From contig JAJCTO010000010.1 of the NCBI GenBank assembly GCA_046563655.1, forward strand, positions 310,001 through 374,000: 64,000 nt of DNA. The letters are read 5' to 3'. Below, piece by piece: positions 1-64,000 of the stretch; within the stretch, counting starts at the first letter, position 1, and each line of letters begins with the position of its first letter. Position numbers and translations under genes: made by a program. The notes beneath the pieces were generated by a model. That model made no database searches. It saw nothing but the letters and a program-made list of their open reading frames with translations, and was not told the origin of the DNA. The stretch comes from Yuukianura sp. NJ FZ-2021 (Eukaryota).

Positions 1-2630
1 GAAAGTTCGTCTAGAACGACAAGTAAATGTTTACTTTGTTTTCCTCCAGCACTCGTCGGCAGGGGTCCAATGAAGTCAAAATGAATTGTAGAGAAAACTG
101 CCTTTGCTGGCTCTGCTAATTGCAGTAACCCGAATGGTTTATGATTGTTTGCTTTGGATCTTTGACAGCGATCACATGATTTGACGTAACTTGCGATTTC
201 TTTGTTCATATTGTTCCAGTAACATCTTTGTTTGATTCTTTCAAGGGTTTTGGTTCTACCCAAGTGTCCCGCTTCTGGGGCATCATGAAAAATTTGTAGG
301 ATCCTTTGAGTCATTTGCTTTGGAATAACTGGAACATAATAATCTTCTAGATTTTTTGCTTGTTGCTTTGTAGTGTTTTGACCTTCTAAGTCTAAATTTT
401 CAGCTGAAGGGTCTGTTTGTACTGCGGTTTTGAAATGATTGCAATCTGGTCGTAGACAGAGGGGAATATGACAAGCAGAGTCTCGAGTCTCTGTTGTATT
501 GGTAAGTTCTGGATCCATGCCTGGATTCGTAGTCATGCCCTTGAAGGGTTTAATTTTGATGAATAGGGTGTTTCTATCCATTTTGTAACTCTCCAAGCAC
601 CTTGGCCGAGGTACTGAAGAATTCTGAAGGTGGTCAATAATCTTGGAAAGATTTTCATCCTTCCGTTGCTCCTGGGCGATTTCATCTATTGTCGGAGTAC
701 AATAGACTAAGAGAAAACTCGGTAAATAGAGTGTTTCTCGGTCTTGGAACATATCGGGGTCGTCTGGACCTTCTGGGACACTAGCACGTGATAACGCGTC
801 CGCCACCACGTTTTCGCATCCTTTGCGAAATCTGAGTTTCGCGTTCCACGATAAAATTTCCATTGCCCACTGCGTGAGTTTTGCTTTCTTGTTCTTCATA
901 CCTTTAAGGTATCGGACCGCTCGATTATCGGTTTCTATGATGAAGGGGTGATCTTCTATGAATTCGCGGAATTTGTCGTATGCGAAAATAATAGCATAAA
1001 GCTCTTTTTCATAGATGTGTGCGCTTCTTTCCGACTGTTTCAAAGTCTTACTCACGAACATGATTGGTCTTTCTTTCCCTTCGTGTTCTTGAACAAGGGC
1101 TGCGCCTAAGCCAGTAGTTGAGGCGTCACATTGCATAATCAGGGGTTTTGAGTAGTCAAGAGTTGTTAAAGTGACTGTATCGGAAATCGCGTCCTTAAGT
1201 TGTAGGAAGGACTCTTGTTGAGGGACATCCCACTTCCATTTCTTTCCTTTTCTGAGAAGTGTGTATAAATTTTCTGCTTTGATACTGTAGTTTTTGATGA
1301 AGCTGGAATACCAGCCACACATCCCAAGGAATCGGTAGAGTTCTTTCTTGTTAGATGGAGGTGGGTAGTTGGAAATTGCGTCTTGTTTGCTGGGTTGTTT
1401 CTGAATTCCGTTTTGAGAAGCAATATGTCCTAGATATGGAACTTCATTTTTTGCAAAAATTGATTTTTCTCTTCCAATTGTAAGATTTGCTTCGCGTAGT
1501 CTCTCTAAGACGAGTTCGAGGTGTTTCATATGTTCCTCTAGATTTTTGGAGTAGATTAGGATATCGTCCATGAAAACTTTGACAAATTTGTCTACGTAAC
1601 CATGTAGTACATTTCTCATGACTGCTTGAAAAGTTTTTGGGCTGTTTTTGAGTCCCATGGGCATCACCAAAAATTCGTAATGTCCATCTTGTGTAATAAA
1701 TGCTGTCTTTTCGATACTGTCTTCGTGCATCGGAATTTGCCAGAAGCCTCCGTTGAGATCAAGAACTGTGAAGACGTAATTCATTGGTATGGTTCTGAGA
1801 ATAGAGTTGACGTTGTCCATTGGACCTGCGTTTGTCTTCATGGTATCATTTAGACGAATGTAATTGACACAAAGGCGGTAGGAGCCTGATTTTTTCTTCA
1901 CCATAACCACTGGAGCAGCATACGGTGAAGTGGAATGTCGAATCATTCCTTTTTGAAGTAACTTTTCGATTTCTTGATTCATAATTTCTCTCACATTTGG
2001 TGAGTACGAGTAAGGTGCGACTGCAATTGGTCTGCCTTGAGTTTCGATCTGGTGACATCCGAAGCTTGTTCGTCCATAATTTCCATCCGGTCTTGCGACA
2101 TCAGGGAATTTTTTGAGTACCTCTAGTACTTTTGCCTCTCTCGGATCTACTTTTTCATTTTCTTGAGGATTTTCAGTTGTAACTGTCAGAGCTACTATTT
2201 TAGCTTCACGTTCTGGAGAAAACTTGGTTTTGAATATTTCGTTTGGTCTTGACTTGAACCAAAATTGATCTGTAGAAACATCAATGATGATCTGGTACTT
2301 GTGCATGACATCACGACCAATGATTAAAGGAAATGGTAGGGTCTGCATCACAAAAGCTTTGACGTGGATGAATGTTCCTCCAAATTTGAGTTGAAGATTG
2401 ATTTTTCCTAATGGCTTCAATTTTGAATTGTCAGCAATGGTAAGTTGAAGTAAACACGGTTCGAAGAGTTTTTGAATTTTGTGAGCCAAATTTTTGTGAA
2501 TAAGGGTGTAGTCACTGCCGGAATCGAATAACGCGTGAATTTCTTCTTGAGAGTTTGAGGTTGCGCAAAGAGAACTCAATTTGAGAATTGGGAGTAAATA
2601 AGATTGCGCTGTCTTATTCTCCCTCAATAG
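1..2630 (-). CDS. pol: Gypsy Pol polyprotein (protease, RT, RNase H, integrase), in the -1 frame relative to gag; truncated by the window edge
   Basis: Motifs all fall in one frame: ALFDSGSD (~2515-2535), VFMDDI (~1560-1577), QCDASTTGLGAALVQ (~1090-1133), HDAPEAGHLG..CDRC (~165-290), HFDFIGPLP (~58-84). It is probably absent from the ORF track because no stop occurs before position 1; not every codon was checked. Confidence 0.92.
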
Positions 2631-2636
2631 TTTAAA
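2590..2636 (-). promoter_or_regulatory. Programmed -1 ribosomal frameshift signal (U UUA AAC plus stem-loop)
   Basis: TTTAAAC (2636-2630) lies in the gag frame. A 6-nt spacer containing the gag stop follows, then the hairpin GGGAGAATAAGA..TCTTATTTACTCCC (2623-2590). Confidence 0.85.
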
Positions 2637-4378
2637 TTTTGAGATGAATTTTGTTCCTGTCCCTCTAAGACTTGAAATTCTTTTTGTTCAATTTCTCCAG
2701 TGAATAGAACAAGCGGTTCCTTGTTGCCACATTCATTAGCCCAATGCCCATAACCTTGGCACTTTGGGCATTTCCCAGGGGGATCTTTCTGCGATTTGGA
2801 ACTCGGTCCTGGCTGTTGATTGTCATTATTTCTTCCTTGTTCGGAATTTTGGTTTTGGAAATTCCCATATCCTTGGTTTTGATAACTTCGTTTGTAACCT
2901 CGACTGAATTGTCTGGCAGAATTGTATCCACGATTGGAGTACTGAGCCACATATCCTTCATCTTGCGATGCGGAATTTCGTTGGAAACGGTAGTTTGGAT
3001 TGTAGTTTCTGCCCTTGTAATTTGGGTTCTGGTAGTGTCCGTGTCCTTGAACACGTCGGTAAAATCCTCTAGATCGATTTCTGTGATTTGGGAACCCTCT
3101 AGGTTGAGATTGATTCTCTTCTTGAGAGTCTTGTTGTTGATTCAATTCGGAATTGTAAACGACTATAGAGTCTTGTTGATAATTCTGAGCATTGTTATTT
3201 CCTCGTCCACCAAAATTCTGGTACGGGTGGGATTGAAATCTCTGTGAAAAGTTTCCTCGCTGATTGGTAACTGTATTCTGGAGACTGGGTGCCACGAGTG
3301 GAGGTAAAGCGTCATAAATTCTGCGACTTTTGTCTTCTGCCGTGAGATTTTCATGTGCAACTCGACAAGCTGCAAACAATTCTTGTGGAGTCTCGAACTC
3401 TCTTTCCCCAAGTGGGGTTCTGAGTCTTGGAAACAATGAAGCTTTGACTCTTTTGATCATTTGTTTTAGTGTTTCATTTGGAAAACACAACTTTGCTAAT
3501 CGTAGCATTTCATAGATGTACGTCTCCGTAGGATCTTTAAAATGTTGAACTCTGTTCGTGAAATATTTGATCCGATTTCTCTGTTCATCCTCTCCGTCGA
3601 AACGTTCAATGAAAACTTTCTTAAATTCTTCCCAATCCTTTGTTTCGGAATTAACGTGTTGCCACCAAGCGTGACTTTCTTCTGGAAGAACAGTTTTGAC
3701 TAAATATAGCCATTGTTGAGGTGCGTGACCTTGCGTAGTGAAGAAACGTTCAACGTCTTTGAGAAATGATTCTGCGGTATGCCGCTTTGGATTAAACTTT
3801 GGAAGTGGCAGTTGAGAATTAACTGCTGTAACACGAACATTTTTGAGAGCTTCAGCCAAGGCTTCCGTCGTAACGAAGCTTGAAGTCGGAGAGGCTGGTG
3901 AATGTGAAGTTGAAATTTGTAAGCTTTTGGGTCGCTGTGATGAAGTTGATTGAATTGGGATTGATCCAATTTGTTGTTGACCCAGTTGTTGTTGATCATT
4001 TGTCTGAGCTAATTGTTGCTGTTGAACAGCTTTTCTTTGAGCTTCTGCTGTCTGTCTGGTCCTTTCAGCTTCATTAATAGCTGCTGCAAATAACTGGGTA
4101 AGAGCTGCCATCTGTCGGTCATTGAATGGATAATCTGCTTCTTCTTCTTCTTGGTTTGATCTGTCAATCATTTGTTGATCCAAATTCAAATTCGGCTCGA
4201 AATTTTGATTTTCTGGCGTAGAATGTGCGGTACTTGCTGAGCTTCCAGCTTCCTCTGACCTTTGACCTTCTAGGTCTGACATTATTGTAGTTGATTTGCG
4301 AATTATTCGTCCACTTCGAGTTTTACTTGCTCCGAATGTTGGAGTTGGAATTTTCGTTTGCGTAGGTTTTTTGCTCAT
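2624..4378 (-). CDS. gag: Gypsy Gag (584 aa)
   Basis: Retrotransposon capsid-like segment (LPKFNP..FLKDVERFF..WEEFKKVFIERF), Q/N/R-rich region, zinc knuckle CPKCQGYGHWANEC. Confidence 0.92.
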   Translation of the reverse strand: MSKKPTQTKIPTPTFGASKTRSGRIIRKSTTIMSDLEGQRSEEAGSSASTAHSTPENQNFEPNLNLDQQMIDRSNQEEEEADYPFNDRQMAALTQLFAAAINEAERTRQTAEAQRKAVQQQQLAQTNDQQQLGQQQIGSIPIQSTSSQRPKSLQISTSHSPASPTSSFVTTEALAEALKNVRVTAVNSQLPLPKFNPKRHTAESFLKDVERFFTTQGHAPQQWLYLVKTVLPEESHAWWQHVNSETKDWEEFKKVFIERFDGEDEQRNRIKYFTNRVQHFKDPTETYIYEMLRLAKLCFPNETLKQMIKRVKASLFPRLRTPLGEREFETPQELFAACRVAHENLTAEDKSRRIYDALPPLVAPSLQNTVTNQRGNFSQRFQSHPYQNFGGRGNNNAQNYQQDSIVVYNSELNQQQDSQEENQSQPRGFPNHRNRSRGFYRRVQGHGHYQNPNYKGRNYNPNYRFQRNSASQDEGYVAQYSNRGYNSARQFSRGYKRSYQNQGYGNFQNQNSEQGRNNDNQQPGPSSKSQKDPPGKCPKCQGYGHWANECGNKEPLVLFTGEIEQKEFQVLEGQEQNSSQNLNY

Positions 4379-5552
4379 TAAGCACTTTTCAGAATCCTTC
4401 TAGGATTTATCGTTATGAATTTTGATTTTTAATTTAAAATTGTTCAATTTAACAGTTAACTTGTTTTAAAAACTTTAATTTTTAACGAAAATCCAATTTT
4501 TTCTTTGCTTTAAGAAGTTTGTCAATTGATTTGCAAATTACTTAAATCGTTAACGAGAATTAATTAATTAAAATCTTTACAAATGTGCAAAAGTTCGTTA
4601 AAAGTTATTAATTAACAATTTGTCCCTCTAGGACTGAATTTATTTACTTTACAGTTGAGTCTGAATTAATTTTAAAACAAAACACTCAATGTTTGCACGA
4701 AAGTTTGAATTTACAAATTGTTTTTGTCGAACAGCTGACTTTTGTTTTTGTTTTGATTTGAAATGTCAATTTTTTGCGAAATTGGAATTTGTTTTGTCAA
4801 TCAGCTGACTTTTGTTTATGTTTACATCTCAAATGTCAAATGTCAATTGTCAATTGTCAATTTTTTAGTTTTGTAGTGTTTTGCAATTGGAATTTGTATT
4901 TCGTATTTTGTTTTGCAGTTTTGCAACTTTTCAATTGTACTTTCGTAAGTTTTTTGACATACGTCAATTTGCTCAATTCTGATTGGCTGTCTTTTACTCT
5001 GTGGTGGTATGGTCGGGTGGGAATATTCTCTTTCCCCTTCTTCTCGCTTTTTCTTTTTTCCGTTATGGGCGTGGCTTATCAGCAGCCATTTTAACTTTTT
5101 TACCAAAAAGACGCTATCTCTTTAGATTTTTTGAAAAATCGGGCAGCACCCGTGCCCCAATTTACAATTTGCACAAAAAATCGCCTTCTAGGCCTTATGT
5201 CGTTGACCCCTGACCTTCTGGTCGCTTGAAGGGGTGATGTTGTGCTATGGAGGTGGAAAAAGGAAGAAAAAGACACGAAAGGGCTCTATCTTCGACTTTA
5301 TGTTTTTAAAATTTTTTACAGTTTTAGGAAATTTTAGCCAATTTTAAGTTTTATCTTTTTAAATTTTTAACTTTTTAGTTTTTAAACTTTAAGTTTCCCG
5401 TCTTCTGCTCCACTGACAGGCTTTGTTTTAAACGAAAATCGTGAAAATGAAGCGAAAAGGAAACGAATTCTCTTTGACTTTCACATTTTGACAGTTTTTG
5501 TTAATTTTTTACCGCTGTTTCAGTTGTCTCTGCGGATTGCAGGGTAGTCACC

Positions 5553-5570
5553 TTGATTCACGGAACGCCA
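5553..5570 (-). promoter_or_regulatory. Primer-binding site
   Basis: TGGCGTTCCGTGAATCAA begins 2 nt after the LTR end. TGG is complementary to the tRNA CCA end; the cognate tRNA was not assigned. Confidence 0.7.
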
Positions 5571-5572
5571 CG

Positions 5573-5795
5573 TGTGCCGGATGGACTGGATGACCTGTGA
5601 CCTCTACTGTGGATGCTGGATGAGATGCTGGATGAGATGCTGAATGAGATGGAAGGAGAGAGAAGACCGACAAGACAAGTGAAGCCAATGAGAGCTTTAT
5701 TCAGACTGAGTGAATGAATGGAATGAATGTATGTGCAGTAGCCTATGCTTAGCCTATGAGGGGTGAGATGGGTGCTGTGTATGGGGTGTGGTACA
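5573..5795 (-). repeat. 5' LTR (~223 bp)
   Basis: Minus strand reads TGTACC...GGCACA (TG..CA, imperfect inverted ends) with an internal AATAAA near 5700. It abuts the PBS and interrupts a minor-capsid frame at 5795/5796. Confidence 0.8.
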
Positions 5796-6617
5796 AATCG
5801 CACCAATAATCGAGGCTTGTTTATTTCCAAATTGACTAAACGACGCAATGTCTGACAAGATGAGTAGACATCGTGATTCTAGTCCAAGGTCGATGCTTCC
5901 AACCGAGTCGAGCTCCATGTAGGTCCCTTGAAAAACTGTGGTAGGTGGAATGCCAAATGTACTATTCAAAAGCGGAGAAAATGTCGTCATGTAGTTGTGG
6001 CCCAGTTCCATGTTATACTTTAACTTTTGGTCCTTGTACTCAAATATAATTTTAAACTTGGCCATTTGCTTGTTGATTTCGGCTAACAGACCGTCTACCG
6101 TCTTTTTCGCTGGTTCGCTCACAGACGCCTTGTTGACCTTGTCGTTATAAAAAATAAATTTCATGGGTACATTCGGATCAATTTCATCAAATGCAACTTC
6201 ACTAAACGCTCCTCCGTTGGTAGTTCCCTTTTTAAAAGTTGTCTGGTCAAACCCAAATGCTTTAGCGTAGACTTCTGTGACTTCAATCAAATCATCGGGT
6301 TCATTGTTGATGAAAACATGGTGATGAGAAGCGTATCCAATCTCCATTTCTTGCCGTAGTGCTTCGCTTGCGAGTTGACAATCGACATCATGCGCAAAAG
6401 ATTTGTCGCCTTTTGGATATTCATTGTGGATTCTAATCGCTCTTGTACTACAATTATGTTGTCATCCTTTGTGTGGCCAAAAATGTTCCTGATCGTATCC
6501 GGCGGGGGTTCATAAACCAAGTCCACTACGGCGACCTCGAGGGGATCTTTGGTTACGTCAAGGGCATCTGTAAACTGTGCTCTAAAATCGTTTGAAGTGT
6601 TGGCAGAGTAAATGTCC
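5796..6617 (-). pseudogene. Polinton minor capsid (penton-like) pseudogene
   Basis: DIYSANTSNDFRAQF..EVAVVDLVY resembles the N-terminus of the intact mCP (DLFPDNKISNFKNRL..EVALTEISY). It is frameshifted near 6350, and the C-terminus LILSDIASFSQFG..IIGAI is cut by the Gypsy LTR. Confidence 0.75.
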
Positions 6618-7623
6618 AGAATTGGCTCTCCGTCCAAGGCCTTCAGGTAGTAATATGGAACGTTGAAAATGTTTACCGACCTCACCCTAAAAACCTCTTG
6701 GGTCCACCCCGCCCCTGCAGTCGGCTTTGTAAACGTGAGTCTGGCTTCGCTAATTCTGACAAAATCCCCAACCTTGAACTTTGGTAAAGGTTTACGCTGG
6801 GTGATTGTCTTGTGGTAAATGTTCCGAAAAACTACATCCGTGTTGGTGGAATTGACGGCAGAGGGCGCCATCTTATAAGACTTGTGTTAGACAAAATTTC
6901 CCGTAAAGAAGATTAAGAATACCTTTATTGTTGAGTGATAGGAATCATTGTAGGATCTGACAATGCTATCCCAAAACTGCAGAAACACTCCCTTTTGTTT
7001 ATATTAGTGCTGCATTCTGCTCAGCATTACTCGGAGTTGCGCAATGAGCCGCTCACACATTGCACACTTGTTTTTTAAACGGACAGAATACAGTCGGATA
7101 CCATGTGTCTCAAAAAACCCCTTTACACAAAAGTTGTACAATTCCTTTCCCTAAAAAAGTTAACGTTATTAAACCGAGTAACTGAAATTTAGAAACGCCA
7201 AGAGGTACTCACCCGATCCGTCAAGACGAACGATGGATATCTATCGAGTCCACTAAAACACTCCTTGATTCCTTCCAAAACCGCGACACCCCCCTTGTTT
7301 TTTAAAAAGGCGGTGCGCAAATAGCGCGAAAACATGTCCACGCAGATCAAAATGTACTTTATTCCTTTGCTTTTTCTACTCATATTCTGAGTGCTCATAA
7401 GATCCATACCAAACGTATAATTTTGATATGGAATGAAATATTGCCTCTCCTTGTATCGCAGACGAACAGGCTTAAACATGGAGTAACTTTCCACGGTGTT
7501 TAGTTTTTCACGATTTTGTTTTGAATTTTTGCGCCTAGTAGCGCGAATAAATTCAGGATATCCGGAAAAACTTCCGGGACCATCTAAATTTGTGTAATCT
7601 TGTTCAATGTTACCGGTCGCCAT
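6618..7623 (-). pseudogene. Polinton DDE integrase pseudogene with two spliceosomal introns (7151-7212, 6872-6922)
   Basis: Splicing restores VLTDR|GKELYN and YHSTIK|MAPSAV. There is an in-frame TAA at 7004-7006, and the C-terminus is joined to the minor capsid frame. Confidence 0.85.
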
Positions 7624-7702
7624 GTCTACACTGCTCCAGATACAAACAACAACTGACTGAACATTGATTACAACATCAAACTTTTATTTAAAGAAAACTG
7701 AA

Positions 7703-8567
7703 CTAACAACAAGTATTCTGAGTAGTACTAACGCGTCGCCCATATCTAGTAACGTAAACTCCATTTGAGTCTACGCGCCCAAGGCGCACACGCGGAGGTG
7801 CGGGAAGGCGGCGAAGAGGCGTGACTTCAAGAACAGCTGGCACAGTCACGACTCGCGGTGGGGACAACTGCAACAAGGCGGGAGAAGCTGGCTGCTGATG
7901 CACGAGAACTGCCGTCGACCCCTGCGCAGACACAGCTACGGGCGGAGTCTCCCTGATCGCGCCAGGCTCGACATCAACAGAAGCTTCGGGACTCGAAGAA
8001 GGAAATTCTGCAAAAAAAAAAGTAGAGTCAAACATTCAAAAAGTTTAAAATACTCATTAGAAATTTTAACTTACTGTGAGGATAGTAAGAGAAACCATTG
8101 TGGTTACAGAGTGGCATCATCCTAATTCTGCGCATGCGCAAGTTCCACTTGACCCTGCGCACAATCATCCTGCAAAAAACGCCAACTGCAAAACAAACAA
8201 ACTTGAAACTTTTGTATTTTCAATTTTGAAAACTTTGTTTAAAAGTTACGCATGACAACCAGAAACAGTCCCAACAGGCACACAAGAACGATGTTGGACG
8301 GTAGAGAAAGTGTTGAAGCCGGAGCATGCGCAGAAGCCAGAGAAACGACCAAAGAGGAAGTTGAGTGGTAGTGGTGGTGGCAGATACAAAGGTTGGACAT
8401 GCTCCAAGAGGTCCGACTTGGAACGGAACGCCGCTGTCTCCCTGAACTGGAGAACAAAATGCCCCACTTTGGACAATTAGAAAGTGGCAACCACTGGCTA
8501 CGCAGGCTTCGCAGTCGGTCAAAAGAGATGAGCAGAATGATGACATGATGCGATGATGATGCGACAA
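7703..8567 (-). pseudogene. Possible small spliced membrane-protein gene (decayed)
   Basis: Cys-rich CSSLLTDCEACVASGCHF, a Thr run, and a hydrophobic segment IVLVCLLGLFLVVM in another frame. There are GT-AG-like boundaries near 8010, 8070 and 8190, but the frames do not join cleanly. Confidence 0.3.
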
Positions 8568-8886
8568 ATCCAGAGAACTCCAAAGCAGAATCCAAAATTT
8601 TCAAAAAAACGAGAGAGCGAAAATTGATGCGACTCTACTTCAAAAATCTGTCAGCCAATCAAACCTTTCGTTTCAGTTCCTCTTCATTCTTTTTGCTTTT
8701 GGATTTTTGTTTCTCAAATTTCCAAACATTTCTCAAAAGTAACAACAAATCATCACCAAGGCATTTTTTTTCATCATATTTCGTTTTTTATATTTCAAAA
8801 AACCGCAAAACACTAATTAAAAACTAATTAAACTCTTAAACCTACAGTGAGCATGGGTAAAAAACCAAACATAAAAAGTTGCACAA

Positions 8887-9627
8887 ATGGGCAAAAAGAA
8901 AAACGTATTGTGCAAAAGAAAAGGGGAGAGGGGGGGGGGGGGGTTTTGGCCTCCCAAACCATTGACTGCTCGAGCATCTGTATTTGATGTTAACACTTTT
9001 CCAAGCGGGGTGACGCATGGTCATGAATATTCTGGCGCTCTTTTCAATGCAATTGACCCTACAACTAATATGACGCTTACCATTTTCCAAGACAAGGTCA
9101 ACTTGGCAAGCGTAGAAGAACCAAAGCAAAAGACGGTAGATGGGTTGATACAAGCCATGAACGCCGCCTTGGTTCAATTCAAAATTACCTTCAAGTACTC
9201 TGAAGATGAGGCTATACTCACATATACACGAGAATCTACACAAAATTATATTACCATTCTCTCACAACTGTTGGATAAAATATTTGGACTGCCTCTGGGA
9301 GTCACATTTAAAGGGTTTAGCCAAACCAATCCAGCCAAGGCCGAAGTTGACCTTGGAGTGACGTCACAACAGCTCCTTGTTGTTTGCGACTTGGTCAACT
9401 ATACCCAGTTTGGAGAAAAGTCCGTTCCGTTAGTCGGAATCTTCCGACAAAGCGATCAGGATGGCAAGTCAGTCGACGTGCAAGTGGTCGTACCGCGATA
9501 TTTTGCGGTAAATAGCCAGAAGATGATTGATTCCATTCATATTCAACTTTTGGACGAAAGCCTGGTTCCAATTCGTGAAGCACATAGTGCAACCCAACTT
9601 GCCTTCCACGTCAGAAGAGCCACATAA
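8887..9627 (+). pseudogene. Second minor-capsid-like gene, 5'-truncated
   Basis: DKVNLASVEEPKQKTVDGL matches DKVNKASVSEPAKKTVDGL of the 5754-6347 ORF. Its C-terminus (VVCDLVNYTQFGE..PRYFAV..IDSIHIQLLDE..LAFHVRR) is typical of mCP. The first ~25 codons are low-complexity. Confidence 0.75.
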
Positions 9628-10515
9628 ATTGTCCAAATCAATTATTAACGTCCGCTGAAAACAAAGTCGGCTTGAGCTAATGTACTTTACGACGGCATTT
9701 AACATTTGGGTTGCCGTTGAATTCGTGTCAATTTAAGACGTACTTTAACATCAGCAGTGAGTTGGAATAAAATCAGTAGTGAGTTGGACGTCGGTGAGTG
9801 CACAGCAATGAGTTCCAGTGGAAACATGGTAGACGATTCTACAGCAGAAGATTGCTTGTCCGTCGTCACAACGGCAATGGAACCGGATAAAGTACTTCCA
9901 AACCCAAGGAACAATAGAAAACGGACGTTTTCAAAGGTAGACGACGAAAAATTTCTGGGTGTGGAACACAGTGACTACAAACTTTCTCCCGAGACTTCAA
10001 GGAAAAAACCTATCGTTCATTTAAACCGCTTAAAACATCCACTATTGTTCCAGAAAAGCAGTCTGATGCGTCGATTTCGGAATTATTTTCCAAGAGGCTG
10101 TCAATAACGCGCTCAAAATCAACACAAAAGTTGAAAAGAAAGCGCCACAATTCGCAATTGACTCAAAAATTACCAAAAAGTGCAACACGGACGCAAACGA
10201 GCATATTGGATTCAAGTAAAAAGTCTCTCACAAATTGTACTAAAATGAGCAAATGTCGCGACAATAGTGCACCTACGCTGAAATTTGGCAACAATACGGG
10301 AAGGAATGAAACGTTTTTGGTGAAATATCTCGAAAATTCACGTCAAAACGCATTAAAAAGAGGGCATTTGTGACCAAGTAGTCAGTCGTAATTTAAAGTT
10401 CAACGAAGCAACACGTACAGTTTTGTGTGCAATAACACAGCATTTTCACCTTTAGCCCAGTCAGTATTGAATTTGCACTTGTTCAAGCAACATCTACTTG
10501 ATTTTTCTCCCAAAA

Positions 10516-11758
10516 ATGGAAATTGACGTCCCAAAAAACTCCAAGTTGGTCAGAAAAAGCCCCAAATTTAACCTCTTCTCGCGACCCGACACCGACGTGT
10601 CTTATTCTGGATATTCTGGGCAACTACTTGAAAGTAAAGCCGTTCGGGCCGACATAGGATGACGGACCAATTTATTTTTCTGTGCAACAAATGTCATATT
10701 TGGACTTGTCGGATTCCTTTTTGAAATTTGTCGTCTCAATTTAGAAGAGTGATGGCACCGCACTTACCGACACAGATAAGATTGCACCGGAAAATTTATT
10801 TTTTCACACATTTATCGACGATTTTAAAGTCACAGTCGACAGCTGCCAAGTAATCGCACAAGGATTCAAGGCATATTCCCACGAGTCATGGCTGCTCACA
10901 CAACTAATTAATAGAATTGGGTCCAAGTCGAGTACATTGTCGAAAGAAATTTACTACGCTGGAGTCGTAATGGACAACTATGATGCCACCAACGTCAGCT
11001 ACAAGACGCGATTAGACTTGGCAAAAAAGGGTCAACTGTTTGAAATGATTGGACGACCAAATCTTGGAATTTTCACAACGCAAAAGCTGTTTCCACCAAA
11101 AACTGAATTCAATTTCGAAATAAAGAGGAGTGAACCGTCATTCTGTCTGAGAGGACCGGAGACTACTACTCAATACAAAATTGAAGTCGAATCGGCCGAG
11201 TTTTATGTTCGACAAGTCTACCCAAGCGAAAAAGTGATGACACAAATACGACAAGGGTTCGCAAAAAAACAAAATTGCTTGCTACACTTACGATCAGGCG
11301 CACATGCAAGTAGAATACGTTCCGGCCAGCCTAAACTGTATCGAGTTGCCGAGAGTTTACCAGTCTTGTAAATTCCTAAAGCTGTTTTTGTTGCATTTAT
11401 TGAACGAGATATTTACGACGGAAAAGTCCAAAGTTCACCATTCAACTTTAAACCTCATGGGGTAAACCGGCTTGTGTTAAAGTTTGAAAACAGACCAGTG
11501 GTGTTTGACGAAATGGTTTTAAAAGACAAAAACTACATGCTACCGCATACCAAAACTTGTGCAAACTAATTGGAAGTGGTGGAAACGATATTACATATCA
11601 GCAGTTTGTCAACAGCAACGCAGTTTTTGCATTTGACCTTCAAGACTTATGGGCAGATGGATTTACCGCAGGGCGAATGGGGCAACTTGGCCTGGAAATA
11701 AACTTTGACGCCGCGATTCCAAAAGATCTAGTTGTGCTTGTCGTCGGCATCGAAGATT
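10516..11758 (+). pseudogene. Polinton major capsid protein pseudogene
   Basis: FNLFSRPDTDVS..YLDLSDSFLKF..IAPENLFFH..EMIGRP..PFNFK..LEINFD parallels the intact MCP. It has several stops and frameshifts, and its 3' end is replaced by the satellite. Confidence 0.85.
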
Positions 11759-14700
11759 GGCACTTCTAGCTTGAGCTCGAGGATGGACGCTGACAACATG
11801 TTTTTCAACGTGTGATTTAGTCAGTTATGCACTACGACAAAGTGGACCGTTGTTTGATGAATACCAAGAATTTTGGTACAAGCGGTAACAAGGCATAAAT
11901 TCAATGTTTCAGAACATTTAACACCTTGTTGTGTAGTTTCAATCCTAAGTTAAACCTAAATTGTAGTTAGACTTATGCACTTGTGGTATGGTGGAGCTGT
12001 GTAAAATATACAATTTCGGACTATTGTTGGGCACAAGTTTTCAGACATGATCTATTTAATGTGCAAGTTGGTAGAAAATATAAAAAAAATATTTTCCAAA
12101 AATTCTATCCAGAAATAGCCAAAATTCTGAATGTTCAATTTTGATTTACAAAATGTAAGAGTCGGTTTCCCCCTGAAGTTCGATTGCCGTGTGAGTTATC
12201 ATGATTCAAGGTGTCAAAGTGAGAACTCATGGTTTGCATCTGGACTGAAGGCAAGCTGGACACTTCACCGGCACTTCTAGCTTGAGCTCGAGGATGGACG
12301 CTGACAACATGTTTTTCAACGTGTGATTTAGTCAGTTATGCAGTACGACGAAGTGGACCGTTATTTGATGAATACCAAGAATTTTGGTATAAGCGGTAAC
12401 AAGGCATAAACTCAATTTTTCAGAACGTTTAACACCTTGTTGTATAGTTTCAACACTAAGTTAAACCTAAATCGTAGTTAGACTTATGCACTTGTGGTAT
12501 GGTGGAGCTGTGCTAAAATACAATTTCGGACTATTGTTGGGCAGAAGTTTTCAGACGTGATCTATTTAATGTGCAAGCTGGTAGGAAATATAAAAAAATA
12601 TTTTCCAAAAATTCTATCCAGAAATACCCAAAAATTCTGAATGTTCAATTTTGATTTACAAAATGTAAGAGTCGGTTTTTCCCAGAAGTTCGATTGCCGT
12701 GTGAGTTATCATGATTCAAGGTGTCAAAGTGAGAACTCATGGTTTGCATCTGGACTGAAGGCAAGCTTGACACTTCACCGGCACTTCTAGCTTGAGCTCA
12801 GATGGAGGCTGACAACATGTTTTTCAACGTGTGATTTAGTCAGTTATGCACTACGACGAAGTGGACCGTTATTTGATGAATACCAAGAATTTTGGTACAA
12901 GCGGTAGCAAGGCATAAATTCAATTTTTCAGAACATTTAACACCTTGTTGTGTAGTTTCAACCCTAAGTTAAACCTAAATCGTAGTTAGACTTATGCACT
13001 TGTGGTATGGTGGAGCTGTGCTAAAATACAATTTCGAACTATTGTTGGGCAGAAGTTTTTAGACGTGATCTATTTAATGTGCAAGTTGGTAGGTAATATA
13101 AAAATGTGTTTTCCAAAAATTCTATCCAGAAATGGCAAAAAATCTTGAATGTTCAATTTTGATTTACAAAATGTAAGAGTCGGTTTTTCCCAGAAGTTCG
13201 ATTGCCGTGTGAGTTATCATGATTCAAGGTGTCAAAGTGAGAACTCATGGTTTGCATCTGGACTGAAGGCAAGCTTGACACTTCACCGGCACTTCTAGCT
13301 TGAGCTCAAAGATGGTTGCTGACAACATGTTTTTCAACGTGTGATTTAGTCAGTTATGCACTACGACGAAGTGGACCGTTATTTGATGAATACCAAGAAT
13401 TTTGGTACAAGCGGTAGCAAGGCATAAATTCAATTTTTCAGAACATTTAACACCTTGTTGTGTAGTTTCAACCCTAAGTTAAACCTAAATCGTAGTTAGA
13501 CTTATGCACTTGTGGTATGGTGGAGCTGTGCTAAAATACAATTTCGAACTATTGTTGGGCAGAAGTTTTCAGACGTGATCTATTTAATGTGCAAGTTGGT
13601 AGGTAATATAAAAATGTGTTTTCCAAAAATTCTATCCAGAAATGGCAAAAAATCTTGAATATTCAATTTTGATTTACAAAATGTAAGAGTCGGTTTTTCC
13701 CAGAAGTTCGATTGCCGTGTGAGTTATCATGATTCAAGGTGTCAAAGTGAGAACTCATGGTTTGCATCTGGACTGAAGGCAAGCTTGACACTTCACCGGC
13801 ACTTCTAGCTTGAGCTCAAAGATGGAGGCTGACAACATGTTTTTCAACGTGTGATTTAGTCAGTTATGCACTACGACGAAGTGGACCGTTATTTGATGAA
13901 TACCAAGAATTTTGGTATAAGCGGTAACAAGGCATAAATTCAATTTTTCAGAACATTTAACACCTTGTTGTATAGTTTCAACCCTCAGATAAAAATAAAT
14001 CGTAGTTAGACTTATGCACTTGTGGTATGGTGGAGCTGTGCTAAAATACAATTTCGAACTATTGTTGGGCAGAAGTTTTCAGACGTGATCTATTTAATGT
14101 GCAAGTTGGTAGGAAATATAAAAAAATATTTTCCAAAAATTCTATCCAGAAATACCCAAAAATTCTGAATGTTCAATTTTGATTTACAAAATGTAAGAGT
14201 CGGTTTTTCCCAGAAGTTCGATTGCCGTGTGAGTTATCATGATTCAAGGTGTCAAAGTGAGAACTCATGGTTTGCATCTGGACTGAAGGCAAGCTTGACA
14301 CTTCACCGGCACTTCTAGCTTGAGCTCAGATGGAGGCTGACAACATGTTTTTCAACGTGTGATTTAGTCAGTTATGCACTACGACGAAGTGGACCGTTAT
14401 TTGATGAATACCAAGAATTTTGGTACAAGCGGTAGCAAGGCATAAATTCAATCTTTCAGAACATTTAACACCTTGTTGTGTAGTTTCAACCCTAAGTTAA
14501 ACCTAAATCGTAGTTAGACTTATGCACTTGTGGTATGGTGGAGCTGTGCTAAAATACAATTTCGAACTATTGTTGGGCAGAAGTTTTTAGACGTGATCTA
14601 TTTAATGTGCAAGTTGGTAGGTAATATAAAAATGTGTTTTCCAAAAATTCTATCCAGAAATGGCAAAAAATCTTGAATGTTCAATTTTGATTTACAAAAT

Positions 14701-17700
14701 GTAAGAGTCGGTTTTTCCCAGAAGTTCCATTGCCGTGTGAGTTATCATGATTCAAGGTGTCAAAGTGAGAACTCATGGTTTGCATCTGGACTGAAGGCAA
14801 GCTTGACACTTCACCGGCACTTCTAGCTTGAGCTCAAAGATGGAGGCTGACAACATGTTTTTCAACGTGTGATTTAGTCAGTTATGCACTACGACGAAGT
14901 GGACCGTTGTTTGATGAATACCAAGAATTTTGGTATAAGCCCTAACAAGGCATAAATTCAATTTTTCAGAACATTTAACACCTTGTTGTATAGTTTCAAC
15001 CCTCAGATAAAAATAATTTTTTTTTTGGAGAGTTAATTGACATTAGCATTTAGCTTTATCAACAGGGGTAGGGAATTTCTGGGTTGGGTTGAGGTCCTAT
15101 GAGGTGGGGCGGTGGTACAGTCAGATAGTTGGCGAGAGGTTCTGAGGGAAGGACGAAAGGCTTTCTGCTAGAGCTGAACGGGCTAGGGCCCTACCACATA
15201 TCACAGCTCCAGGCAAGTGGCAGGAACAGCATCGTACGCATACCGGCCCACGACCCCACTCCACAACAGCAACTACTGACCTCTTCACACGCACCCATAA
15301 CCCCCCAAACTGACCTATCATCCGAACACCCCATCTGGGCTAGGAAAGTGGGAAAACCATTTCTGGAAAACGACTTTCGTGTCGGCGACGCCGGGACTCG
15401 AACCCGCGCCCGTCCAAGGTGTTAGTAGGATAGAGCCGGAGCTCTAGTCCCCCCGGCCTACGGGCCTTGGACAGATAAAAATAAATCGTAGTTAGACTTA
15501 TGCACTTGTGGTATGGTGGAGCTGTGCTAAAATACAATTTCGAACTATTGTTGGGCAGAAGTTTTCAGACGTGATCTATTTAATGTGCAAGTTGGTAGGT
15601 AATATAAAAATGTGTTTTCCAAAAATTCTATCCAGAAATGACAAAAAATCTTGAATGTTCAATTTTGATTTACAAAATGTAAGAGTCGGTTTTTCCCAGA
15701 AGTTCGATTGCCGTGTGAGTTATCATGATTCAAGGTGTCAAAGTGAGAACTCATGGTTTGCATCTGGACTGAAGGCAAGCTTGACACTTCACCGGCACTT
15801 CTAGCTTGAGCTCAAAGATGGTTGCTGACAACATGTTTTTCAACGTGTGATTTAGTCAGTTATGCACTACGACGAAGTGGACCGTTATTTGATGAATACC
15901 AAGAATTTTGGTACAAGCGGTAGCAAGGCATAAATTCAATTTTTCAGAACATTTAACACCTTGTTGTGTAGTTTCAACCCTAAGTTAAACCTAAATCGTA
16001 GTTAGACTTATGCACTTGTGGTATGGTGGAGCTGTGCTAAAATACAATTTCGAACTATTGTTGGGCAGAAGTTTTCAGACGTGATCTATTTAATGTGCAA
16101 GTTGGTAGGTAATATAAAAATGTGTTTTCCAAAAATTCTATCCAGAAATGGCAAAAAATCTTGAATATTCAATTTTGATTTACAAAATGTAAGAGTCGGT
16201 TTTTCCCAGAAGTTCGATTGCCGTGTGAGTTATCATGATTCAAGGTGTCAAAGTGAGAACTCATGGTTTGCATCTGGACTGAAGGCAAGCTTGACACTTC
16301 ACCGGCACTTCTAGCTTGAGCTCAAAGATGGAGGCTGACAACATGTTTTTCGACGTGTGATTTAGTCAGTTATGCACTACGACGAAGTGGACCGTTGTTT
16401 GATGAATACCAAGAATTTTGGTATAAGCGGCAACAAGGCATAAATTCAATTTTTCAGAACATTTAACACCTTGTTGTATAGTTTCAACCCTCAGATAAAA
16501 ATAAATCGTAGTTAGACTTATGCACTTGTGGTATGGTGGAGCTGTGCTAAAATACAATCTCGGACTATTGTTGGGCAGAAGTTTTCAGACGTAATCTATT
16601 TAATGTGCAAGTTGGTAGGAAATATAAAAAAATATTCTCCAAAAATTCTATCCAGAAATAGCCAAAAATTCTGAATGTTCAATTTTGATTTACACAATGT
16701 AAGAGTCGGTTTTTCCCAGAAGTTCGATTGCCGTGTCAGTTATCATGATTCATGGTGTCAAAGTGAGAACTCATGGTTTGCATCTGGACTGAAGGCAAGC
16801 TTGACACTTCACCGGCACTTCTAGCTTGAGCTCAAAGATGGTTGCTGACAACATGTTTTTCAACGTGTGATTTAGTCAGTTATGCACTACGACGAAGTGG
16901 ACCGTTATTTGATGAATACCAAGAATTTTGGTACAAGCGGTAGCAAGGCATAAATTCAATTTTTCAGAACATTTAACACCTTGTTGTGTAGTTTCAACCC
17001 TAAGTTAAACCTAAATCGTAGTTAGACTTATGCACTTGTGGTATGGTGGAGCTGTGCTAAAATACAATTTCGAACTATTGTTGGGCAGAAGTTTTCAGAC
17101 GTGATCTATTTAATGTGCAAGTTGGTAGGTAATATAAAAATGTGTTTTCCAAAAATTCTATCCAGAAATAGCCAAAAATTCTGAATGTTCAATTTTGATT
17201 TACACAATGTAAGAGTCGGTTTTTCCCAGAAGTTCGATTGCCGTGTCAGTTATCATGATTCATGGTGTCAAAGTGAGAACTCATGGTTTGCATCTGGACT
17301 GAAGGCAAGCTTGACACTTCACCGGCACTTCTAGCTTGAGCTCAAAGATGGTTGCTGACAACATGTTTTTCAACGTGTGATTTAGTCAGTTATGCACTAC
17401 GACGAAGTGGACCGTTATTTGATGAATACCAAGAATTTTGGTACAAGCGGTAGCAAGGCATAAATTCAATTTTTCAGAACATTTAACACCTTGTTGTGTA
17501 GTTTCAACCCTAAGTTAAACCTAAATCGTAGTTAGACTTATGCACTTGTGGTATGGTGGAGCTGTGCTAAAATACAATTTCGAACTATTGTTGGGCAGAA
17601 GTTTTCAGACGTGATCTATTTAATGTGCAAGTTGGTAGGTAATATAAAAATGTGTTTTCCAAAAATTCTATCCAGAAATGGCAAAAAATCTTGAATATTC

Positions 17701-19560
17701 AATTTTGATTTACAAAATGTAAGAGTCGGTTTTTCCCAGAAGTTCGATTGCCGTGTGAGTTATCATGATTCAAGGTGTCAAAGTGAGAACTCATGGTTTG
17801 CATCTGGACTGAAGGCAAGCTTGACACTTCACCGGCACTTCTAGCTTGAGCTCAGATGGAGGCTGACAACATGTTTTTCAACGTGTGATTTAGTCAGTTA
17901 TGCACTACGACGAAGTGGACCGTTATTTGATGAATACCAAGAATTTTGGTATGAGCGGTAACAAGGCATAAATTCAATTTTTCAGAACATTTAACACCTT
18001 GTTGTGTAGTTTCAACCCTAAGTTAAACCTAAATCGTAGTTAGACTTATGCACTTGTGGTATGGTGGAGCTGTGCTAAAATACAATTTCGAACTATTGTT
18101 GGGCAGAAGTTTTTAGACGTGATCTATTTAATGTGCAAGTTGGTAGGTAATATAAAAATGTGTTTTCCAAAAATTCTATCCAGAAATGGCAAAAAATCTT
18201 GAATGTTCAATTTTGATTTACAAAATGTAAGAGTCGGTTTTTCCCAGAAGTTCCATTGCCGTGTGAGTTATCATGATTCAAGGTGTCAAAGTGAGAACTC
18301 ATGGTTTGCATCTGGACTGAAGGCAAGCTTGACACTTCACCGGCACTTCTAGCTTGAGCTCAAAGATGGTTGCTGACAACATGTTTTTCAACGTGTGATT
18401 TAGTCAGTTATGCACTACGACGAAGTGGACCCTTATTTGATGAATACCAAGAATTTTGGTACAAGCGGTAGCAAGGCATAAATTCAATTTTTCAGAACAT
18501 TTAACACCTTGTTGTGTAGTTTCAACCCTAAGTTAAACCTAAATCGTAGTTAGACTTATGCACTTGTGGTATGGTGGAGCTGTGCTAAAATACAATTTCG
18601 AACTATTGTTGGGCAGAAGTTTTCAGACGTGATCTATTTAATGTGCAAGTTGGTAGGTAATATAAAAATGTGTTTTCCAAAAATTCTATCCAGAAATGGC
18701 AAAAAATCTTGAATATTCAATTTTGATTTACAAAATGTAAGAGTCGGTTTTTCCCAGAAGTTCGATTGCCGTGTGAGTTATCATGATTCAAGGTGTCAAA
18801 GTGAGAACTCATGGTTTGCATCTGGACTGAAGGCAAGCTTGACACTTCACCGGCACTTCTAGCTTGAGCTCAGATGGAGGCTGACAACATGTTTTTCAAC
18901 GTGTGATTTAGTCAGTTATGCACTACGACGAAGTGGACCGTTATTTGATGAATACCAAGAATTTTGGTATGAGCGGTAACAAGGCATAAATTCAATTTTT
19001 CAGAACATTTAACACCTTGTTGTGTAGTTTCAACCCTAAGTTAAACCTAAATCGTAGTTAGACTTATGCACTTGTGGTATGGTGGAGCTGTGCTAAAATA
19101 CAATTTCGAACTATTGTTGGGCAGAAGTTTTTAGACGTGATCTATTTAATGTGCAAGTTGGTAGGTAATATAAAAATGTGTTTTCCAAAAATTCTATCCA
19201 GAAATGGCAAAAAATCTTGAATGTTCAATTTTGATTTACAAAATGTAAGAGTCGGTTTTTCCCAGAAGTTCCATTGCCGTGTGAGTTATCATGATTCAAG
19301 GTGTCAAAGTGAGAACTCATGGTTTGCATCTGGACTGAAGGCAAGCTTGACACTTCACCGGCACTTCTAGCTTGAGCTCAAAGATGGAGGCTGACAACAT
19401 GTTTTTCAACGTGTGATTTAGTCAGTTATGCACTACGACGAAGTGGACCGTTGTTTGATGAATACCAAGAATTTTGGTATAAGCGGTAACAAGGCATAAA
19501 TTCAATTTTTCAGAACATTTAACACCTTGTTGTATAGTTTCAACCCTCAGATAAAAATAA
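11759..19560. repeat. Satellite array, ~510-bp monomer, ~14.4 copies
   Basis: GGCACTTCTAGCTTGAGCTC recurs at about 11759, 12270, 12780, 13288, 13798, 14308, 14816, 15794, 16304, 16814, 17324, 17834, 18342, 18852 and 19360. Confidence 0.97.
15017..15471 (-). mobile_element. tRNA-derived SINE (~455 bp) with poly(A) tail and 13-bp TSD
   Basis: TSD CAGATAAAAATAA at 15004-15016 and 15472-15484; T10 tail at 15017-15026; Pol III B box GGTTCGAGTCC (15404-15394) and an A-box-like sequence near the 5' end. Confidence 0.88.
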
Positions 19561-19658
19561 TTTTTTTTTTTGGAGAGTTAATTGACATTAGCATTTAGCT
19601 TTATCAACAGGGGTAGGGAATTTCTGGGTTGGGTTGAGGTCCTATGAGGTGGGGCGGT
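19561..19658 (-). mobile_element. 3' fragment of the same SINE, interrupted by the Polinton
   Basis: It matches 15017-15113 at the same satellite position, then switches abruptly to AGTAGT. Confidence 0.9.
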
Positions 19659-19960
19659 AGTAGTATGATAATGTCAGCTAAGAACGTAAAACGTTCCTAA
19701 AACGTTTGGTGAGTCACACATTTAACTCATTAAGAATGCAAGGTTAGGTGCAAAGGTTAGGTGTGCGAAAGCTTTGAGTTGATGGTACAAAGTCCGAACG
19801 TTTTTTCGAAGACGGAAGGAGGAGTGGTGACTCATGACCCTTTGGCAAGAATGCAAGGTCAGTGTAAGGCTGAAAGTCTGTTTTCGAAGGCCTTGTAGTC
19901 GTTGGTCCAAAGTCCGAAATGTTTTGAAAGACACAAGGACAGTGGTGAGTCATTTCCCAA
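19659..19960 (+). repeat. Left terminus with ~115-120 bp subterminal tandem repeats
   Basis: AAGAATGCAAGGT at ~19731 and ~19847; CAAAGTCCGAA at ~19788 and ~19908; GGTGASTCA at ~19708, ~19826 and ~19944. Confidence 0.75.
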
Positions 19961-20087
19961 CGTGTGCAAAGAAGGATCGTATTTTATGCGTGATTTCATC
20001 ATGCACTATAAAAAGAGGAGCGCAAACTATGTTTTGCGCATGTATATAAAGTTAGTTGTGCTTAAGTTGTAGCAAGTCATTCAAAAC

Positions 20088-21026
20088 ATGGAAGTCCTCT
20101 TGACGTATGAGGGGAGATTAAAAACGTACCAGAACGCTCAAGTCAGATGGCCGTTGAGTTTTGTTACCCCGGAAGCATGTTCGTGTGCGGGATTTTACTA
20201 CCTTGGAGTAGATGACATGGTGGGTAATTTTCAACTTTTTCAAAAAAAAAAACGTCAGGTTGTTGAATAATAATAATTTTTTGAACAGGTTGCTTGTCCA
20301 TATTGTCGAGGTGTCGTTGGGCAGTGGGTGGTTGGTGACGACCCGTTGTTGGAGCACCGTAAACACTTCCCGCGCTGTCCGTATGTTGTAGTTCTAGTAG
20401 GTCTGCTGTCCGGGGTTGGATTCGTAGTTGCTCCAGATGCAACTAGAACTGGAGCGGGCGCCACGGCTGGATTTGACGTTTCCGGAAATGCAAACACTCA
20501 AACCGGAATGCCCAGCGCGGGAAGTACCGATGTTTCCGGTTCTGCTAACACTGCCACCGACCCTAGTTCGTTGGGAATACATGGTTTCGGTGCTGGAACC
20601 GCAGGAACTCAGGCAGCCGAGCCCGAGGCCGGCATTCCTGGCTCGGCAAGAACCGACATGGCTGGGGCAACCGCGGCAGAAACCGACATAGCTGGCTCGG
20701 CAAGAACTTATGTGAACGAAATAACTACACTCGAGACGGACATACGCGGCGCGGGAGGAACCGATGTTGCCGGTGCCGGAACCCAACCCATTTTAAGAGC
20801 AGCATCCTGTGCTTTGGCATATGACGTTTATAATTTGGCGGCTGCCGACGTAAAAAGCGACAATTCGAGTAACAGTCTTACTTGTAAGATTTGTTGGGAC
20901 AAAGAAGCCTGTGATGTATTCCTACCGTGCAAACATCTGATTGCCTGTCCAACATGTTCGTTATCGTTAAAAAGTTGTGCAGTTTGCCGAGAACCTATAC
21001 TAATTAGATTGAAGGTGTTTACTTAG
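20088..21026 (+). CDS. iap: Inhibitor of apoptosis (single BIR plus C-terminal RING), 2 exons (20088-20219, 20289-21026), ~289 aa
   Basis: RLKTY..WP..AGFYYLGVDDM|VACPYC..W..DDPLLEHRKHFPRCPYV (BIR) and CKICWD..FLPCKHLIACPTC..CAVCR (IAP-type RING). TATA at ~20044 and AATAAA at 21151. Confidence 0.92.
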
Positions 21027-21259
21027 TTGTGAAATAGTGATATTCTATATTCAGTTTTCTAAGTCATCTCACAACCCAATTCATGTAGCATTGAATTGAG
21101 TTGTGGGATGACTTTTGTTGCTGTGAGTTCGAATCTTAGTTTGGTATATGAATAAAAAAAGCAATGTGTTTATGCAACGTTTGGATGACGTGTTTTTGAA
21201 TTAGTATTTAATGAGCTAAACTTCTGAGTAACTAAACATTCGTTGTCGGAGCTGAGACC

Positions 21260-24200
21260 ATGGACGGGATCATTAAATTTAAGTGCGACAATTGTGGTGA
21301 CCGTTTTGATTCACAAGATTCTTATTGGGATCACGCGTTTCAACTTCATGTTTACGACCTTCGCATACCACGTCAAGGTATTTTTGAACAAAAAAAAAAA
21401 AAGATTTGAGTTGGGCACCTTTCGAGGTTATGTTACTTTGGCTAGAGTGGGAACCTCGGGACGATCAGGTTCCGGGTCCAAGTCGTCCCAGAGTAGCAGG
21501 AAGTGACGGATCTCAAGCGAGGAATTTTGGAAGTCCAGAAGAACCAATTCTTGATGCAATTTTAGAAGGGCTGCTTGATTATGAAGGTAGTAACAAGAGA
21601 AAATGACTCAATTGCATAGTCCTGAAATACAAAAAAAAATTTTTTTTTTGTAGAAGAATTGTCAGAGACTCAGCAATCGGTCATGAATGCAGACTTGTCA
21701 AACTATCGCGAGAGATTCTGTTCACACTGCGCCATCAAGTTTGAGAACGCCGGAGAGCTGGATTACCATCGGTTCGAGTTTCATCGGGAACTCTACACGG
21801 ATCATGCGGAAGGTCAACAGTGGGGAGGATCTGAAAGTCGGCTTGAGATTCGAGAAGTCCTGAGGGCTGGACGTCGCCGAAATGGCGGTGATGGTGGCAT
21901 CGTAAGAGAATTCGAAGTCGATTTGACTGAACGACTGTTTGCAGACGTGACTGGCGTGATGCGAAGTACAGCTAACGCCCTGACAATTTTGCTCGAGGGA
22001 CTTGTTCAAGAGTTTAGGGGTATGAAATTGATTGGAACCTTGATTGCAGAGATGACTAGAAGATCAAGGGACCGGCCAGGTGAAGCCGAAGTCGAACGGT
22101 TTCCATTCAACAGTTTTCTACATGGGTGTTTTCATCAAAGTATGATTCAAACTATTCTGAGGCAAATGTTCTCGAAAATGAGGTTGTCTTTGGAATCATT
22201 CATTCACCACGGTTCGGGCTGGAAGCTGAAGCGCTTCTTGCTACTTCAAGTTAGAGTTTTTGAGTTTAGGATGGACCGAGGGTCGGCTTGGATTCCAACT
22301 CCCAAAGTCATTCGCGACAAACGGTGCATCATAAATATTCGGCACAATGACGAATTCTGCTTCAAGTACGCCGTCCTGGCAGAACTGAACCCACTTTACA
22401 AGAACCCGAATGTTGACTGGTACGCCTTTACCAATCCTAGGAATTATCAGACAAATTGTGCCGAGATTGACTGGGATTGCTTAAATTTTCCGGTGACAAT
22501 CGGACAACTTGACAAGTTCCACCACTTCAACCCACAGATTGCAGTTAATGTGTTTGGCTACGAATCACGAGACGAACTTGCTCCAAGTTTGAAAGGCAAA
22601 AAGAAGATTGACATTTTCCCTCTTTATATTTGTAGAGAGAAAAGAGCAAAAAGTGTGGATTTGTTGTTACTAATCGATGGGAACAATTCTCATTACACAC
22701 TGTTGCGTCAAAGTGATTATAATCCGACGGAGGGCTTGTCTCGATCACTCGGAAAGGGTGAACGTAATTATGAAAAGTTTGTGTGTCGATTCTGTATGTG
22801 CTTCTCAACAAGTGAACGGAATTTGCAAACTCACCAAAAGTATTGTGCGTCACTGGACCTACAACGCGTCGTGTTACCAACCCAACAAATGTACACGTCG
22901 GACTTCATTGTGCAACGGCTTCCGGTGCCATATGTCATTTATTTAGACTTTGAGGCAGTTTTAGTACCTACGGATGGGATTGGTACTCGACAAATTGGTG
23001 ATGTTTATAACGAACATATTGACTGCGGCTGGTCAGTGAGTATCATTGGACCTGACGGGTTTCTTGCGGACCGTGTTGTGACATTTTGTGGTCCGAATGC
23101 TGCACTGAAGTTGATTGACGAACTCGTATCTGCTGCAGCAAAGATATATCCGATTTTGAAAAAAGATGTCGGCCGTGACCCGCGCTGGATCGAATCTGAC
23201 TATACTAATCTCCTGTCAGCTTCAACTCACTGTATCCATTGTGGTTTAGAGTTTGTGCAAGGAGTTGACACTAAGTGCATTGACCATTGCCATATTACAT
23301 CAGCAATTCGGGGAGTGAGTTGCGGTCCGTGTAACTTGAAAGCACAAGTCTGCTCATTTATTCCAGTTGTGTGTCATGGTTTTCGGCATTATGATTCAAA
23401 ATTTATTGTGCAAGCATTACGTGCTAGTACAATTAAATCTGTTGAAGTGTTGGCGAGCAGCAGCACCGAGAAGTTTACTGCGCTTCGGTTGACAACCCAT
23501 GGAGATCATGTTCTGCGAATGATTGATTCGTTTCAGTTTATTAGTGCGAGCTTAGCAGAGCAAGTCAAAATGCTTGCCAAAGAAGGAAAAGACAAATTTG
23601 GTGTGACTTGTCACCATTTTCAACAGTACGGAAGTAAAATTGAATTACTTTTAAGAAAAGGGGTTTACCCTTACAGTTACTTTGACTCCATGGAGCGATT
23701 TGATGAAACGTGTTTGCCACCTGCCGAAAAATGGAAAAGCGATTTGACTGGAAAATCCATCAGTCCTGAAGATTTGGGAACATGCGCATACGGTTTGGCG
23801 GGAATTTGGCTGTCAAACATTGAGAGATTATCACAACTTGTACGTTTCTCTTGATGTTTGCCTCCTGGCGGATTGTTTCCAGAATATGAGAAGAAGTATG
23901 CTCGAGAGTTTCCGCCTGGATCCGGCGCACTATCTCACTCTTCCAGGAATAGCATACGACGCAGCAATGTTGGCAGGAAAAGTGGAGTACGAGTATCTGG
24001 ATGAGATTGACAAGTACATGTATTTTGAACGCGGGATTCGGGGTGGAATTTGTTCTGTCGGACTACGTTATGCAAAAGCAAATAACCCTTACTTGGGGGA
24101 TTTGTATGACCCGGCGCTTCCATTGAGTTACATTTGTTACTGGGATGCAAACGCCTTGTACGCAACTTGTTTGAGGAACTACGTTCCGTGGAAAGATTTT

Positions 24201-25511
24201 GTGTGGGAAATGTCACTGGAAAACAGAACAAGAAATTTGGATAGTGTCGTGAAGATGATCATGGATTTGGAGGATTGTGGTCCGGAGGGATTAGTTTTGG
24301 AGGTAGATTTGGATTATCCGCAAGAATTGCATGATTCTCACAATGACTACCCATTAGCAGTACAGCGAAGTGAAATAACATACGATTGGCTGTCCGACTA
24401 CACAAAAGAAGTTTTGAAGAACGTGGGAGCTACACCTGGATCTTGCAAAAAAACAAAACTTTTGGGAACATTGTGTAACAAAAGAAACTACATTGTCCAT
24501 TATCGACTTTTAAAGTTGTTTTTGGAGCTTGGACTGAAACTTGTGAAGGTTCACAGAGCCATACGGTTTACACAAGCTCCATTATTTCGTGTATACACGG
24601 ACATTTGTATAACACGTCGACGCGAAGCGACGAATCCGGTGGATAAGAACTTTTACAAGGCCATGGGAAACATTTTGGCGGGAAAAGTTTACCAAAATGT
24701 CCGGAAATATAGGCGGATCAACATTGCATTATCAAGAGAGAAGATGAGAGAATACGCCCGAAAGCCAACCGTTGAGGACGTCAAAATCATTCATGATGAG
24801 TGTGTTTTGTTTGTGATGAAAAAGTTGGCTGCTAGGCTAGACAAACCTATTTTTGTTGGACAGTGCATTTTGGATGATTCCAAATGCAGAATGTACAGTT
24901 TTTACTATAAGTGGTTAAAGCCGCGATATGGAGACAACATGAGGCTGATGTATACCGATACGGATAGCTTCTTACTTCACATAAAAACGGAAGATGTTTA
25001 TGCAGATATAGCTGAAAGTGTGAGGAGGAATGAAGGCGTTTTTGACACATCAAAGTACGACAGAGGAAATGAAAAATTTGGATATTTGTGGAGTGACCAA
25101 TTTGAAGGGGTTGGTGGTTGCTTCAAGGACGAATGTGCCAACGAAGTGATTTCGGAAGCAATAGCATTGAAGCCAAAAATGTATGCAATCAAGATGTTGA
25201 AGGACGATGGGACGCAAACTCAACTGAAGAAGGCAAAAGGAACAGTTTGCTCTGTTGTCGAGAATGAATTGGATTTTGAAGATTACAAAAAAGTTTTAGA
25301 AAACGGGCGGTTCAAGTCTTGTAGTATGAATACAATTCGAAGTTTAAATCACCGTTTATATACAACTACAATGTACAAAAAAAGTTTGTCAGCATATGAA
25401 GATAAGAGTTTTTATTTGTCTCCAATTGATTCATTAAGATTTGGTCATTATAGAATTGAATTAGAAAAGAATTTGCATCAAATTGTAGACGATTTGGAAG
25501 AAGATGAATAA
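21260..25511 (+). CDS. Protein-primed family B DNA polymerase (pPolB); exons 21260-21377, 21446-21586, 21654-25511; one +1 frameshift at 23776-23778
   Basis: Motifs YLDFEA, HGFRHYDS, RKGVYPYSY, WDANALY, YTDTDS, PKMY, plus an endonuclease VII-like CIHC..DHCH..CGPCN segment and two N-terminal C2H2 fingers. Removing one G gives PEDLEHAHTVWREFGCQTLRDYH and joins the two ORFs. Confidence 0.92.
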
Positions 25512-25569
25512 AGCCAATTAGATTAAATGTCCTTCCAGTTAGTAGTTGTTTGGGGTTTGATTTGTCAAG

Positions 25570-26229
25570 ATGGAAATTCAATGTTCATTGCAGCATCCTT
25601 TTGTCATGGTGTTGGCCGGTCCTACACAAAGTGGAAAAAGTACATTGATTAAAAAAGTTTTGGAACGCATAGACGAAGTTGTTGAGCCAAAAATCAAGCG
25701 TATAATCTACTGTTATGCCGAGGATGAGCCGGATTTTGCAAAAAGTTTAAAAGGAGTTCACAGTGGAAAAGAAATTGAAATTGATTTTCGCCAAGGTATG
25801 AATCAAATTGATGTTGACATTGGAAACAAGACGCCAACTCTTGTTGTGTTGGATGACTTTATGGAAGACCTTGGATCATCCTTGGATATTTGTAGAATGG
25901 TAACTCGGGGTTCCCATCACCGTTCACTGTCTCTTATGATTACGATTCAAAATTTTTTCTTTAAAGGATGTAGGAATTTGACTTTAAATGCAAAATATGT
26001 TGCACTATTTCGAAATCCAAGGGATAAGACTATAATAAAATATTTGGGACGACAAATGAATGGCGGAAAAGCAAATTCGACGTTAGAAGAAGCATTTGAG
26101 GATGCTACAAAAAATAAGCCAAATAGCTATTTATTTTTAGATATGTCTCAAAGTCAAAATGATGAGTTTCGAATAAGATCAAATGTATTTGCAGATCCAG
26201 AATCTTGTGTAGTATATTTGAAAAAGTAA
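25570..26229 (+). CDS. A32/FtsK-like genome packaging ATPase
   Basis: Walker A GPTQSGKS, Walker B VVLDD, plus RGSHHR, ITIQN and YLFLD. Confidence 0.93.
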   Translation: MEIQCSLQHPFVMVLAGPTQSGKSTLIKKVLERIDEVVEPKIKRIIYCYAEDEPDFAKSLKGVHSGKEIEIDFRQGMNQIDVDIGNKTPTLVVLDDFMEDLGSSLDICRMVTRGSHHRSLSLMITIQNFFFKGCRNLTLNAKYVALFRNPRDKTIIKYLGRQMNGGKANSTLEEAFEDATKNKPNSYLFLDMSQSQNDEFRIRSNVFADPESCVVYLKK

Positions 26230-26235
26230 CATACC

Positions 26236-26727
26236 TTAGTTTCGTTTCAATTTTGAAAGTCCTTCTGTGAGACAATCAAATAAATGGATTGGAATCACAA
26301 CACTAGATGCAGCATCGTAAACATTTTTAATATGTAAATGTGTGAGCGGTCCTTGGTCGTTTCCTTGTTCATTGCCAATGTAGAGCTGCCAACCATCCTC
26401 CAAATTTACTCGTGGTGGTGGATGTGGTTTAGGAAATTCTTGACGAACTTCAACTACCATTGCCAAAGATGTGACTTTGCGAGGAAGTTTGGGAATACGA
26501 ACACGTTTGCGTTGCTTCTTTTCTTGGAGTTCTCCTGTGATAAGATTTGGGTTTAGGTTAAGAAAATCTTGAATTGGAGAATCCATTTCGGATGACTTTT
26601 GTTCTGTTTTGTTGAGGTTACAGTTACAAGAAAATGTTTCACAAACAGTAATTGTAGTAGTAGAATTTTTCTTGAAACAAAAATTTGCAAATGAACGCCA
26701 GAGAGAGCAAATTTGACATGAGCTCAT
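26236..26727 (-). CDS. Hypothetical protein (163 aa)
   Basis: The ORF is packed tightly between the ATPase and the integrase; no motif confidently recognised. Confidence 0.55.
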   Translation of the reverse strand: MSSCQICSLWRSFANFCFKKNSTTTITVCETFSCNCNLNKTEQKSSEMDSPIQDFLNLNPNLITGELQEKKQRKRVRIPKLPRKVTSLAMVVEVRQEFPKPHPPPRVNLEDGWQLYIGNEQGNDQGPLTHLHIKNVYDAASSVVIPIHLFDCLTEGLSKLKRN

Positions 26728-26745
26728 GTCACGGTAAAGTTAAAC

Positions 26746-27702
26746 TCAAGACTGAGGAATGCGTTGAAGTTCTTCGTTGTAAAATATTCCAAATATGTGT
26801 TCACCTTTGCCATCTTTTAACTTGTAGGTTACGGGTTGCGTATTACAAACTTCAACAATTTGAAAAATTTCTTTTGTCCAGCTTTGGGCATATCCCTTTT
26901 CAAAAATCATTTTAGTTTTACTAATTATTACGGAGTCTCCGACGTTGAAGTTAGGACGTTTGTGTTTTGCTTGGCTTTGTTTTGGTGAGTATCCGTACAA
27001 GTTTAGAAATACTTGAGTTTTTGTGTCTTCATTGACTTGATTTGGCGTACATTTGATGGAACGATGATATGTGTTGTTGTATGAATTTAAAATACTTTGC
27101 AAAACATCTAAAAATTTATTAGTCTGATTGTGTGTCATATATCTTGCCAACCTTCTCATTAATGTTTGGTTAAATCTTTCAACTATTACTGCCTTCAGTT
27201 CGGATCTAGTACTAAAGTATGAAACAGAATGTTGTTTTAAAAGTTGTTTAACATTTTGATTTAAAAACTCTTTCCCTTCATCAAATTGAATTGACTTGGG
27301 AGGGCCTCTTTTCTTAAAAATTTTTTGCAACGCGTTTGCTACTTGACTTCCAGTTTTCTTTTTTAAAGGAATGACGTCAGCGACTTTAGAAAAACCGTCA
27401 ATACAAGTTAACAAGAAGTTATGATTCGTATTCGACTCGGAATACTTTGAAATGTCGATTAGGTCAATTATATACTGATATCTAATAGACGGTATAAAAA
27501 CTTTTCGTCTATTGTATCGTTTTCTAGTAGGTTTGTGAAGAGTATAAGCTGGAAGTTGTTCTAATGCTTTTAGTACACTTCTTTTGCTGAATCCATTTTT
27601 CTTTTGAGCTTGAAAAGTTCCTTCTAATCCAGAAAATGCAAAACTTGAACGAGGATTAACGTATTCTTTACGAATTTTCTCTGTCAACTGTTTCTGTGCC
27701 AT
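26746..27702 (-). CDS. Retroviral-like DDE integrase (intronless)
   Basis: IIDLID, CIDGFSK, QFDEGKEF, VERFNQTL, FEKGY..WTKEIF and FYNEELQ. Confidence 0.95.
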   Translation of the reverse strand: MAQKQLTEKIRKEYVNPRSSFAFSGLEGTFQAQKKNGFSKRSVLKALEQLPAYTLHKPTRKRYNRRKVFIPSIRYQYIIDLIDISKYSESNTNHNFLLTCIDGFSKVADVIPLKKKTGSQVANALQKIFKKRGPPKSIQFDEGKEFLNQNVKQLLKQHSVSYFSTRSELKAVIVERFNQTLMRRLARYMTHNQTNKFLDVLQSILNSYNNTYHRSIKCTPNQVNEDTKTQVFLNLYGYSPKQSQAKHKRPNFNVGDSVIISKTKMIFEKGYAQSWTKEIFQIVEVCNTQPVTYKLKDGKGEHIFGIFYNEELQRIPQS

Positions 27703-27849
27703 TGTACAGATTAAGTCTGGCTACAAGAATTGGAGATGCAACAGTATATATCGTGGAGGTATATAAACGAGGTTAATCATTTGAAGTCTCAACATGAAAC
27801 TGTTCACACCACGTACAAAACAAGGCCGTGTTGTTGTTGTTGGATCATC

Positions 27850-28185
27850 ATGTCTACAACTGTGAAAGAAAATTCTGATTTTTTGAGATATCTAATCAAG
27901 TGTTCACCCCAACAAAGAAAAGCGTTAATTAAATATGCGAGTAGTGGTGAAGTCAAAAGTATTTGTGAATGTGTTTTGAATATATATAAAAAAAATGTTG
28001 GACTAAAAAAGTCGACAATTAAAAAATTACGTCCATTCAAAAGAGCAATACTTTCAATTGTCAAGAGAAGAGGTTCATCGTTGGTCAAAAAGAAAAAACT
28101 TTTGTCTCAAAAGGGTGGTGCAATAATTCCTTTAATTTTAGGATCCATGATTCCAAGCGTTTTATCAGCAATTTTACAAAAATGA
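27850..28185 (+). CDS. Basic virion-associated protein with a C-terminal amphipathic peptide after QKGG
   Basis: SICECVLNI..LLSQKGG|AIIPLILGSMIPSVLSAIL, a protein type commonly seen in Polintons. Start taken at the ATG at 27850. Confidence 0.7.
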   Translation: MSTTVKENSDFLRYLIKCSPQQRKALIKYASSGEVKSICECVLNIYKKNVGLKKSTIKKLRPFKRAILSIVKRRGSSLVKKKKLLSQKGGAIIPLILGSMIPSVLSAILQK

Positions 28186-29195
28186 AACGAATGCGTCTAA
28201 TTTCCGAATTAGACTACAAGAACCTATACGAAGAACCAAAAAAAGAAAAAAGTTCCCTTGAGTCATTAAAGACTGCTTATGGAAATGAAGATTTGGAACA
28301 CAAGAAGCAAACAATTTTATCTGTTGACGATGTACCAGATGACATCAAAGCTCTGTTGTATTATGATTTTTCTCGTCGACTATTACAAAAACAAAAACTT
28401 TTGTCAAATCGTCCAGTTTTAGTAAAATCTGTTTCTCCAGCAAATCCAAATTTGACATCAAACTATCCAAACAGCAATAGTAACAACCAATCCAACTTGT
28501 TACAAAAAATTGAGTATGTTACTGAACCATACATTTTAAAACAAGTACCAGGAAAGGATGCTAAAAAGTTTGTAAACTTTATGAAATTGAGTAATATTAG
28601 TTGGAATTCGGATTTGGAAATTTTAATTGATAATCAGCGTATTCCTTCTTCAAATATCATCAATGTCCTCTCCCAGTTTATTTCATTTAAAAAGAAAAAT
28701 TTATCAGAAAGGCAAAAACAAAATTTACTTTTCAATGTACCAGTGGGATGGAATGAAGTTAATGAACATTTACAAAAATTTGAAGAAGTACAAACCCCTC
28801 CTCAAACTGTACGGAGAATTCTTGAAAAAGTACCAAAAGGAGAAGGTGGTTCTGGTGGTTTTGGTGCTGATGTTGGTGGTAGTAGCAGAAACAAGAATTT
28901 AACTACTACAACATTTACCAGTGAACCAACAACACCCCTTTCATCACTTTTTAAAGGAGATTCTGAAACAAATACGGATGTGGATGATGTCGAAAGTAAT
29001 ACATTTGGTACACCACCAACCATGTCTCCAGAACAACATGAAAAAGCTGTAAAATCATCTCCACTCAAATCTCTTCCAATCAAAGAGAGATTAAGAAAAC
29101 GAGACCGAAACATTACAACTACAAACGAAAATTCCAAAAGTAAAAAAATTGTCAAAAAACAACTTGCCAAAAGTTGGGAAGCATATAGAAAGTGA
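28182..29195 (+). CDS. Polinton hypothetical protein (337 aa)
   Basis: ATGA overlap with the upstream gene; ISWN..EI.ID..IPSSNIINVL motif; Ser/Thr/Pro-rich and basic tail. Confidence 0.75.
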   Translation: MKRMRLISELDYKNLYEEPKKEKSSLESLKTAYGNEDLEHKKQTILSVDDVPDDIKALLYYDFSRRLLQKQKLLSNRPVLVKSVSPANPNLTSNYPNSNSNNQSNLLQKIEYVTEPYILKQVPGKDAKKFVNFMKLSNISWNSDLEILIDNQRIPSSNIINVLSQFISFKKKNLSERQKQNLLFNVPVGWNEVNEHLQKFEEVQTPPQTVRRILEKVPKGEGGSGGFGADVGGSSRNKNLTTTTFTSEPTTPLSSLFKGDSETNTDVDDVESNTFGTPPTMSPEQHEKAVKSSPLKSLPIKERLRKRDRNITTTNENSKSKKIVKKQLAKSWEAYRK

Positions 29196-29273
29196 AGTTT
29201 TTTCTTCTCTCATAAAATCCCTACTTCATGTGTGCAGGGATGCGCGCGCGCGCGGTCCCTGCTTTATCATGGT

Positions 29274-29509
29274 GGGTTTTAAACCCAACAATGCTACGCG
29301 GGGTGTTAGCCCCTGCTGACCACGTGGATTTGAGCCCTGCGTGCAACTTGGGTTTAAGCCCTGCGTGCAACTTGAGTTTAAGCCCTGCGTGCAACTTGGG
29401 TTTAAGCCCAGCGTGCAACTTGGGTTTAAGCCCTGCGTGCAACTTGGGTTTAAGCCCTGCGTACAACATGGGCTTTACACCTGCGTGCAACCCGGGGTTT
29501 AAACCCCCG
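29274..29509. repeat. 24-bp minisatellite with a quasi-palindromic core
   Basis: About 7 copies of GCCCTGCGTGCAACTTGGGTTTAA, bounded by GGGTTTTAAACCC and GGGGTTTAAACCCC. Confidence 0.9.
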
Positions 29510-29621
29510 CTTCCTCCCCCCACCCAAACTCTAGTTTATTTAATTCACAAGTAAACGTTGTATTTTATCTTAGTGTGATTTTATATTTCATCAAATAAAC
29601 ACGTGTCATCACAAAAAAAAA

Positions 29622-30422
29622 ATGGCGCATCAACAACGTGATACCTCATTTTTTGTAACATTACAATCAAACGCATGTATGGATTTATTTCCAGATAATA
29701 AAATTTCAAATTTCAAAAACCGTCTTTCTACAACAATCTCTCTCCCAGCTGGGCAATGGGAAGTTGCGCTTACAGAAATCTCATATACATTTGGAAATGC
29801 AATAATACATTCTGGTGACGTGTTATTTTCAACTTTCAAAAAAAGTGAAGACGAGTCTGTGTCGTCGTTACAAACATATATCTGCAGCAGAAACATTACA
29901 AGTGAACAGGAACTGTTACAAGAACTGTCATCTGCTCTAAACGGAGCTACTTTTGAAATTAGAAACCACATTTTCTATTATCAATTTCCATTGCTACATG
30001 AAGGAATTATAGTTTCACAAAAATTGGTTGATATTCTTGGTTTACCTAAAGCAGATCTTTCTGTAAGAAGTAATGCAAAAGCTACAGAAAAACTTTTTCT
30101 ACAAAAACCTTTTCAACTCAAAGGTCAAGGAACAATGCCCGTCTTTTTTAATACTGGAAATACAAAAATGTTTGTATACTGCAACCTTATTAAACCACAA
30201 TTTGTTGGAGATGTACTAGTACAGTGTCTGCGGGTTGTCAATTATGATGGACACATACGACGTCAAGTTGTTAATGAATTTTCACATCCATATTTTTTGT
30301 ACCTCGCCGTAAGTGAGTTTGATACTGTCAAAATCTATTTATTAAATGAAGTAGGAGAAAATCTGGCATTACAATTTGGAAACGTGACGGCGACGCTTCG
30401 CTTCCGTCAACGAAAATATTAA
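29622..30422 (+). CDS. Minor capsid protein (penton-like, single jelly-roll)
   Basis: FFVTLQSNACMDLFPDNKISNF..WEVALTEISY and MFVYCNLIKPQFVGDVLVQCLRVV..TLRFR. Confidence 0.92.
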   Translation: MAHQQRDTSFFVTLQSNACMDLFPDNKISNFKNRLSTTISLPAGQWEVALTEISYTFGNAIIHSGDVLFSTFKKSEDESVSSLQTYICSRNITSEQELLQELSSALNGATFEIRNHIFYYQFPLLHEGIIVSQKLVDILGLPKADLSVRSNAKATEKLFLQKPFQLKGQGTMPVFFNTGNTKMFVYCNLIKPQFVGDVLVQCLRVVNYDGHIRRQVVNEFSHPYFLYLAVSEFDTVKIYLLNEVGENLALQFGNVTATLRFRQRKY

Positions 30423-30434
30423 GAGCAAAAAAAA

Positions 30435-30881
30435 ATGAGAGCCTTAGTTCCATACAATTGCGCTAGAGATGGCGCTGAAAATTTCTTCAAATTTTCAACA
30501 CATCTCAATCCTTCTTTTCATCAAATTGGTTATGGATCCCCCATATTTTTTAGTGGAGTACGAAGACAAAGGGGAGCCGGGTTGGGAGCTGTGCTAGGTA
30601 CATTTGCAAGGAGGCTAGTACCATTTTTAAAAAAATATATCGCTCCGCATGCATTGACGGCAGCGCGTGCAGTGGCATCTGATCTAATTGAACGTAAACG
30701 TCCATTTTCTGAATCACTTCGTTCTCACGGAATAGATGCTCTTAAAGAAGCAGGGCGGGACTTGCTTAATCAGACGGGATCTGGACGGCGAATCACAAAG
30801 AAGCATAGAAAACGAAAGAAAAAGAAAAAGAAAAAAGTTGCCAAAAAAGCAAAAGCTTCCAAACTCAGATACCTCTTTTAA
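30435..30881 (+). CDS. Putative core/DNA-condensing protein
   Basis: QIGYG, QRGAGLGAVLG and QTGSG motifs with a very basic C-terminal tail; located between mCP and MCP. Confidence 0.8.
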   Translation: MRALVPYNCARDGAENFFKFSTHLNPSFHQIGYGSPIFFSGVRRQRGAGLGAVLGTFARRLVPFLKKYIAPHALTAARAVASDLIERKRPFSESLRSHGIDALKEAGRDLLNQTGSGRRITKKHRKRKKKKKKKVAKKAKASKLRYLF

Positions 30882-30891
30882 CAAAAAAAAA

Positions 30892-32238
30892 ATGCCAAAA
30901 GTTAAATCTTCCAGAGTTTCTCCATCATCTTCTTCTTCTTCTTTACCTTACACATTTGTTAGATCAGAAACACAACTCTTTGAAGAACCAATCTTTGATG
31001 TTAGTCTGGCATCAACTTCAGCTACGGAATTTCATTCAATCAACTCACTTTCAGACAATCAAGCTCCTCTAGAATTTTTTGTACAAGGAAACCAAACTGA
31101 ACTAATCGACTTGTCGGAAACAAAACTTTATTTAAAAGTCAAAATTGTGAAGCAGAATGGTACAGATTTGGACGACACCTCAATTGTTGCACCAGTCAAC
31201 AATTTCCTTCACTCTTTATTTCTACAGTGTTCAATATATCTCAACGAAGTTTTAATTACTCCTGCAAGTTTGCAATATGCCTACAGGGCATACTTGGAAA
31301 CTTTACTTGGATATGGAAAAGAATACAAACGCTCCCAAAGTCAATGCTCACTTTTCTACAAGGACAAGGATCCTAAATGTACAGATGAAACAAAAGAGGA
31401 TGGATTTAAACAAAGATACGCATTTGCTGTAAAAAGCAAAACAATTGAAATGGTCGGGCGTCCATTCACCGACCTTTGTGTTCAAAACAAATTTCTTGTT
31501 CCTTCAATTGACTTGCGGATTTCATTTCTAAGATCCACTCCAGAATTTTGTCTTGTTGCCAAAACAACTGGCAACTATCAAGTTCAAATACAAGATGCAC
31601 GTCTAATTGTACAACGACATCAACTCCTTCCATCCTTACTAACTTCAATTCTCCAAACTTGGGAGCATGGGAAACCAGCAACTTATCCCATGAAACGAGT
31701 TGAAATTAAAACATATACCCTATCTCCTGGTACAGTCACCAACGTCAACGAAAATCTCATTTCTGGTGTCATATGTGATCGACTACTTATTGGACTTTTA
31801 CCGTCAGAAAACTACATTGGATCTATAACTACAAATCCATTTGCATTTGAGCACTTTGACTTGAGCTATATAAATGTCAGCATTAATGGTGACTCTGGAA
31901 CTGCACTTGGGACACATGTTGACTTCAGCCAAGATCAATATGTTCAACTCTACCATAATCTGTTTAGTAGTCTCGGAATTGCCAACGACGACGTTGGATT
32001 AGATTTGAACCGGGAGGAATTCAAATCTCACCCACTAATGCTATATAATCTCAGACATTCAAAAGAAGGGTTTCCTACTCCGAAGTACGGCAACGTCAAA
32101 ATTGATCTCAAATTTAAAACGGCACTCAAAAGCTCTGTCACCGTCCTCGTCTATGCCGAGTTTCAATCCGTCTTACACATTGATTCTACAAAATCAGTAT
32201 ACTTTAGAGACTACAGTCTAGCCAGCCTTCAACAATGA
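30892..32238 (+). CDS. Major capsid protein (double jelly-roll), ~448 aa
   Basis: SETQLF, PLEFFV, IDLSETKLYLKVKI, PVNNFLHSLF, YAYRAYLETLL, NPFAFEHF and VLVYAEF. The start was moved to the ATG at 30892, after the upstream stop. Confidence 0.93.
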   Translation: MPKVKSSRVSPSSSSSSLPYTFVRSETQLFEEPIFDVSLASTSATEFHSINSLSDNQAPLEFFVQGNQTELIDLSETKLYLKVKIVKQNGTDLDDTSIVAPVNNFLHSLFLQCSIYLNEVLITPASLQYAYRAYLETLLGYGKEYKRSQSQCSLFYKDKDPKCTDETKEDGFKQRYAFAVKSKTIEMVGRPFTDLCVQNKFLVPSIDLRISFLRSTPEFCLVAKTTGNYQVQIQDARLIVQRHQLLPSLLTSILQTWEHGKPATYPMKRVEIKTYTLSPGTVTNVNENLISGVICDRLLIGLLPSENYIGSITTNPFAFEHFDLSYINVSINGDSGTALGTHVDFSQDQYVQLYHNLFSSLGIANDDVGLDLNREEFKSHPLMLYNLRHSKEGFPTPKYGNVKIDLKFKTALKSSVTVLVYAEFQSVLHIDSTKSVYFRDYSLASLQQ

Positions 32239-32759
32239 ATACACAACAAATTTATTCTTATCTTGCCAAAATTGTCGGCAAATATCCTTCAACTTTTGAT
32301 GTAATTCCAATAGATCATTTGAATAACATGGAAATTTTTACCTATCCACTTCTCCTGGTCGTCAACAGTGCTCCTTCTCATCATCCAGGACAACATTGGC
32401 TTGCCCTATTTAGGGAAAACTCCAAATCTCCACTAACATTTATAGATTCTTATGGACTTGGTGTAGAAATGTATCATGTAGCTCTGCAAAACTTTGCGAA
32501 ACGTTTAAACACTTCAATAATTGAAAATACGAGACAACTTCAAAGTATAAATTCTACAGTTTGCGGTGAGTATGCCATTTACTTTTTGTATAAACTGTTG
32601 CATTCCTGCTGTTTAATGTCAATCTACTGCAACTTTACCATCAATACTATAAGAAATGATAGACGCGTAAAACGTTTTGTCAGAAAAATGCTTCCGCAAA
32701 TAATAAAAACTATTCCCTACTATGATAATATTCAATGTTGTACTCCATTTACGAAATAA
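32235..32759 (+). CDS. Adenain-like maturation cysteine protease
   Basis: VNS..HPGQHWLA, FIDSYG and QLQSINSTVCGEYAIYFL, giving a His-Asp-Cys triad with the oxyanion Gln. Confidence 0.93.
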   Translation: MNTQQIYSYLAKIVGKYPSTFDVIPIDHLNNMEIFTYPLLLVVNSAPSHHPGQHWLALFRENSKSPLTFIDSYGLGVEMYHVALQNFAKRLNTSIIENTRQLQSINSTVCGEYAIYFLYKLLHSCCLMSIYCNFTINTIRNDRRVKRFVRKMLPQIIKTIPYYDNIQCCTPFTK

Positions 32760-32855
32760 AAAAAAAACATCAAATAAACTCTCTTTTTTATGCTGCACAA
32801 TACTCACAATGGAGCTTTTATTTTTCTTTCAAATTATTTCTTAAAATAATTTCTT

Positions 32856-33242
32856 CTAATCGTGAGGCATATCTTCAATTTCCTCCTTGGCAGATGCAAC
32901 ATCTCTCAAGCAGCTTTGAAGCGTATCCGCGGCTTTGTCCAAGTCACACCCGACGGCACGGCAATAAATGTTCGTAAGTTTCCGCATGACATATGGGATG
33001 TTCCGGCCCTCAAAGTTGACCACCTTTCCCTTGCGTTTAAAGTACACCCAAGTGTATGGTCGTCCTTGAAAAATCGAGTCCCGATGGAAAACCTCCAACT
33101 TTTTGTCATCCTCCACATAATTCAACACCTCGCGCTCAACTCCGTCATCTACGACCGCTTGATCTCCTTAAACACATACACAAAAAAATAATTTTCCCCT
33201 TCTTTTCTAGTGTAACAAAAAAAAATTACCTCTTTTGTCCAT
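32856..33242 (-). CDS. Small spliced hypothetical protein (intron 33167-33229)
   Basis: G|GTAATT..TTTAAG|GA joins MDKR to GDQAVVDDGVEREVLNYVEDD.. in frame. The start could instead be the upstream ATG near 33317. Confidence 0.55.
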
Positions 33243-33431
33243 TGCTACAAGTAAGAGCTTCCTTCTCCAAATGCTTCTCAGAAACTGAATGATCTGACAT
33301 GCAACTAATGCCATCATTTTATACCACCACAAAACGTACAGAGAACGACATTTTTATTCAACCAAATAGAACGACAAAAAAAAAACGCAAACATTTTAGT
33401 CATAGTCATTAGTAATACAAATTACTTAAGA

Positions 33432-35357
33432 CTACCAACTTGCATATTCATCAGCAATCTTTTCCAACTCCCTCACAAGCAAGTCCTTTGCTTCCGTATC
33501 CTGACTAAACCGAAATGTAAAACTCGTTCCTGCCAAAATCTGCCCTCCGCGGGTAACTGTTGAAATCCTTCTTCTTGGTTCCATCGCCACAAGCACTCCT
33601 AAAGCATCAGCTGCCGCCAAAATTTTGTCCCAGCATTCTTTGTCCTTCTCGTAGCTAAACCTTGTTTGTTGACAGACACCAGACAATGAAATCTCTTGAA
33701 GGGTTGGAATTCTTGGAACAATTTCCAAGAACACCACATGGTCAACCCCGCAAGAGTAATCAATATGACCGCCAAGACGGTCCAAATGCAGTTTTGTCAA
33801 ATTTGGTAGACATGTAATTGACCTTACAAGTTCGCCACGTAACACGTTTGCGCCAACCAGCGTAAGCTTCTGGATGGACTTGGGATAATTTTGCTGACAA
33901 ACAGTTTTGTGAAAGCCTTGAAAACGTCCATGTCCAAAGAAAAATGGGCTGTGGCTGTGAGGAATAAACTCCAGCCGCAATTCCTTCAAATTTTTCAGCT
34001 CATCCAATCCCTCAATCTGATACGGAGACCTCGCGTCCATCACCACGTTGCTCACATCCAAAATTCGCAGACTTTCCTTGCTGTTCTTGATTATCGAGGC
34101 CATCCGTTTCATTGAAACTCCGTCAAGCTCCACCTTCAAGCATTCAAAAGCATTTGGCAGGTCCACCAACTTCCACCAAATGCTAAAAAACGAAGACGGG
34201 AATGCGTAGTGCGGAAGACATCTTATCTCCAAATCCCGCAACTTTGGTAACAGCACGTTCGCCACAGGGCCGAACTCTCCAAAGTCAAAATTTGCCCTCA
34301 TGCATGTAAGGCTTAAAACTTCCAACTTCCCTTGATGTCTTCTGATGAATTCGAAGAAATTATGAACTGTTTCCGGCTTGAATTTGTGACAAAGATGGAA
34401 CTCGGATAGCTGCTCCAGGACAAACTCCGGTTTTGAGCACAAAATTTCAAACAACCCTGGTAACGCGTGTCTTCCAACATTACTTGCGGAAAGGCAAGTG
34501 TCAATCTTGAGTCTAGTCAAGTACTGAAAATGATCCACCATTTGTGACGGGGTAAATTGCGCACAATTAATTTTTTTTATGCCACCAACGTGAAAAAAGT
34601 TCATCTTCGGAACAAAGTAGTAGGTGCGAATTGCGTTCCGTAGACCGCTCATAGAACAAGTTCCAGTGAATGTTACCTCTTGGACCAAGTTTCGAAACTT
34701 GAGTACAGGCAGCACTCCTTCGCGGAAGTTTTTCAAGACCAGATGATTAACTTTGGCCTCTTTCATATGCGGGGGAACCCAGTTGTTGTAGCACACAACC
34801 TTCCATAATGCTAACCTACACAAAAAACAATCCAGATGAAAAAACTTAAAAAATCACCGCAAGTCCACTTTGTGTGTATTTGGCGAACCTGTCAACCCGT
34901 ATTCTCCACTCCCTGGACACAAGTCGCATTGCATTCAAGTCATTATTTTTCAAGTATGACAGCACCAAGGCCATCATCTAAAAAATAAAAATTCATTTGT
35001 TTCACTTCATCCCTTTGACATCTGAACATATAGATTTGTATACACATATACAAATCATATATATATATATATACATATATAAAAATCATATATATATATA
35101 AATCATATTTAGACTGCATATGAAATTGAACCTGATGGGGCAATGTGAGACTTTTTTTTTTGTTTTTTTTTTGTTACTTATGTGTTAACAACATCGTACG
35201 ATTCAAAATAACTTGCGACAACGTAGTCCAGTAGCTAGATCAAATTCTCCGTTCTCAAAAGGGCCAAGTCTCACATTTCCCCAGATAGGAAAGTATTTTA
35301 ACACCCTGGCCAATTGCTCACCTCAGCTGGAAGGCTTTCAAGCGTTGGGTCTTGCAT
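33432..35357 (-). CDS. F-box/LRR protein, 3 exons (35357-35322, 34977-34889, 34815-33432), ~502 aa
   Basis: The spliced N-terminus MQDPTLESLPAE|MMALVLSYLKNNDLNAMRLVSREWR is a canonical F-box. Downstream LxxLxL repeats (LPKLRDLEI, SLRILDVS, NLKELRLE, NLTKLHLD). TATA at ~35445. Confidence 0.85.
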
Positions 35358-35832
35358 TGCCCCAAACCAGTTTAAATTTGATTTTTGCTTTGTTTTTTCT
35401 GGTAAATGTTCCGCAATGTTGCAAATGGCAAAGTAGACATCTAATTATATACCCCCAGCCCAAAGAGAAACGTAAAATCTACGCCGCGGAATGCCCCACA
35501 GGGATGACATCACCGAATGAACGTCCAAGGTCAGACAACATGAGATGTTGAAATGGGTACAAAGATCATTTTGTGGTAATAATTGTATCCTACAATCTAC
35601 TGCACGAACGAAAGTCCAAGGTCATACGTCACATCCTACATTCCTGTTGTAATTTCTTTTTAACATGTGTAACTGCTTTATATCGCAATCAAAAATTAAT
35701 TTCTCAATTTCACAATTGTTCTCAATCGCAAAAAAAAATTTTTTTTCACAAATTTTCACCATTCAAAAAAATTTTTTTTATTCAGTTGCCAAAAAACATA
35801 CTTTTTTTTTGAAAACGAATACAAATTTTTTT

Positions 35833-37407
35833 TTAAAAGCGTTTCATCCTTGGTCGCAAGGTGCGCTGCGTGGCAACCACATTTGGCGAAATCCCAACAC
35901 ATTTGCGCGGTCGGCCTCTTCGGCGCCTGAGAGGATTCGGTCCTGCAACATTTGCTCCCTCCGCTTCGGCCTTGGTCACTCCCTCTCGATCCGCTTCGGC
36001 CTTGGCCACACTCGCCCCGGCTACTGTCCCAGACGATCCGGGCATGGGTGCCCTCTCCCCGACTCCTGCCGCTCCTTTCGCATCGGCCTTAGGCACTCCC
36101 GCACCAGCCGCTCCGTCGTCAGGCATTGCCACTTCCGCCGCTCTGTCGTATGCTGATGACTCCCTTTTGATAGCAACCGCTGCCAACTCACATCTTAAAC
36201 GGTTTAGTTCATCCCCGGCTTCCTGCTTGCAGCGTTCAGCCGAAGAAGCCCTCGTTTCCGCAAAAAATGCAGTGTCTCGTAGCCTACCAACTTGTTCCTG
36301 TAAATCAAAAATGCGCTGTCCGTAAGATGAGCATGATTCGTCCATCTGACGCTGCATATTCTCAATCCTCGCAGCAGATGCATACTGCTCGTGAACCAGG
36401 CGCATCCTTTCGGCATGAACCATCGCTTCAGACGCAATTAGTTTTTCATTTAACTCTTGATTTCGTTTTTCCGACGTTGACAGGCGTTCGTTCATGCCAT
36501 TCATCAAAGAAACATTTTTCGCCAAAGTTGTTTCCCTGCAAAACAAAACCCCAATTATCAAACAAGTAGAAATCGAATTAACAAAATATTAATGAGAGTG
36601 TGTTACACTCACCACGTTTGCGTCTTTGAGTTCAACTCCGTTTCTTTTTTATTCAGCTCCAACTGGAGCTGAACTATGACCCTAGTCTTGTGAGCCGAAC
36701 CACATTCGACCTCAGTAGCTCTACGGGCTCTGAAAACAAAGAAAAACAAAGATTAATTTTTTTTCTTCACAACAATAAAAAATCAAATTATTTTTTAAAA
36801 ATTTTGAAAAAAAAAATTCACTTACAACACACTTTGCATTGGCAACGAGGCCACCCTCCCCTGAATGTCATCTAGAACAGTTCGAATTTCGCTCATCAAA
36901 GCACTAAAATGAAAAAAAAAACTTTTGAACTTTTATTTTATGATATTTTTGCGAAAACAAAAAAAAACGGTTACCTGTTGTCGGCGTTTTCATTTGCCAC
37001 CTGCGCCCCATCATGGGCGGAGAAGAAGATTCTCCGCCCATCGACTTGCTCTCCCATGGTTTTCACTCCACAATAACACACCGGACATGGTGTCCTACGA
37101 AAACAAAAAAAAAGAAAAAAAACCGATTCTACACACAACTAGAAAAAACTTGAAAAAAAATCTTACACCACTTCTTCCTTGTGGCCAAGGCATCCAGGAT
37201 TTTTTGATGCCGCCCAGTTAATCATACAAACCCTAAAAAATTACAGAAAACAACAATTAATCAATTTCAAAAACAAAACTAGGTCAAATTATTATTTTTT
37301 TCTTACCAATGCAACGCATGATTGCATTCGGTGAGCACGACGATCGCCTTCGGGTCCGAAGGGGGATGGTCCCCAAGCAACTCACGACAAATGGAACAAA
37401 TTATCAT
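35833..37407 (-). CDS. RING-H2 plus coiled-coil plus AT-hook protein, 6 exons, ~394 aa
   Basis: Exons 37407-37307, 37232-37167, 37094-36975, 36903-36826, 36729-36613 and 36535-35833 splice in frame. The product has CSIC..CNHALHWVCMINW..CPVC, a heptad-rich middle and RRRRGRPRK. TATAAA at ~37490. Confidence 0.85.
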
Positions 37408-37589
37408 TAATAATAACTTTTTTTACCACTTAAATGAAACTTCAAGTGCGTTGACTCAACTGTACAAATCTAATTTTCAACACATCCTTATTTATATCAA
37501 ACAAATCTAGAATTTGCTTAGTTGCGCAATTTGCATCTTCAACATCATACAAGAACGTCAAGGACATTTTGAAAACTTTGAAAAGATAC

Positions 37590-37687
37590 TTTGGACCTTC
37601 ACCTTGCATTCTTGTTTGAGTTATTTCGATGACTCAACTTTCGAAACTAGAACGTTTTACGTTCTTGCACACACCAACCATGCTACT
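37590..37687 (-). repeat. Right terminus, a diverged inverted counterpart of the left end
   Basis: Its reverse complement reads AGTAGCATG..AAGAACGTAAAACGTTC..TGAGTCA..TAACTCA..AAGAATGCAAGGT, with the first blocks at the same offsets as on the left end. Confidence 0.85.
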
Positions 37688-40600
37688 GAAACTTCACCAA
37701 CGTGAATTCGAAGTCGTGAGTTGGAATATTTACATTCAAATTTATTTCTCAAAACTGTGTAAATGTAGCGTTTTTGGATCGCTATAAAAACAGCATCCTC
37801 CAGAACTAGGTAATTTATTTCCATGCCGAAGAACCACAATACATCCAAATATTTTGTTTCCGTTTACGTCTCGGCAGCGTGATGCGATCAGCGGAAACTT
37901 CACCAACGTGGATTCCAAGTCGTGAGTTCGAATACTTACCGTCAAATTTATTTCTCAAAACTGTGTACATGTAGCGTCTTTGTGTCGCTATAAAAAGAGT
38001 ATCTTCTAGAACCAGGTAAATTTTTTCCATCCCGCTGGAAAGTATTACAGCAAACTTTGTTTCCCTCTAAGTCTCGGCAGCGTGTTGCGATCATCGGAAA
38101 CTTGACCAACGTGGATTCGAAGTCGTGAGTTGGAATATTTACATTCAAATTTATTTCTCAAAACTGTGTAAATGTAGCGTTTTTGGATCGCTATAAAAAC
38201 AGCATCCTCCAGAACTAGGTAATTTATTTCCATGCCGAAGAACCACAATACATCCAAATATTTTGTTTCCGTTTACGTCTCGGCAGCGTGATGCGGTCAG
38301 CGGGAACTCGACGAACGTGGATTCCAAGTCGTGAGTTCGAAAATTTGCCTTCAAATTTATTTCTCAAAACTGTGTAAATGTAGCGTCTTTGGGTCGCTAT
38401 AAAAAGAGTATCTTCTAGAACCAGGTAAATTTTTTCCATCCCGCTGGAAAGTATTACAGCAAACTTTGTTTCCCTCTAAGTCTCGGCAGCATCTTGCGAT
38501 CATCGGAAACTTGACCAACGTGGATTCGAAGTCGTGAGTTGGAATATTTACATTCAAATTTATTTCTCAAAACTGTGTAAATGTAGCGTTTTTGGATCGC
38601 TATAAAAAGAGTATCTTCTAGGACCAGGTAAATTCCTTCCATCCCGCTGAAAAGTATTACAGCAAACTTTGTTTCCCTCTAAGTCTCGGCAGCGTGTTGC
38701 GATCATCGGAAACTTGACCAACGTGGACTCGACGTCGCGAGTTCGAATATTTACCTTCAAATTAATTTCTCAAAACTGTGTAAATGTAGCGTTTTTGGGT
38801 CGCTATAAAAACAGCATCCTCCAGAACTAGGTAATTTATTTCCATGCCGAAGAACCACAATACATCCAAATATTTTGTTTCCGTTTACGTCTCGGCAGCG
38901 TGATGCGATCAGCGGAAACTTCACCAACGTGGATTCCAAGTCGTGAGTTCGAATATTTACCGTCAAATTTATTTCTCAAAACTGTGTAAATGTAGCGTCT
39001 TTGGGTCGCTATAAAAAGAGTATCTTCTAGAACCAGGTAAATTTTTTCCATCCCGCTGGAAAGTATTACAGCAAACTTTGTTTCCCTCTAAGTCTCGGCA
39101 GCGTGTTGCGATCATCGGAAACTTGACCAACGTGGATTCGAAGTCGTGAGTTGGAATATTTACATTCAAATTTATTTCTCAAAACTGTGTAAATGTAGCG
39201 TTTTTGGATCGCTATAAAAACAGCATCCTCCAGAACTAGGTAATTTATTTCCATGCCGAAGAACCACAATACATCCAAATATTTTGTTTCCGTTTACGTC
39301 TCGGCAGCGTGATGCGATCAGCGGGAACTTGACGAACGTGGATTCCAAGTCGTGAGTTCGAAAATTTGCCTTCAAATTTATTTCTCAAAACTGTGTAAAT
39401 GTAGCGTCTTTGTGTCGCTATAAAAAGAGTATCTTCTAGAACCAGGTAAATTTTTTCCATCCCGCTGGAAAGTATTACAGCAAACTTTGTTTCCCTCTAA
39501 GTCTCGGCAGCGTGTTGCGATCATCGGAAACTTGACCAACGTGGATTCGACGTCGTGAGTTCGAATATTTACCTTCAAATTAATTTCTCAAAACTGTGTA
39601 AATGTAGCGTTTTTGGGTCGCTATAAAAACAGCATCCTCCAGAACTGGGTAATTTATTTCCATGCCGAAGAACCACAATACATCCAAATATTTTGTTTCC
39701 GTTTACGTCTCGGCAGCGTGATGCGATCAGCGGGAACTTGACGAACGTGGATTCCAAGTCGTGAGTTCGAATACTTACCGTCAAATTTATTTCTCAAAAC
39801 TGTGTAAATGTAGCGTCTTTGTGTCGCTATAAAAAGAGTATCTTCTAGAACCAGGTAAATTTTTTCCATCCCGCTGGAAAGTATTACAGCAAACTTTGTT
39901 TCCCTCTAAGTCTCGGCAGCGTGTTGCGATCATCGGAAACTTGACCAACGTGGATTCGACGTCGTGAGTTCGAATATTTACCTTCAAATTAATTTCTCAA
40001 AACTGTGTAAATGTAGCGTTTTTGGGTCGCTATAAAAACAGCATCCTCCAGAACTGGGTAATTTATTTCCATGCCGAAGAACCACAATACATCCAAATAT
40101 TTTGTTTCCGTTTACGTCTCGGCAGCGTGATGCGATCAGCGGGAACTTGACGAACGTGGATTCCAAGTCGTGAGTTCGAATACTTACCGTCAAATTTATT
40201 TCTCAAAACTGTGTAAATGTAGCGTCTTTGTGTCGCTATAAAAAGAGTATCTTCTAGAACCAGGTAAATTTTTTCCATCCCGCTGGAAAGTATTACAGCA
40301 AACTTTGTTTCCCTCTAAGTCTCGGCAGCGTGTTGCGATCATCGGAAACTTGACCAACGTGGATTCGACGTCGTGAGTTCGAATATTTACCTTCAAATTA
40401 ATTTCTCAAAACTGTGTAAATGTAGCGTTTTTGGGTCGCTATAAAAACAGCATCCTCCAGAACTGGGTAATTTATTTCCATGCCGAAGAACCACAATACA
40501 TCCAAATATTTTGTTTCCGTTTACGTCTCGGCAGCGTGATGCGATCAGCGGAAACTTCACCAACGTGGATTCCAAGTCGTGAGTTCGAATACTTACCGTC

Positions 40601-43600
40601 AAATTTATTTCTCAAAACTGTGTAAATGTAGCGTCTTTGTGTCGCTATAAAAAGAGTATCTTCTAGAACCAGGTAAATTTTTTCCATCCCGCTGGAAAGT
40701 ATTACAGCAAACTTTGTTTCCCTCTAAGTCTCGGCAGCGTGTTGCGATCATCGGAAACTTGACCAACGTGGATTCGACGTCGTGAGTTCGAATATTTACC
40801 TTCAAATTAATTTCTCAAAACTGTGTAAATGTAGCGTTTTTGGGTCGCTATAAAAACAGCATCCTCCAGAACTAGGTAATTTATTTCCATGCCGAAGAAC
40901 CACAATACATCCAAATATTTTGTTTCCGTTTACGTCTCGGCAGCGTGATGCGATCAGCGGAAACTTCACCAACGTGGATTCCAAGTCGTGAGTTCGAATA
41001 CTTACCGTCAAATTTATTTCTCAAAACTGTGTAAATGTAGCGTCTTTGTGTCGCTATAAAAAGAGTATCTTCTAGAACCAGGTAAATTTTTTCCATCCCG
41101 CTGGAAAGTATTACAGCAAACTTTGTTTCCCTCTAAGTCTCGGCAGCGTGTTGCGATCATCGGAAACTTGACCAACGTGGATTCGACGTCGTGAGTTCGA
41201 ATATTTACCTTCAAATTAATTTCTCAAAACTGTGTAAATGTAGCGTTTTTGGGTCGCTATAAAAACAGCATCCTCCAGAACTAGGTAATTTATTTCCATG
41301 CCGAAGAACCACAATACATCCAAATATTTTGTTTCCGTTTACGTCTCGGCAGCGTGATGCGATCAGCGGAAACTTCACCAACGTGGATTCCAAGTCGTGA
41401 GTTCGAATACTTACCGTCAAATTTATTTCTCAAAACTGTGTAAATGTAGCGTCTTTGTGTCGCTATAAAAAGAGTATCTTCTAGAACCAGGTAAATTTTT
41501 TCCATCCCGCTGGAAAGTATTACAGCAAACTTTGTTTCCCTCTAAGTCTCGACAGCGTGTTGAGATCCTCGGAAATTTGACCAACGTGGATTCGAAGTCG
41601 TGAGTTCGAATATTTACCTTCAAATTAATTTCTCAAAACTGTGTAAATGTAGCGTTTTTGGGTCGCTATAAAAACAGCATCCTCCAGAACTAGGTAATTT
41701 ATTTCCATGCCGAAGAACCACAATACATCCAAATATTTTGTTTCCGTTTACGTCTCGGCAGCGTGATGCGATCAGCGGAAACTTCACCAACGTGGATTCC
41801 AAGTCGTGAGTTCGAATACTTACCGTCAAATTTATTTCTCAAAACTGTGTAAATGTAGCGTCTTTGTGTCGCTATAAAAAGAGTATCTTCTAGAACCAGG
41901 TAAATTTTTTCCATCCCGCTGGAAAGTATTACAGCAAACTTTGTTTCCCTCTAAGTCTCGGCAGCGTGTTGCGATCATCGGAAACTTGACCAACGTGGAT
42001 TCGACGTCGTGAGTTCGAATATTTACCTTCAAATTAATTTCTCAAAACTGTGTAAATGTAGCGTTTTTGGGTCGCTATAAAAACAGCATCCTCCAGAACT
42101 AGGTAATTTATTTCCATGCCGAAGAACCACAATACATTCAAATATTTTGTTTCCGTTTACGTCTCGGCAGCGTGATGCGATCAGCGGAAACTTCACCAAC
42201 GTGGATTCGAAGTCGTGAGTTGGAATATTTACATTCAAATTTATTTCTCAAAACTGTGTAAATGTAGCGTTTTTGGATCGCTATAAAAACAGCATCCTCC
42301 AGAACTAGGTAATTTATTTCCATGCCGAAGAACCACAATACATCCAAATATTTTGTTTCCGTTTACGTCTCGGCAGCGTGATGCGATCAGCGGAAACTTC
42401 ACCAACGTGGATTCCAAGTCGTGAGTTCGAATACTTACCGTCAAATTTATTTCTCAAAACTGTGTAAATGTAGCGTCTTTGTGTCGCTATAAAAAGAGTA
42501 TCTTCTAGAACCAGGTAAATTTTTTCCATCCCGCTGGAAAGTATTACAGCAAACTTTGTTTCCCTCTAAGTCTCGGCAGCGTGTTGCGATCATCGGAAAC
42601 TTGACCAACGTGGATTCGACGTCGTGAGTTCGAATATTTACCTTCAAATTAATTTCTCAAAACTGTGTAAATGTAGCGTTTTTGGGTCGCTATAAAAACA
42701 GCATCCTCCAGAACTAGGTAATTTATTTCCATGCCGAAGAACCACAATACATCCAAATATTTTGTTTCCGTTTACGTCTCGGCAGCGTGATGCGATCAGC
42801 GGAAACTTCACCAACGTGGATTCCAAGTCGTGAGTTCGAATATTTACCGTCAAATTTATTTCTCAAAACTGTGTAAATGTAGCGTTTTTGGGTCGCTATA
42901 AAAACAGCATCCTCCAGAACTAGGTAATTTATTTCCATGCCGAAGAACCACAATACATCCAAATGTTTTGTTTCCCTCTACGTCTCGGCAGCGTGTTGCG
43001 ATCAGCGGAAACTTGACCAACGTGGATTCGAAGTCGTGAGTTCGAATATTTGCCTTCAAATTTATTTCTCAAAACTGTGTAAATGTAGCGTTTTTGGATC
43101 GCTATAAAAACAGCATCCTCCAGAACTAGGTAATTTATTTCCATGCCGAAGAACCACAATACATCCAAATATTTTGTTTCCGTTTACGTCTCGGCAGCGT
43201 GATGCGATCAGCGGAAACTTCACCAACGTGGATTCCAAGTCGTGAGTTCGAATACTTACCGTCAAATTTATTTCTCAAAACTGTGTAAATGTAGCGTCTT
43301 TGTGTCGCTATAAAAAGAGTATCTTCTAGAACCAGGTAAATTTTTTCCATCCCGCTGGAAAGTATTACAGCAAACTTTGTTTCCCTCTAAGTCTCGGCAG
43401 CGTGTTGCGATCATCGGAAACTTGACCAACGTGGATTCGACGTCGTGAGTTCGAATATTTACCTTCAAATTAATTTCTCAAAACTGTGTAAATGTAGCGT
43501 TTTTGGGTCGCTATAAAAACAGCATCCTCCAGAACTAGGTAATTTATTTCCATGCCGAAGAACCACAATACATCCAAATATTTTGTTTCCGTTTACGTCT

Positions 43601-46600
43601 CGGCAGCGTGATGCGATCAGCGGAAACTTCACCAACGTGGATTCCAAGTCGTGAGTTCGAATATTTACCGTCAAATTTATTTCTCAAAACTGTGTAAATG
43701 TAGCGTTTTTGGGTCGCTATAAAAACAGCATCCTCCAGAACTAGGTAATTTATTTCCATGCCGAAGAACCACAATACATCCAAATATTTTGTTTCCGTTT
43801 ACGTCTCGGCAGCGTGATGCGATCAGCGGAAACTTCATCAACGTGGATTCCAAGTCGTGAGTTCGAATACTTACCGTCAAATTTATTTCTCAAAACTGTG
43901 TAAATGTAGCGTCTTTGTGTCGCTATAAAAAGAGTATCTTCTAGAACCAGGTAAATTTTTTCCATCCCGCTGGAAAGTATTACAGCAAACTTTGTTTCCC
44001 TCTAAGTCTCGGCAGCGTGTTGCGATCATCGGAAACTTGACCAACGTGGATTCGACGTCGTGAGTTCGAATATTTACCTTCAAATTTATTTCTCAAAACT
44101 GTGTAAATGTAGCGTTTTTGGGTCGCTATAAAAACAGCATCCTCCAGAACTAGGTAATTTATTTCCATGCCGAAGAACCACAATACATCCAAATATTTTG
44201 TTTCCGTTTACGTCTCGGCAGCGTGATGCGATCAGCGGAAACTTCACCAACGTGGATTCCAAGTCGTGAGTTCGAATATTTACCGTCAAATTTATTTCTC
44301 AAAACTGTGTAAATGTAGCGTCTTTGGGTCGCTATAAAAAGAGTATCTTCTAGAACCAGGTAAATTTTTTCCATCCCGCTGGAAAGTATTACAGCAAACT
44401 TTGTTTCCCTCTAAGTCTCGGCAGCGTGTTGCGATCATCGGAAACTTGACCAACGTGGATTCGAAGTCGTGAGTTGGAATATTTACATTCAAATTTATTT
44501 CTCAAAACTGTGTAAATGTAGCGTTTTTGGATCGCTATAAAAACAGCATCCTCCAGAACTAGGTAATTTATTTCCATGCCGAAGAACCACAATACATCCA
44601 AATATTTTGTTTCCGTTTACGTCTCGGCAGCGTGATGCGATCAGCGGGAACTTGACGAACGTGGATTCCAAGTCGTGAGTTCGAAAATTTGCCTTCAAAT
44701 TTATTTCTCAAAACTGTGTAAATGTAGCGTCTTTGTGTCGCTATAAAAAGAGTATCTTCTAGAACCAGGTAAATTTTTTCCATCCCGCTGGAAAGTATTA
44801 CAGCAAACTTTGTTTCCCTCTAAGTCTCGGCAGCGTGTTGCGATCATCGGAAACTTGACCAACGTGGATTCGACGTCGTGAGTTCGAATATTTACCTTCA
44901 AATTAATTTCTCAAAACTGTGTAAATGTAGCGTTTTTGGGTCGCTATAAAAACAGCATCCTCCAGAACTAGGTAATTTATTTCCATGCCGAAGAACCACA
45001 ATACATTTAAATATTATGTTTCCGGTTACGTCTCGGCAGCGTGATGCGATCAGCGGGAACTTGACGAACGTGGATTCCAAGTCGTGAGTTCGAAAATTTG
45101 CCTTCAAATTTATTTCTCAAAACTGTGTAAATGTAGCGTTTTTGTGTCGCTATAAAAAGAGTATCTTCTAGAACCAGGTAAATTTTTTCCATCCCGCTGG
45201 AAAGTATTACAGCAAACTTTGTTTCCCTCTAAGTCTCGGCAGCGTGTTGCGATCATCGGAAACTTGACCAACGTGGATTCGACGTCGTGAGTTCGAATAT
45301 TTACCTTCAAATTAATTTCTCAAAACTGTGTAAATGTAGCGTTTTGGGTCGCTATAAAAACAGCATCCTCCAGAACTAGGTAATTTATTTCCATGCCGAA
45401 GAACCACAATACATCCAAATATTTTGTTTCCGTTTACGTCTCGGCAGCGTGATGCGATCAGCGGAAACTTCACCAACGTGGATTCCAAGTCGTGAGTTCG
45501 AATATTTACCGTCAAATTTATTTCTCAAAACTGTGTAAATGTAGCGTCTTTGGGTCGCTATAAAAAGAGTATCTTCTAGAACCAGGTAAATTTTTTCCAT
45601 CCCGCTGGAAAGTATTACAGCAAACTTTGTTTCCCTCTAAGTCTCGGCAGCGTGTTGCGATCATCGGAAACTTGACCAACGTGGATTCGAAGTCGTGAGT
45701 TGGAATATTTACATTCAAATTTATTTCTCAAAACTGTGTAAATGTAGCGTTTTTGGATCGCTATAAAAACAGCATCCTCCAGAACTAGGTAATTTATTTC
45801 CATGCCGAAGAACCACAATACATTCAAATATTTTGTTTCCGTTTACGTCTCTGCAGCGTGATGCGATCAGCGGGAACTTGACGAACGTGGATTCCAAGTC
45901 GTGAGTTCGAAAATTTGCCTTCAAATTTATTTCTCAAAACTGTGTAAATGTAGCGTCTTTGTGTCGCTATAAAAAGAGTATCTTCTAGAACCAGGTAAAT
46001 TTTTTCCATCCCGCTGGAAAGTATTACAGCAAACTTTGTTTCCCTCTAAGTCTCGGCAGCGTGTTGCGATCATCGGAAACTTGACCAACGTGGATTCGAC
46101 GTCGTGAGTTCGAATATTTACCTTCAAATTAATTTCTCAAAACTGTGTAAATGTAGCGTTTTTGGGTCGCTATAAAAACAGCATCCTCCAGAACTAGGTA
46201 ATTTATTTCCATGCCGAAGAACCACAATACATCCAAATATTTTGTTTCCGTTTACGTCTCGGCAGCGTGATGCGATCAGCGGAAACTTCACCAACGTGGA
46301 TTCCAAGTCGTGAGTTCGAATATTTACCATCAAATTTATTTCTCAAAACTGTGTAAATGTAGCGTCTTTGGGTCGCTATAAAAAGAGTATCTTCTAGAAC
46401 CAGGTAAATTTTTTCCATCCCGCTGGAAAGTATTACAGCAAACTTTGTTTCCCTCTAAGTCTCGGCAGCGTGTTGCGATCATCGGAAACTTGACCAACGT
46501 GGATTCGACGTCGTGAGTTCGAATATTTACCTTCAAATTAATTTCTCAAAACTGTGTAAATGTAGCGTTTTTGGGTCGCTATAAAAACAGCAACCTCCAG

Positions 46601-49600
46601 AACTAGGTAATTTATTTCCATGCCGAAGAACCACAATACATCCAAATATTTTGTTTCCGTTTACGTCTCGGCAGCGTGATGCGATCAGCGGAAACTTCAC
46701 CAACGTGGATTCCAAGTCGTGAGTTCGAATATTTACCGTCAAATTTATTTCTCAAAACTGTGTAAATGTAGCGTCTTTGGGTCGCTATAAAAAGAGTATC
46801 TTCTAGAACCAGGTAAATTTTTTCCATCCCGCTGGAAAGTATTACAGCAAACTTTGTTTCCCTCTAAGTCTCGGCAGCGTGTTGCGATCATCGGAAACTT
46901 GACCAACGTGGACTCGACGTCGTGAGTTCGAATATTTACCTTCAAATTAATTTCTCAAAACTGTGTAAATGTAGCGTTTTTGGGTCGCTATAAAAACAGC
47001 ATCCTCCAGAACTAGGTAATTTATTTCCATGCCGAAGAACCACAATACATCCAAATATTTTGTTTCCGTTTACGTCTCGGCAGCGTGATGCGATCAGCGG
47101 AAACTTCACCAACGTGGATTCCAAGTCGTGAGTTCGAATATTTACCGTCAAATTTATTTCTCAAAACTGTGTAAATGTAGCGTCTTTGGGTCGCTATAAA
47201 AACAGTATCTTCTAGAACCAGGTAAATTTTTTCCATCCCGCTGGAAAGTATTACAGCAAACTTTGTTTCCCTCTAAGTCTCGGCAGCGTGTTGCGATCAT
47301 CGGAAACTTGACCAACGTGGATTCGACGTCGTGAGTTCGAATATTTACCTTCAAATTTATTTCTCAAAACTGTGTAAATGTAGCGTTTTTGGGTCGCTAT
47401 AAAAACAGCATCCTCCAGAACTAGGTAATTTATTTCCATGCCGAAGAACCACAATACATCCAAATATTATGTTTCCGGTTACGTCTCGGCAGCGTGATGC
47501 GATCAGCGGGAACTTGACGAACGTGGATTCCAAGTCGTGAGTTCGAAAATTTGCCTTCAAATTTATTTCTCAAAACTGTGTAAATGTAGCGTCTTTGGGT
47601 CGCTATAAAAAGAGTATCTTCTAGAACCAGGTAAATTTTTTCCATCCCGCTGAAAACTATTACAGCAAACTTTGTTTCCCTCTAAGTCTCGGCAGCGTGT
47701 TGCGATCATCGGAAACTTGACCAACGTGGATTCGACGTCGTGAGTTCGAATATTTACATTCAAATTTATTTCTCAAAACTGTGTAAATGTAGCGTCTTTG
47801 GATCGCTATAAAAACAGCATCCTCCAGAACTAGGTAATTTATTTCCATGCCGAAGAACCACAATACATCCAAATATTATGTTTCCGGTTACGTCTCGTAA
47901 GCGTGATGCGATCAGCGGGAAACTTGACGAACGTGGATTCCAAGTCGTGAGTTCGAAAATTTGCCTTCAAATTTATTTCTCAAAACTGTGTAAATGTAGC
48001 GTCTTTGGATCGCTATAAAAACAGCATCCTCCAGAACTAGGTAATTTATTTCCATGCCGAAGAACCACAATACATCCAAATATTTTGTTTCCGTTTACGT
48101 CTCGGCAGCGTGATGCGATCAGCGGGAACTTGACGAACGTGGATTCCAAGTCGTGAGTTCGAAAATTTGCCTTCAAATTTATTTCTCAAAACTGTGTAAA
48201 TGTAGCGTCTTTGTGTCGCTATAAAAAGAGTATCTTCTAGAACCAGGTAAATTCCTTCCATCCCGCTGGAAAGTATTACAGCAAACTTTGTTTAACTCTA
48301 AGTCTCGACAGCGTGTTGAGATCCTCGGAAACTTGCCCAACGTGGATTCGAAGTCGTGAGTTGGAATATTTACCTTCAAATTTATTTCTCAAAACTGTGT
48401 AAATGTAGCGTTTTTGGGTTGCTATAAAAACAGCATCCTCCAGAACTAGGTAGTTTATTTCCATGCCGAAGAACCACAATACATCCAAATATTTTGTTTC
48501 CGTTTACGTCTCGGGAGCGTGATGCGATCAGCGGAAACTTCACCAACGTGGATTCCAAGTCGTGAGTTCGAATATTTACCGTCAAATTTATTTCTCAAAA
48601 CTGTGTAAATGTAGCGTCTTTGGGTCGCAATAAAAAGAGTATCTTCTAGAACCAGGTATATTCCTTCCATCCCGCTGGAAAGTATTACAGCAAACTTTGT
48701 TTCCCTCTAAGTCTCGACAGCGTGTTGAGATCCTCGGAAACTTGACCAACGTGGATTCGAAGTCGTGAGTTGGAATATTTACCTTCAAATTTATTTCTCA
48801 AAACTGTGTAAATGTAGCGTTTTTGGGTCGCTATAAAAACAGCATCCTCCAGAACTAGGTAATTTATTTCCATGCCGAAGAACCACAATACATCCAAATA
48901 TTATGTTTCCGGTTACGTCTCGGCAGCGTGATGCGATCAGCGGGAACTTGACGAACGTGGATTCCAAGTCGTGAGTTCGAAAATTTGCCTTCAAATTTAT
49001 TTCTCAAAACTGTGTAAATGTAGCGTCTTTGGGTCGCTATAAAAAGAGTATCTTCTAGAACCAGGTAAATTTTTTCCATCCCGCTGAAAACTATTACAGC
49101 AAACTTTGTTTCCCTCTAAGTCTCGGCAGCGTGTTGCGATCATCGGAAACTTGACCAACGTGGATTCGACGTCGTGAGTTCGAATATTTACTTTCAAATT
49201 TATTTCTCAAAACTGTGTAAATGTAACAATACATCCAAATATTTTGTTTCCGTTTACGTCTCGGCAGCGTGATGCGATCAGCGGGAACTTGACGAACGTG
49301 GATTCCAAGTCGTGAGTTCGAAAATTTGCCTTCAAATTTATTTCTCAAAACTGTGTAAATGTAGCGTCTTTGGGTCGCTATAAAAAGAGTATCTTCTAGA
49401 ACCAGGTTTCCATCCCGCTGGAAAGTATTACAATTCGAAGTCGTGAGTTCGAATATTTGCCTTCAAATTTATTTCTCAAAACTGTGTAAATGTAGCGTTT
49501 TTGGGTCGCTATAAAAACAGCATCCTCCAGAACTAGGTAATTTATTTCCATGCCGAAGAACCACAATACATCCAAATATTTTGTTTCCGTTTACGTCTCG

Positions 49601-52600
49601 GCAGCGTGATGCGATCAGCGGAAACTTCACCAACGTGGATTCCAAGTCGTGAGTTCGAATATTTACCGTCAAATTTATTTCTCAAAACTGTGTAAATGTA
49701 GCGTCTTTGGGTCGCTATAAAAAGAGTATCTTCTAGAACCAGGTATATTCCTTCCATCCCGCTGGAAAGTATTACAGCAAACTTTGTTTCCCTCTAAGTC
49801 TCGACAGCGTGTTGAGATCCTCGGAAACTTGACCAACGTGGATTCGAAGTCGTGAGTTGGAATATTTACCTTCAAATTTATTTCTCAAAACTGTGTAAAT
49901 GTAGCGTTTTTGGGTCGCTATAAAAACAGCATCCTCCAGAACTAGGTAATTTATTTCCATGCCGAAGAACCACAATACATCCAAATATTTTGTTTCCGTT
50001 TACGTCTCGGCAGCGTGTTGCGATCAGCGGAAACTTGACCAACGTGGATTCGACGTCGTGAGTTCGAATATTTACTTTCAAATTAATTTCTCAAAACTGT
50101 GTAAATGTAGTGTCTTTGGGTCGCTATAAAAAGAGTATCTTCTAGAACCAGGTAAATTCCTTCCATCCCGCTGGAATGTATTACAGCAAACTTTGTTTCC
50201 CTCTAAGTCTCGGCAGCGTGTTGCGATCAGCGGAAACTTGACCAACGTGGATTCGACGTCGTGAGTTCGAATATTTACCTTCAAATTTATTTCTCAAAAC
50301 TGTGTAAATGTAGCGTTTTTGGGTCGCTATAAAAACAGCATCCTCCAGAACTAGGTAATTTATTTCCATGCCGAAGAACCACAATACATCGAATATTTAC
50401 CTTCAAATTTATTTCTCAAAACTGTGTAAATGTAGCGTTTTTGGGTCGCTATAAAAACAGCATCCTCCAGAACTAGGTAATTTATTTCCATGCCGAAGAA
50501 CCACAATACATCCAAATATTATGTTTCCGGTTACGTCTCGGCAGCGTGATGCGATCAGCGGGAACTTGACGAACGTGGATTCCAAGTCGTGAGTTCGAAA
50601 ATTTGCCTTCAAATTTATTTCTCAAAACTGTGTAAATGTAGCGTCTTTGGGTCGCTATAAAAAGAGTATCTTCTAGAACCAGGTAAATTTTTTCCATCCC
50701 GCTGAAAACTATTACAGCAAACTTTGTTTCCCTCTAAGTCTCGGCAGCGTGTTGCGATCATCGGAAACTTGACCAACGTGGATTCGACGTCGTGAGTTCG
50801 AATATTTACATTCAAATTTATTTCTCAAAACTGTGTAAATGTAGCGTCTTTGGATCGCTATAAAAACAGCATCCTCCAGAACTAGGTAATTTATTTCCAT
50901 GCCGAAGAACCACAATACATCCAAATATTATGTTTCCGGTTACGTCTCGTAAGCGTGATGCGATCAGCGGGAACTTGACGAACGTGGATTCCAAGTCGTG
51001 AGTTCGAAAATTTGCCTTCAAATTTATTTCTCAAAACTGTGTAAATGTAGCGTCTTTGGATCGCTATAAAAACAGCATCCTCCAGAACTAGGTAATTTAT
51101 TTCCATGCCGAAGAACCACAATACATCCAAATATTTTGTTTCCGTTTACGTCTCGGCAGCGTGATGCGATCAGCGGGAACTTGACGAACGTGGATTCCAA
51201 GTCGTGAGTTCGAAAATTTGCCTTCAAATTTATTTCTCAAAACTGTGTAAATGTAGCGTCTTTGGGTCGCTATAAAAAGAGTATCTTCTAGAACCAGGTA
51301 AATTTTCCATGCCGAAGAACCACAATACATCCAAATATTTTGTTTCCGTTTACGATGTAGCGTCTTTGGGTCGCTATAGAACCAGGAGCGTGTTGCGATC
51401 ATCGGAAACTTGACCAACGTGGATTCGTCGTGAGTTCGAATATTTACCTTCAAATTTAATAAAAACAGCATCCTCCAGAACTAGGTAATTTATTTCCATG
51501 CCGAAGAACCACAATACATCCAAATATTTTGTTTCCGTTTACGTCTCGGCAGCGTGATGCGATCAGCGGGAACTTGACGAACGTGGATTCCAAGTCGTGA
51601 GTTCGAAAATTTGCCTTCAAATTTATTTCTCAAAACTGTGTAAATGTAGCGTCTTTGTGTCGCTATAAAAAGAGTATCTTCTAGAACCAGGTTAATTCCT
51701 TCCATCCCGCTGGAAAGTATTACAGCAAACTTTGTTTAACTCTAAGTCTCGACAGCGTGTTGAGATCCTCGGAAACTTGCCCAACGTGGATTCGAAGTCG
51801 TGAGTTGGAATATTTACCTTCAAATTTATTTCTCAAAACTGTGTAAATGTAGCGTTTTTGGGTTGCTATAAAAACAGCATCCTCCAGAACTAGGTAATTT
51901 ATTTCCATGCCGAAGAACCACAATACATCCAAATATTTTGTTTCCGTTTACGTCTCGGCAGCGTGATGCGATCAGCGGAAACTTCACCAACGTGGATTCC
52001 AAGTCGTGAGTTCGAATATTTACCGTCAAATTTATTTCTCAAAACTGTGTAAATGTAGCGTCTTTGGGTCGCAATAAAAAGAGTATCTTCTAGAACCAGG
52101 TATATTCCTTCCATCCCGCTGGAAAGTATTACAGCAAACTTTGTTTCCCTCTAAGTCTCGACAGCGTGTTGAGATCCTCGGAAACTTGACCAACGTGGAT
52201 TCGAAGTCGTGAGTTGGAATATTTACCTTCAAATTTATTTCTCAAAACTGTGTAAATGTAGCGTTTTTGGGTCGCTATAAAAACAGCATCCTCCAGAACT
52301 AGGTAATATATTTCCATGCCGAAGAACCACAATACATCCAAATATTTTGTTTCCGTTTACGTCTCGGGAGCGTGATGCGATCAGCGGAAACTTGACCAAC
52401 GTGGATTCGACGTCGTGAGTTCGAATATTTACTTTCAAATTAATTTCTCAAAACTGTGTAAATGTAGCGTCTTTGGGTCGCTATAAAAAGAGTATCTTCT
52501 AGAACCAGGTATATTCCTTCCATCCCGCTGGAAAGTATTACAGCAAACTTTGTTTCCCTCTAAGTCTCGACAGCGTGTTGAGATCCTCGGAAACTTGACC

Positions 52601-55600
52601 AACGTGGATTCGAAGTCGTGAGTTGGAATATTTACCTTCAAATTTATTTCTCAAAACTGTGTAAATGTAGCGTTTTTGGGTCGCTATAAAAACAGCATCC
52701 TCCAGAACTAGGTAATTTATTTCCATGCCGAAGAACCACAATACATCCAAATATTTTGTTTCCGTTTACGTCTCGGCAGCGTGATGCGATCAGCGGGAAC
52801 TTGACGAACGTGGATTCCAAGTCGTGAGTTCGAAAATTTGCCTTCAAATTTATTTCTCAAAACTGTGTAAATGTAGCGTCTTTGGGTCGCTATAAAAAGA
52901 GTATCTTCTAGAACCAGGTAAATTCCTTCCATCCCGCTGGAAAGTATTACAGCAAACTTTGTTTCCCTCTAAGTCTCGGCAGCGTGTTGCGATCATCGGA
53001 AACTTGACCAACGTGGATTCGACGTCGTGAGTTCGAATATTTACCTTCAAATTAATTTCTCAAAACTGTGTAAATGTAGCGTTTTTGGGTCGCTATAAAA
53101 ACAGCATCCTCCAGAACTAGGTAATTTATTTCCATGCCGAAGAACCACAATACATCCAAATATTATGTTTCCGGTTACGTCTCGTAAGCGTGATGCGATC
53201 AGCGGGAACTTGACGAACGTGGATTCCAAGTCGTGAGTTCGAAAATTTGCCTTCAAATTTATTTCTCAAAACTGTGTAAATGTAGCGTCTTTGGATCGCT
53301 ATAAAAACAGCATCCTCCAGAACTAGGTAATTTATTTCCATGCCGAAGAACCACAATACATCCAAATATTATGTTTCCGGTTACGTCTCGGCAGCGTGAT
53401 GCGATCAGCGGGAACTTGACGAACGTGGATTCCAAGTCGTGAGTTCGAATATTTACCGTCAAATTTATTTCTCAAAACTGTGTAAATGTAGCGTCTTTGG
53501 GTCGCTATAAAAAGAGTATCTTCTGGAACCAGGTAAATTTTTTCCATCCCGCTGGAAAGTATTACAGCAAACTTTGTTTCCCTCTAAGTCTCGGCAGCGT
53601 GTTGCGATCATCGGAAACTTGACCAACGTGGATTCGACGTCGTGAGTTCGAATATTTACCTTCAAATTAATTTCTCAAAACTGTGTAAATGTAGCGTTTT
53701 TGGGTCGCTATAAAAACAGCATCCTCCAGAACTAGGTAATTTATTTCCATGCCGAAGAACCACAATACATCCAAATATTATGTTTCCGGTTACGTCTCGT
53801 AAGCGTGATGCGATCAGCGGGAACTTGACGAACGTGGATTCCAAGTCGTGAGTTCGAAAATTTGCCTTCAAATTTATTTCTCAAAACTGTGTAAATGTAG
53901 CGTCTTTGGATCGCTATAAAAACAGCATCCTCCAGAACTAGGTAATTTATTTCCATGCCGAAGAACCACAATACATCCAAATATTTTGTTTCCGTTTACG
54001 TCTCGGCAGCGTGATGCGATCAGCGGGAACTTGACGAACGTGGATTCCAAGTCGTGAGTTCGAAAATTTGCCTTCAAATTTATTTCTCAAAACTGTGTAA
54101 ATGTAGCGTCTTTGGGTCGCTATAAAAAGAGTATCTTCTAGAACCAGGTAAATTTTTTCCATCCCGCTGGAAAGTATTACAGCAAACTTTGTTTCCCTCT
54201 AAGTCTCGGCAGCGTGTTGCGATCATCGGAAACTTGACCAACGTGGATTCGACGTCGTGAGTTCGAATATTTACCTTCAAATTAATTTCTCAAAACTGTG
54301 TAAATGTAGCGTTTTTGGGTCGCTATAAAAACAGCATCCTCCAGAACTAGGTAATTTATTTCCATGCCGAAGAACCACAATACATCCAAATATTTTGTTT
54401 CCGTTTACGTCTCGGCAGCGTGATGCGATCAGCGGAAACTTCACCAACGTGGATTCCAAGTCGTGAGTTCGAATATTTACCGTCAAATTTATTTCTCAAA
54501 ACTGTGTAAATGTAGCGTCTTTGGGTCGCTATAAAAAGAGTATCTTCTAGAACCAGGTAAATTCCTTCCATCCCGCTGAAAAGTATTACAGCAAACTTTG
54601 TTTCCCTCTAAGTCTCGGCAGCGTGATGCGATCAGCGGAAACTTCACCAACGTGGATTCCAAGTCGTGAGTTCGAATATTTACCGTCAAATTTATTTCTC
54701 AAAACTGTGTAAATGTAGCGTCTTTGGGTCGCGATAAAAAGAGTATCTTCTAGAACCAGGTAAATTTTTTCCATCCCGCTGGAAAGTATTACAGCAATTT
54801 TTGTTTCCCTCTAAGTCTCGGCAGCGTGTTGCGATCATCGGAAACTTGACCAACGTGGATTCGACGTCGTGAGTTCGAATATTTACCTTCAAATTAATTT
54901 CTCAAAACTGTGTAAATGTAGCGTTTTTGGGTCGCTATAAAAACAGCATCCTCCAGAACTAGGTAATTTATTTCCATGCCGAAGAACCACAATACATCCA
55001 AATATTATGTTTCCGGTTACGTCTCGGCAGCGTGATGCGATCAGCGGGAACTTGACGAACGTGGATTCCAAGTCGTGAGTTCGAAAATTTGCCTTCAAAT
55101 TTATTTCTCAAAACTGTGTAAATGTAGCGTCTTTGGGTCGCTATAAAAAGAGTATCTTCTAGAACCAGGTAAATTTTTTCCATCCCGCTGAAAAGTATTA
55201 CAGCAAACTTTGTTTCCCTCTAAGTCTCGGCAGCATGTTGCGATCATCGGAAACTTGACCAACGTGGATTCGACGTCGTGAGTTCGAATATTTACTTTCA
55301 AATTAATTTCTCAAAACTGTGTAAATGTAGCGTTTTTGGATCGCTATAAAAACAGCATCCTCCAGAACTAGGTAATTTATTTCCATGCCGAAGAACCACA
55401 ATACATCCAAATATTTTGTTTCCGTTTACGTCTCGGCAGCGTGATGCGATCAGCGGGAACTTGACGAACGTGGATTCCAAGTCGTGAGTTCGAAAATTTG
55501 CCTTCAAATTTATTTCTCAAAACTGTGTAAATGTAGCGTCTTTGTGTCGCTATAAAAAGAGTATCTTCTATAACCAGGTAAATTTTTTCCATCCCGCTGG

Positions 55601-58600
55601 AAAGTATTACAGCAAACTTTGTTTCCCTCTAAGTCTCGGCAGCGTGTTGCGATCATCGGAAACTTGACCAACGTGGATTCGACGTCGTGAGTTCGAATAT
55701 TTACCTTCAAATTAATTTCTCAAAACTGTGTAAATGTAGCGTTTTTGGGTCGCTATAAAAACAGCATCCTCCAGAACTAGGTAATTTATTTCCATGCCGA
55801 AGAACCACAATACATCCAAATATTTTGTTTCCGTTTACGTCTCGGCAGCGTGATGCGATCAGCGGAAACTTCACCAACGTGGATTCCAAGTCGTGAGTTC
55901 GAATATTTACCGTCAAATTTATTTCTCAAAACTGTGTAAATGTAGCGTCTTTGGGTCGCTATAAAAACAGCATCCTCCAGAACTAGGTAATTTATTTCCA
56001 TGCCGAAGAACCACAATACATCCAAATATTTTGTTTCCGTTTACGTCTCGGGAGCGTGATGCGATCAGCGGAAACTTCACCAACGTGGATTCCAAGTCGT
56101 GAGTTGGAATATTTACATTCAAATTTATTTCTCAAAACTGTGTAAATGTGGCGTCTTTGGGTCGCTATAAAAAGAGTATCTTCTAGAACCAGGTAAATTC
56201 CTTCCATCCCGCTGAAAAGTATTACAGCAAACTTTGTTTCCCTCTAAGTCTCGGCAGCGTGTTGCGATCATCGGAAACTTGACCAACGTGGATTCGACGT
56301 CGTGAGTTCGAATATTTACCGTCAAATTTATTTCTCAAAACTGTGTAAATGTAGCGTCTTTGGGTCGCTATAAAAACAGCATCCTCCAGAACTAGGTAAT
56401 TTATTTCCATGCCGAAGAACCACAATACATCCAAATATTTTGTTTCCGTTTACGTCTCGGCAGCGTGATGCGATCAGCGGGAACTTGACGAACGTGGATT
56501 CCAAGTCGTGAGTTCGAAAATTTGCCTTCAAATTTATTTCTCAAAACTGTGTAAATGTAGCGTCTTTGTGTCGCTATAAAAAGAGTATCTTCTAGAACCA
56601 GGTAAATTTTTTCCATCCCGGTGGAAAGTATTACAGCAAACTTTGTTTCCCTCTAAGTCTCGGCAGCGTGTTGCGATCATCGGAAACTTGACCAACGTGG
56701 ATTCGACGTCGTGAGTTCGAATATTTACCTTCAAATTAATTTCTCAAAACTGTGTAAATGTAGCGTTTTTGGGTCGCTATAAAAACAGCATCCTCCAGAA
56801 CTAGGTAATTTATTTCCATGCCGAAGAACCACAATACATCCAAATATTTTGTTTCCGTTTAGGTCTCGGCAGCGTGATGCGATCAGCGGAAACTTCACCA
56901 ACGTGGATTCCAAGTCGTGAGTTCGAATATTTACCGTCAAATTTATTTCTCAAAACTGTGTAAATGTAGCGTTTTTGGGTCGCTATAAAAACAGCATCCT
57001 CCAGAACTAGGTAATTTATTTCCATGCCGAAGAACCACAATACATCCAAATATTATGTTTCCGGTTACGTCTCGGCAGCGTGATGCGATCAGCGGGAACT
57101 TGACGAACGTGGATTCCAAGTCGTGAGTTCGAAAATTTGCCTTCAAATTTATTTCTCAAAACTGTGTAAATGTAGCGTCTTTGGGTCGCTATAAAAAGAG
57201 TATCTTCTAGAACCAGGTAAATTTTTTCCATCCCGCTGAAAAGTATTACAGCAAACTTTGTTTCCCTCTAAGTCTCGGCAGCATGTTGCGATCATCGGAA
57301 ACTTGACCAACGTGGATTCGACGTCGTGAGTTCGAATATTTACTTTCAAATTAATTTCTCAAAACTGTGTAAATGTAGCGTTTTTGGATCGCTATAAAAA
57401 CAGCATCCTCCAGAACTAGGTAATTTATTTCCATGCCGAAGAACCACAATACATCCAAATATTTTGTTTCCGTTTACGTCTCGGCAGCGTGATGCGATCA
57501 GCGGGAACTTGACGAACGTGGATTCCAAGTCGTGAGTTCGAAAATTTGCCTTCAAATTTATTTCTCAAAACTGTGTAAATGTAGCGTCTTTGTGTCGCTA
57601 TAAAAAGAGTATCTTCTATAACCAGGTAAATTTTTTCCATCCCGCTGGAAAGTATTACAGCAAACTTTGTTTCCCTCTAAGTCTCGGCAGCGTGTTGCGA
57701 TCATCGGAAACTTGACCAACGTGGATTCGACGTCGTGAGTTCGAATATTTACCTTCAAATTAATTTCTCAAAACTGTGTAAATGTAGCGTTTTTGGGTCG
57801 CTATAAAAACAGCATCCTCCAGAACTAGGTAATTTATTTCCATGCCGAAGAACCACAATACATCCAAATATTTTGTTTCCGTTTACGTCTCGGCAGCGTG
57901 ATGCGATCAGCGGAAACTTCACCAACGTGGATTCCAAGTCGTGAGTTCGAATATTTACCGTCAAATTTATTTCTCAAAACTGTGTAAATGTAGCGTCTTT
58001 GGGTCGCTATAAAAACAGCATCCTCCAGAACTAGGTAATTTATTTCCATGCCGAAGAACCACAATACATCCAAATATTTTGTTTCCGTTTACGTCTCGGG
58101 AGCGTGATGCGATCAGCGGAAACTTCACCAACGTGGATTCCAAGTCGTGAGTTGGAATATTTACATTCAAATTTATTTCTCAAAACTGTGTAAATGTAGC
58201 GTCTTTGGGTCGCTATAAAAAGAGTATCTTCTAGAACCAGGTAAATTCCTTCCATCCCGCTGAAAAGTATTACAGCAAACTTTGTTTCCCTCTAAGTCTC
58301 GGCAGCGTGTTGCGATCATCGGAAACTTGACCAACGTGGATTCGACGTCGTGAGTTCGAATATTTACCGTCAAATTTATTTCTCAAAACTGTGTAAATGT
58401 AGCGTCTTTGGGTCGCTATAAAAACAGCATCCTCCAGAACTAGGTAATTTATTTCCATGCCGAAGAACCACAATACATCCAAATATTTTGTTTCCGTTTA
58501 CGTCTCGGCAGCGTGATGCGATCAGCGGGAACTTGACGAACGTGGATTCCAAGTCGTGAGTTCGAAAATTTGCCTTCAAATTTATTTCTCAAAACTGTGT

Positions 58601-61600
58601 AAATGTAGCGTCTTTGTGTCGCTATAAAAAGAGTATCTTCTAGAACCAGGTAAATTTTTTCCATCCCGGTGGAAAGTATTACAGCAAACTTTGTTTCCCT
58701 CTAAGTCTCGGCAGCGTGTTGCGATCATCGGAAACTTGACCAACGTGGATTCGACGTCGTGAGTTCGAATATTTACCTTCAAATTAATTTCTCAAAACTG
58801 TGTAAATGTAGCGTTTTTGGGTCGCTATAAAAACAGCATCCTCCAGAACTAGGTAATTTATTTCCATGCCGAAGAACCACAATACATCCAAATATTTTGT
58901 TTCCGTTTAGGTCTCGGCAGCGTGATGCGATCAGCGGAAACTTCACCAACGTGGATTCCAAGTCGTGAGTTCGAATATTTACCGTCAAATTTATTTCTCA
59001 AAACTGTGTAAATGTAGCGTCTTTGGGTCGCTATAAAAACAGCATCCTCCAGAACTAGGTAATTTATTTCCATGCCGAAGAACCACAATACATCCAAATA
59101 TTTTGTTTCCGTTTACGTCTCGGGAGCGTGATGCGATCAGCGGAAACTTCACCAACGTGGATTCCAAGTCGTGAGTTCGAATATTTACCGTCAAATTTAT
59201 TTCTCAAAACTGTGTAAATGTAGCGTCTTTGGGTCGCTATAAAAAGAGTATCTTCTAGAACCAGGTATATTCCTTCCATCCCGCTGGAAAGTATTACAGC
59301 AAACTTTGTTTCCCTCTAAGTCTCGACAGCGTGTTGAGATCCTCGGAAACTTGACCAACGTGGATTCGAAGTCGTGAGTTGGAATATTTACCTTCAAATT
59401 TATTTCTCAAAACTGTGTAAATGTAGCGTTTTTGGGTCGCTATAAAAACAGCATCCTCCAGAACTAGGTAATTTATTTCCATGCCGAAGAACCACAATAC
59501 ATCCAAATATTTTGTTTCCGTTTACGTCTCGGCAGCGTGATGCGATCAGCGGGAACTTGACGAACGTGGATTCCAAGTCGTGAGTTCGAAAATTTGCCTT
59601 CAAATTTATTTCTCAAAACTGTGTAAATGTAGCGTCTTTGGGTCGCTATAAAAAGAGTATCTTCTAGAACCAGGTAAATTCCTTCCATCCCGCTGGAAAG
59701 TATTACAGCAAACTTTGTTTCCCTCTAAGTCTCGACAGCGTGTTGAGATCCTCGGAAACTTGACCAACGTGGATTCGAAGTCGTGAGTTGGAATATTTAC
59801 CTTCAAATTTATTTCTCAAAACTGTGTAAATATAGCGTTTTTGGGTCGCTATAAAAACAGCATCCTCCAGAACTAGGTAATTTATTTCCATGCCGAAGAA
59901 CCACAATACATCCAAATATTTTGTTTCCGTTTACGTCTCAGCAGCGTGATGCGATCAGCGGGAACTTGACGAACGTGGATTCCAAGTCGTGAGTTCGAAA
60001 ATTTGCCTTCAAATTTATTTCTCAAAACTGTGTAAATGTAGCGTCTTTGTGTCGCTATAAAAAGAGTATCTTCTAGAACCAGGTAAATTTTTTCCATCCC
60101 GGTGGAAAGTATTACAGCAAACTTTGTTTCCCTCTAAGTCTCGGCAGCGTGTTGCGATCATCGGAAACTTGACCAACGTGGATTCGACGTCGTGAGTTCG
60201 AATATTTACCTTCAAATTAATTTCTCAAAACTGTGTAAATGTAGCGTTTTTGGGTCGCTATAAAAACAGCATCCTCCAGAACTAGGTAATTTATTTCCAT
60301 GCCGAAGAACCACAATACATCCAAATATTTTGTTTCCGTTTACGTCTCGGCAGCGTGATGCGATCAGCGGGAACTTGACGAACGTGGATTCCAAGTCGTG
60401 AGTTCGAAAATTTGCCTTCAAATTTATTTCTCAAAACTGTGTAAATGTAGCGTCTTTGTGTCGCTATAAAAAGAGTATCTTCTAGAACCAGGTAAATTTT
60501 TTCCATCCCGGTGGAAAGTATTACAGCAAACTTTGTTTCCCTCTAAGTCTCGGCAGCGTGTTGCGATCATCGGAAACTTGACCAACGTGGATTCGACGTC
60601 GTGAGTTCGAATATTTACCTTCAAATTAATTTCTCAAAACTGTGTAAATGTAGCGTTTTTGGGTCGCTATAAAAACAGCATCCTCCAGAACTAGGTAATT
60701 TATTTCCATGCCGAAGAACCACAATACATCCAAATATTTTGTTTCCGTTTAGGTCTCGGCAGCGTGATGCGATCAGCGGAAACTTCACCAACGTGGATTC
60801 CAAGTCGTGAGTTCGAATATTTACCGTCAAATTTATTTCTCAAAACTGTGTAAATGTAGCGTCTTTGGGTCGCTATAAAAACAGCATCCTCCAGAACTAG
60901 GTAATTTATTTCCATGCCGAAGAACCACAATACATCCAAATATTTTGTTTCCGTTTACGTCTCGGGAGCGTGATGCGATCAGCGGAAACTTCACCAACGT
61001 GGATTCCAAGTCGTGAGTTCGAATATTTACCGTCAAATTTATTTCTCAAAACTGTGTAAATGTAGCGTCTTTGGGTCGCTATAAAAAGAGTATCTTCTAG
61101 AACCAGGTATATTCCTTCCATCCCGCTGGAAAGTATTACAGCAAACTTTGTTTCCCTCTAAGTCTCGACAGCGTGTTGAGATCCTCGGAAACTTGACCAA
61201 CGTGGATTCGAAGTCGTGAGTTGGAATATTTACCTTCAAATTTATTTCTCAAAACTGTGTAAATGTAGCGTTTTTGGGTCGCTATAAAAACAGCATCCTC
61301 CAGAACTAGGTAATTTATTTCCATGCCGAAGAACCACAATACATCCAAATATTTTGTTTCCGTTTACGTCTCGGCAGCGTGATGCGATCAGCGGGAAACT
61401 TGACGAACGTGGATTCCAAGTCGTGAGTTCGAAAATTTGCCTTCAAATTTATTTCTCAAAACTGTGTAAATGTAGCGTCTTTGTGTCGCTATAAAAAGAG
61501 TATCTTCTAGAACCAGGTAAATTTTTTCCATCCCGGTGGAAAGTATTACAGCAAACTTTGTTTCCCTCTAAGTCTCGGCAGCGTGTTGCGATCATCGGAA

Positions 61601-64000
61601 ACTTGACCAACGTGGATTCGACGTCGTGAGTTCGAATATTTACCTTCAAATTAATTTCTCAAAACTGTGTAAATGTAGCGTTTTTGGGTCGCTATAAAAA
61701 CAGCATCCTCCAGAACTAGGTAATTTATTTCCATGCCGAAGAACCACAATACATCCAAATATTTTGTTTCCGTTTAGGTCTCGGCAGCGTGATGCGATCA
61801 GCGGAAACTTCACCAACGTGGATTCCAAGTCGTGAGTTCGAATATTTACCGTCAAATTTATTTCTCAAAACTGTGTAAATGTAGCGTCTTTGGGTCGCTA
61901 TAAAAACAGCATCCTCCAGAACTAGGTAATTTATTTCCATGCCGAAGAACCACAATACATCCAAATATTTTGTTTCCGTTTACGTCTCGGGAGCGTGATG
62001 CGATCAGCGGAAACTTGACCAACGTGGATTCGACGTCGTGAGTTCGAATATTTACTTTCAAATTAATTTCTCAAAACTGTGTAAATGTAGTGTCTTTGGG
62101 TCGCTATAAAAAGAGTATCTTCTAGAACCAGGTATATTCCTTCCATCCCGCTGGAAAGTATTACAGCAAACTTTGTTTCCCTCTAAGTCTCGACAGCGTG
62201 TTGAGATCCTCGGAAACTTGACCAACGTGGATTCGAAGTCGTGAGTTGGAATATTTACCTTCAAATTTATTTCTCAAAACTGTGTAAATGTAGCGTTTTT
62301 GGGTCGCTATAAAAACAGCATCCTCCAGAACTAGGTAATTTATTTCCATGCCGAAGAACCACAATACATCCAAATATTTTGTTTCCGTTTACGTCTCGGC
62401 AGCGTGATGCGATCAGCGGGAACTTGACGAACGTGGATTCCAAGTCGTGAGTTCGAAAATTTGCCTTCAAATTTATTTCTCAAAACTGTGTAAATGTAGC
62501 GTCTTTGGGTCGCTATAAAAAGAGTATCTTCTAGAACCAGGTAAATTCCTTCCATCCCGCTGGAAAGTATTACAGCAAACTTTGTTTCCCTCTAAGTCTC
62601 GACAGCGTGTTGAGATCCTCGGAAACTTGACCAACGTGGATTCGAAGTCGTGAGTTGGAATATTTACCTTCAAATTTATTTCTCAAAACTGTGTAAATAT
62701 AGCGTTTTTGGGTCGCTATAAAAACAGCATCCTCCAGAACTAGGTAATTTATTTCCATGCCGAAGAACCACAATACATCCAAATATTTTGTTTCCGTTTA
62801 CGTCTCAGCAGCGTGATGCGATCAGCGGGAACTTGACGAACGTGGATTCCAAGTCGTGAGTTCGAAAATTTGCCTTCAAATTTATTTCTCAAAACTGTGT
62901 AAATGTAGCGTCTTTGTGTCGCTATAAAAAGAGTATCTTCTAGAACCAGGTAAATTTTTTCCATCCCGGTGGAAAGTATTACAGCAAACTTTGTTTCCCT
63001 CTAAGTCTCGGCAGCGTGTTGCGATCATCGGAAACTTGACCAACGTGGATTCGACGTCGTGAGTTCGAATATTTACCTTCAAATTAATTTCTCAAAACTG
63101 TGTAAATGTAGCGTTTTTGGGTCGCTATAAAAACAGCATCCTCCAGAACTAGGTAATTTATTTCCATGCCGAAGAACCACAATACATCCAAATATTTTGT
63201 TTCCGTTTAGGTCTCGGCAGCGTGATGCGATCAGCGGAAACTTCACCAACGTGGATTCCAAGTCGTGAGTTCGAATATTTACCGTCAAATTTATTTCTCA
63301 AAACTGTGTAAATGTAGCGTCTTTGGGTCGCTATAAAAACAGCATCCTCCAGAACTAGGTAATTTATTTCCATGCCGAAGAACCACAATACATCCAAATA
63401 TTTTGTTTCCGTTTACGTCTCGGGAGCGTGATGCGATCAGCGGAAACTTCACCAACGTGGATTCCAAGTCGTGAGTTCGAATATTTACCGTCAAATTTAT
63501 TTCTCAAAACTGTGTAAATGTAGCGTCTTTGGGTCGCTATAAAAAGAGTATCTTCTAGAACCAGGTATATTCCTTCCATCCCGCTGGAAAGTATTACAGC
63601 AAACTTTGTTTCCCTCTAAGTCTCGACAGCGTGTTGAGATCCTCGGAAACTTGACCAACGTGGATTCGAAGTCGTGAGTTGGAATATTTACCTTCAAATT
63701 TATTTCTCAAAACTGTGTAAATGTAGCGTTTTTGGGTCGCTATAAAAACAGCATCCTCCAGAACTAGGTAATTTATTTCCATGCCGAAGAACCACAATAC
63801 ATCCAAATATTTTGTTTCCGTTTACGTCTCGGCAGCGTGATGCGATCAGCGGAACTTGACGAACGTGGATTCCAAGTCGTGAGTTCGAAAATTTGCCTTC
63901 AAATTTATTTCTCAAAACTGTGTAAATGTAGCGTCTTTGGGTCGCTATAAAAAGAGTATCTTCTAGAACCAGGTAAATTCCTTCCATCCCGCTGGAAAGT
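37688..64000. repeat. Satellite array of 206-bp and 203-bp monomers (mostly 409-bp dimers), ~128 monomers, extending past the window
   Basis: TTTCTCAAAACTGTGTAAATGTAGCG recurs every 203 or 206 bp. Two alternating variants: CAGCATCCTCCAGAAC and GAGTATCTTCTAGAAC. Confidence 0.98.

Follow-up and report, generated by a model that had tools for sequence, protein, structure and literature searches.

The terminal repeats of adenoviruses are about 100 bp long and identical within a genome. They begin with a trinucleotide repeat, as suits jump-back priming, and continue with conserved blocks set apart by spacers that vary; a host factor binds a palindromic site some 20 to 40 nt from the tip, and a unique region with repeated motifs adjoins one repeat only. 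We know of no Polinton origin or integrase site that has been defined experimentally. Polinton terminal inverted repeats are described as 100 to 1500 bp long (Jeong et al.), and a survey of vertebrate Mavericks gives a range of 46 to 1447 bp with a mean of 402 bp, in elements with a mean length of 16,862 bp (Barreat & Katzourakis 2021, PMC8097293). The same survey describes the end motif 5'-(AGT)2//(ACT)2-3' and remarks on jump-back in connection with adenovirus-type ends (PMC8097293), and recombination and mosaicism of Polintons are documented in the literature. When we searched PMC12721341 for asymmetric Polinton repeats, the word "asymmetric" occurred there only once, in the title of a reference. 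Here we describe a Polinton whose two ends share short blocks in register, differ between them, and sit in two unrelated insertion sites.

The element and its genes

The window (the whole stretch of DNA analyzed, 64 kb) contains an element of 18,029 bp (~18 kb) at positions 19659 to 37687, which the sequence-only reading had called a Polinton. That identification is borne out by pPolB, an rve integrase, an ATPase, a major capsid protein (MCP), and an adenain-like protease, and the element is one copy of a multi-copy animal Polinton/Maverick provirus. We used its MCP to look for relatives. An MCP pattern matched 13 times in viral_contigs, with no relative among the matches, while an MCP alignment gave 44 loci in metagenome_contigs. 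The closest metagenome relatives, L007 and L009, have an MCP identity of 57 to 61%. The one complete relative found, L012 (element at 6048 to 21207), has identities of 40% in the MCP, 46% in the integrase, and 26 to 35% in pPolB.

The pPolB expected of a Polinton/Maverick is present (21683 to 25511, + strand), though split over two frames in this copy, and its N-terminal part includes an Endonuclease VII-like stretch (PF02945, E 3.7e-6). Its translations carry the Exo I motif YLDFEA, along with the motifs DANALY, KxxGN, and YTDTDS. Clusters carrying PF03175 account for 29 of its 30 Atlas matches, and its two halves each match a single 1134-aa ORF of L012 (E 9e-47 and 1e-92); searches against Pfam PF03175 itself at E ≤ 10 and against PDB sequences gave no match. 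The rve (retroviral-type) integrase, also expected of such an element, lies on the opposite strand (26746 to 27702, − strand; PF00665, E 2.1e-11, 44.4 bits, cutoff 32.6).

The capsid module typical of Polintons (MCP, protease, and ATPase) is represented as well, the ATPase with a score below its cutoff. This candidate packaging ATPase (25570 to 26229, + strand) matches AAA_14 (E 1.1e-5; 25.9 bits, cutoff 27) and Adeno_IVa2 (E 0.007), and it has 41% identity with an ORF of L012. The MCP (30736 to 32238, + strand) was recognized by the names of its homologues, of which there are 442 at E ≤ 1e-3 with a top identity of 63%; the named ones are "F54H12.2-like" and all animal. It is followed by the adenain-like cysteine protease (32235 to 32759, + strand; PF00770, Peptidase_C5, E 2.3e-4, 21.4 bits versus a cutoff of 21.3); L007 and L009 have ORFs that match it at 48 to 51% identity. 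Ahead of the MCP gene are five morphogenesis-module ORFs with no assigned family (27736 to 30881, + strand; 149, 337, 108, 266, and 148 aa), four of which (149, 337, 266, and 148 aa) match L007 ORFs in the same order.

Each arm carries further genes. On the left is an IAP-like gene (20073 to 21026, + strand) with a C-terminal RING (PF13920, E 4.3e-11) and a BIR domain (PF00653, E 0.0035, under the family cutoff) that is split by a candidate GT-AG intron of 69 nt, picked out by eye at 20220 to 20288. Two right-arm ORFs of 444 to 473 aa and 223 to 251 aa (33432 to 36588, − strand) run inward from the right end; a profile search assigned neither to a family, and the first weakly matches an equivalently placed L009 ORF (E 1.3e-8).

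The two halves of the element have GC skews of equal size and opposite sign, with the switch at 28885, 212 bp from the midpoint at 28673, and none of 5000 block shuffles reaches this mirror pattern. The pattern suggests that both ends may be used about equally as protein-primed origins. The mirror is weak and nonsignificant in L012 (+0.047 and −0.011), where 654 of 5000 shuffles reach it and there is no clear switch. Our literature search found no report of mirror GC skew in Polintons; if general, it would be sequence-level evidence for end-initiated Polinton replication.

The two termini

The left terminus (L-type, 19659 to 19758, + strand) and the right terminus (R-type, 37588 to 37687, − strand) present the same series of elements: tip, 17-mer, 8-bp palindrome, TGAGTCA, TAACTCA, and AAGAATGCAAGGT. 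The left tip (19659 to 19667) is AGTAGTATG and the right tip is AGTAGCATG, the reverse complement of 37679 to 37687. The left tip starts with AGTAGT, the repeated end motif of Polintons and Mavericks, (AGT)2//(ACT)2, and the right tip with AGTAGC, which matches it at 5 of 6 positions; AGTAG is common to both. Blocks shared by the two ends at equal offsets had been pointed out from the sequence, and every one of them was found in place. The 17-nt palindromic block AAGAACGTAAAACGTTC begins at offset 21 (19680 to 19696, + strand; 37650 to 37666, − strand), and with up to two mismatches allowed, it occurs at only those two sites in the window, against an expected 0.00. TGAGTCA stands at offset 51 (19710 to 19716 and 37630 to 37636) and TAACTCA at offsets 64 to 70 (19723 to 19729 and 37617 to 37623). 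We found a fifth block, AAGAATGCAAGGT, at offset ~73 (19732 to 19744 and 37601 to 37613), where the register slips by 1 nt.

When the first 72 nt of each end were compared in register without gaps, 44 of 72 positions matched, 36 positions lay within runs of at least 5, and the longest run was 17. None of 20,000 shuffles and none of 4560 interior 72-mers matched as well. With gaps allowed, the first 100 nt of the two ends align with 76 matches in 108 columns (70%), and the similarity stops near offset 100, the 1-kb arms otherwise having no common sequence. No long terminal inverted repeat was found; the inverted similarity amounts to ~100 bp at 70% with gaps, in which five blocks are 100% identical and the spacers between them are at ~25%, the random level. 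Both tips are homologous and genuine element termini: at each, the end motif starts at the exact base that interrupts a known flank repeat, and the first ~100 bp contain the five identical blocks in register.

Different palindromes at offsets 41 to 48 and a hairpin at offset 21 had also been noted at the two ends, and both hold. The palindromes are AAACGTTT on the left (19700 to 19707) and TTTCGAAA on the right (37639 to 37646), and they differ by three paired A/T swaps. Palindromes of 8 bp start at 100 of 18,022 positions in the element (0.55%), so the chance of a second one at the matching offset is ~0.006, a post hoc figure; they are too short for folding alone. Within the 17-mer, a stem of 6 bp (7 bp on the right end) closes a loop of 3 nt, and the stem appears in the predicted single-stranded DNA folds of four out of four strands. 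At the left end the palindrome lies in a 9-nt direct repeat, TAAAACGTT (offsets 28 to 36 and 39 to 47), which, as read from the sequence, copies the 3' half of the 17-mer hairpin.

Across the window TGAGTCA shows no enrichment (9 occurrences versus 9.15 expected), but five of the nine fall within the two arms of the element. The left arm contains two 118-bp subterminal direct repeats (19708 to 19943, + strand), each with GGTGA(G/C)TCA followed by AAGAATGCAAGGT, and a partial third unit begins at 19944. These repeats are likely iterons, an enhancer, or a packaging region.

Insertion sites and the origin of the mismatch

The left junction (19658/19659) interrupts a SINE-like insert. The left flank (19548 to 19658, + strand) consists of a 13-nt target copy, CAGATAAAAATAA, and the first 98 nt of this insert, which is cut short by the Polinton tip. 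An intact copy with 13-nt target duplications (15004 to 15484, + strand; insert proper 15017 to 15471) provides an "empty site" for the junction: the 119 nt preceding 19659 recur at 14996 to 15113 with 99% identity, after which the intact insert continues differently. Contigs from public sequencing runs likewise carry on into the SINE-like insert at 19662. ARAGORN found no tRNA in this insert, and a box-B-like stretch can be seen in it by eye. The left context, within which the interrupted insert sits, is a 510-bp tandem array of 15 copies (11781 to 19547, + strand).

The right context is a 206-bp satellite with a 409-bp higher-order period (37688 to 63991, + strand). It starts one base past the right tip and is absent left of 37688, and the junction 37687/37688 is set by its phase and by a loose end at 37688. 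Run contigs show the satellite ahead of 37688. We considered whether the flanking arrays form a giant inverted repeat and rejected this, as the 510-bp unit has no BLAST match in the 206-bp satellite. No target-site duplication (5 to 8 bp, usually 6) was found, the bases being GGCGGT on the left versus GAAACT on the right; its absence sets this copy apart from a typical Polinton/Maverick insertion and says nothing about the family. What is new, then, is that the insertion half-sites occupied by the two tips are unrelated and lack a target-site duplication. Because of these two features the copy is composite, and it probably consists of two insertions that recombined or were joined in the assembly.

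To these junctions we can add contigs of four public runs (X1 to X4, from two studies) matched to the element at 80% likeness; the contigs are short, and what follows refers to 15 of 45 joints, 24 of 772 loose ends, and 32 of 2555 pieces. X1 contributed 842 contigs, with 196, 221, 223, and 202 at 99+, 95 to 99, 90 to 95, and <90% likeness, and the spread in X2, X3, and X4 is similar. The family is multi-copy and diverged, and its terminal regions differ among copies (joints 19696/19701 to 19904 and 36820 to 37567). One X1 contig links the right tip at 37687 to 20116 on opposite strands; the R tip serves as a tip elsewhere too. Contigs at least 99% identical are present for both arms. Among the 15 joints listed, none links an inverted R-type block to the left-arm interior, although many copies with R-type ends on both sides should produce such a joint. 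The contigs listed show no second copy of either tip together with its partner. Since none of the 32 pieces listed spans the element, a genomic recombinant and an assembly error are indistinguishable.

We put the probability at about 0.5 that the ends match poorly because the parents came from two diverged sub-lineages, each with symmetric repeats, and we favor this over a lineage with naturally unlike ends. The present copy would have formed when two integrated copies recombined, or when the assembly joined through them. The left-right comparison would then be a between-lineage footprint in which blocks were kept and spacers scrambled, with the distinct palindromes at 41 to 48 as lineage-specific recognition sites. 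The blocks are putative cis signals common to the family: the tip repeat may serve protein-primed initiation with jump-back, the 17-mer (21 to 37) and the TGAGT/ACTCA inverted repeat (51 to 70) may be bound by host factors or by the proteins of replication or integration, and AAGAATGCAAGGT may be an iteron with further copies in the left arm.

Several observations are consistent with two sub-lineages. The complete relative L012 has symmetric terminal repeats of 193 bp that are 97% identical; its tips read (AGT)2-3, and CTAGT flanks it as a direct repeat. The present family is itself multi-copy, diverged, and variable in its terminal regions, and the vertebrate Mavericks surveyed have, as a rule, symmetric repeats and 6-bp duplications (PMC8097293). 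The statement in the sequence-only reading that Polinton repeats are normally long and near-identical was roughly right, both for the vertebrate range of 46 to 1447 bp (PMC8097293) and for L012. However, a join needs long near-identical sequence and is easier within one family, in which case the left/right asymmetry would be natural. Random-level spacers are also odd for parents able to recombine, an objection eased if turnover in the terminal modules outpaces that in the core, and the lack of an R-type block at the left end in the 15 joints listed is a weak absence that counts the same way.

A less probable alternative is that the ends are not homogenized in this lineage and need only the tip motif and a few short blocks; this copy would then combine two elements of a single family in which left ends are L-type and right ends R-type. 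Such an animal Polinton lineage would combine a 5- to 6-nt tip repeat with four short in-register blocks, keep the palindrome at 41 to 48 by paired swaps rather than by its sequence, and fire equally from both unlike ends, of which the mirror GC skew would be a compositional record. It would be a minimal-repeat solution for a eukaryotic virus that integrates, resembling phi29, with its 6-nt inverted terminal repeat, or retroviral U3/U5 ends. Exact in-register blocks amid scrambled spacers are what long-term selection on motifs only would leave, and the palindrome survives three paired A/T swaps. Joining is simplest for near-identical copies of one family, contigs of at least 99% identity exist for both arms, and the joints listed show no R-type block at the left end. 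The mirror GC skew suggests about equal use of both ends as origins, and minimal repeats do occur in protein-primed replicons (phi29, 6 nt; PMC4974454). Against this, the sole complete relative has 97% identical repeats, and the intact Mavericks reported in the vertebrate survey have repeats of at least 46 bp and duplications (PMC8097293). Moreover, a copy without a duplication gives no evidence that an element with one L and one R end integrates, and a single sequence-specific binding protein does not easily account for two different palindromes at the same offset.

We think it unlikely that a single element arrived by a non-canonical route, for example through end-joining of its linear genome at a break or separate integration of its two ends into two targets. 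This route would account for the missing duplication and the adjacent arrays, and it fits tips that are complete to the first base in unrelated flanks. However, end-joining usually erodes tips, and both are intact here; a simultaneous chromosomal rearrangement would be required, and the route alone does not explain the end mismatch. Least probable by far is post-insertion decay of a long repeat that was perfect at first: the frame-split pPolB does show that the copy is not pristine, but spacers at ~25% identity stand beside five blocks at 100%, and we reject decay as the cause because, in neutral sequence, decay that deep would have destroyed the four core ORFs that are still open (capsid, integrase, ATPase, and protease; 174 to 500 aa).

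The sequence-only reading had proposed either natural motif-only ends or a chimera of two families. The chimera has gained a mechanism in the composite copy, but two families are not proven, since joined copies of one asymmetric family would look alike. Its further proposal, that comparing the ends outlines candidate replication and integration signals, stands with five in-register blocks. Diverged homologous termini give candidate cis signals, here the tip repeat, the 17-mer, the TGAGT/ACTCA pair, and the AAGAATGCAAGGT iteron. The flank analysis also urges caution: where Polinton termini look odd, the half-sites should be checked for a match before a new architecture is claimed. Natural asymmetry, if true, would mean that repeat identity and panhandle-type homogenization are dispensable in Polintons.

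Comparison with relatives and known systems

The 17-mer matched six times in viral_contigs, about the chance number, with none of the matches flanked by AGTAG or TGAGTCA, and a pattern of the 17-mer with TGAGTCA matched 0 times in metagenome_contigs and 0 times in genome_contigs. BLAST of both 400-nt ends against the 44 MCP loci returned five short matches (14 to 21 nt, E 0.004 to 0.25), none of them in the first 170 nt of either end. L007 and L009 show no inverted repeats, and their tails are without a recognizable terminus or right-arm similarity.

L012 resembles this element in its (AGT)n tips, in an AACGTT palindrome close to the tip, and in subterminal direct repeats in the arms (~105 bp in L012), and it differs in its symmetric 193-bp repeats, CTAGT flank, and gene order. 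L012 lacks the 17-mer and the offset-41 palindrome, which leaves the (AGT)n tip as the only terminal block in common. An AATGCAA core can be seen in the subterminal repeats of both, as a lead only. We rejected it as a common iteron core, its counts being about those of chance (16 versus 10.7 and 20 versus 18.3 expected); only its placement in the arms is suggestive.

Like vertebrate Mavericks, this element has the gene set of pPolB, rve integrase, ATPase, protease, and capsid, a similar size, an (AGT)2 tip, and modular genes; unlike them, it has no 6-bp duplication, an inverted repeat of ~100 bp at 70%, and an IAP-like gene with a candidate intron. It shares with adenoviruses a repeat of ~100 bp, a tip repeat, spaced blocks, a palindrome ~20 to 40 nt in, and a one-sided repeat region, whereas its ends differ from each other and its palindromic site is a candidate binding site only. 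Like phi29, which is linear, primed at both ends, and equipped with a very short (6 nt) inverted repeat between otherwise different ends (PMC4974454), it ends in unlike termini; phi29, however, is a bacterial virus without an integrase, and the ends of this element have ~50 conserved positions rather than 6.

Gene content of the element

The element at 19659-37687 is a Polinton/Maverick. Its open reading frames include an rve integrase (E 2e-11), an adenain-like protease scoring just at the cutoff, an ATPase candidate scoring just under it, and a 500-aa protein with 442 homologues, animal F54H12.2-like proteins among them (best identity 63%). A family B polymerase, with motifs read by eye, is divided between two frames; neither Pfam's own polymerase model nor a PDB sequence search matched it, 29 of its 30 Atlas matches lay in clusters with PF03175, and both halves matched the single 1134-aa ORF of L012, a relative with complete ends from a metagenome contig. 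Within the N-terminal half sits an Endonuclease VII-like zinc-binding stretch (23189-23338, residues 503-552 of ORF 21683-23854; PF02945, E 3.7e-6, 27.2 bits versus a cutoff of 23.6).

An IAP-like gene adjoins the tip in the left arm (20073-21026; BIR and RING by profile matches); a candidate GT-AG intron of 69 nt (20220-20288) interrupts its BIR domain without shifting the frame. Two 118-bp subterminal repeats separate this gene from the left tip, and past them, upstream of the gene, are TATA-like sequences. In the morphogenesis module, the 108-aa ORF contains a tandem repeat (29325-29506; 24-bp unit, 7.5 copies). L007, a metagenome relative, has its genes from integrase to protease in an identical order. 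Elsewhere in the window, a Ty3/gypsy-type retroelement (3-4399, minus strand; gag, protease, reverse transcriptase, RNase H and integrase zinc-binding domain) extends beyond the window start.

Terminal blocks and flanking junctions

The sequence-only reading held that the two ends differ and yet share blocks in register, and reading inward from 19659 (+) and 37687 (-) we found these blocks on both. Each end starts with AGTAG and carries AAGAACGTAAAACGTTC at offsets 21-37, TGAGTCA at 51-57 and TAACTCA at 64-70; AAGAATGCAAGGT is also present on both, with a 1-nt register shift between them. Allowing up to two mismatches, AAGAACGTAAAACGTTC occurs in the window just at these two ends (2 matches versus 0.00 expected). 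In an ungapped comparison the ends agreed at 44 of their first 72 positions, 36 of these in runs of at least 5, a level equalled by 0 of 20,000 shuffles and 0 of 4,560 interior 72-mers; a gapped alignment of the first 100 nt of each gave 76 identical columns of 108. Comparison of 1-kb arms revealed no further similarity past about offset 100, and a search for a long inverted repeat at the element ends found none.

The unlike palindromes claimed for offsets 41-48 are likewise there, AAACGTTT on the left and TTTCGAAA on the right; 8-bp palindromes make up 0.55% of element positions, and by a post hoc count their coincidence at these offsets has a probability of about 0.006. They are unable to fold alone. 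The 17-mer AAGAACGTAAAACGTTC contains a hairpin with a 6-bp stem (7 bp on the right end) and a 3-nt loop, and this stem appeared in predicted single-stranded DNA folds of 4 of 4 strands. As read from the sequence, the left palindrome belongs to a 9-nt direct repeat of the hairpin's 3' half. The left tip matches an (AGT)2 motif in full and the right tip at 5 of its 6 positions, and a passage in PMC8097293 reports a 5'-(AGT)2 end motif for vertebrate Mavericks. The end comparison provides a useful outline of candidate terminal signals.

On its left the element follows a 510-bp tandem array of 15 copies (11781-19560), and on its right it meets a 206-bp satellite that runs to the window end (37688-63991; 409-bp higher-order period, about 84% matches between units); the two were unrelated when compared. 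Short stretches of the satellite around 49.1-50.5 kb are in another phase. The 119 nt preceding 19659 recur with 99% identity at 14996-15113, where they open a SINE-like insert of 455 bp (15017-15471). A 13-nt duplication, CAGATAAAAATAA, flanks that insert, and the 13-mer also occurs without an insert at 13986 and 16492, in variant array units. After the shared stretch the intact insert goes on as GGTACAG and the element side turns into the Polinton tip at 19659, so the left junction is placed to the base, inside a SINE-like insert. The right junction with the satellite is likewise exact (37687|37688). The same insert occupies the CAGATAAAAATAA site in two 510-bp units (15004 and 19548), as a result of either amplification of the unit once it carried the insert or two independent hits on the site.

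We compared contigs from four public sequencing runs (X1-X4, from two studies) with window 19500-37850. In these contigs, the insert sequence carries on at 19662 and the satellite carries on before 37688. The remainder of the insert is absent after the right tip, satellite sequence is absent before the left tip, and the six bases outside the tips differ (GGCGGT on the left versus GAAACT on the right). The element therefore lies between half-sites from two different insertions.

Origin of the mismatched ends

The family is multi-copy and diverged in these runs, which derive from two differently labelled organisms. X1 gave 842 contigs (196, 221, 223 and 202 with likeness of 99% or more, 95-99%, 90-95% and below 90%), and X2, X3 and X4 gave 301, 926 and 268, with similar spreads. 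Contigs at least 99% alike to the element occur under both labels, in two studies, reflecting either one species under two names or very recent spread. Among the joints listed, terminal regions differ among copies: 19696 or 19701 is joined to 19904 in two kinds of contig, and in one X1 contig (word depth 661.8) position 36820 is linked to 37567 through 11 letters of other sequence, so that the right end's last 120 nt are kept and 746 nt of the right arm are missing. In another X1 joint the right tip, to the base, abuts 20116 on the opposite strand, which looks like a nested insertion.

This copy probably descends from two insertions joined via their interiors. The join could reflect ectopic recombination in the genome or an assembler error, and since no contig among those listed spans the whole element, the two are not distinguished. 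We put at about one in two the probability that the parents came from two sub-lineages, each having symmetric repeats of its own, in which case the left-right comparison would be a footprint between lineages. Symmetric repeats with target duplications are the rule in vertebrate Mavericks according to a passage in PMC8097293, Polinton recombination is documented in excerpts of the literature, and L012, the sole complete relative recovered, has 193-bp repeats of 97% identity. Unlike palindromes at one offset are also easier to explain as lineage-specific sites. It is possible, if rather doubtful, that the asymmetry is instead natural to the family, with two of its ordinary members as parents. 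A join requires near-identical parents; the spacers are far more scrambled than would be expected of parents that can recombine, barring a faster turnover of terminal modules than of the core; the right-end block was at a left end in none of the joints listed; and minimal-repeat protein-primed replicons exist, with a 6-nt repeat in phi29 (PMC4974454). Post-insertion decay is rejected as the cause of the mismatch, because identity in the spacers is at random level even though the blocks match perfectly and four core ORFs remain open. The observed asymmetry is real, but this copy, being composite, cannot serve as evidence of a new terminal architecture.

Relatives and mirror GC skew

Conservation of the palindromes across families failed in L012 (6048-21207 of its contig), from which the 17-mer and the offset-41 palindrome are both absent. 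Its tips carry (AGT)3 and (AGT)2, a CTAGT direct repeat flanks it, its subterminal repeats of about 105 bp contain CTCAATGCAAA, its pPolB lies on the strand opposite to the capsid module, and its major capsid protein (MCP) is 40% identical to the element's. At their ends the two elements share just the tip motif, the presence of subterminal repeats, an AATGCAA core whose count is at chance level overall, and an AACGTT palindrome that lies at a different offset. The element's end motifs were found in 0 of the 44 metagenome loci from the MCP search and in none of three public collections scanned. A further locus, L047, has a 291-nt inverted repeat of 90% identity (810-1098 and 5979-6269) whose two copies lie about 5 kb apart on either side of a weak capsid-like match; it could be a related element of small size.

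GC skew is +0.147 in the element's left half and -0.160 in its right, with the cumulative maximum at 28885 and the midpoint at 28673. Its sign tracks position independently of gene strand and holds at third codon positions in 12 of 15 ORFs (the exceptions being the IAP-like gene, orf337 and orf148), and the mirror pattern was equalled by 0 of 5,000 block shuffles. In L012 the pattern was not recovered (654 of 5,000 shuffles reached the observed difference), and among the papers that literature searches listed we found no report of mirror GC skew in Polintons. The pattern fits the trace that would be expected of strand-displacement replication from both tips with deamination of the displaced strand, for which adenoviruses provide a precedent.

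What the first reader, a model, noticed from the sequence alone, without database searches (positions are those of the whole stretch)
20088..37407. Polinton arms carry a spliced three-gene ubiquitin-ligase toolkit
Seen: the left arm has a BIR-RING IAP; the right arm has an F-box/LRR and a RING-H2/coiled-coil/AT-hook gene. All three are intact after splicing, have TATA boxes and point inward, whereas ATPase, integrase, capsid and protease genes are intronless. Known: large insect DNA viruses use IAPs and RING/coiled-coil proteins (baculovirus IAP3, IE2, PE38, CG30), and poxviruses use F-box-like adaptors. Inference: an 18-kb virus-like element with an early host-takeover module, probably captured from host DNA because introns are retained.
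Basis: partly seen in the sequence, partly recalled or inferred. Interest (0 to 1): 0.85.

Follow-up and report, generated by a model that had tools for sequence, protein, structure and literature searches.

The report
Polinton carrying spliced ubiquitin-ligase accessory genes
An 18-kb virus-like transposon (Polinton/Maverick) sitting between two satellite arrays carries, in its two end regions, four intron-containing genes, among them an apoptosis inhibitor, an F-box protein and a RING-finger protein, which probably let the element tamper with the host cell's protein-tagging and cell-death machinery.

Summary
Window 19659-37687 is an 18,029-bp Polinton/Maverick with AGTAGT-type ends and weak terminal inverted repeats. 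It lies between a 510-bp and a 206-bp satellite.

All three genes lie inside those ends:
- a one-BIR plus RING IAP, 2 exons;
- an F-box plus LRR-like protein, 3 exons;
- a RING-H2 / long-helix / AT-hook protein, 6 exons.

Contigs of one public run join the RING-H2 exons exactly at three of my five predicted introns. All four accessory genes have a TATA box and a poly(A) signal; none of nine core gene starts has a TATA box. Accessory genes have GC3 of 0.44-0.51, against 0.23-0.30 for virion genes. The family is multi-copy in two coded organisms.

A distant metagenomic relative keeps the F-box gene next to the small gene, but without one intron. That argues against recent host capture.

Function as a host ubiquitin/apoptosis-modulating module is inferred, not shown. 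IAP homologues in adintoviruses, accessory end regions and intron-bearing Maverick cargo are already published. The F-box/RING-H2 combination appears new.

The parts
19659..37687 (.). Whole Polinton/Maverick element, 18,029 bp
   Evidence: TIR-like match and AGTAGT / GCTACT ends. Contigs of the runs diverge at 19662 and 37688 (table 7). Satellites lie outside.
19659..19817 (+). Left terminal inverted repeat, followed to about 19950 by roughly 105-nt subterminal direct repeats
   Evidence: 71% match to the reverse complement of 37531-37687, E 3e-8. Variant contigs skip 207 nt at 19696-19904.
37531..37687 (-). Right terminal inverted repeat
20007..20049 (+). Two TATA boxes, 81 and 45 nt upstream of the IAP start codon
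20088..20219 (+). IAP exon 1 (first half of the BIR domain)
   Evidence: Pfam BIR profile positions 1-35; gene model
20289..21026 (+). IAP exon 2 (second half of BIR, low-complexity linker, C3HC4 RING). Poly(A) signal at 21151.
   Evidence: BIR profile positions 37-69, 34.4 bits; zf-C3HC4_3 5e-11. cIAP1 3t6p_A 3e-15. Zinc-ligand patterns. Poly(A) signal.
21260..25511 (+). pPolB. Probable exons 21260-21377 (C2H2 finger), 21446-21586 and 21654 onward. Endonuclease VII-like insert. The reading frame changes between about 23770 and 23790.
   Evidence: Motifs. Endonuclease_7, 27 bits. 5' exon model. Frame change. Contigs of X1-X3 differ from the window at 23776 (table 4).
25570..26229 (+). P-loop packaging-type ATPase
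   Evidence: AAA-type Pfam hits, all below their cut-offs; Adeno_IVa2 E 0.007
26746..27702 (-). rve integrase
   Evidence: PF00665, 2.1e-11
29622..30422 (+). Minor capsid (penton) candidate
   Evidence: Position, and by-eye resemblance to ORFs of the second Polinton remnant. No family hit.
30892..32238 (+). Major capsid protein candidate
   Evidence: 442 homologues, best 63% identical; named ones are 'F54H12.2-like'
32235..32759 (+). Adenain-like protease
   Evidence: Peptidase_C5, 21.4 bits against a cut-off of 21.3
32856..33242 (-). Fourth accessory gene, 107 aa. Exons 33242-33230 and 33166-32856. TATA at 33323, poly(A) signal at 32822. Unknown family.
   Evidence: Model. TATA and poly(A). 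Homologue beside the F-box homologue in L001. No Pfam hit; Atlas uninformative.
33432..35357 (-). F-box/LRR-like gene, 502 aa. Exons 35357-35322, 34977-34889 and 34815-33432. TATA at 35451, poly(A) signal at 33358.
   Evidence: Model. F-box 23 bits. Fold and Foldseek. Relatives P0121, P0123 and L001.
35833..37407 (-). RING-H2 / long-helix / AT-hook gene, 394 aa. Exons 37407-37307, 37232-37167, 37094-36975, 36903-36826, 36729-36613 and 36535-35833. TATA at 37496, poly(A) signal at 35782.
   Evidence: Model. Joined contigs of X4 remove introns 1, 2 and 5 exactly (tables 5 and 8). RING and AT-hook patterns. Helix over residues 2-135 of exon 6, pLDDT 85-96.

Best explanation
This is an integrated, nearly intact copy of a multi-copy Polinton/Maverick (adintovirus-like) element. 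It has a core of replication, integration and virion genes. Its two terminal accessory regions hold four inward-pointing genes built like host RNA polymerase II genes, each with a TATA box, short AT-rich GT-AG introns and a poly(A) signal.

Three of the four encode parts of ubiquitin-ligase systems:
- a one-BIR plus RING IAP, which probably ubiquitinates or sequesters pro-death factors;
- an F-box protein with an LRR-like body, which probably plugs into host Skp1-Cullin1 as a substrate receptor;
- a RING-H2 protein with a long helix (probably for oligomerising) and a C-terminal AT-hook (probably to bring E3 activity to AT-rich DNA or chromatin).

I think it most likely that the element uses them as accessory genes, transcribed by the host machinery independently of the virion genes, to keep the cell alive and to remodel host proteins when the element is active.

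Shown: the anatomy, the domains, the location inside the element ends, splicing of the RING-H2 message, and the multi-copy state.
Inferred: E3 activity, targets, timing, and benefit to the element.
For: INSIDE THE ELEMENT. The motif is as published for vertebrate Mavericks (PMC8097293, passages seen). Contigs break at 19662 and 37688.

DOMAINS.
- The BIR halves on the two exons are complementary, and there is an IAP-type RING.
- The F-box is above the Pfam cut-off.
- For the LRR-like body, 40 Foldseek matches have E<=0.001. All 36 listed rows are LRR or LRR-containing proteins, with TIR1, COI1, D3 and FBXL3 among them.
- The RING-H2 pattern forms only after splicing.
- A 135-residue helix is predicted.

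GENE MODELS. Nine GT-AG introns in the four accessory genes keep all frames open. Intron GC is 0.16-0.36 against exon GC of 0.45-0.52.

EXPRESSION. Two X4 contigs join 36534/36612, 37093/37166 and 37231/37306, which are exactly introns 5, 2 and 1. X4 covers only 5 of 30 bins of the element, so it behaves as RNA.

SEPARATE REGULATORY CLASS. TATA boxes stand before 4 of 4 accessory starts and 0 of 9 core starts, against a background of 7.4% of windows. GC3 is 0.44-0.51 for the IAP, F-box and RING-H2 genes and 0.23-0.30 for the ATPase, integrase, penton, capsid and protease genes.

NOT DECAYING.
- 590, 559 and 195 contigs of X1, X2 and X3 lie on the element at 90-100% identity.
- 12 of 44 indel rows are shown. 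The 5 that lie in the arms are all outside my exons: 2 in an intron, 1 in a 5' UTR, 2 intergenic.
- The shown core indels are in-frame or compensating, apart from the pPolB break site.
- In one IAP variant contig the BIR domain has 2 synonymous and 0 non-synonymous changes.

OLD ASSOCIATION. L001 keeps the F-box homologue followed by the small-gene homologue.

PRECEDENT. Adintovirus IAP and Bcl2 homologues are reported in PMC8502044, section 3.2 (passage seen).
Against: - No activity, partner or target was tested.
- No joined contigs were seen for the IAP, F-box or small genes, nor for RING-H2 introns 3 and 4.
- X4 is labelled 'DNA?' by the tool. In principle its joined contigs could come from a processed retrocopy or from a non-element paralogue about 98% identical.
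- The F-box body model is poor (pLDDT 53, TM 0.3-0.43), and Pfam LRR hits are below their cut-offs.
- The selection evidence rests on the few rows the tool printed: 40 of 889 substitutions and 12 of 44 indels.
- In the IAP linker, non-synonymous changes outnumber synonymous ones, about 11 to 6. A variant joint at 20365/20886 with 15 letters between may not keep the frame.
- This copy has a broken pPolB frame, weak TIRs (71%) and no target-site duplication, so this particular copy may be inactive.
Confidence: 0.6

Rival explanations
1. Passive cargo. The arm genes are host-derived passengers picked up by the element and copied along with it. They have no role in the element's own life cycle. 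This resembles the cargo regions of nematode Mavericks, which are thought to be taken up from hosts and ferried between species.
For: - The genes have introns, TATA and poly(A) signals and higher GC3 than the virion genes.
- Widen et al. (bioRxiv 10.1101/2022.07.12.499685, passages seen) describe 2-5 kb cargo regions next to a TIR, with high GC and genes with introns.
- The IAP linker changes freely between copies.
Against: - Three of four cargo genes belong to one functional theme (E3 ligase parts), which random capture does not predict.
- No close cellular relative was found for the F-box body or the IAP.
- The F-box plus small-gene pair is kept in a relative only 24-47% identical.
- The shown arm indels avoid exons.
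Confidence: 0.2
2. Host co-option. The provirus copies are largely dead as viruses, and the host now uses one or more of the arm genes, for instance the transcribed RING-H2 gene, for its own purposes.
For: - This copy has a broken pPolB frame and lies in satellite DNA.
- Joined contigs in X4 were seen only for the RING-H2 gene.
Against: - The family is multi-copy, with many contigs at 99% or more, and its core genes are otherwise open. That fits recent activity.
- The pPolB break is not shared by the contigs of X1 and X2, nor by part of those of X3.
- Co-option normally fixes one locus, not many copies.
Confidence: 0.1
3. Selfish or killing function. As with the toxin genes carried by nematode Mavericks, one or more arm genes act as a drive, toxin-antidote or anti-competitor system rather than as a host-takeover set. 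An example would be an F-box protein degrading a host or rival-element factor to the detriment of non-carriers.
For: Maverick cargo includes a toxin of a toxin-antidote pair in C. briggsae (passages seen). The small 107-aa gene beside the F-box gene has no known family.
Against: No similarity to the WASP protease or KRMA kinase cargo families was seen in any Pfam scan. IAP and RING E3 genes are typical of virus anti-death and regulatory sets.
Confidence: 0.05
4. The arm genes are ordinary host genes that merely flank a shorter Polinton, and are not part of it.
For: TIR identity is only 71% and there is no 6-bp target-site duplication.
Against: - The inverted match with AGTAGT ends lies outside the genes.
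- Contigs of four runs break at 19662, and contigs of two runs break at 37688, not at the inner borders.
- The arms are multi-copy like the core, with variants at 90-99% identity.
- Different satellites begin directly outside the ends.
Confidence: 0.03

Closest known systems
Adintoviruses / animal Polintons with accessory genes (Starrett et al. 2021, PMC8502044; main-text passages seen, supplementary figures not visible)
   Same: - Core gene set of PolB, integrase, adenain-like protease, capsid genes and ATPase.
- Accessory genes upstream of PolB.
[quoted passage not shown]
   Different: - Here the accessory genes are spliced.
- They include an F-box/LRR-like and a RING-H2/helix/AT-hook gene. 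The words F-box, RING and ubiquitin do not occur in that paper's main text or held supplement text.
Vertebrate Mavericks (Barreat and Katzourakis 2021, PMC8097293; passages seen)
   Same: - Two accessory regions flank the core modules.
- Size is about 17 kb.
- The (AGT)2 ... (ACT)2 end motif is matched here by AGTAGT ... GCTACT.
   Different: - Those intact elements are reported as intronless and have 6-bp target duplications.
- Here at least nine introns are predicted in accessory genes and two in pPolB, and no duplication was found.
Nematode Maverick cargo regions (Widen et al., bioRxiv 10.1101/2022.07.12.499685; passages seen)
   Same: A region of a few kb next to a TIR has higher GC and intron-containing genes, beside intronless core genes.
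   Different: - The cargo there is WASP proteases and KRMA kinases with ubiquitin-like domains, on one side only, and those elements carry a fusogen.
- Here there are E3-ligase-type genes on both sides, and no fusogen was recognised.
IAP, RING/coiled-coil and F-box genes of large insect and other DNA viruses: baculovirus IAPs, IE2, PE38, CG30, LEF-7; poxvirus ankyrin/F-box-like proteins (recalled from general knowledge; no call)
   Same: The functional logic is the same: a virus-encoded BIR-RING inhibitor of cell death, RING plus coiled-coil regulators, and F-box adaptors that borrow the host SCF.
   Different: - No sequence relationship to those viral genes was tested.
- The carrier here is an 18-kb integrating element, not a genome of 100 kb or more.
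- The IAP has one BIR rather than two.
Cellular cIAP1/cIAP2/XIAP
   Same: Best solved-structure matches. BIR resembles BIR3 of cIAP1, and the RING gives 3e-15 to 3t6p_A and 4e-11 to 3eb5_A. All zinc ligands are present.
   Different: There is a single BIR and no CARD or UBA domain. A 160-residue low-complexity linker varies between copies.
F-box/LRR proteins (FBXL class; TIR1, COI1, D3, FBXL3; 'F-box only protein 39-like' Atlas cluster)
   Same: An N-terminal F-box is followed by an alternating strand/helix body. The top Foldseek matches are F-box LRR proteins, and the Atlas feature score is 0.92.
   Different: Sequence is essentially orphan, with 2 real relatives among 1.84 billion representatives. 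The model is of low confidence and no Pfam LRR hit is above its cut-off.

Membership tests
Polinton/Maverick | Protein-primed family B DNA polymerase | tested here: met
   Met by motif reading only. LDFEA, YVSLDV, DANALY, YTDTDS and KMY stand in the expected order over 21683-25511. Pfam, PHROGs and PDB sequence searches gave no polymerase hit. The frame is broken near 23.78 kb.
Polinton/Maverick | Retrovirus-like (rve) integrase | tested here: met
   PF00665, 44.4 bits against a cut-off of 32.6, E 2.1e-11
Polinton/Maverick | Adenain-like cysteine protease | tested here: met
   Peptidase_C5, 21.4 bits against a cut-off of 21.3, E 2.3e-4. The match is marginal.
Polinton/Maverick | FtsK/A32-type packaging ATPase | tested here: inconclusive
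   A P-loop is present, with AAA-family hits below their cut-offs. Adeno_IVa2 scores 15.7 bits against a cut-off of 21.
Polinton/Maverick | Major and minor jelly-roll capsid proteins | tested here: inconclusive
   442 homologues of the 448-aa ORF were found, and the named ones are 'F54H12.2-like'. There was no family hit and no fold test.
Polinton/Maverick | Terminal inverted repeats with an AG(T)... end motif | tested here: met
   Inverted match of 100-160 nt at 71% identity, E 3e-8, with ends AGTAGT / GCTACT
Polinton/Maverick | 6-bp target-site duplication | tested here: not met
   The flanks are GGCGGT on the left and GAAACT on the right. The two flanks belong to different repeats.
IAP (BIR-RING) | BIR domain with C-x2-C-x16-H-x6-C zinc ligands | tested here: met
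   The Pfam BIR halves score 17.2 and 34.4 bits on the two exons, at profile positions 1-35 and 37-69. The pattern is found at residues 47-74.
IAP (BIR-RING) | C-terminal C3HC4 RING of IAP type | tested here: met
   zf-C3HC4_3, 42.9 bits against a cut-off of 27. cIAP1 and cIAP2 RING matches.
IAP (BIR-RING) | Binding of caspases or IAP antagonists; inhibition of cell death | not testable with these tools
   Needs binding and cell-death assays.
F-box protein (SCF substrate receptor) | F-box motif | tested here: met
   PF00646, 23 bits against a cut-off of 20.5, on exon 2 alone at profile positions 10-35. Exon 1 supplies the LPxE start of the motif.
F-box protein (SCF substrate receptor) | Leucine-rich-repeat substrate-binding body (FBXL class) | tested here: inconclusive
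   Pfam LRR hits have E 0.02-0.16, below their cut-offs. The AF2 model has pLDDT 53 and alternating strand/helix. Foldseek matches are all LRR proteins, but TM-scores are 0.2-0.43.
F-box protein (SCF substrate receptor) | Binding to Skp1 | not tested
   No host Skp1 sequence was at hand and no complex job was run.
   The RING consensus is matched at residues 4-62 of the spliced product, spanning exons 1-3. The junctions of introns 1 and 2 are seen in X4 contigs.
   Only single exons could be scanned. Exon 1 gives RING families at E 0.003-0.065, below their cut-offs, and exon 3 gives none. The PDB search of exon 1 found 0.
   The spliced protein could not be given to the search tools, so no comparison with TRAIP was made.
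   A single helix over 135 residues with pLDDT 85-96, though self-association was not tested. The RRRRGRPRK motif lies at residue 364.

The most novel reading that the evidence does not exclude
A lineage of animal Polintons/adintoviruses encodes its own multi-part E3-ligase programme: an IAP, an SCF adaptor, a chromatin-directed RING-H2 and a small partner protein. These genes form a separate, host-promoter-driven, spliced 'early' class, distinct from TATA-less virion genes that share an A-run leader. That would make these 18-kb elements the smallest DNA viruses known to combine several ubiquitin-system hijackers with temporal gene classes. The F-box/small-gene pair would be an old, lineage-defining module rather than recent host loot.
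Probability: 0.3. Interest if true: 0.7.

Novelty: new member of a known kind. Interest (0 to 1): 0.5.

Why it matters
Whether Polintons/Mavericks still behave as viruses in animals is debated. Their accessory genes are the least understood part of them.

This copy gives a concrete, testable set: four host-style genes, three of which point to ubiquitin and cell-death control, with direct evidence that one is transcribed and spliced as predicted. If the genes act as proposed, they would show that mid-size integrating elements use the same host-manipulation logic as baculoviruses and poxviruses. They would also offer handles, in the promoter classes and E3 targets, for finding when and where such elements are active.

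The element also bears on how IAP genes become dispersed by mobile DNA. A 2026 survey of metazoan IAPs (PMC13159474, passages seen) raises that question without naming Polintons.

Tried and rejected
UNAVAILABLE TOOLS.
- No whole genome is held for the window.

RUNS.
- No RNA holder was listed.
- Parts without cover: X3 is nearly blank over the IAP bins and blank over 34750-35355. X4 is blank over 25 of 30 bins. No conclusion was drawn from these blanks.

BLANK OR UNINFORMATIVE SEARCHES.
- The search for homologous proteins found 0 hits for the F-box body and 0 for IAP exon 2.
- Viral-contig scans with the capsid protein, the F-box body and the pPolB C-half found no relative.
- The search for related loci with alignment A1 failed because the alignment was too little conserved. 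The scan was then run with P0121 alone.
- PDB sequence searches found 0 for the F-box body, RING-H2 exon 1 and the pPolB C-half.
- Pfam and PHROGs found no polymerase or capsid family.
- The Atlas result for the small gene was uninformative, with recognition 1624 and bacterial hypothetical proteins as neighbours.

LITERATURE.
- Searches were 'polinton' with 'inhibitor of apoptosis' (3 papers, none relevant by passages or listing); 'polinton' with 'IAP' (19 papers, of which only the adintovirus paper was relevant); polinton, ubiquitin ligase and F-box (one paper with all three terms, on a giant virus); Maverick/Polinton, cargo and F-box (no paper with F-box plus Polinton cargo).
- Kapitonov and Jurka 2006 is not held.
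- The held supplement text of PMC8502044 has no IAP, RING or F-box words. Its supplementary figures, which are said to show the IAP homologues, could not be seen.

NOT DONE OR NOT FOUND.
- No target-site duplication was found.
- An X1 joint at 21383/21469 does not match my pPolB intron 1, so it is taken as a DNA variant, not splicing.
- No complex prediction was run.
- TRAIP-likeness could not be tested.


Full report
WHAT IS THERE

Window 19659-37687 is one 18,029-bp Polinton/Maverick.

Core genes:
- An rve integrase lies at 26746-27702 on the minus strand (Pfam 2.1e-11).
- An adenain-like protease lies at 32235-32759 (Peptidase_C5, 21.4 bits against a cut-off of 21.3).
- A P-loop ATPase lies at 25570-26229.
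- A long polymerase reading lies at 21683-25511. Pfam, PHROGs and the PDB sequence search do not recognise it.
- It nevertheless carries the family-B motifs in order: LDFEA, YVSLDV, DANALY, YTDTDS, KMY.
- The 448-aa ORF at 30892-32238 has 442 homologues. The best is 63% identical, and the named ones are 'F54H12.2-like' proteins of arthropods, an echinoderm and a cnidarian at about 35%. I take it as the major capsid protein.

Element ends:
- They are set by an inverted match of 19659-19817 with 37687-37531 (71% identical, E 3e-8).
- The match begins AGTAGT on the left and ends GCTACT on the right. This is close to the (AGT)2 ... (ACT)2 end motif reported for vertebrate Mavericks (PMC8097293, passages seen).
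- Contigs of public runs that follow the flanks break away at 19662 (four runs) and at 37688 (two runs) (table 7).

Surroundings:
- A 510-bp satellite lies outside on the left, with 15 copies from 11781.
- A 206/409-bp satellite of at least 26 kb lies on the right, at 37688-63991.
- The six bases on either side differ (GGCGGT and GAAACT), so no target-site duplication is seen.

THE THREE GENES OF THE FINDING

IAP (plus strand):
- It starts at 20088 and has one 69-nt intron inside the BIR domain.
- Exon 1 matches Pfam BIR positions 1-35 and exon 2 matches positions 37-69. The halves fit like two pieces of one domain.
- The C-terminal RING scores 42.9 bits, and the best solved relatives are cIAP1 and cIAP2 (3e-15 and 4e-11).
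- All zinc ligands of the BIR and the RING are present.

F-box gene (minus strand, 35357-33432):
- It has three exons and encodes 502 aa.
- Exon 2 alone passes the Pfam F-box cut-off (23 bits against 20.5). Exon 1 contributes the LPxE beginning of the motif.
- The 460-aa body has no convincing Pfam LRR hit.
- A three-sequence AlphaFold model is poor (pLDDT 53) but shows a regular strand/helix alternation.
- Foldseek finds 40 matches at E<=0.001. All 36 listed rows are LRR or LRR-containing proteins, led by the F-box LRR receptors TIR1, COI1, D3 and FBXL3, at low TM-scores of 0.2-0.43.
- The Atlas places it nearest an arthropod 'F-box only protein 39-like' cluster with a weak score.

RING-H2 gene (minus strand, 37407-35833):
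- It has six exons and five GT-AG introns of 71-96 nt, and encodes 394 aa.
- The C3H2C3 RING pattern spans exons 1-3, so it exists only in the spliced product. An RGRP AT-hook lies at residue 364.
- The first 135 residues of exon 6 are predicted as one helix with pLDDT 85-96, followed by a disordered tail.

- A fourth spliced gene of 107 aa lies between the protease and the F-box gene (33242-32856, minus strand).
- pPolB very probably begins at 21260 with a C2H2-finger exon, followed by two introns of 68 and 67 nt. Introns are therefore not confined to the arm genes.
- The pPolB reading frame changes between about 23770 and 23790 in this copy. At 23776 the contigs of X1, X2 and part of X3 differ from the window (table 4). 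The break looks private to this copy or to its assembly.

EVIDENCE THAT THE GENES ARE REAL AND USED

Gene structure:
- Nine introns in the four arm genes all keep their frames open.
- The introns are sharply AT-rich: GC 0.16-0.36 against 0.45-0.52 in exons.

Splicing:
- Two contigs of run X4 lie on the RING-H2 gene with exactly introns 1, 2 and 5 removed. The joints are 37231/37306, 37093/37166 and 36534/36612, with GT..AG ends on the minus strand (tables 5 and 8).
- X4 comes from the same sample as the DNA runs X1 and X2.
- X4 is labelled only 'DNA?', but it covers 5 of 30 bins of an element that X1 and X2 cover throughout at high depth. I read it as RNA.
- A processed retrocopy cannot be excluded.
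- No joined contigs were seen for the other genes.

Promoters and codon usage:
- All four arm genes have a TATAWAW box 45-94 nt before the start codon. None of nine core gene starts has one within 150 nt. Only 106 of 1432 windows of 150 nt in the element contain the motif.
- All four have AATAAA or ATTAAA 34-125 nt after the stop codon.
- GC3 is 0.44-0.51 for the IAP, F-box and RING-H2 genes. It is 0.23-0.30 for the ATPase, integrase, penton, capsid and protease genes, with pPolB at about 0.4.
- The arm genes thus form a separate regulatory and compositional class.

SISTER COPIES
- At 90% identity or more, 590 contigs of X1 lie on the element (165 at 99% or more, 205 at 95-99%, 220 at 90-95%). 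So do 559 of X2 and 195 of X3.
- X3 has a different organism label and comes from a different study. Its contigs cover the F-box body with 8 differences in 822 nt and 1 in 622 nt.
- Of the 12 indel rows printed (out of 44), five lie in the arms, and none touches a predicted exon. Two are in RING-H2 intron 1, one is in its 5' UTR, and two are intergenic.
- The printed core indels are in-frame or compensate each other within a few bases, apart from the pPolB break site.
- In one variant IAP contig the BIR domain has 2 synonymous and 0 non-synonymous changes. The linker has about 11 non-synonymous and 6 synonymous changes.
- A further variant appears to lack most of the linker (joint 20365/20886). 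Whether it keeps the frame cannot be told.
- These counts are small and were chosen by the tool, so they are suggestive only.

ORIGIN OF THE ARM GENES
- The F-box body has no hit in the word-based search of 5.8 billion clusters.
- It has three hits in the full HMMER search of 1.84 billion representatives, two of them real: P0121 at 33% and P0123 at 47%. IAP exon 2 has no hit at E<=0.001.
- The contig behind P0121 (L001, 2163 bp) encodes a collinear F-box/LRR homologue in three frames, with frame breaks.
- In L001 the reading runs from the F-box into the body without an intron where the window has intron 2.
- In L001 that gene is followed on the same strand by a homologue of the small gene (42% over 26 residues).
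- The F-box/small-gene pair is therefore much older than this copy, and intron content has changed within the lineage.
- This does not fit a recent capture betrayed by 'retained' introns. An ancient cellular origin remains likely.

COMPARISON WITH WHAT IS KNOWN
- Accessory regions at both ends of Mavericks are described in PMC8097293.
- Nematode Mavericks carry high-GC, intron-containing cargo next to a TIR (bioRxiv 10.1101/2022.07.12.499685).
- The adintovirus paper states that IAP and Bcl2 homologues occur in these elements (PMC8502044, section 3.2). Its supplementary figures could not be seen.
- I found no paper in the held library that links Polintons with F-box or RING ubiquitin-ligase genes.
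- The resemblance to baculovirus IAP, IE2, PE38, CG30 and LEF-7 and to poxvirus F-box-like adaptors is functional logic recalled from general knowledge. It is not a tested relationship.

VERDICT

The most likely reading is an accessory, host-transcribed gene set aimed at the host ubiquitin and cell-death systems, with confidence about 0.6. Passive cargo is the main rival.

It is a new member of a known kind, an animal Polinton with accessory genes, with a cargo combination that appears unreported. Interest is moderate.

Noticed in passing
window 11781-19550: Satellite with a unit of about 510 bp, 15 copies, mostly 95-100% alike, with one 978-bp spacing (an interruption near 15140-15470). It ends about 110 bp before the Polinton's left end.
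   Followed up: partly
window 37688-63991: At least 26 kb of a 206-bp (409-bp higher-order) satellite at 84% match, starting at the very base after the Polinton's right end. The element thus sits between two different satellites.
   Followed up: partly
window 5750-11750: Remnant of a second, diverged Polinton. It has integrase pieces at 6608-7617 (minus strand, 31-32% identical), a capsid piece at 10658-11742 (plus strand, 23-26%), and two penton-like ORFs (5754-6461 minus, 8875-9627 plus). It has no homologue of the four arm genes.
   Followed up: partly
window 3-4399, minus strand: Gag-pol reading frames of an LTR retrotransposon (protease, reverse transcriptase, RNase H, integrase by eye) running off the window start.
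   Followed up: no
window 29609-29621, 30423-30434, 30880-30891: The penton, ORF148 and capsid genes each start directly after a run of 9-10 A (CAAAAAAAAA-ATG), and ORF337 has a shorter one. This may be a shared leader or late-promoter feature of the virion genes, which lack TATA boxes.
   Followed up: partly
window 23190-23340 (pPolB residues 503-552 of ORF 21683-23854): The polymerase carries an Endonuclease VII / His-Me finger-like insert between its Exo I and Exo II motifs (Pfam 27 bits, PHROGs 2.6e-6). This recalls the HNH insert reported for the pPolB2 class of oomycete and nematode Polintons (PMC10748475, passages seen). Class membership was not tested.
   Followed up: partly
window 29325-29506: A 24-bp tandem repeat, 7.5 copies, inside the element between ORF337 and the penton gene. 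In one frame it reads as repeated LSPACN.
   Followed up: no
window 19700-19950: Subterminal direct repeats of about 105 nt just inside the left end, each containing the AAGAATGCAAGGT core that also occurs once inside the right end. Variant contigs skip 207 nt here, so the repeat number varies between copies.
   Followed up: partly
L001 1-2163: Metagenome contig with a diverged F-box/LRR gene in three overlapping frames (2-673, 573-752, 718-1407), followed by the start of a small-gene homologue. It is probably a decayed copy or an error-rich assembly. Whether it lies in a Polinton cannot be told from 2.2 kb.
   Followed up: partly
window 26236-26727, minus strand: A 163-aa ORF directly downstream of the integrase on the same strand, with no family hit. 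Variant copies carry three small indels here that cancel out (net zero), which suggests it is coding.
   Followed up: no
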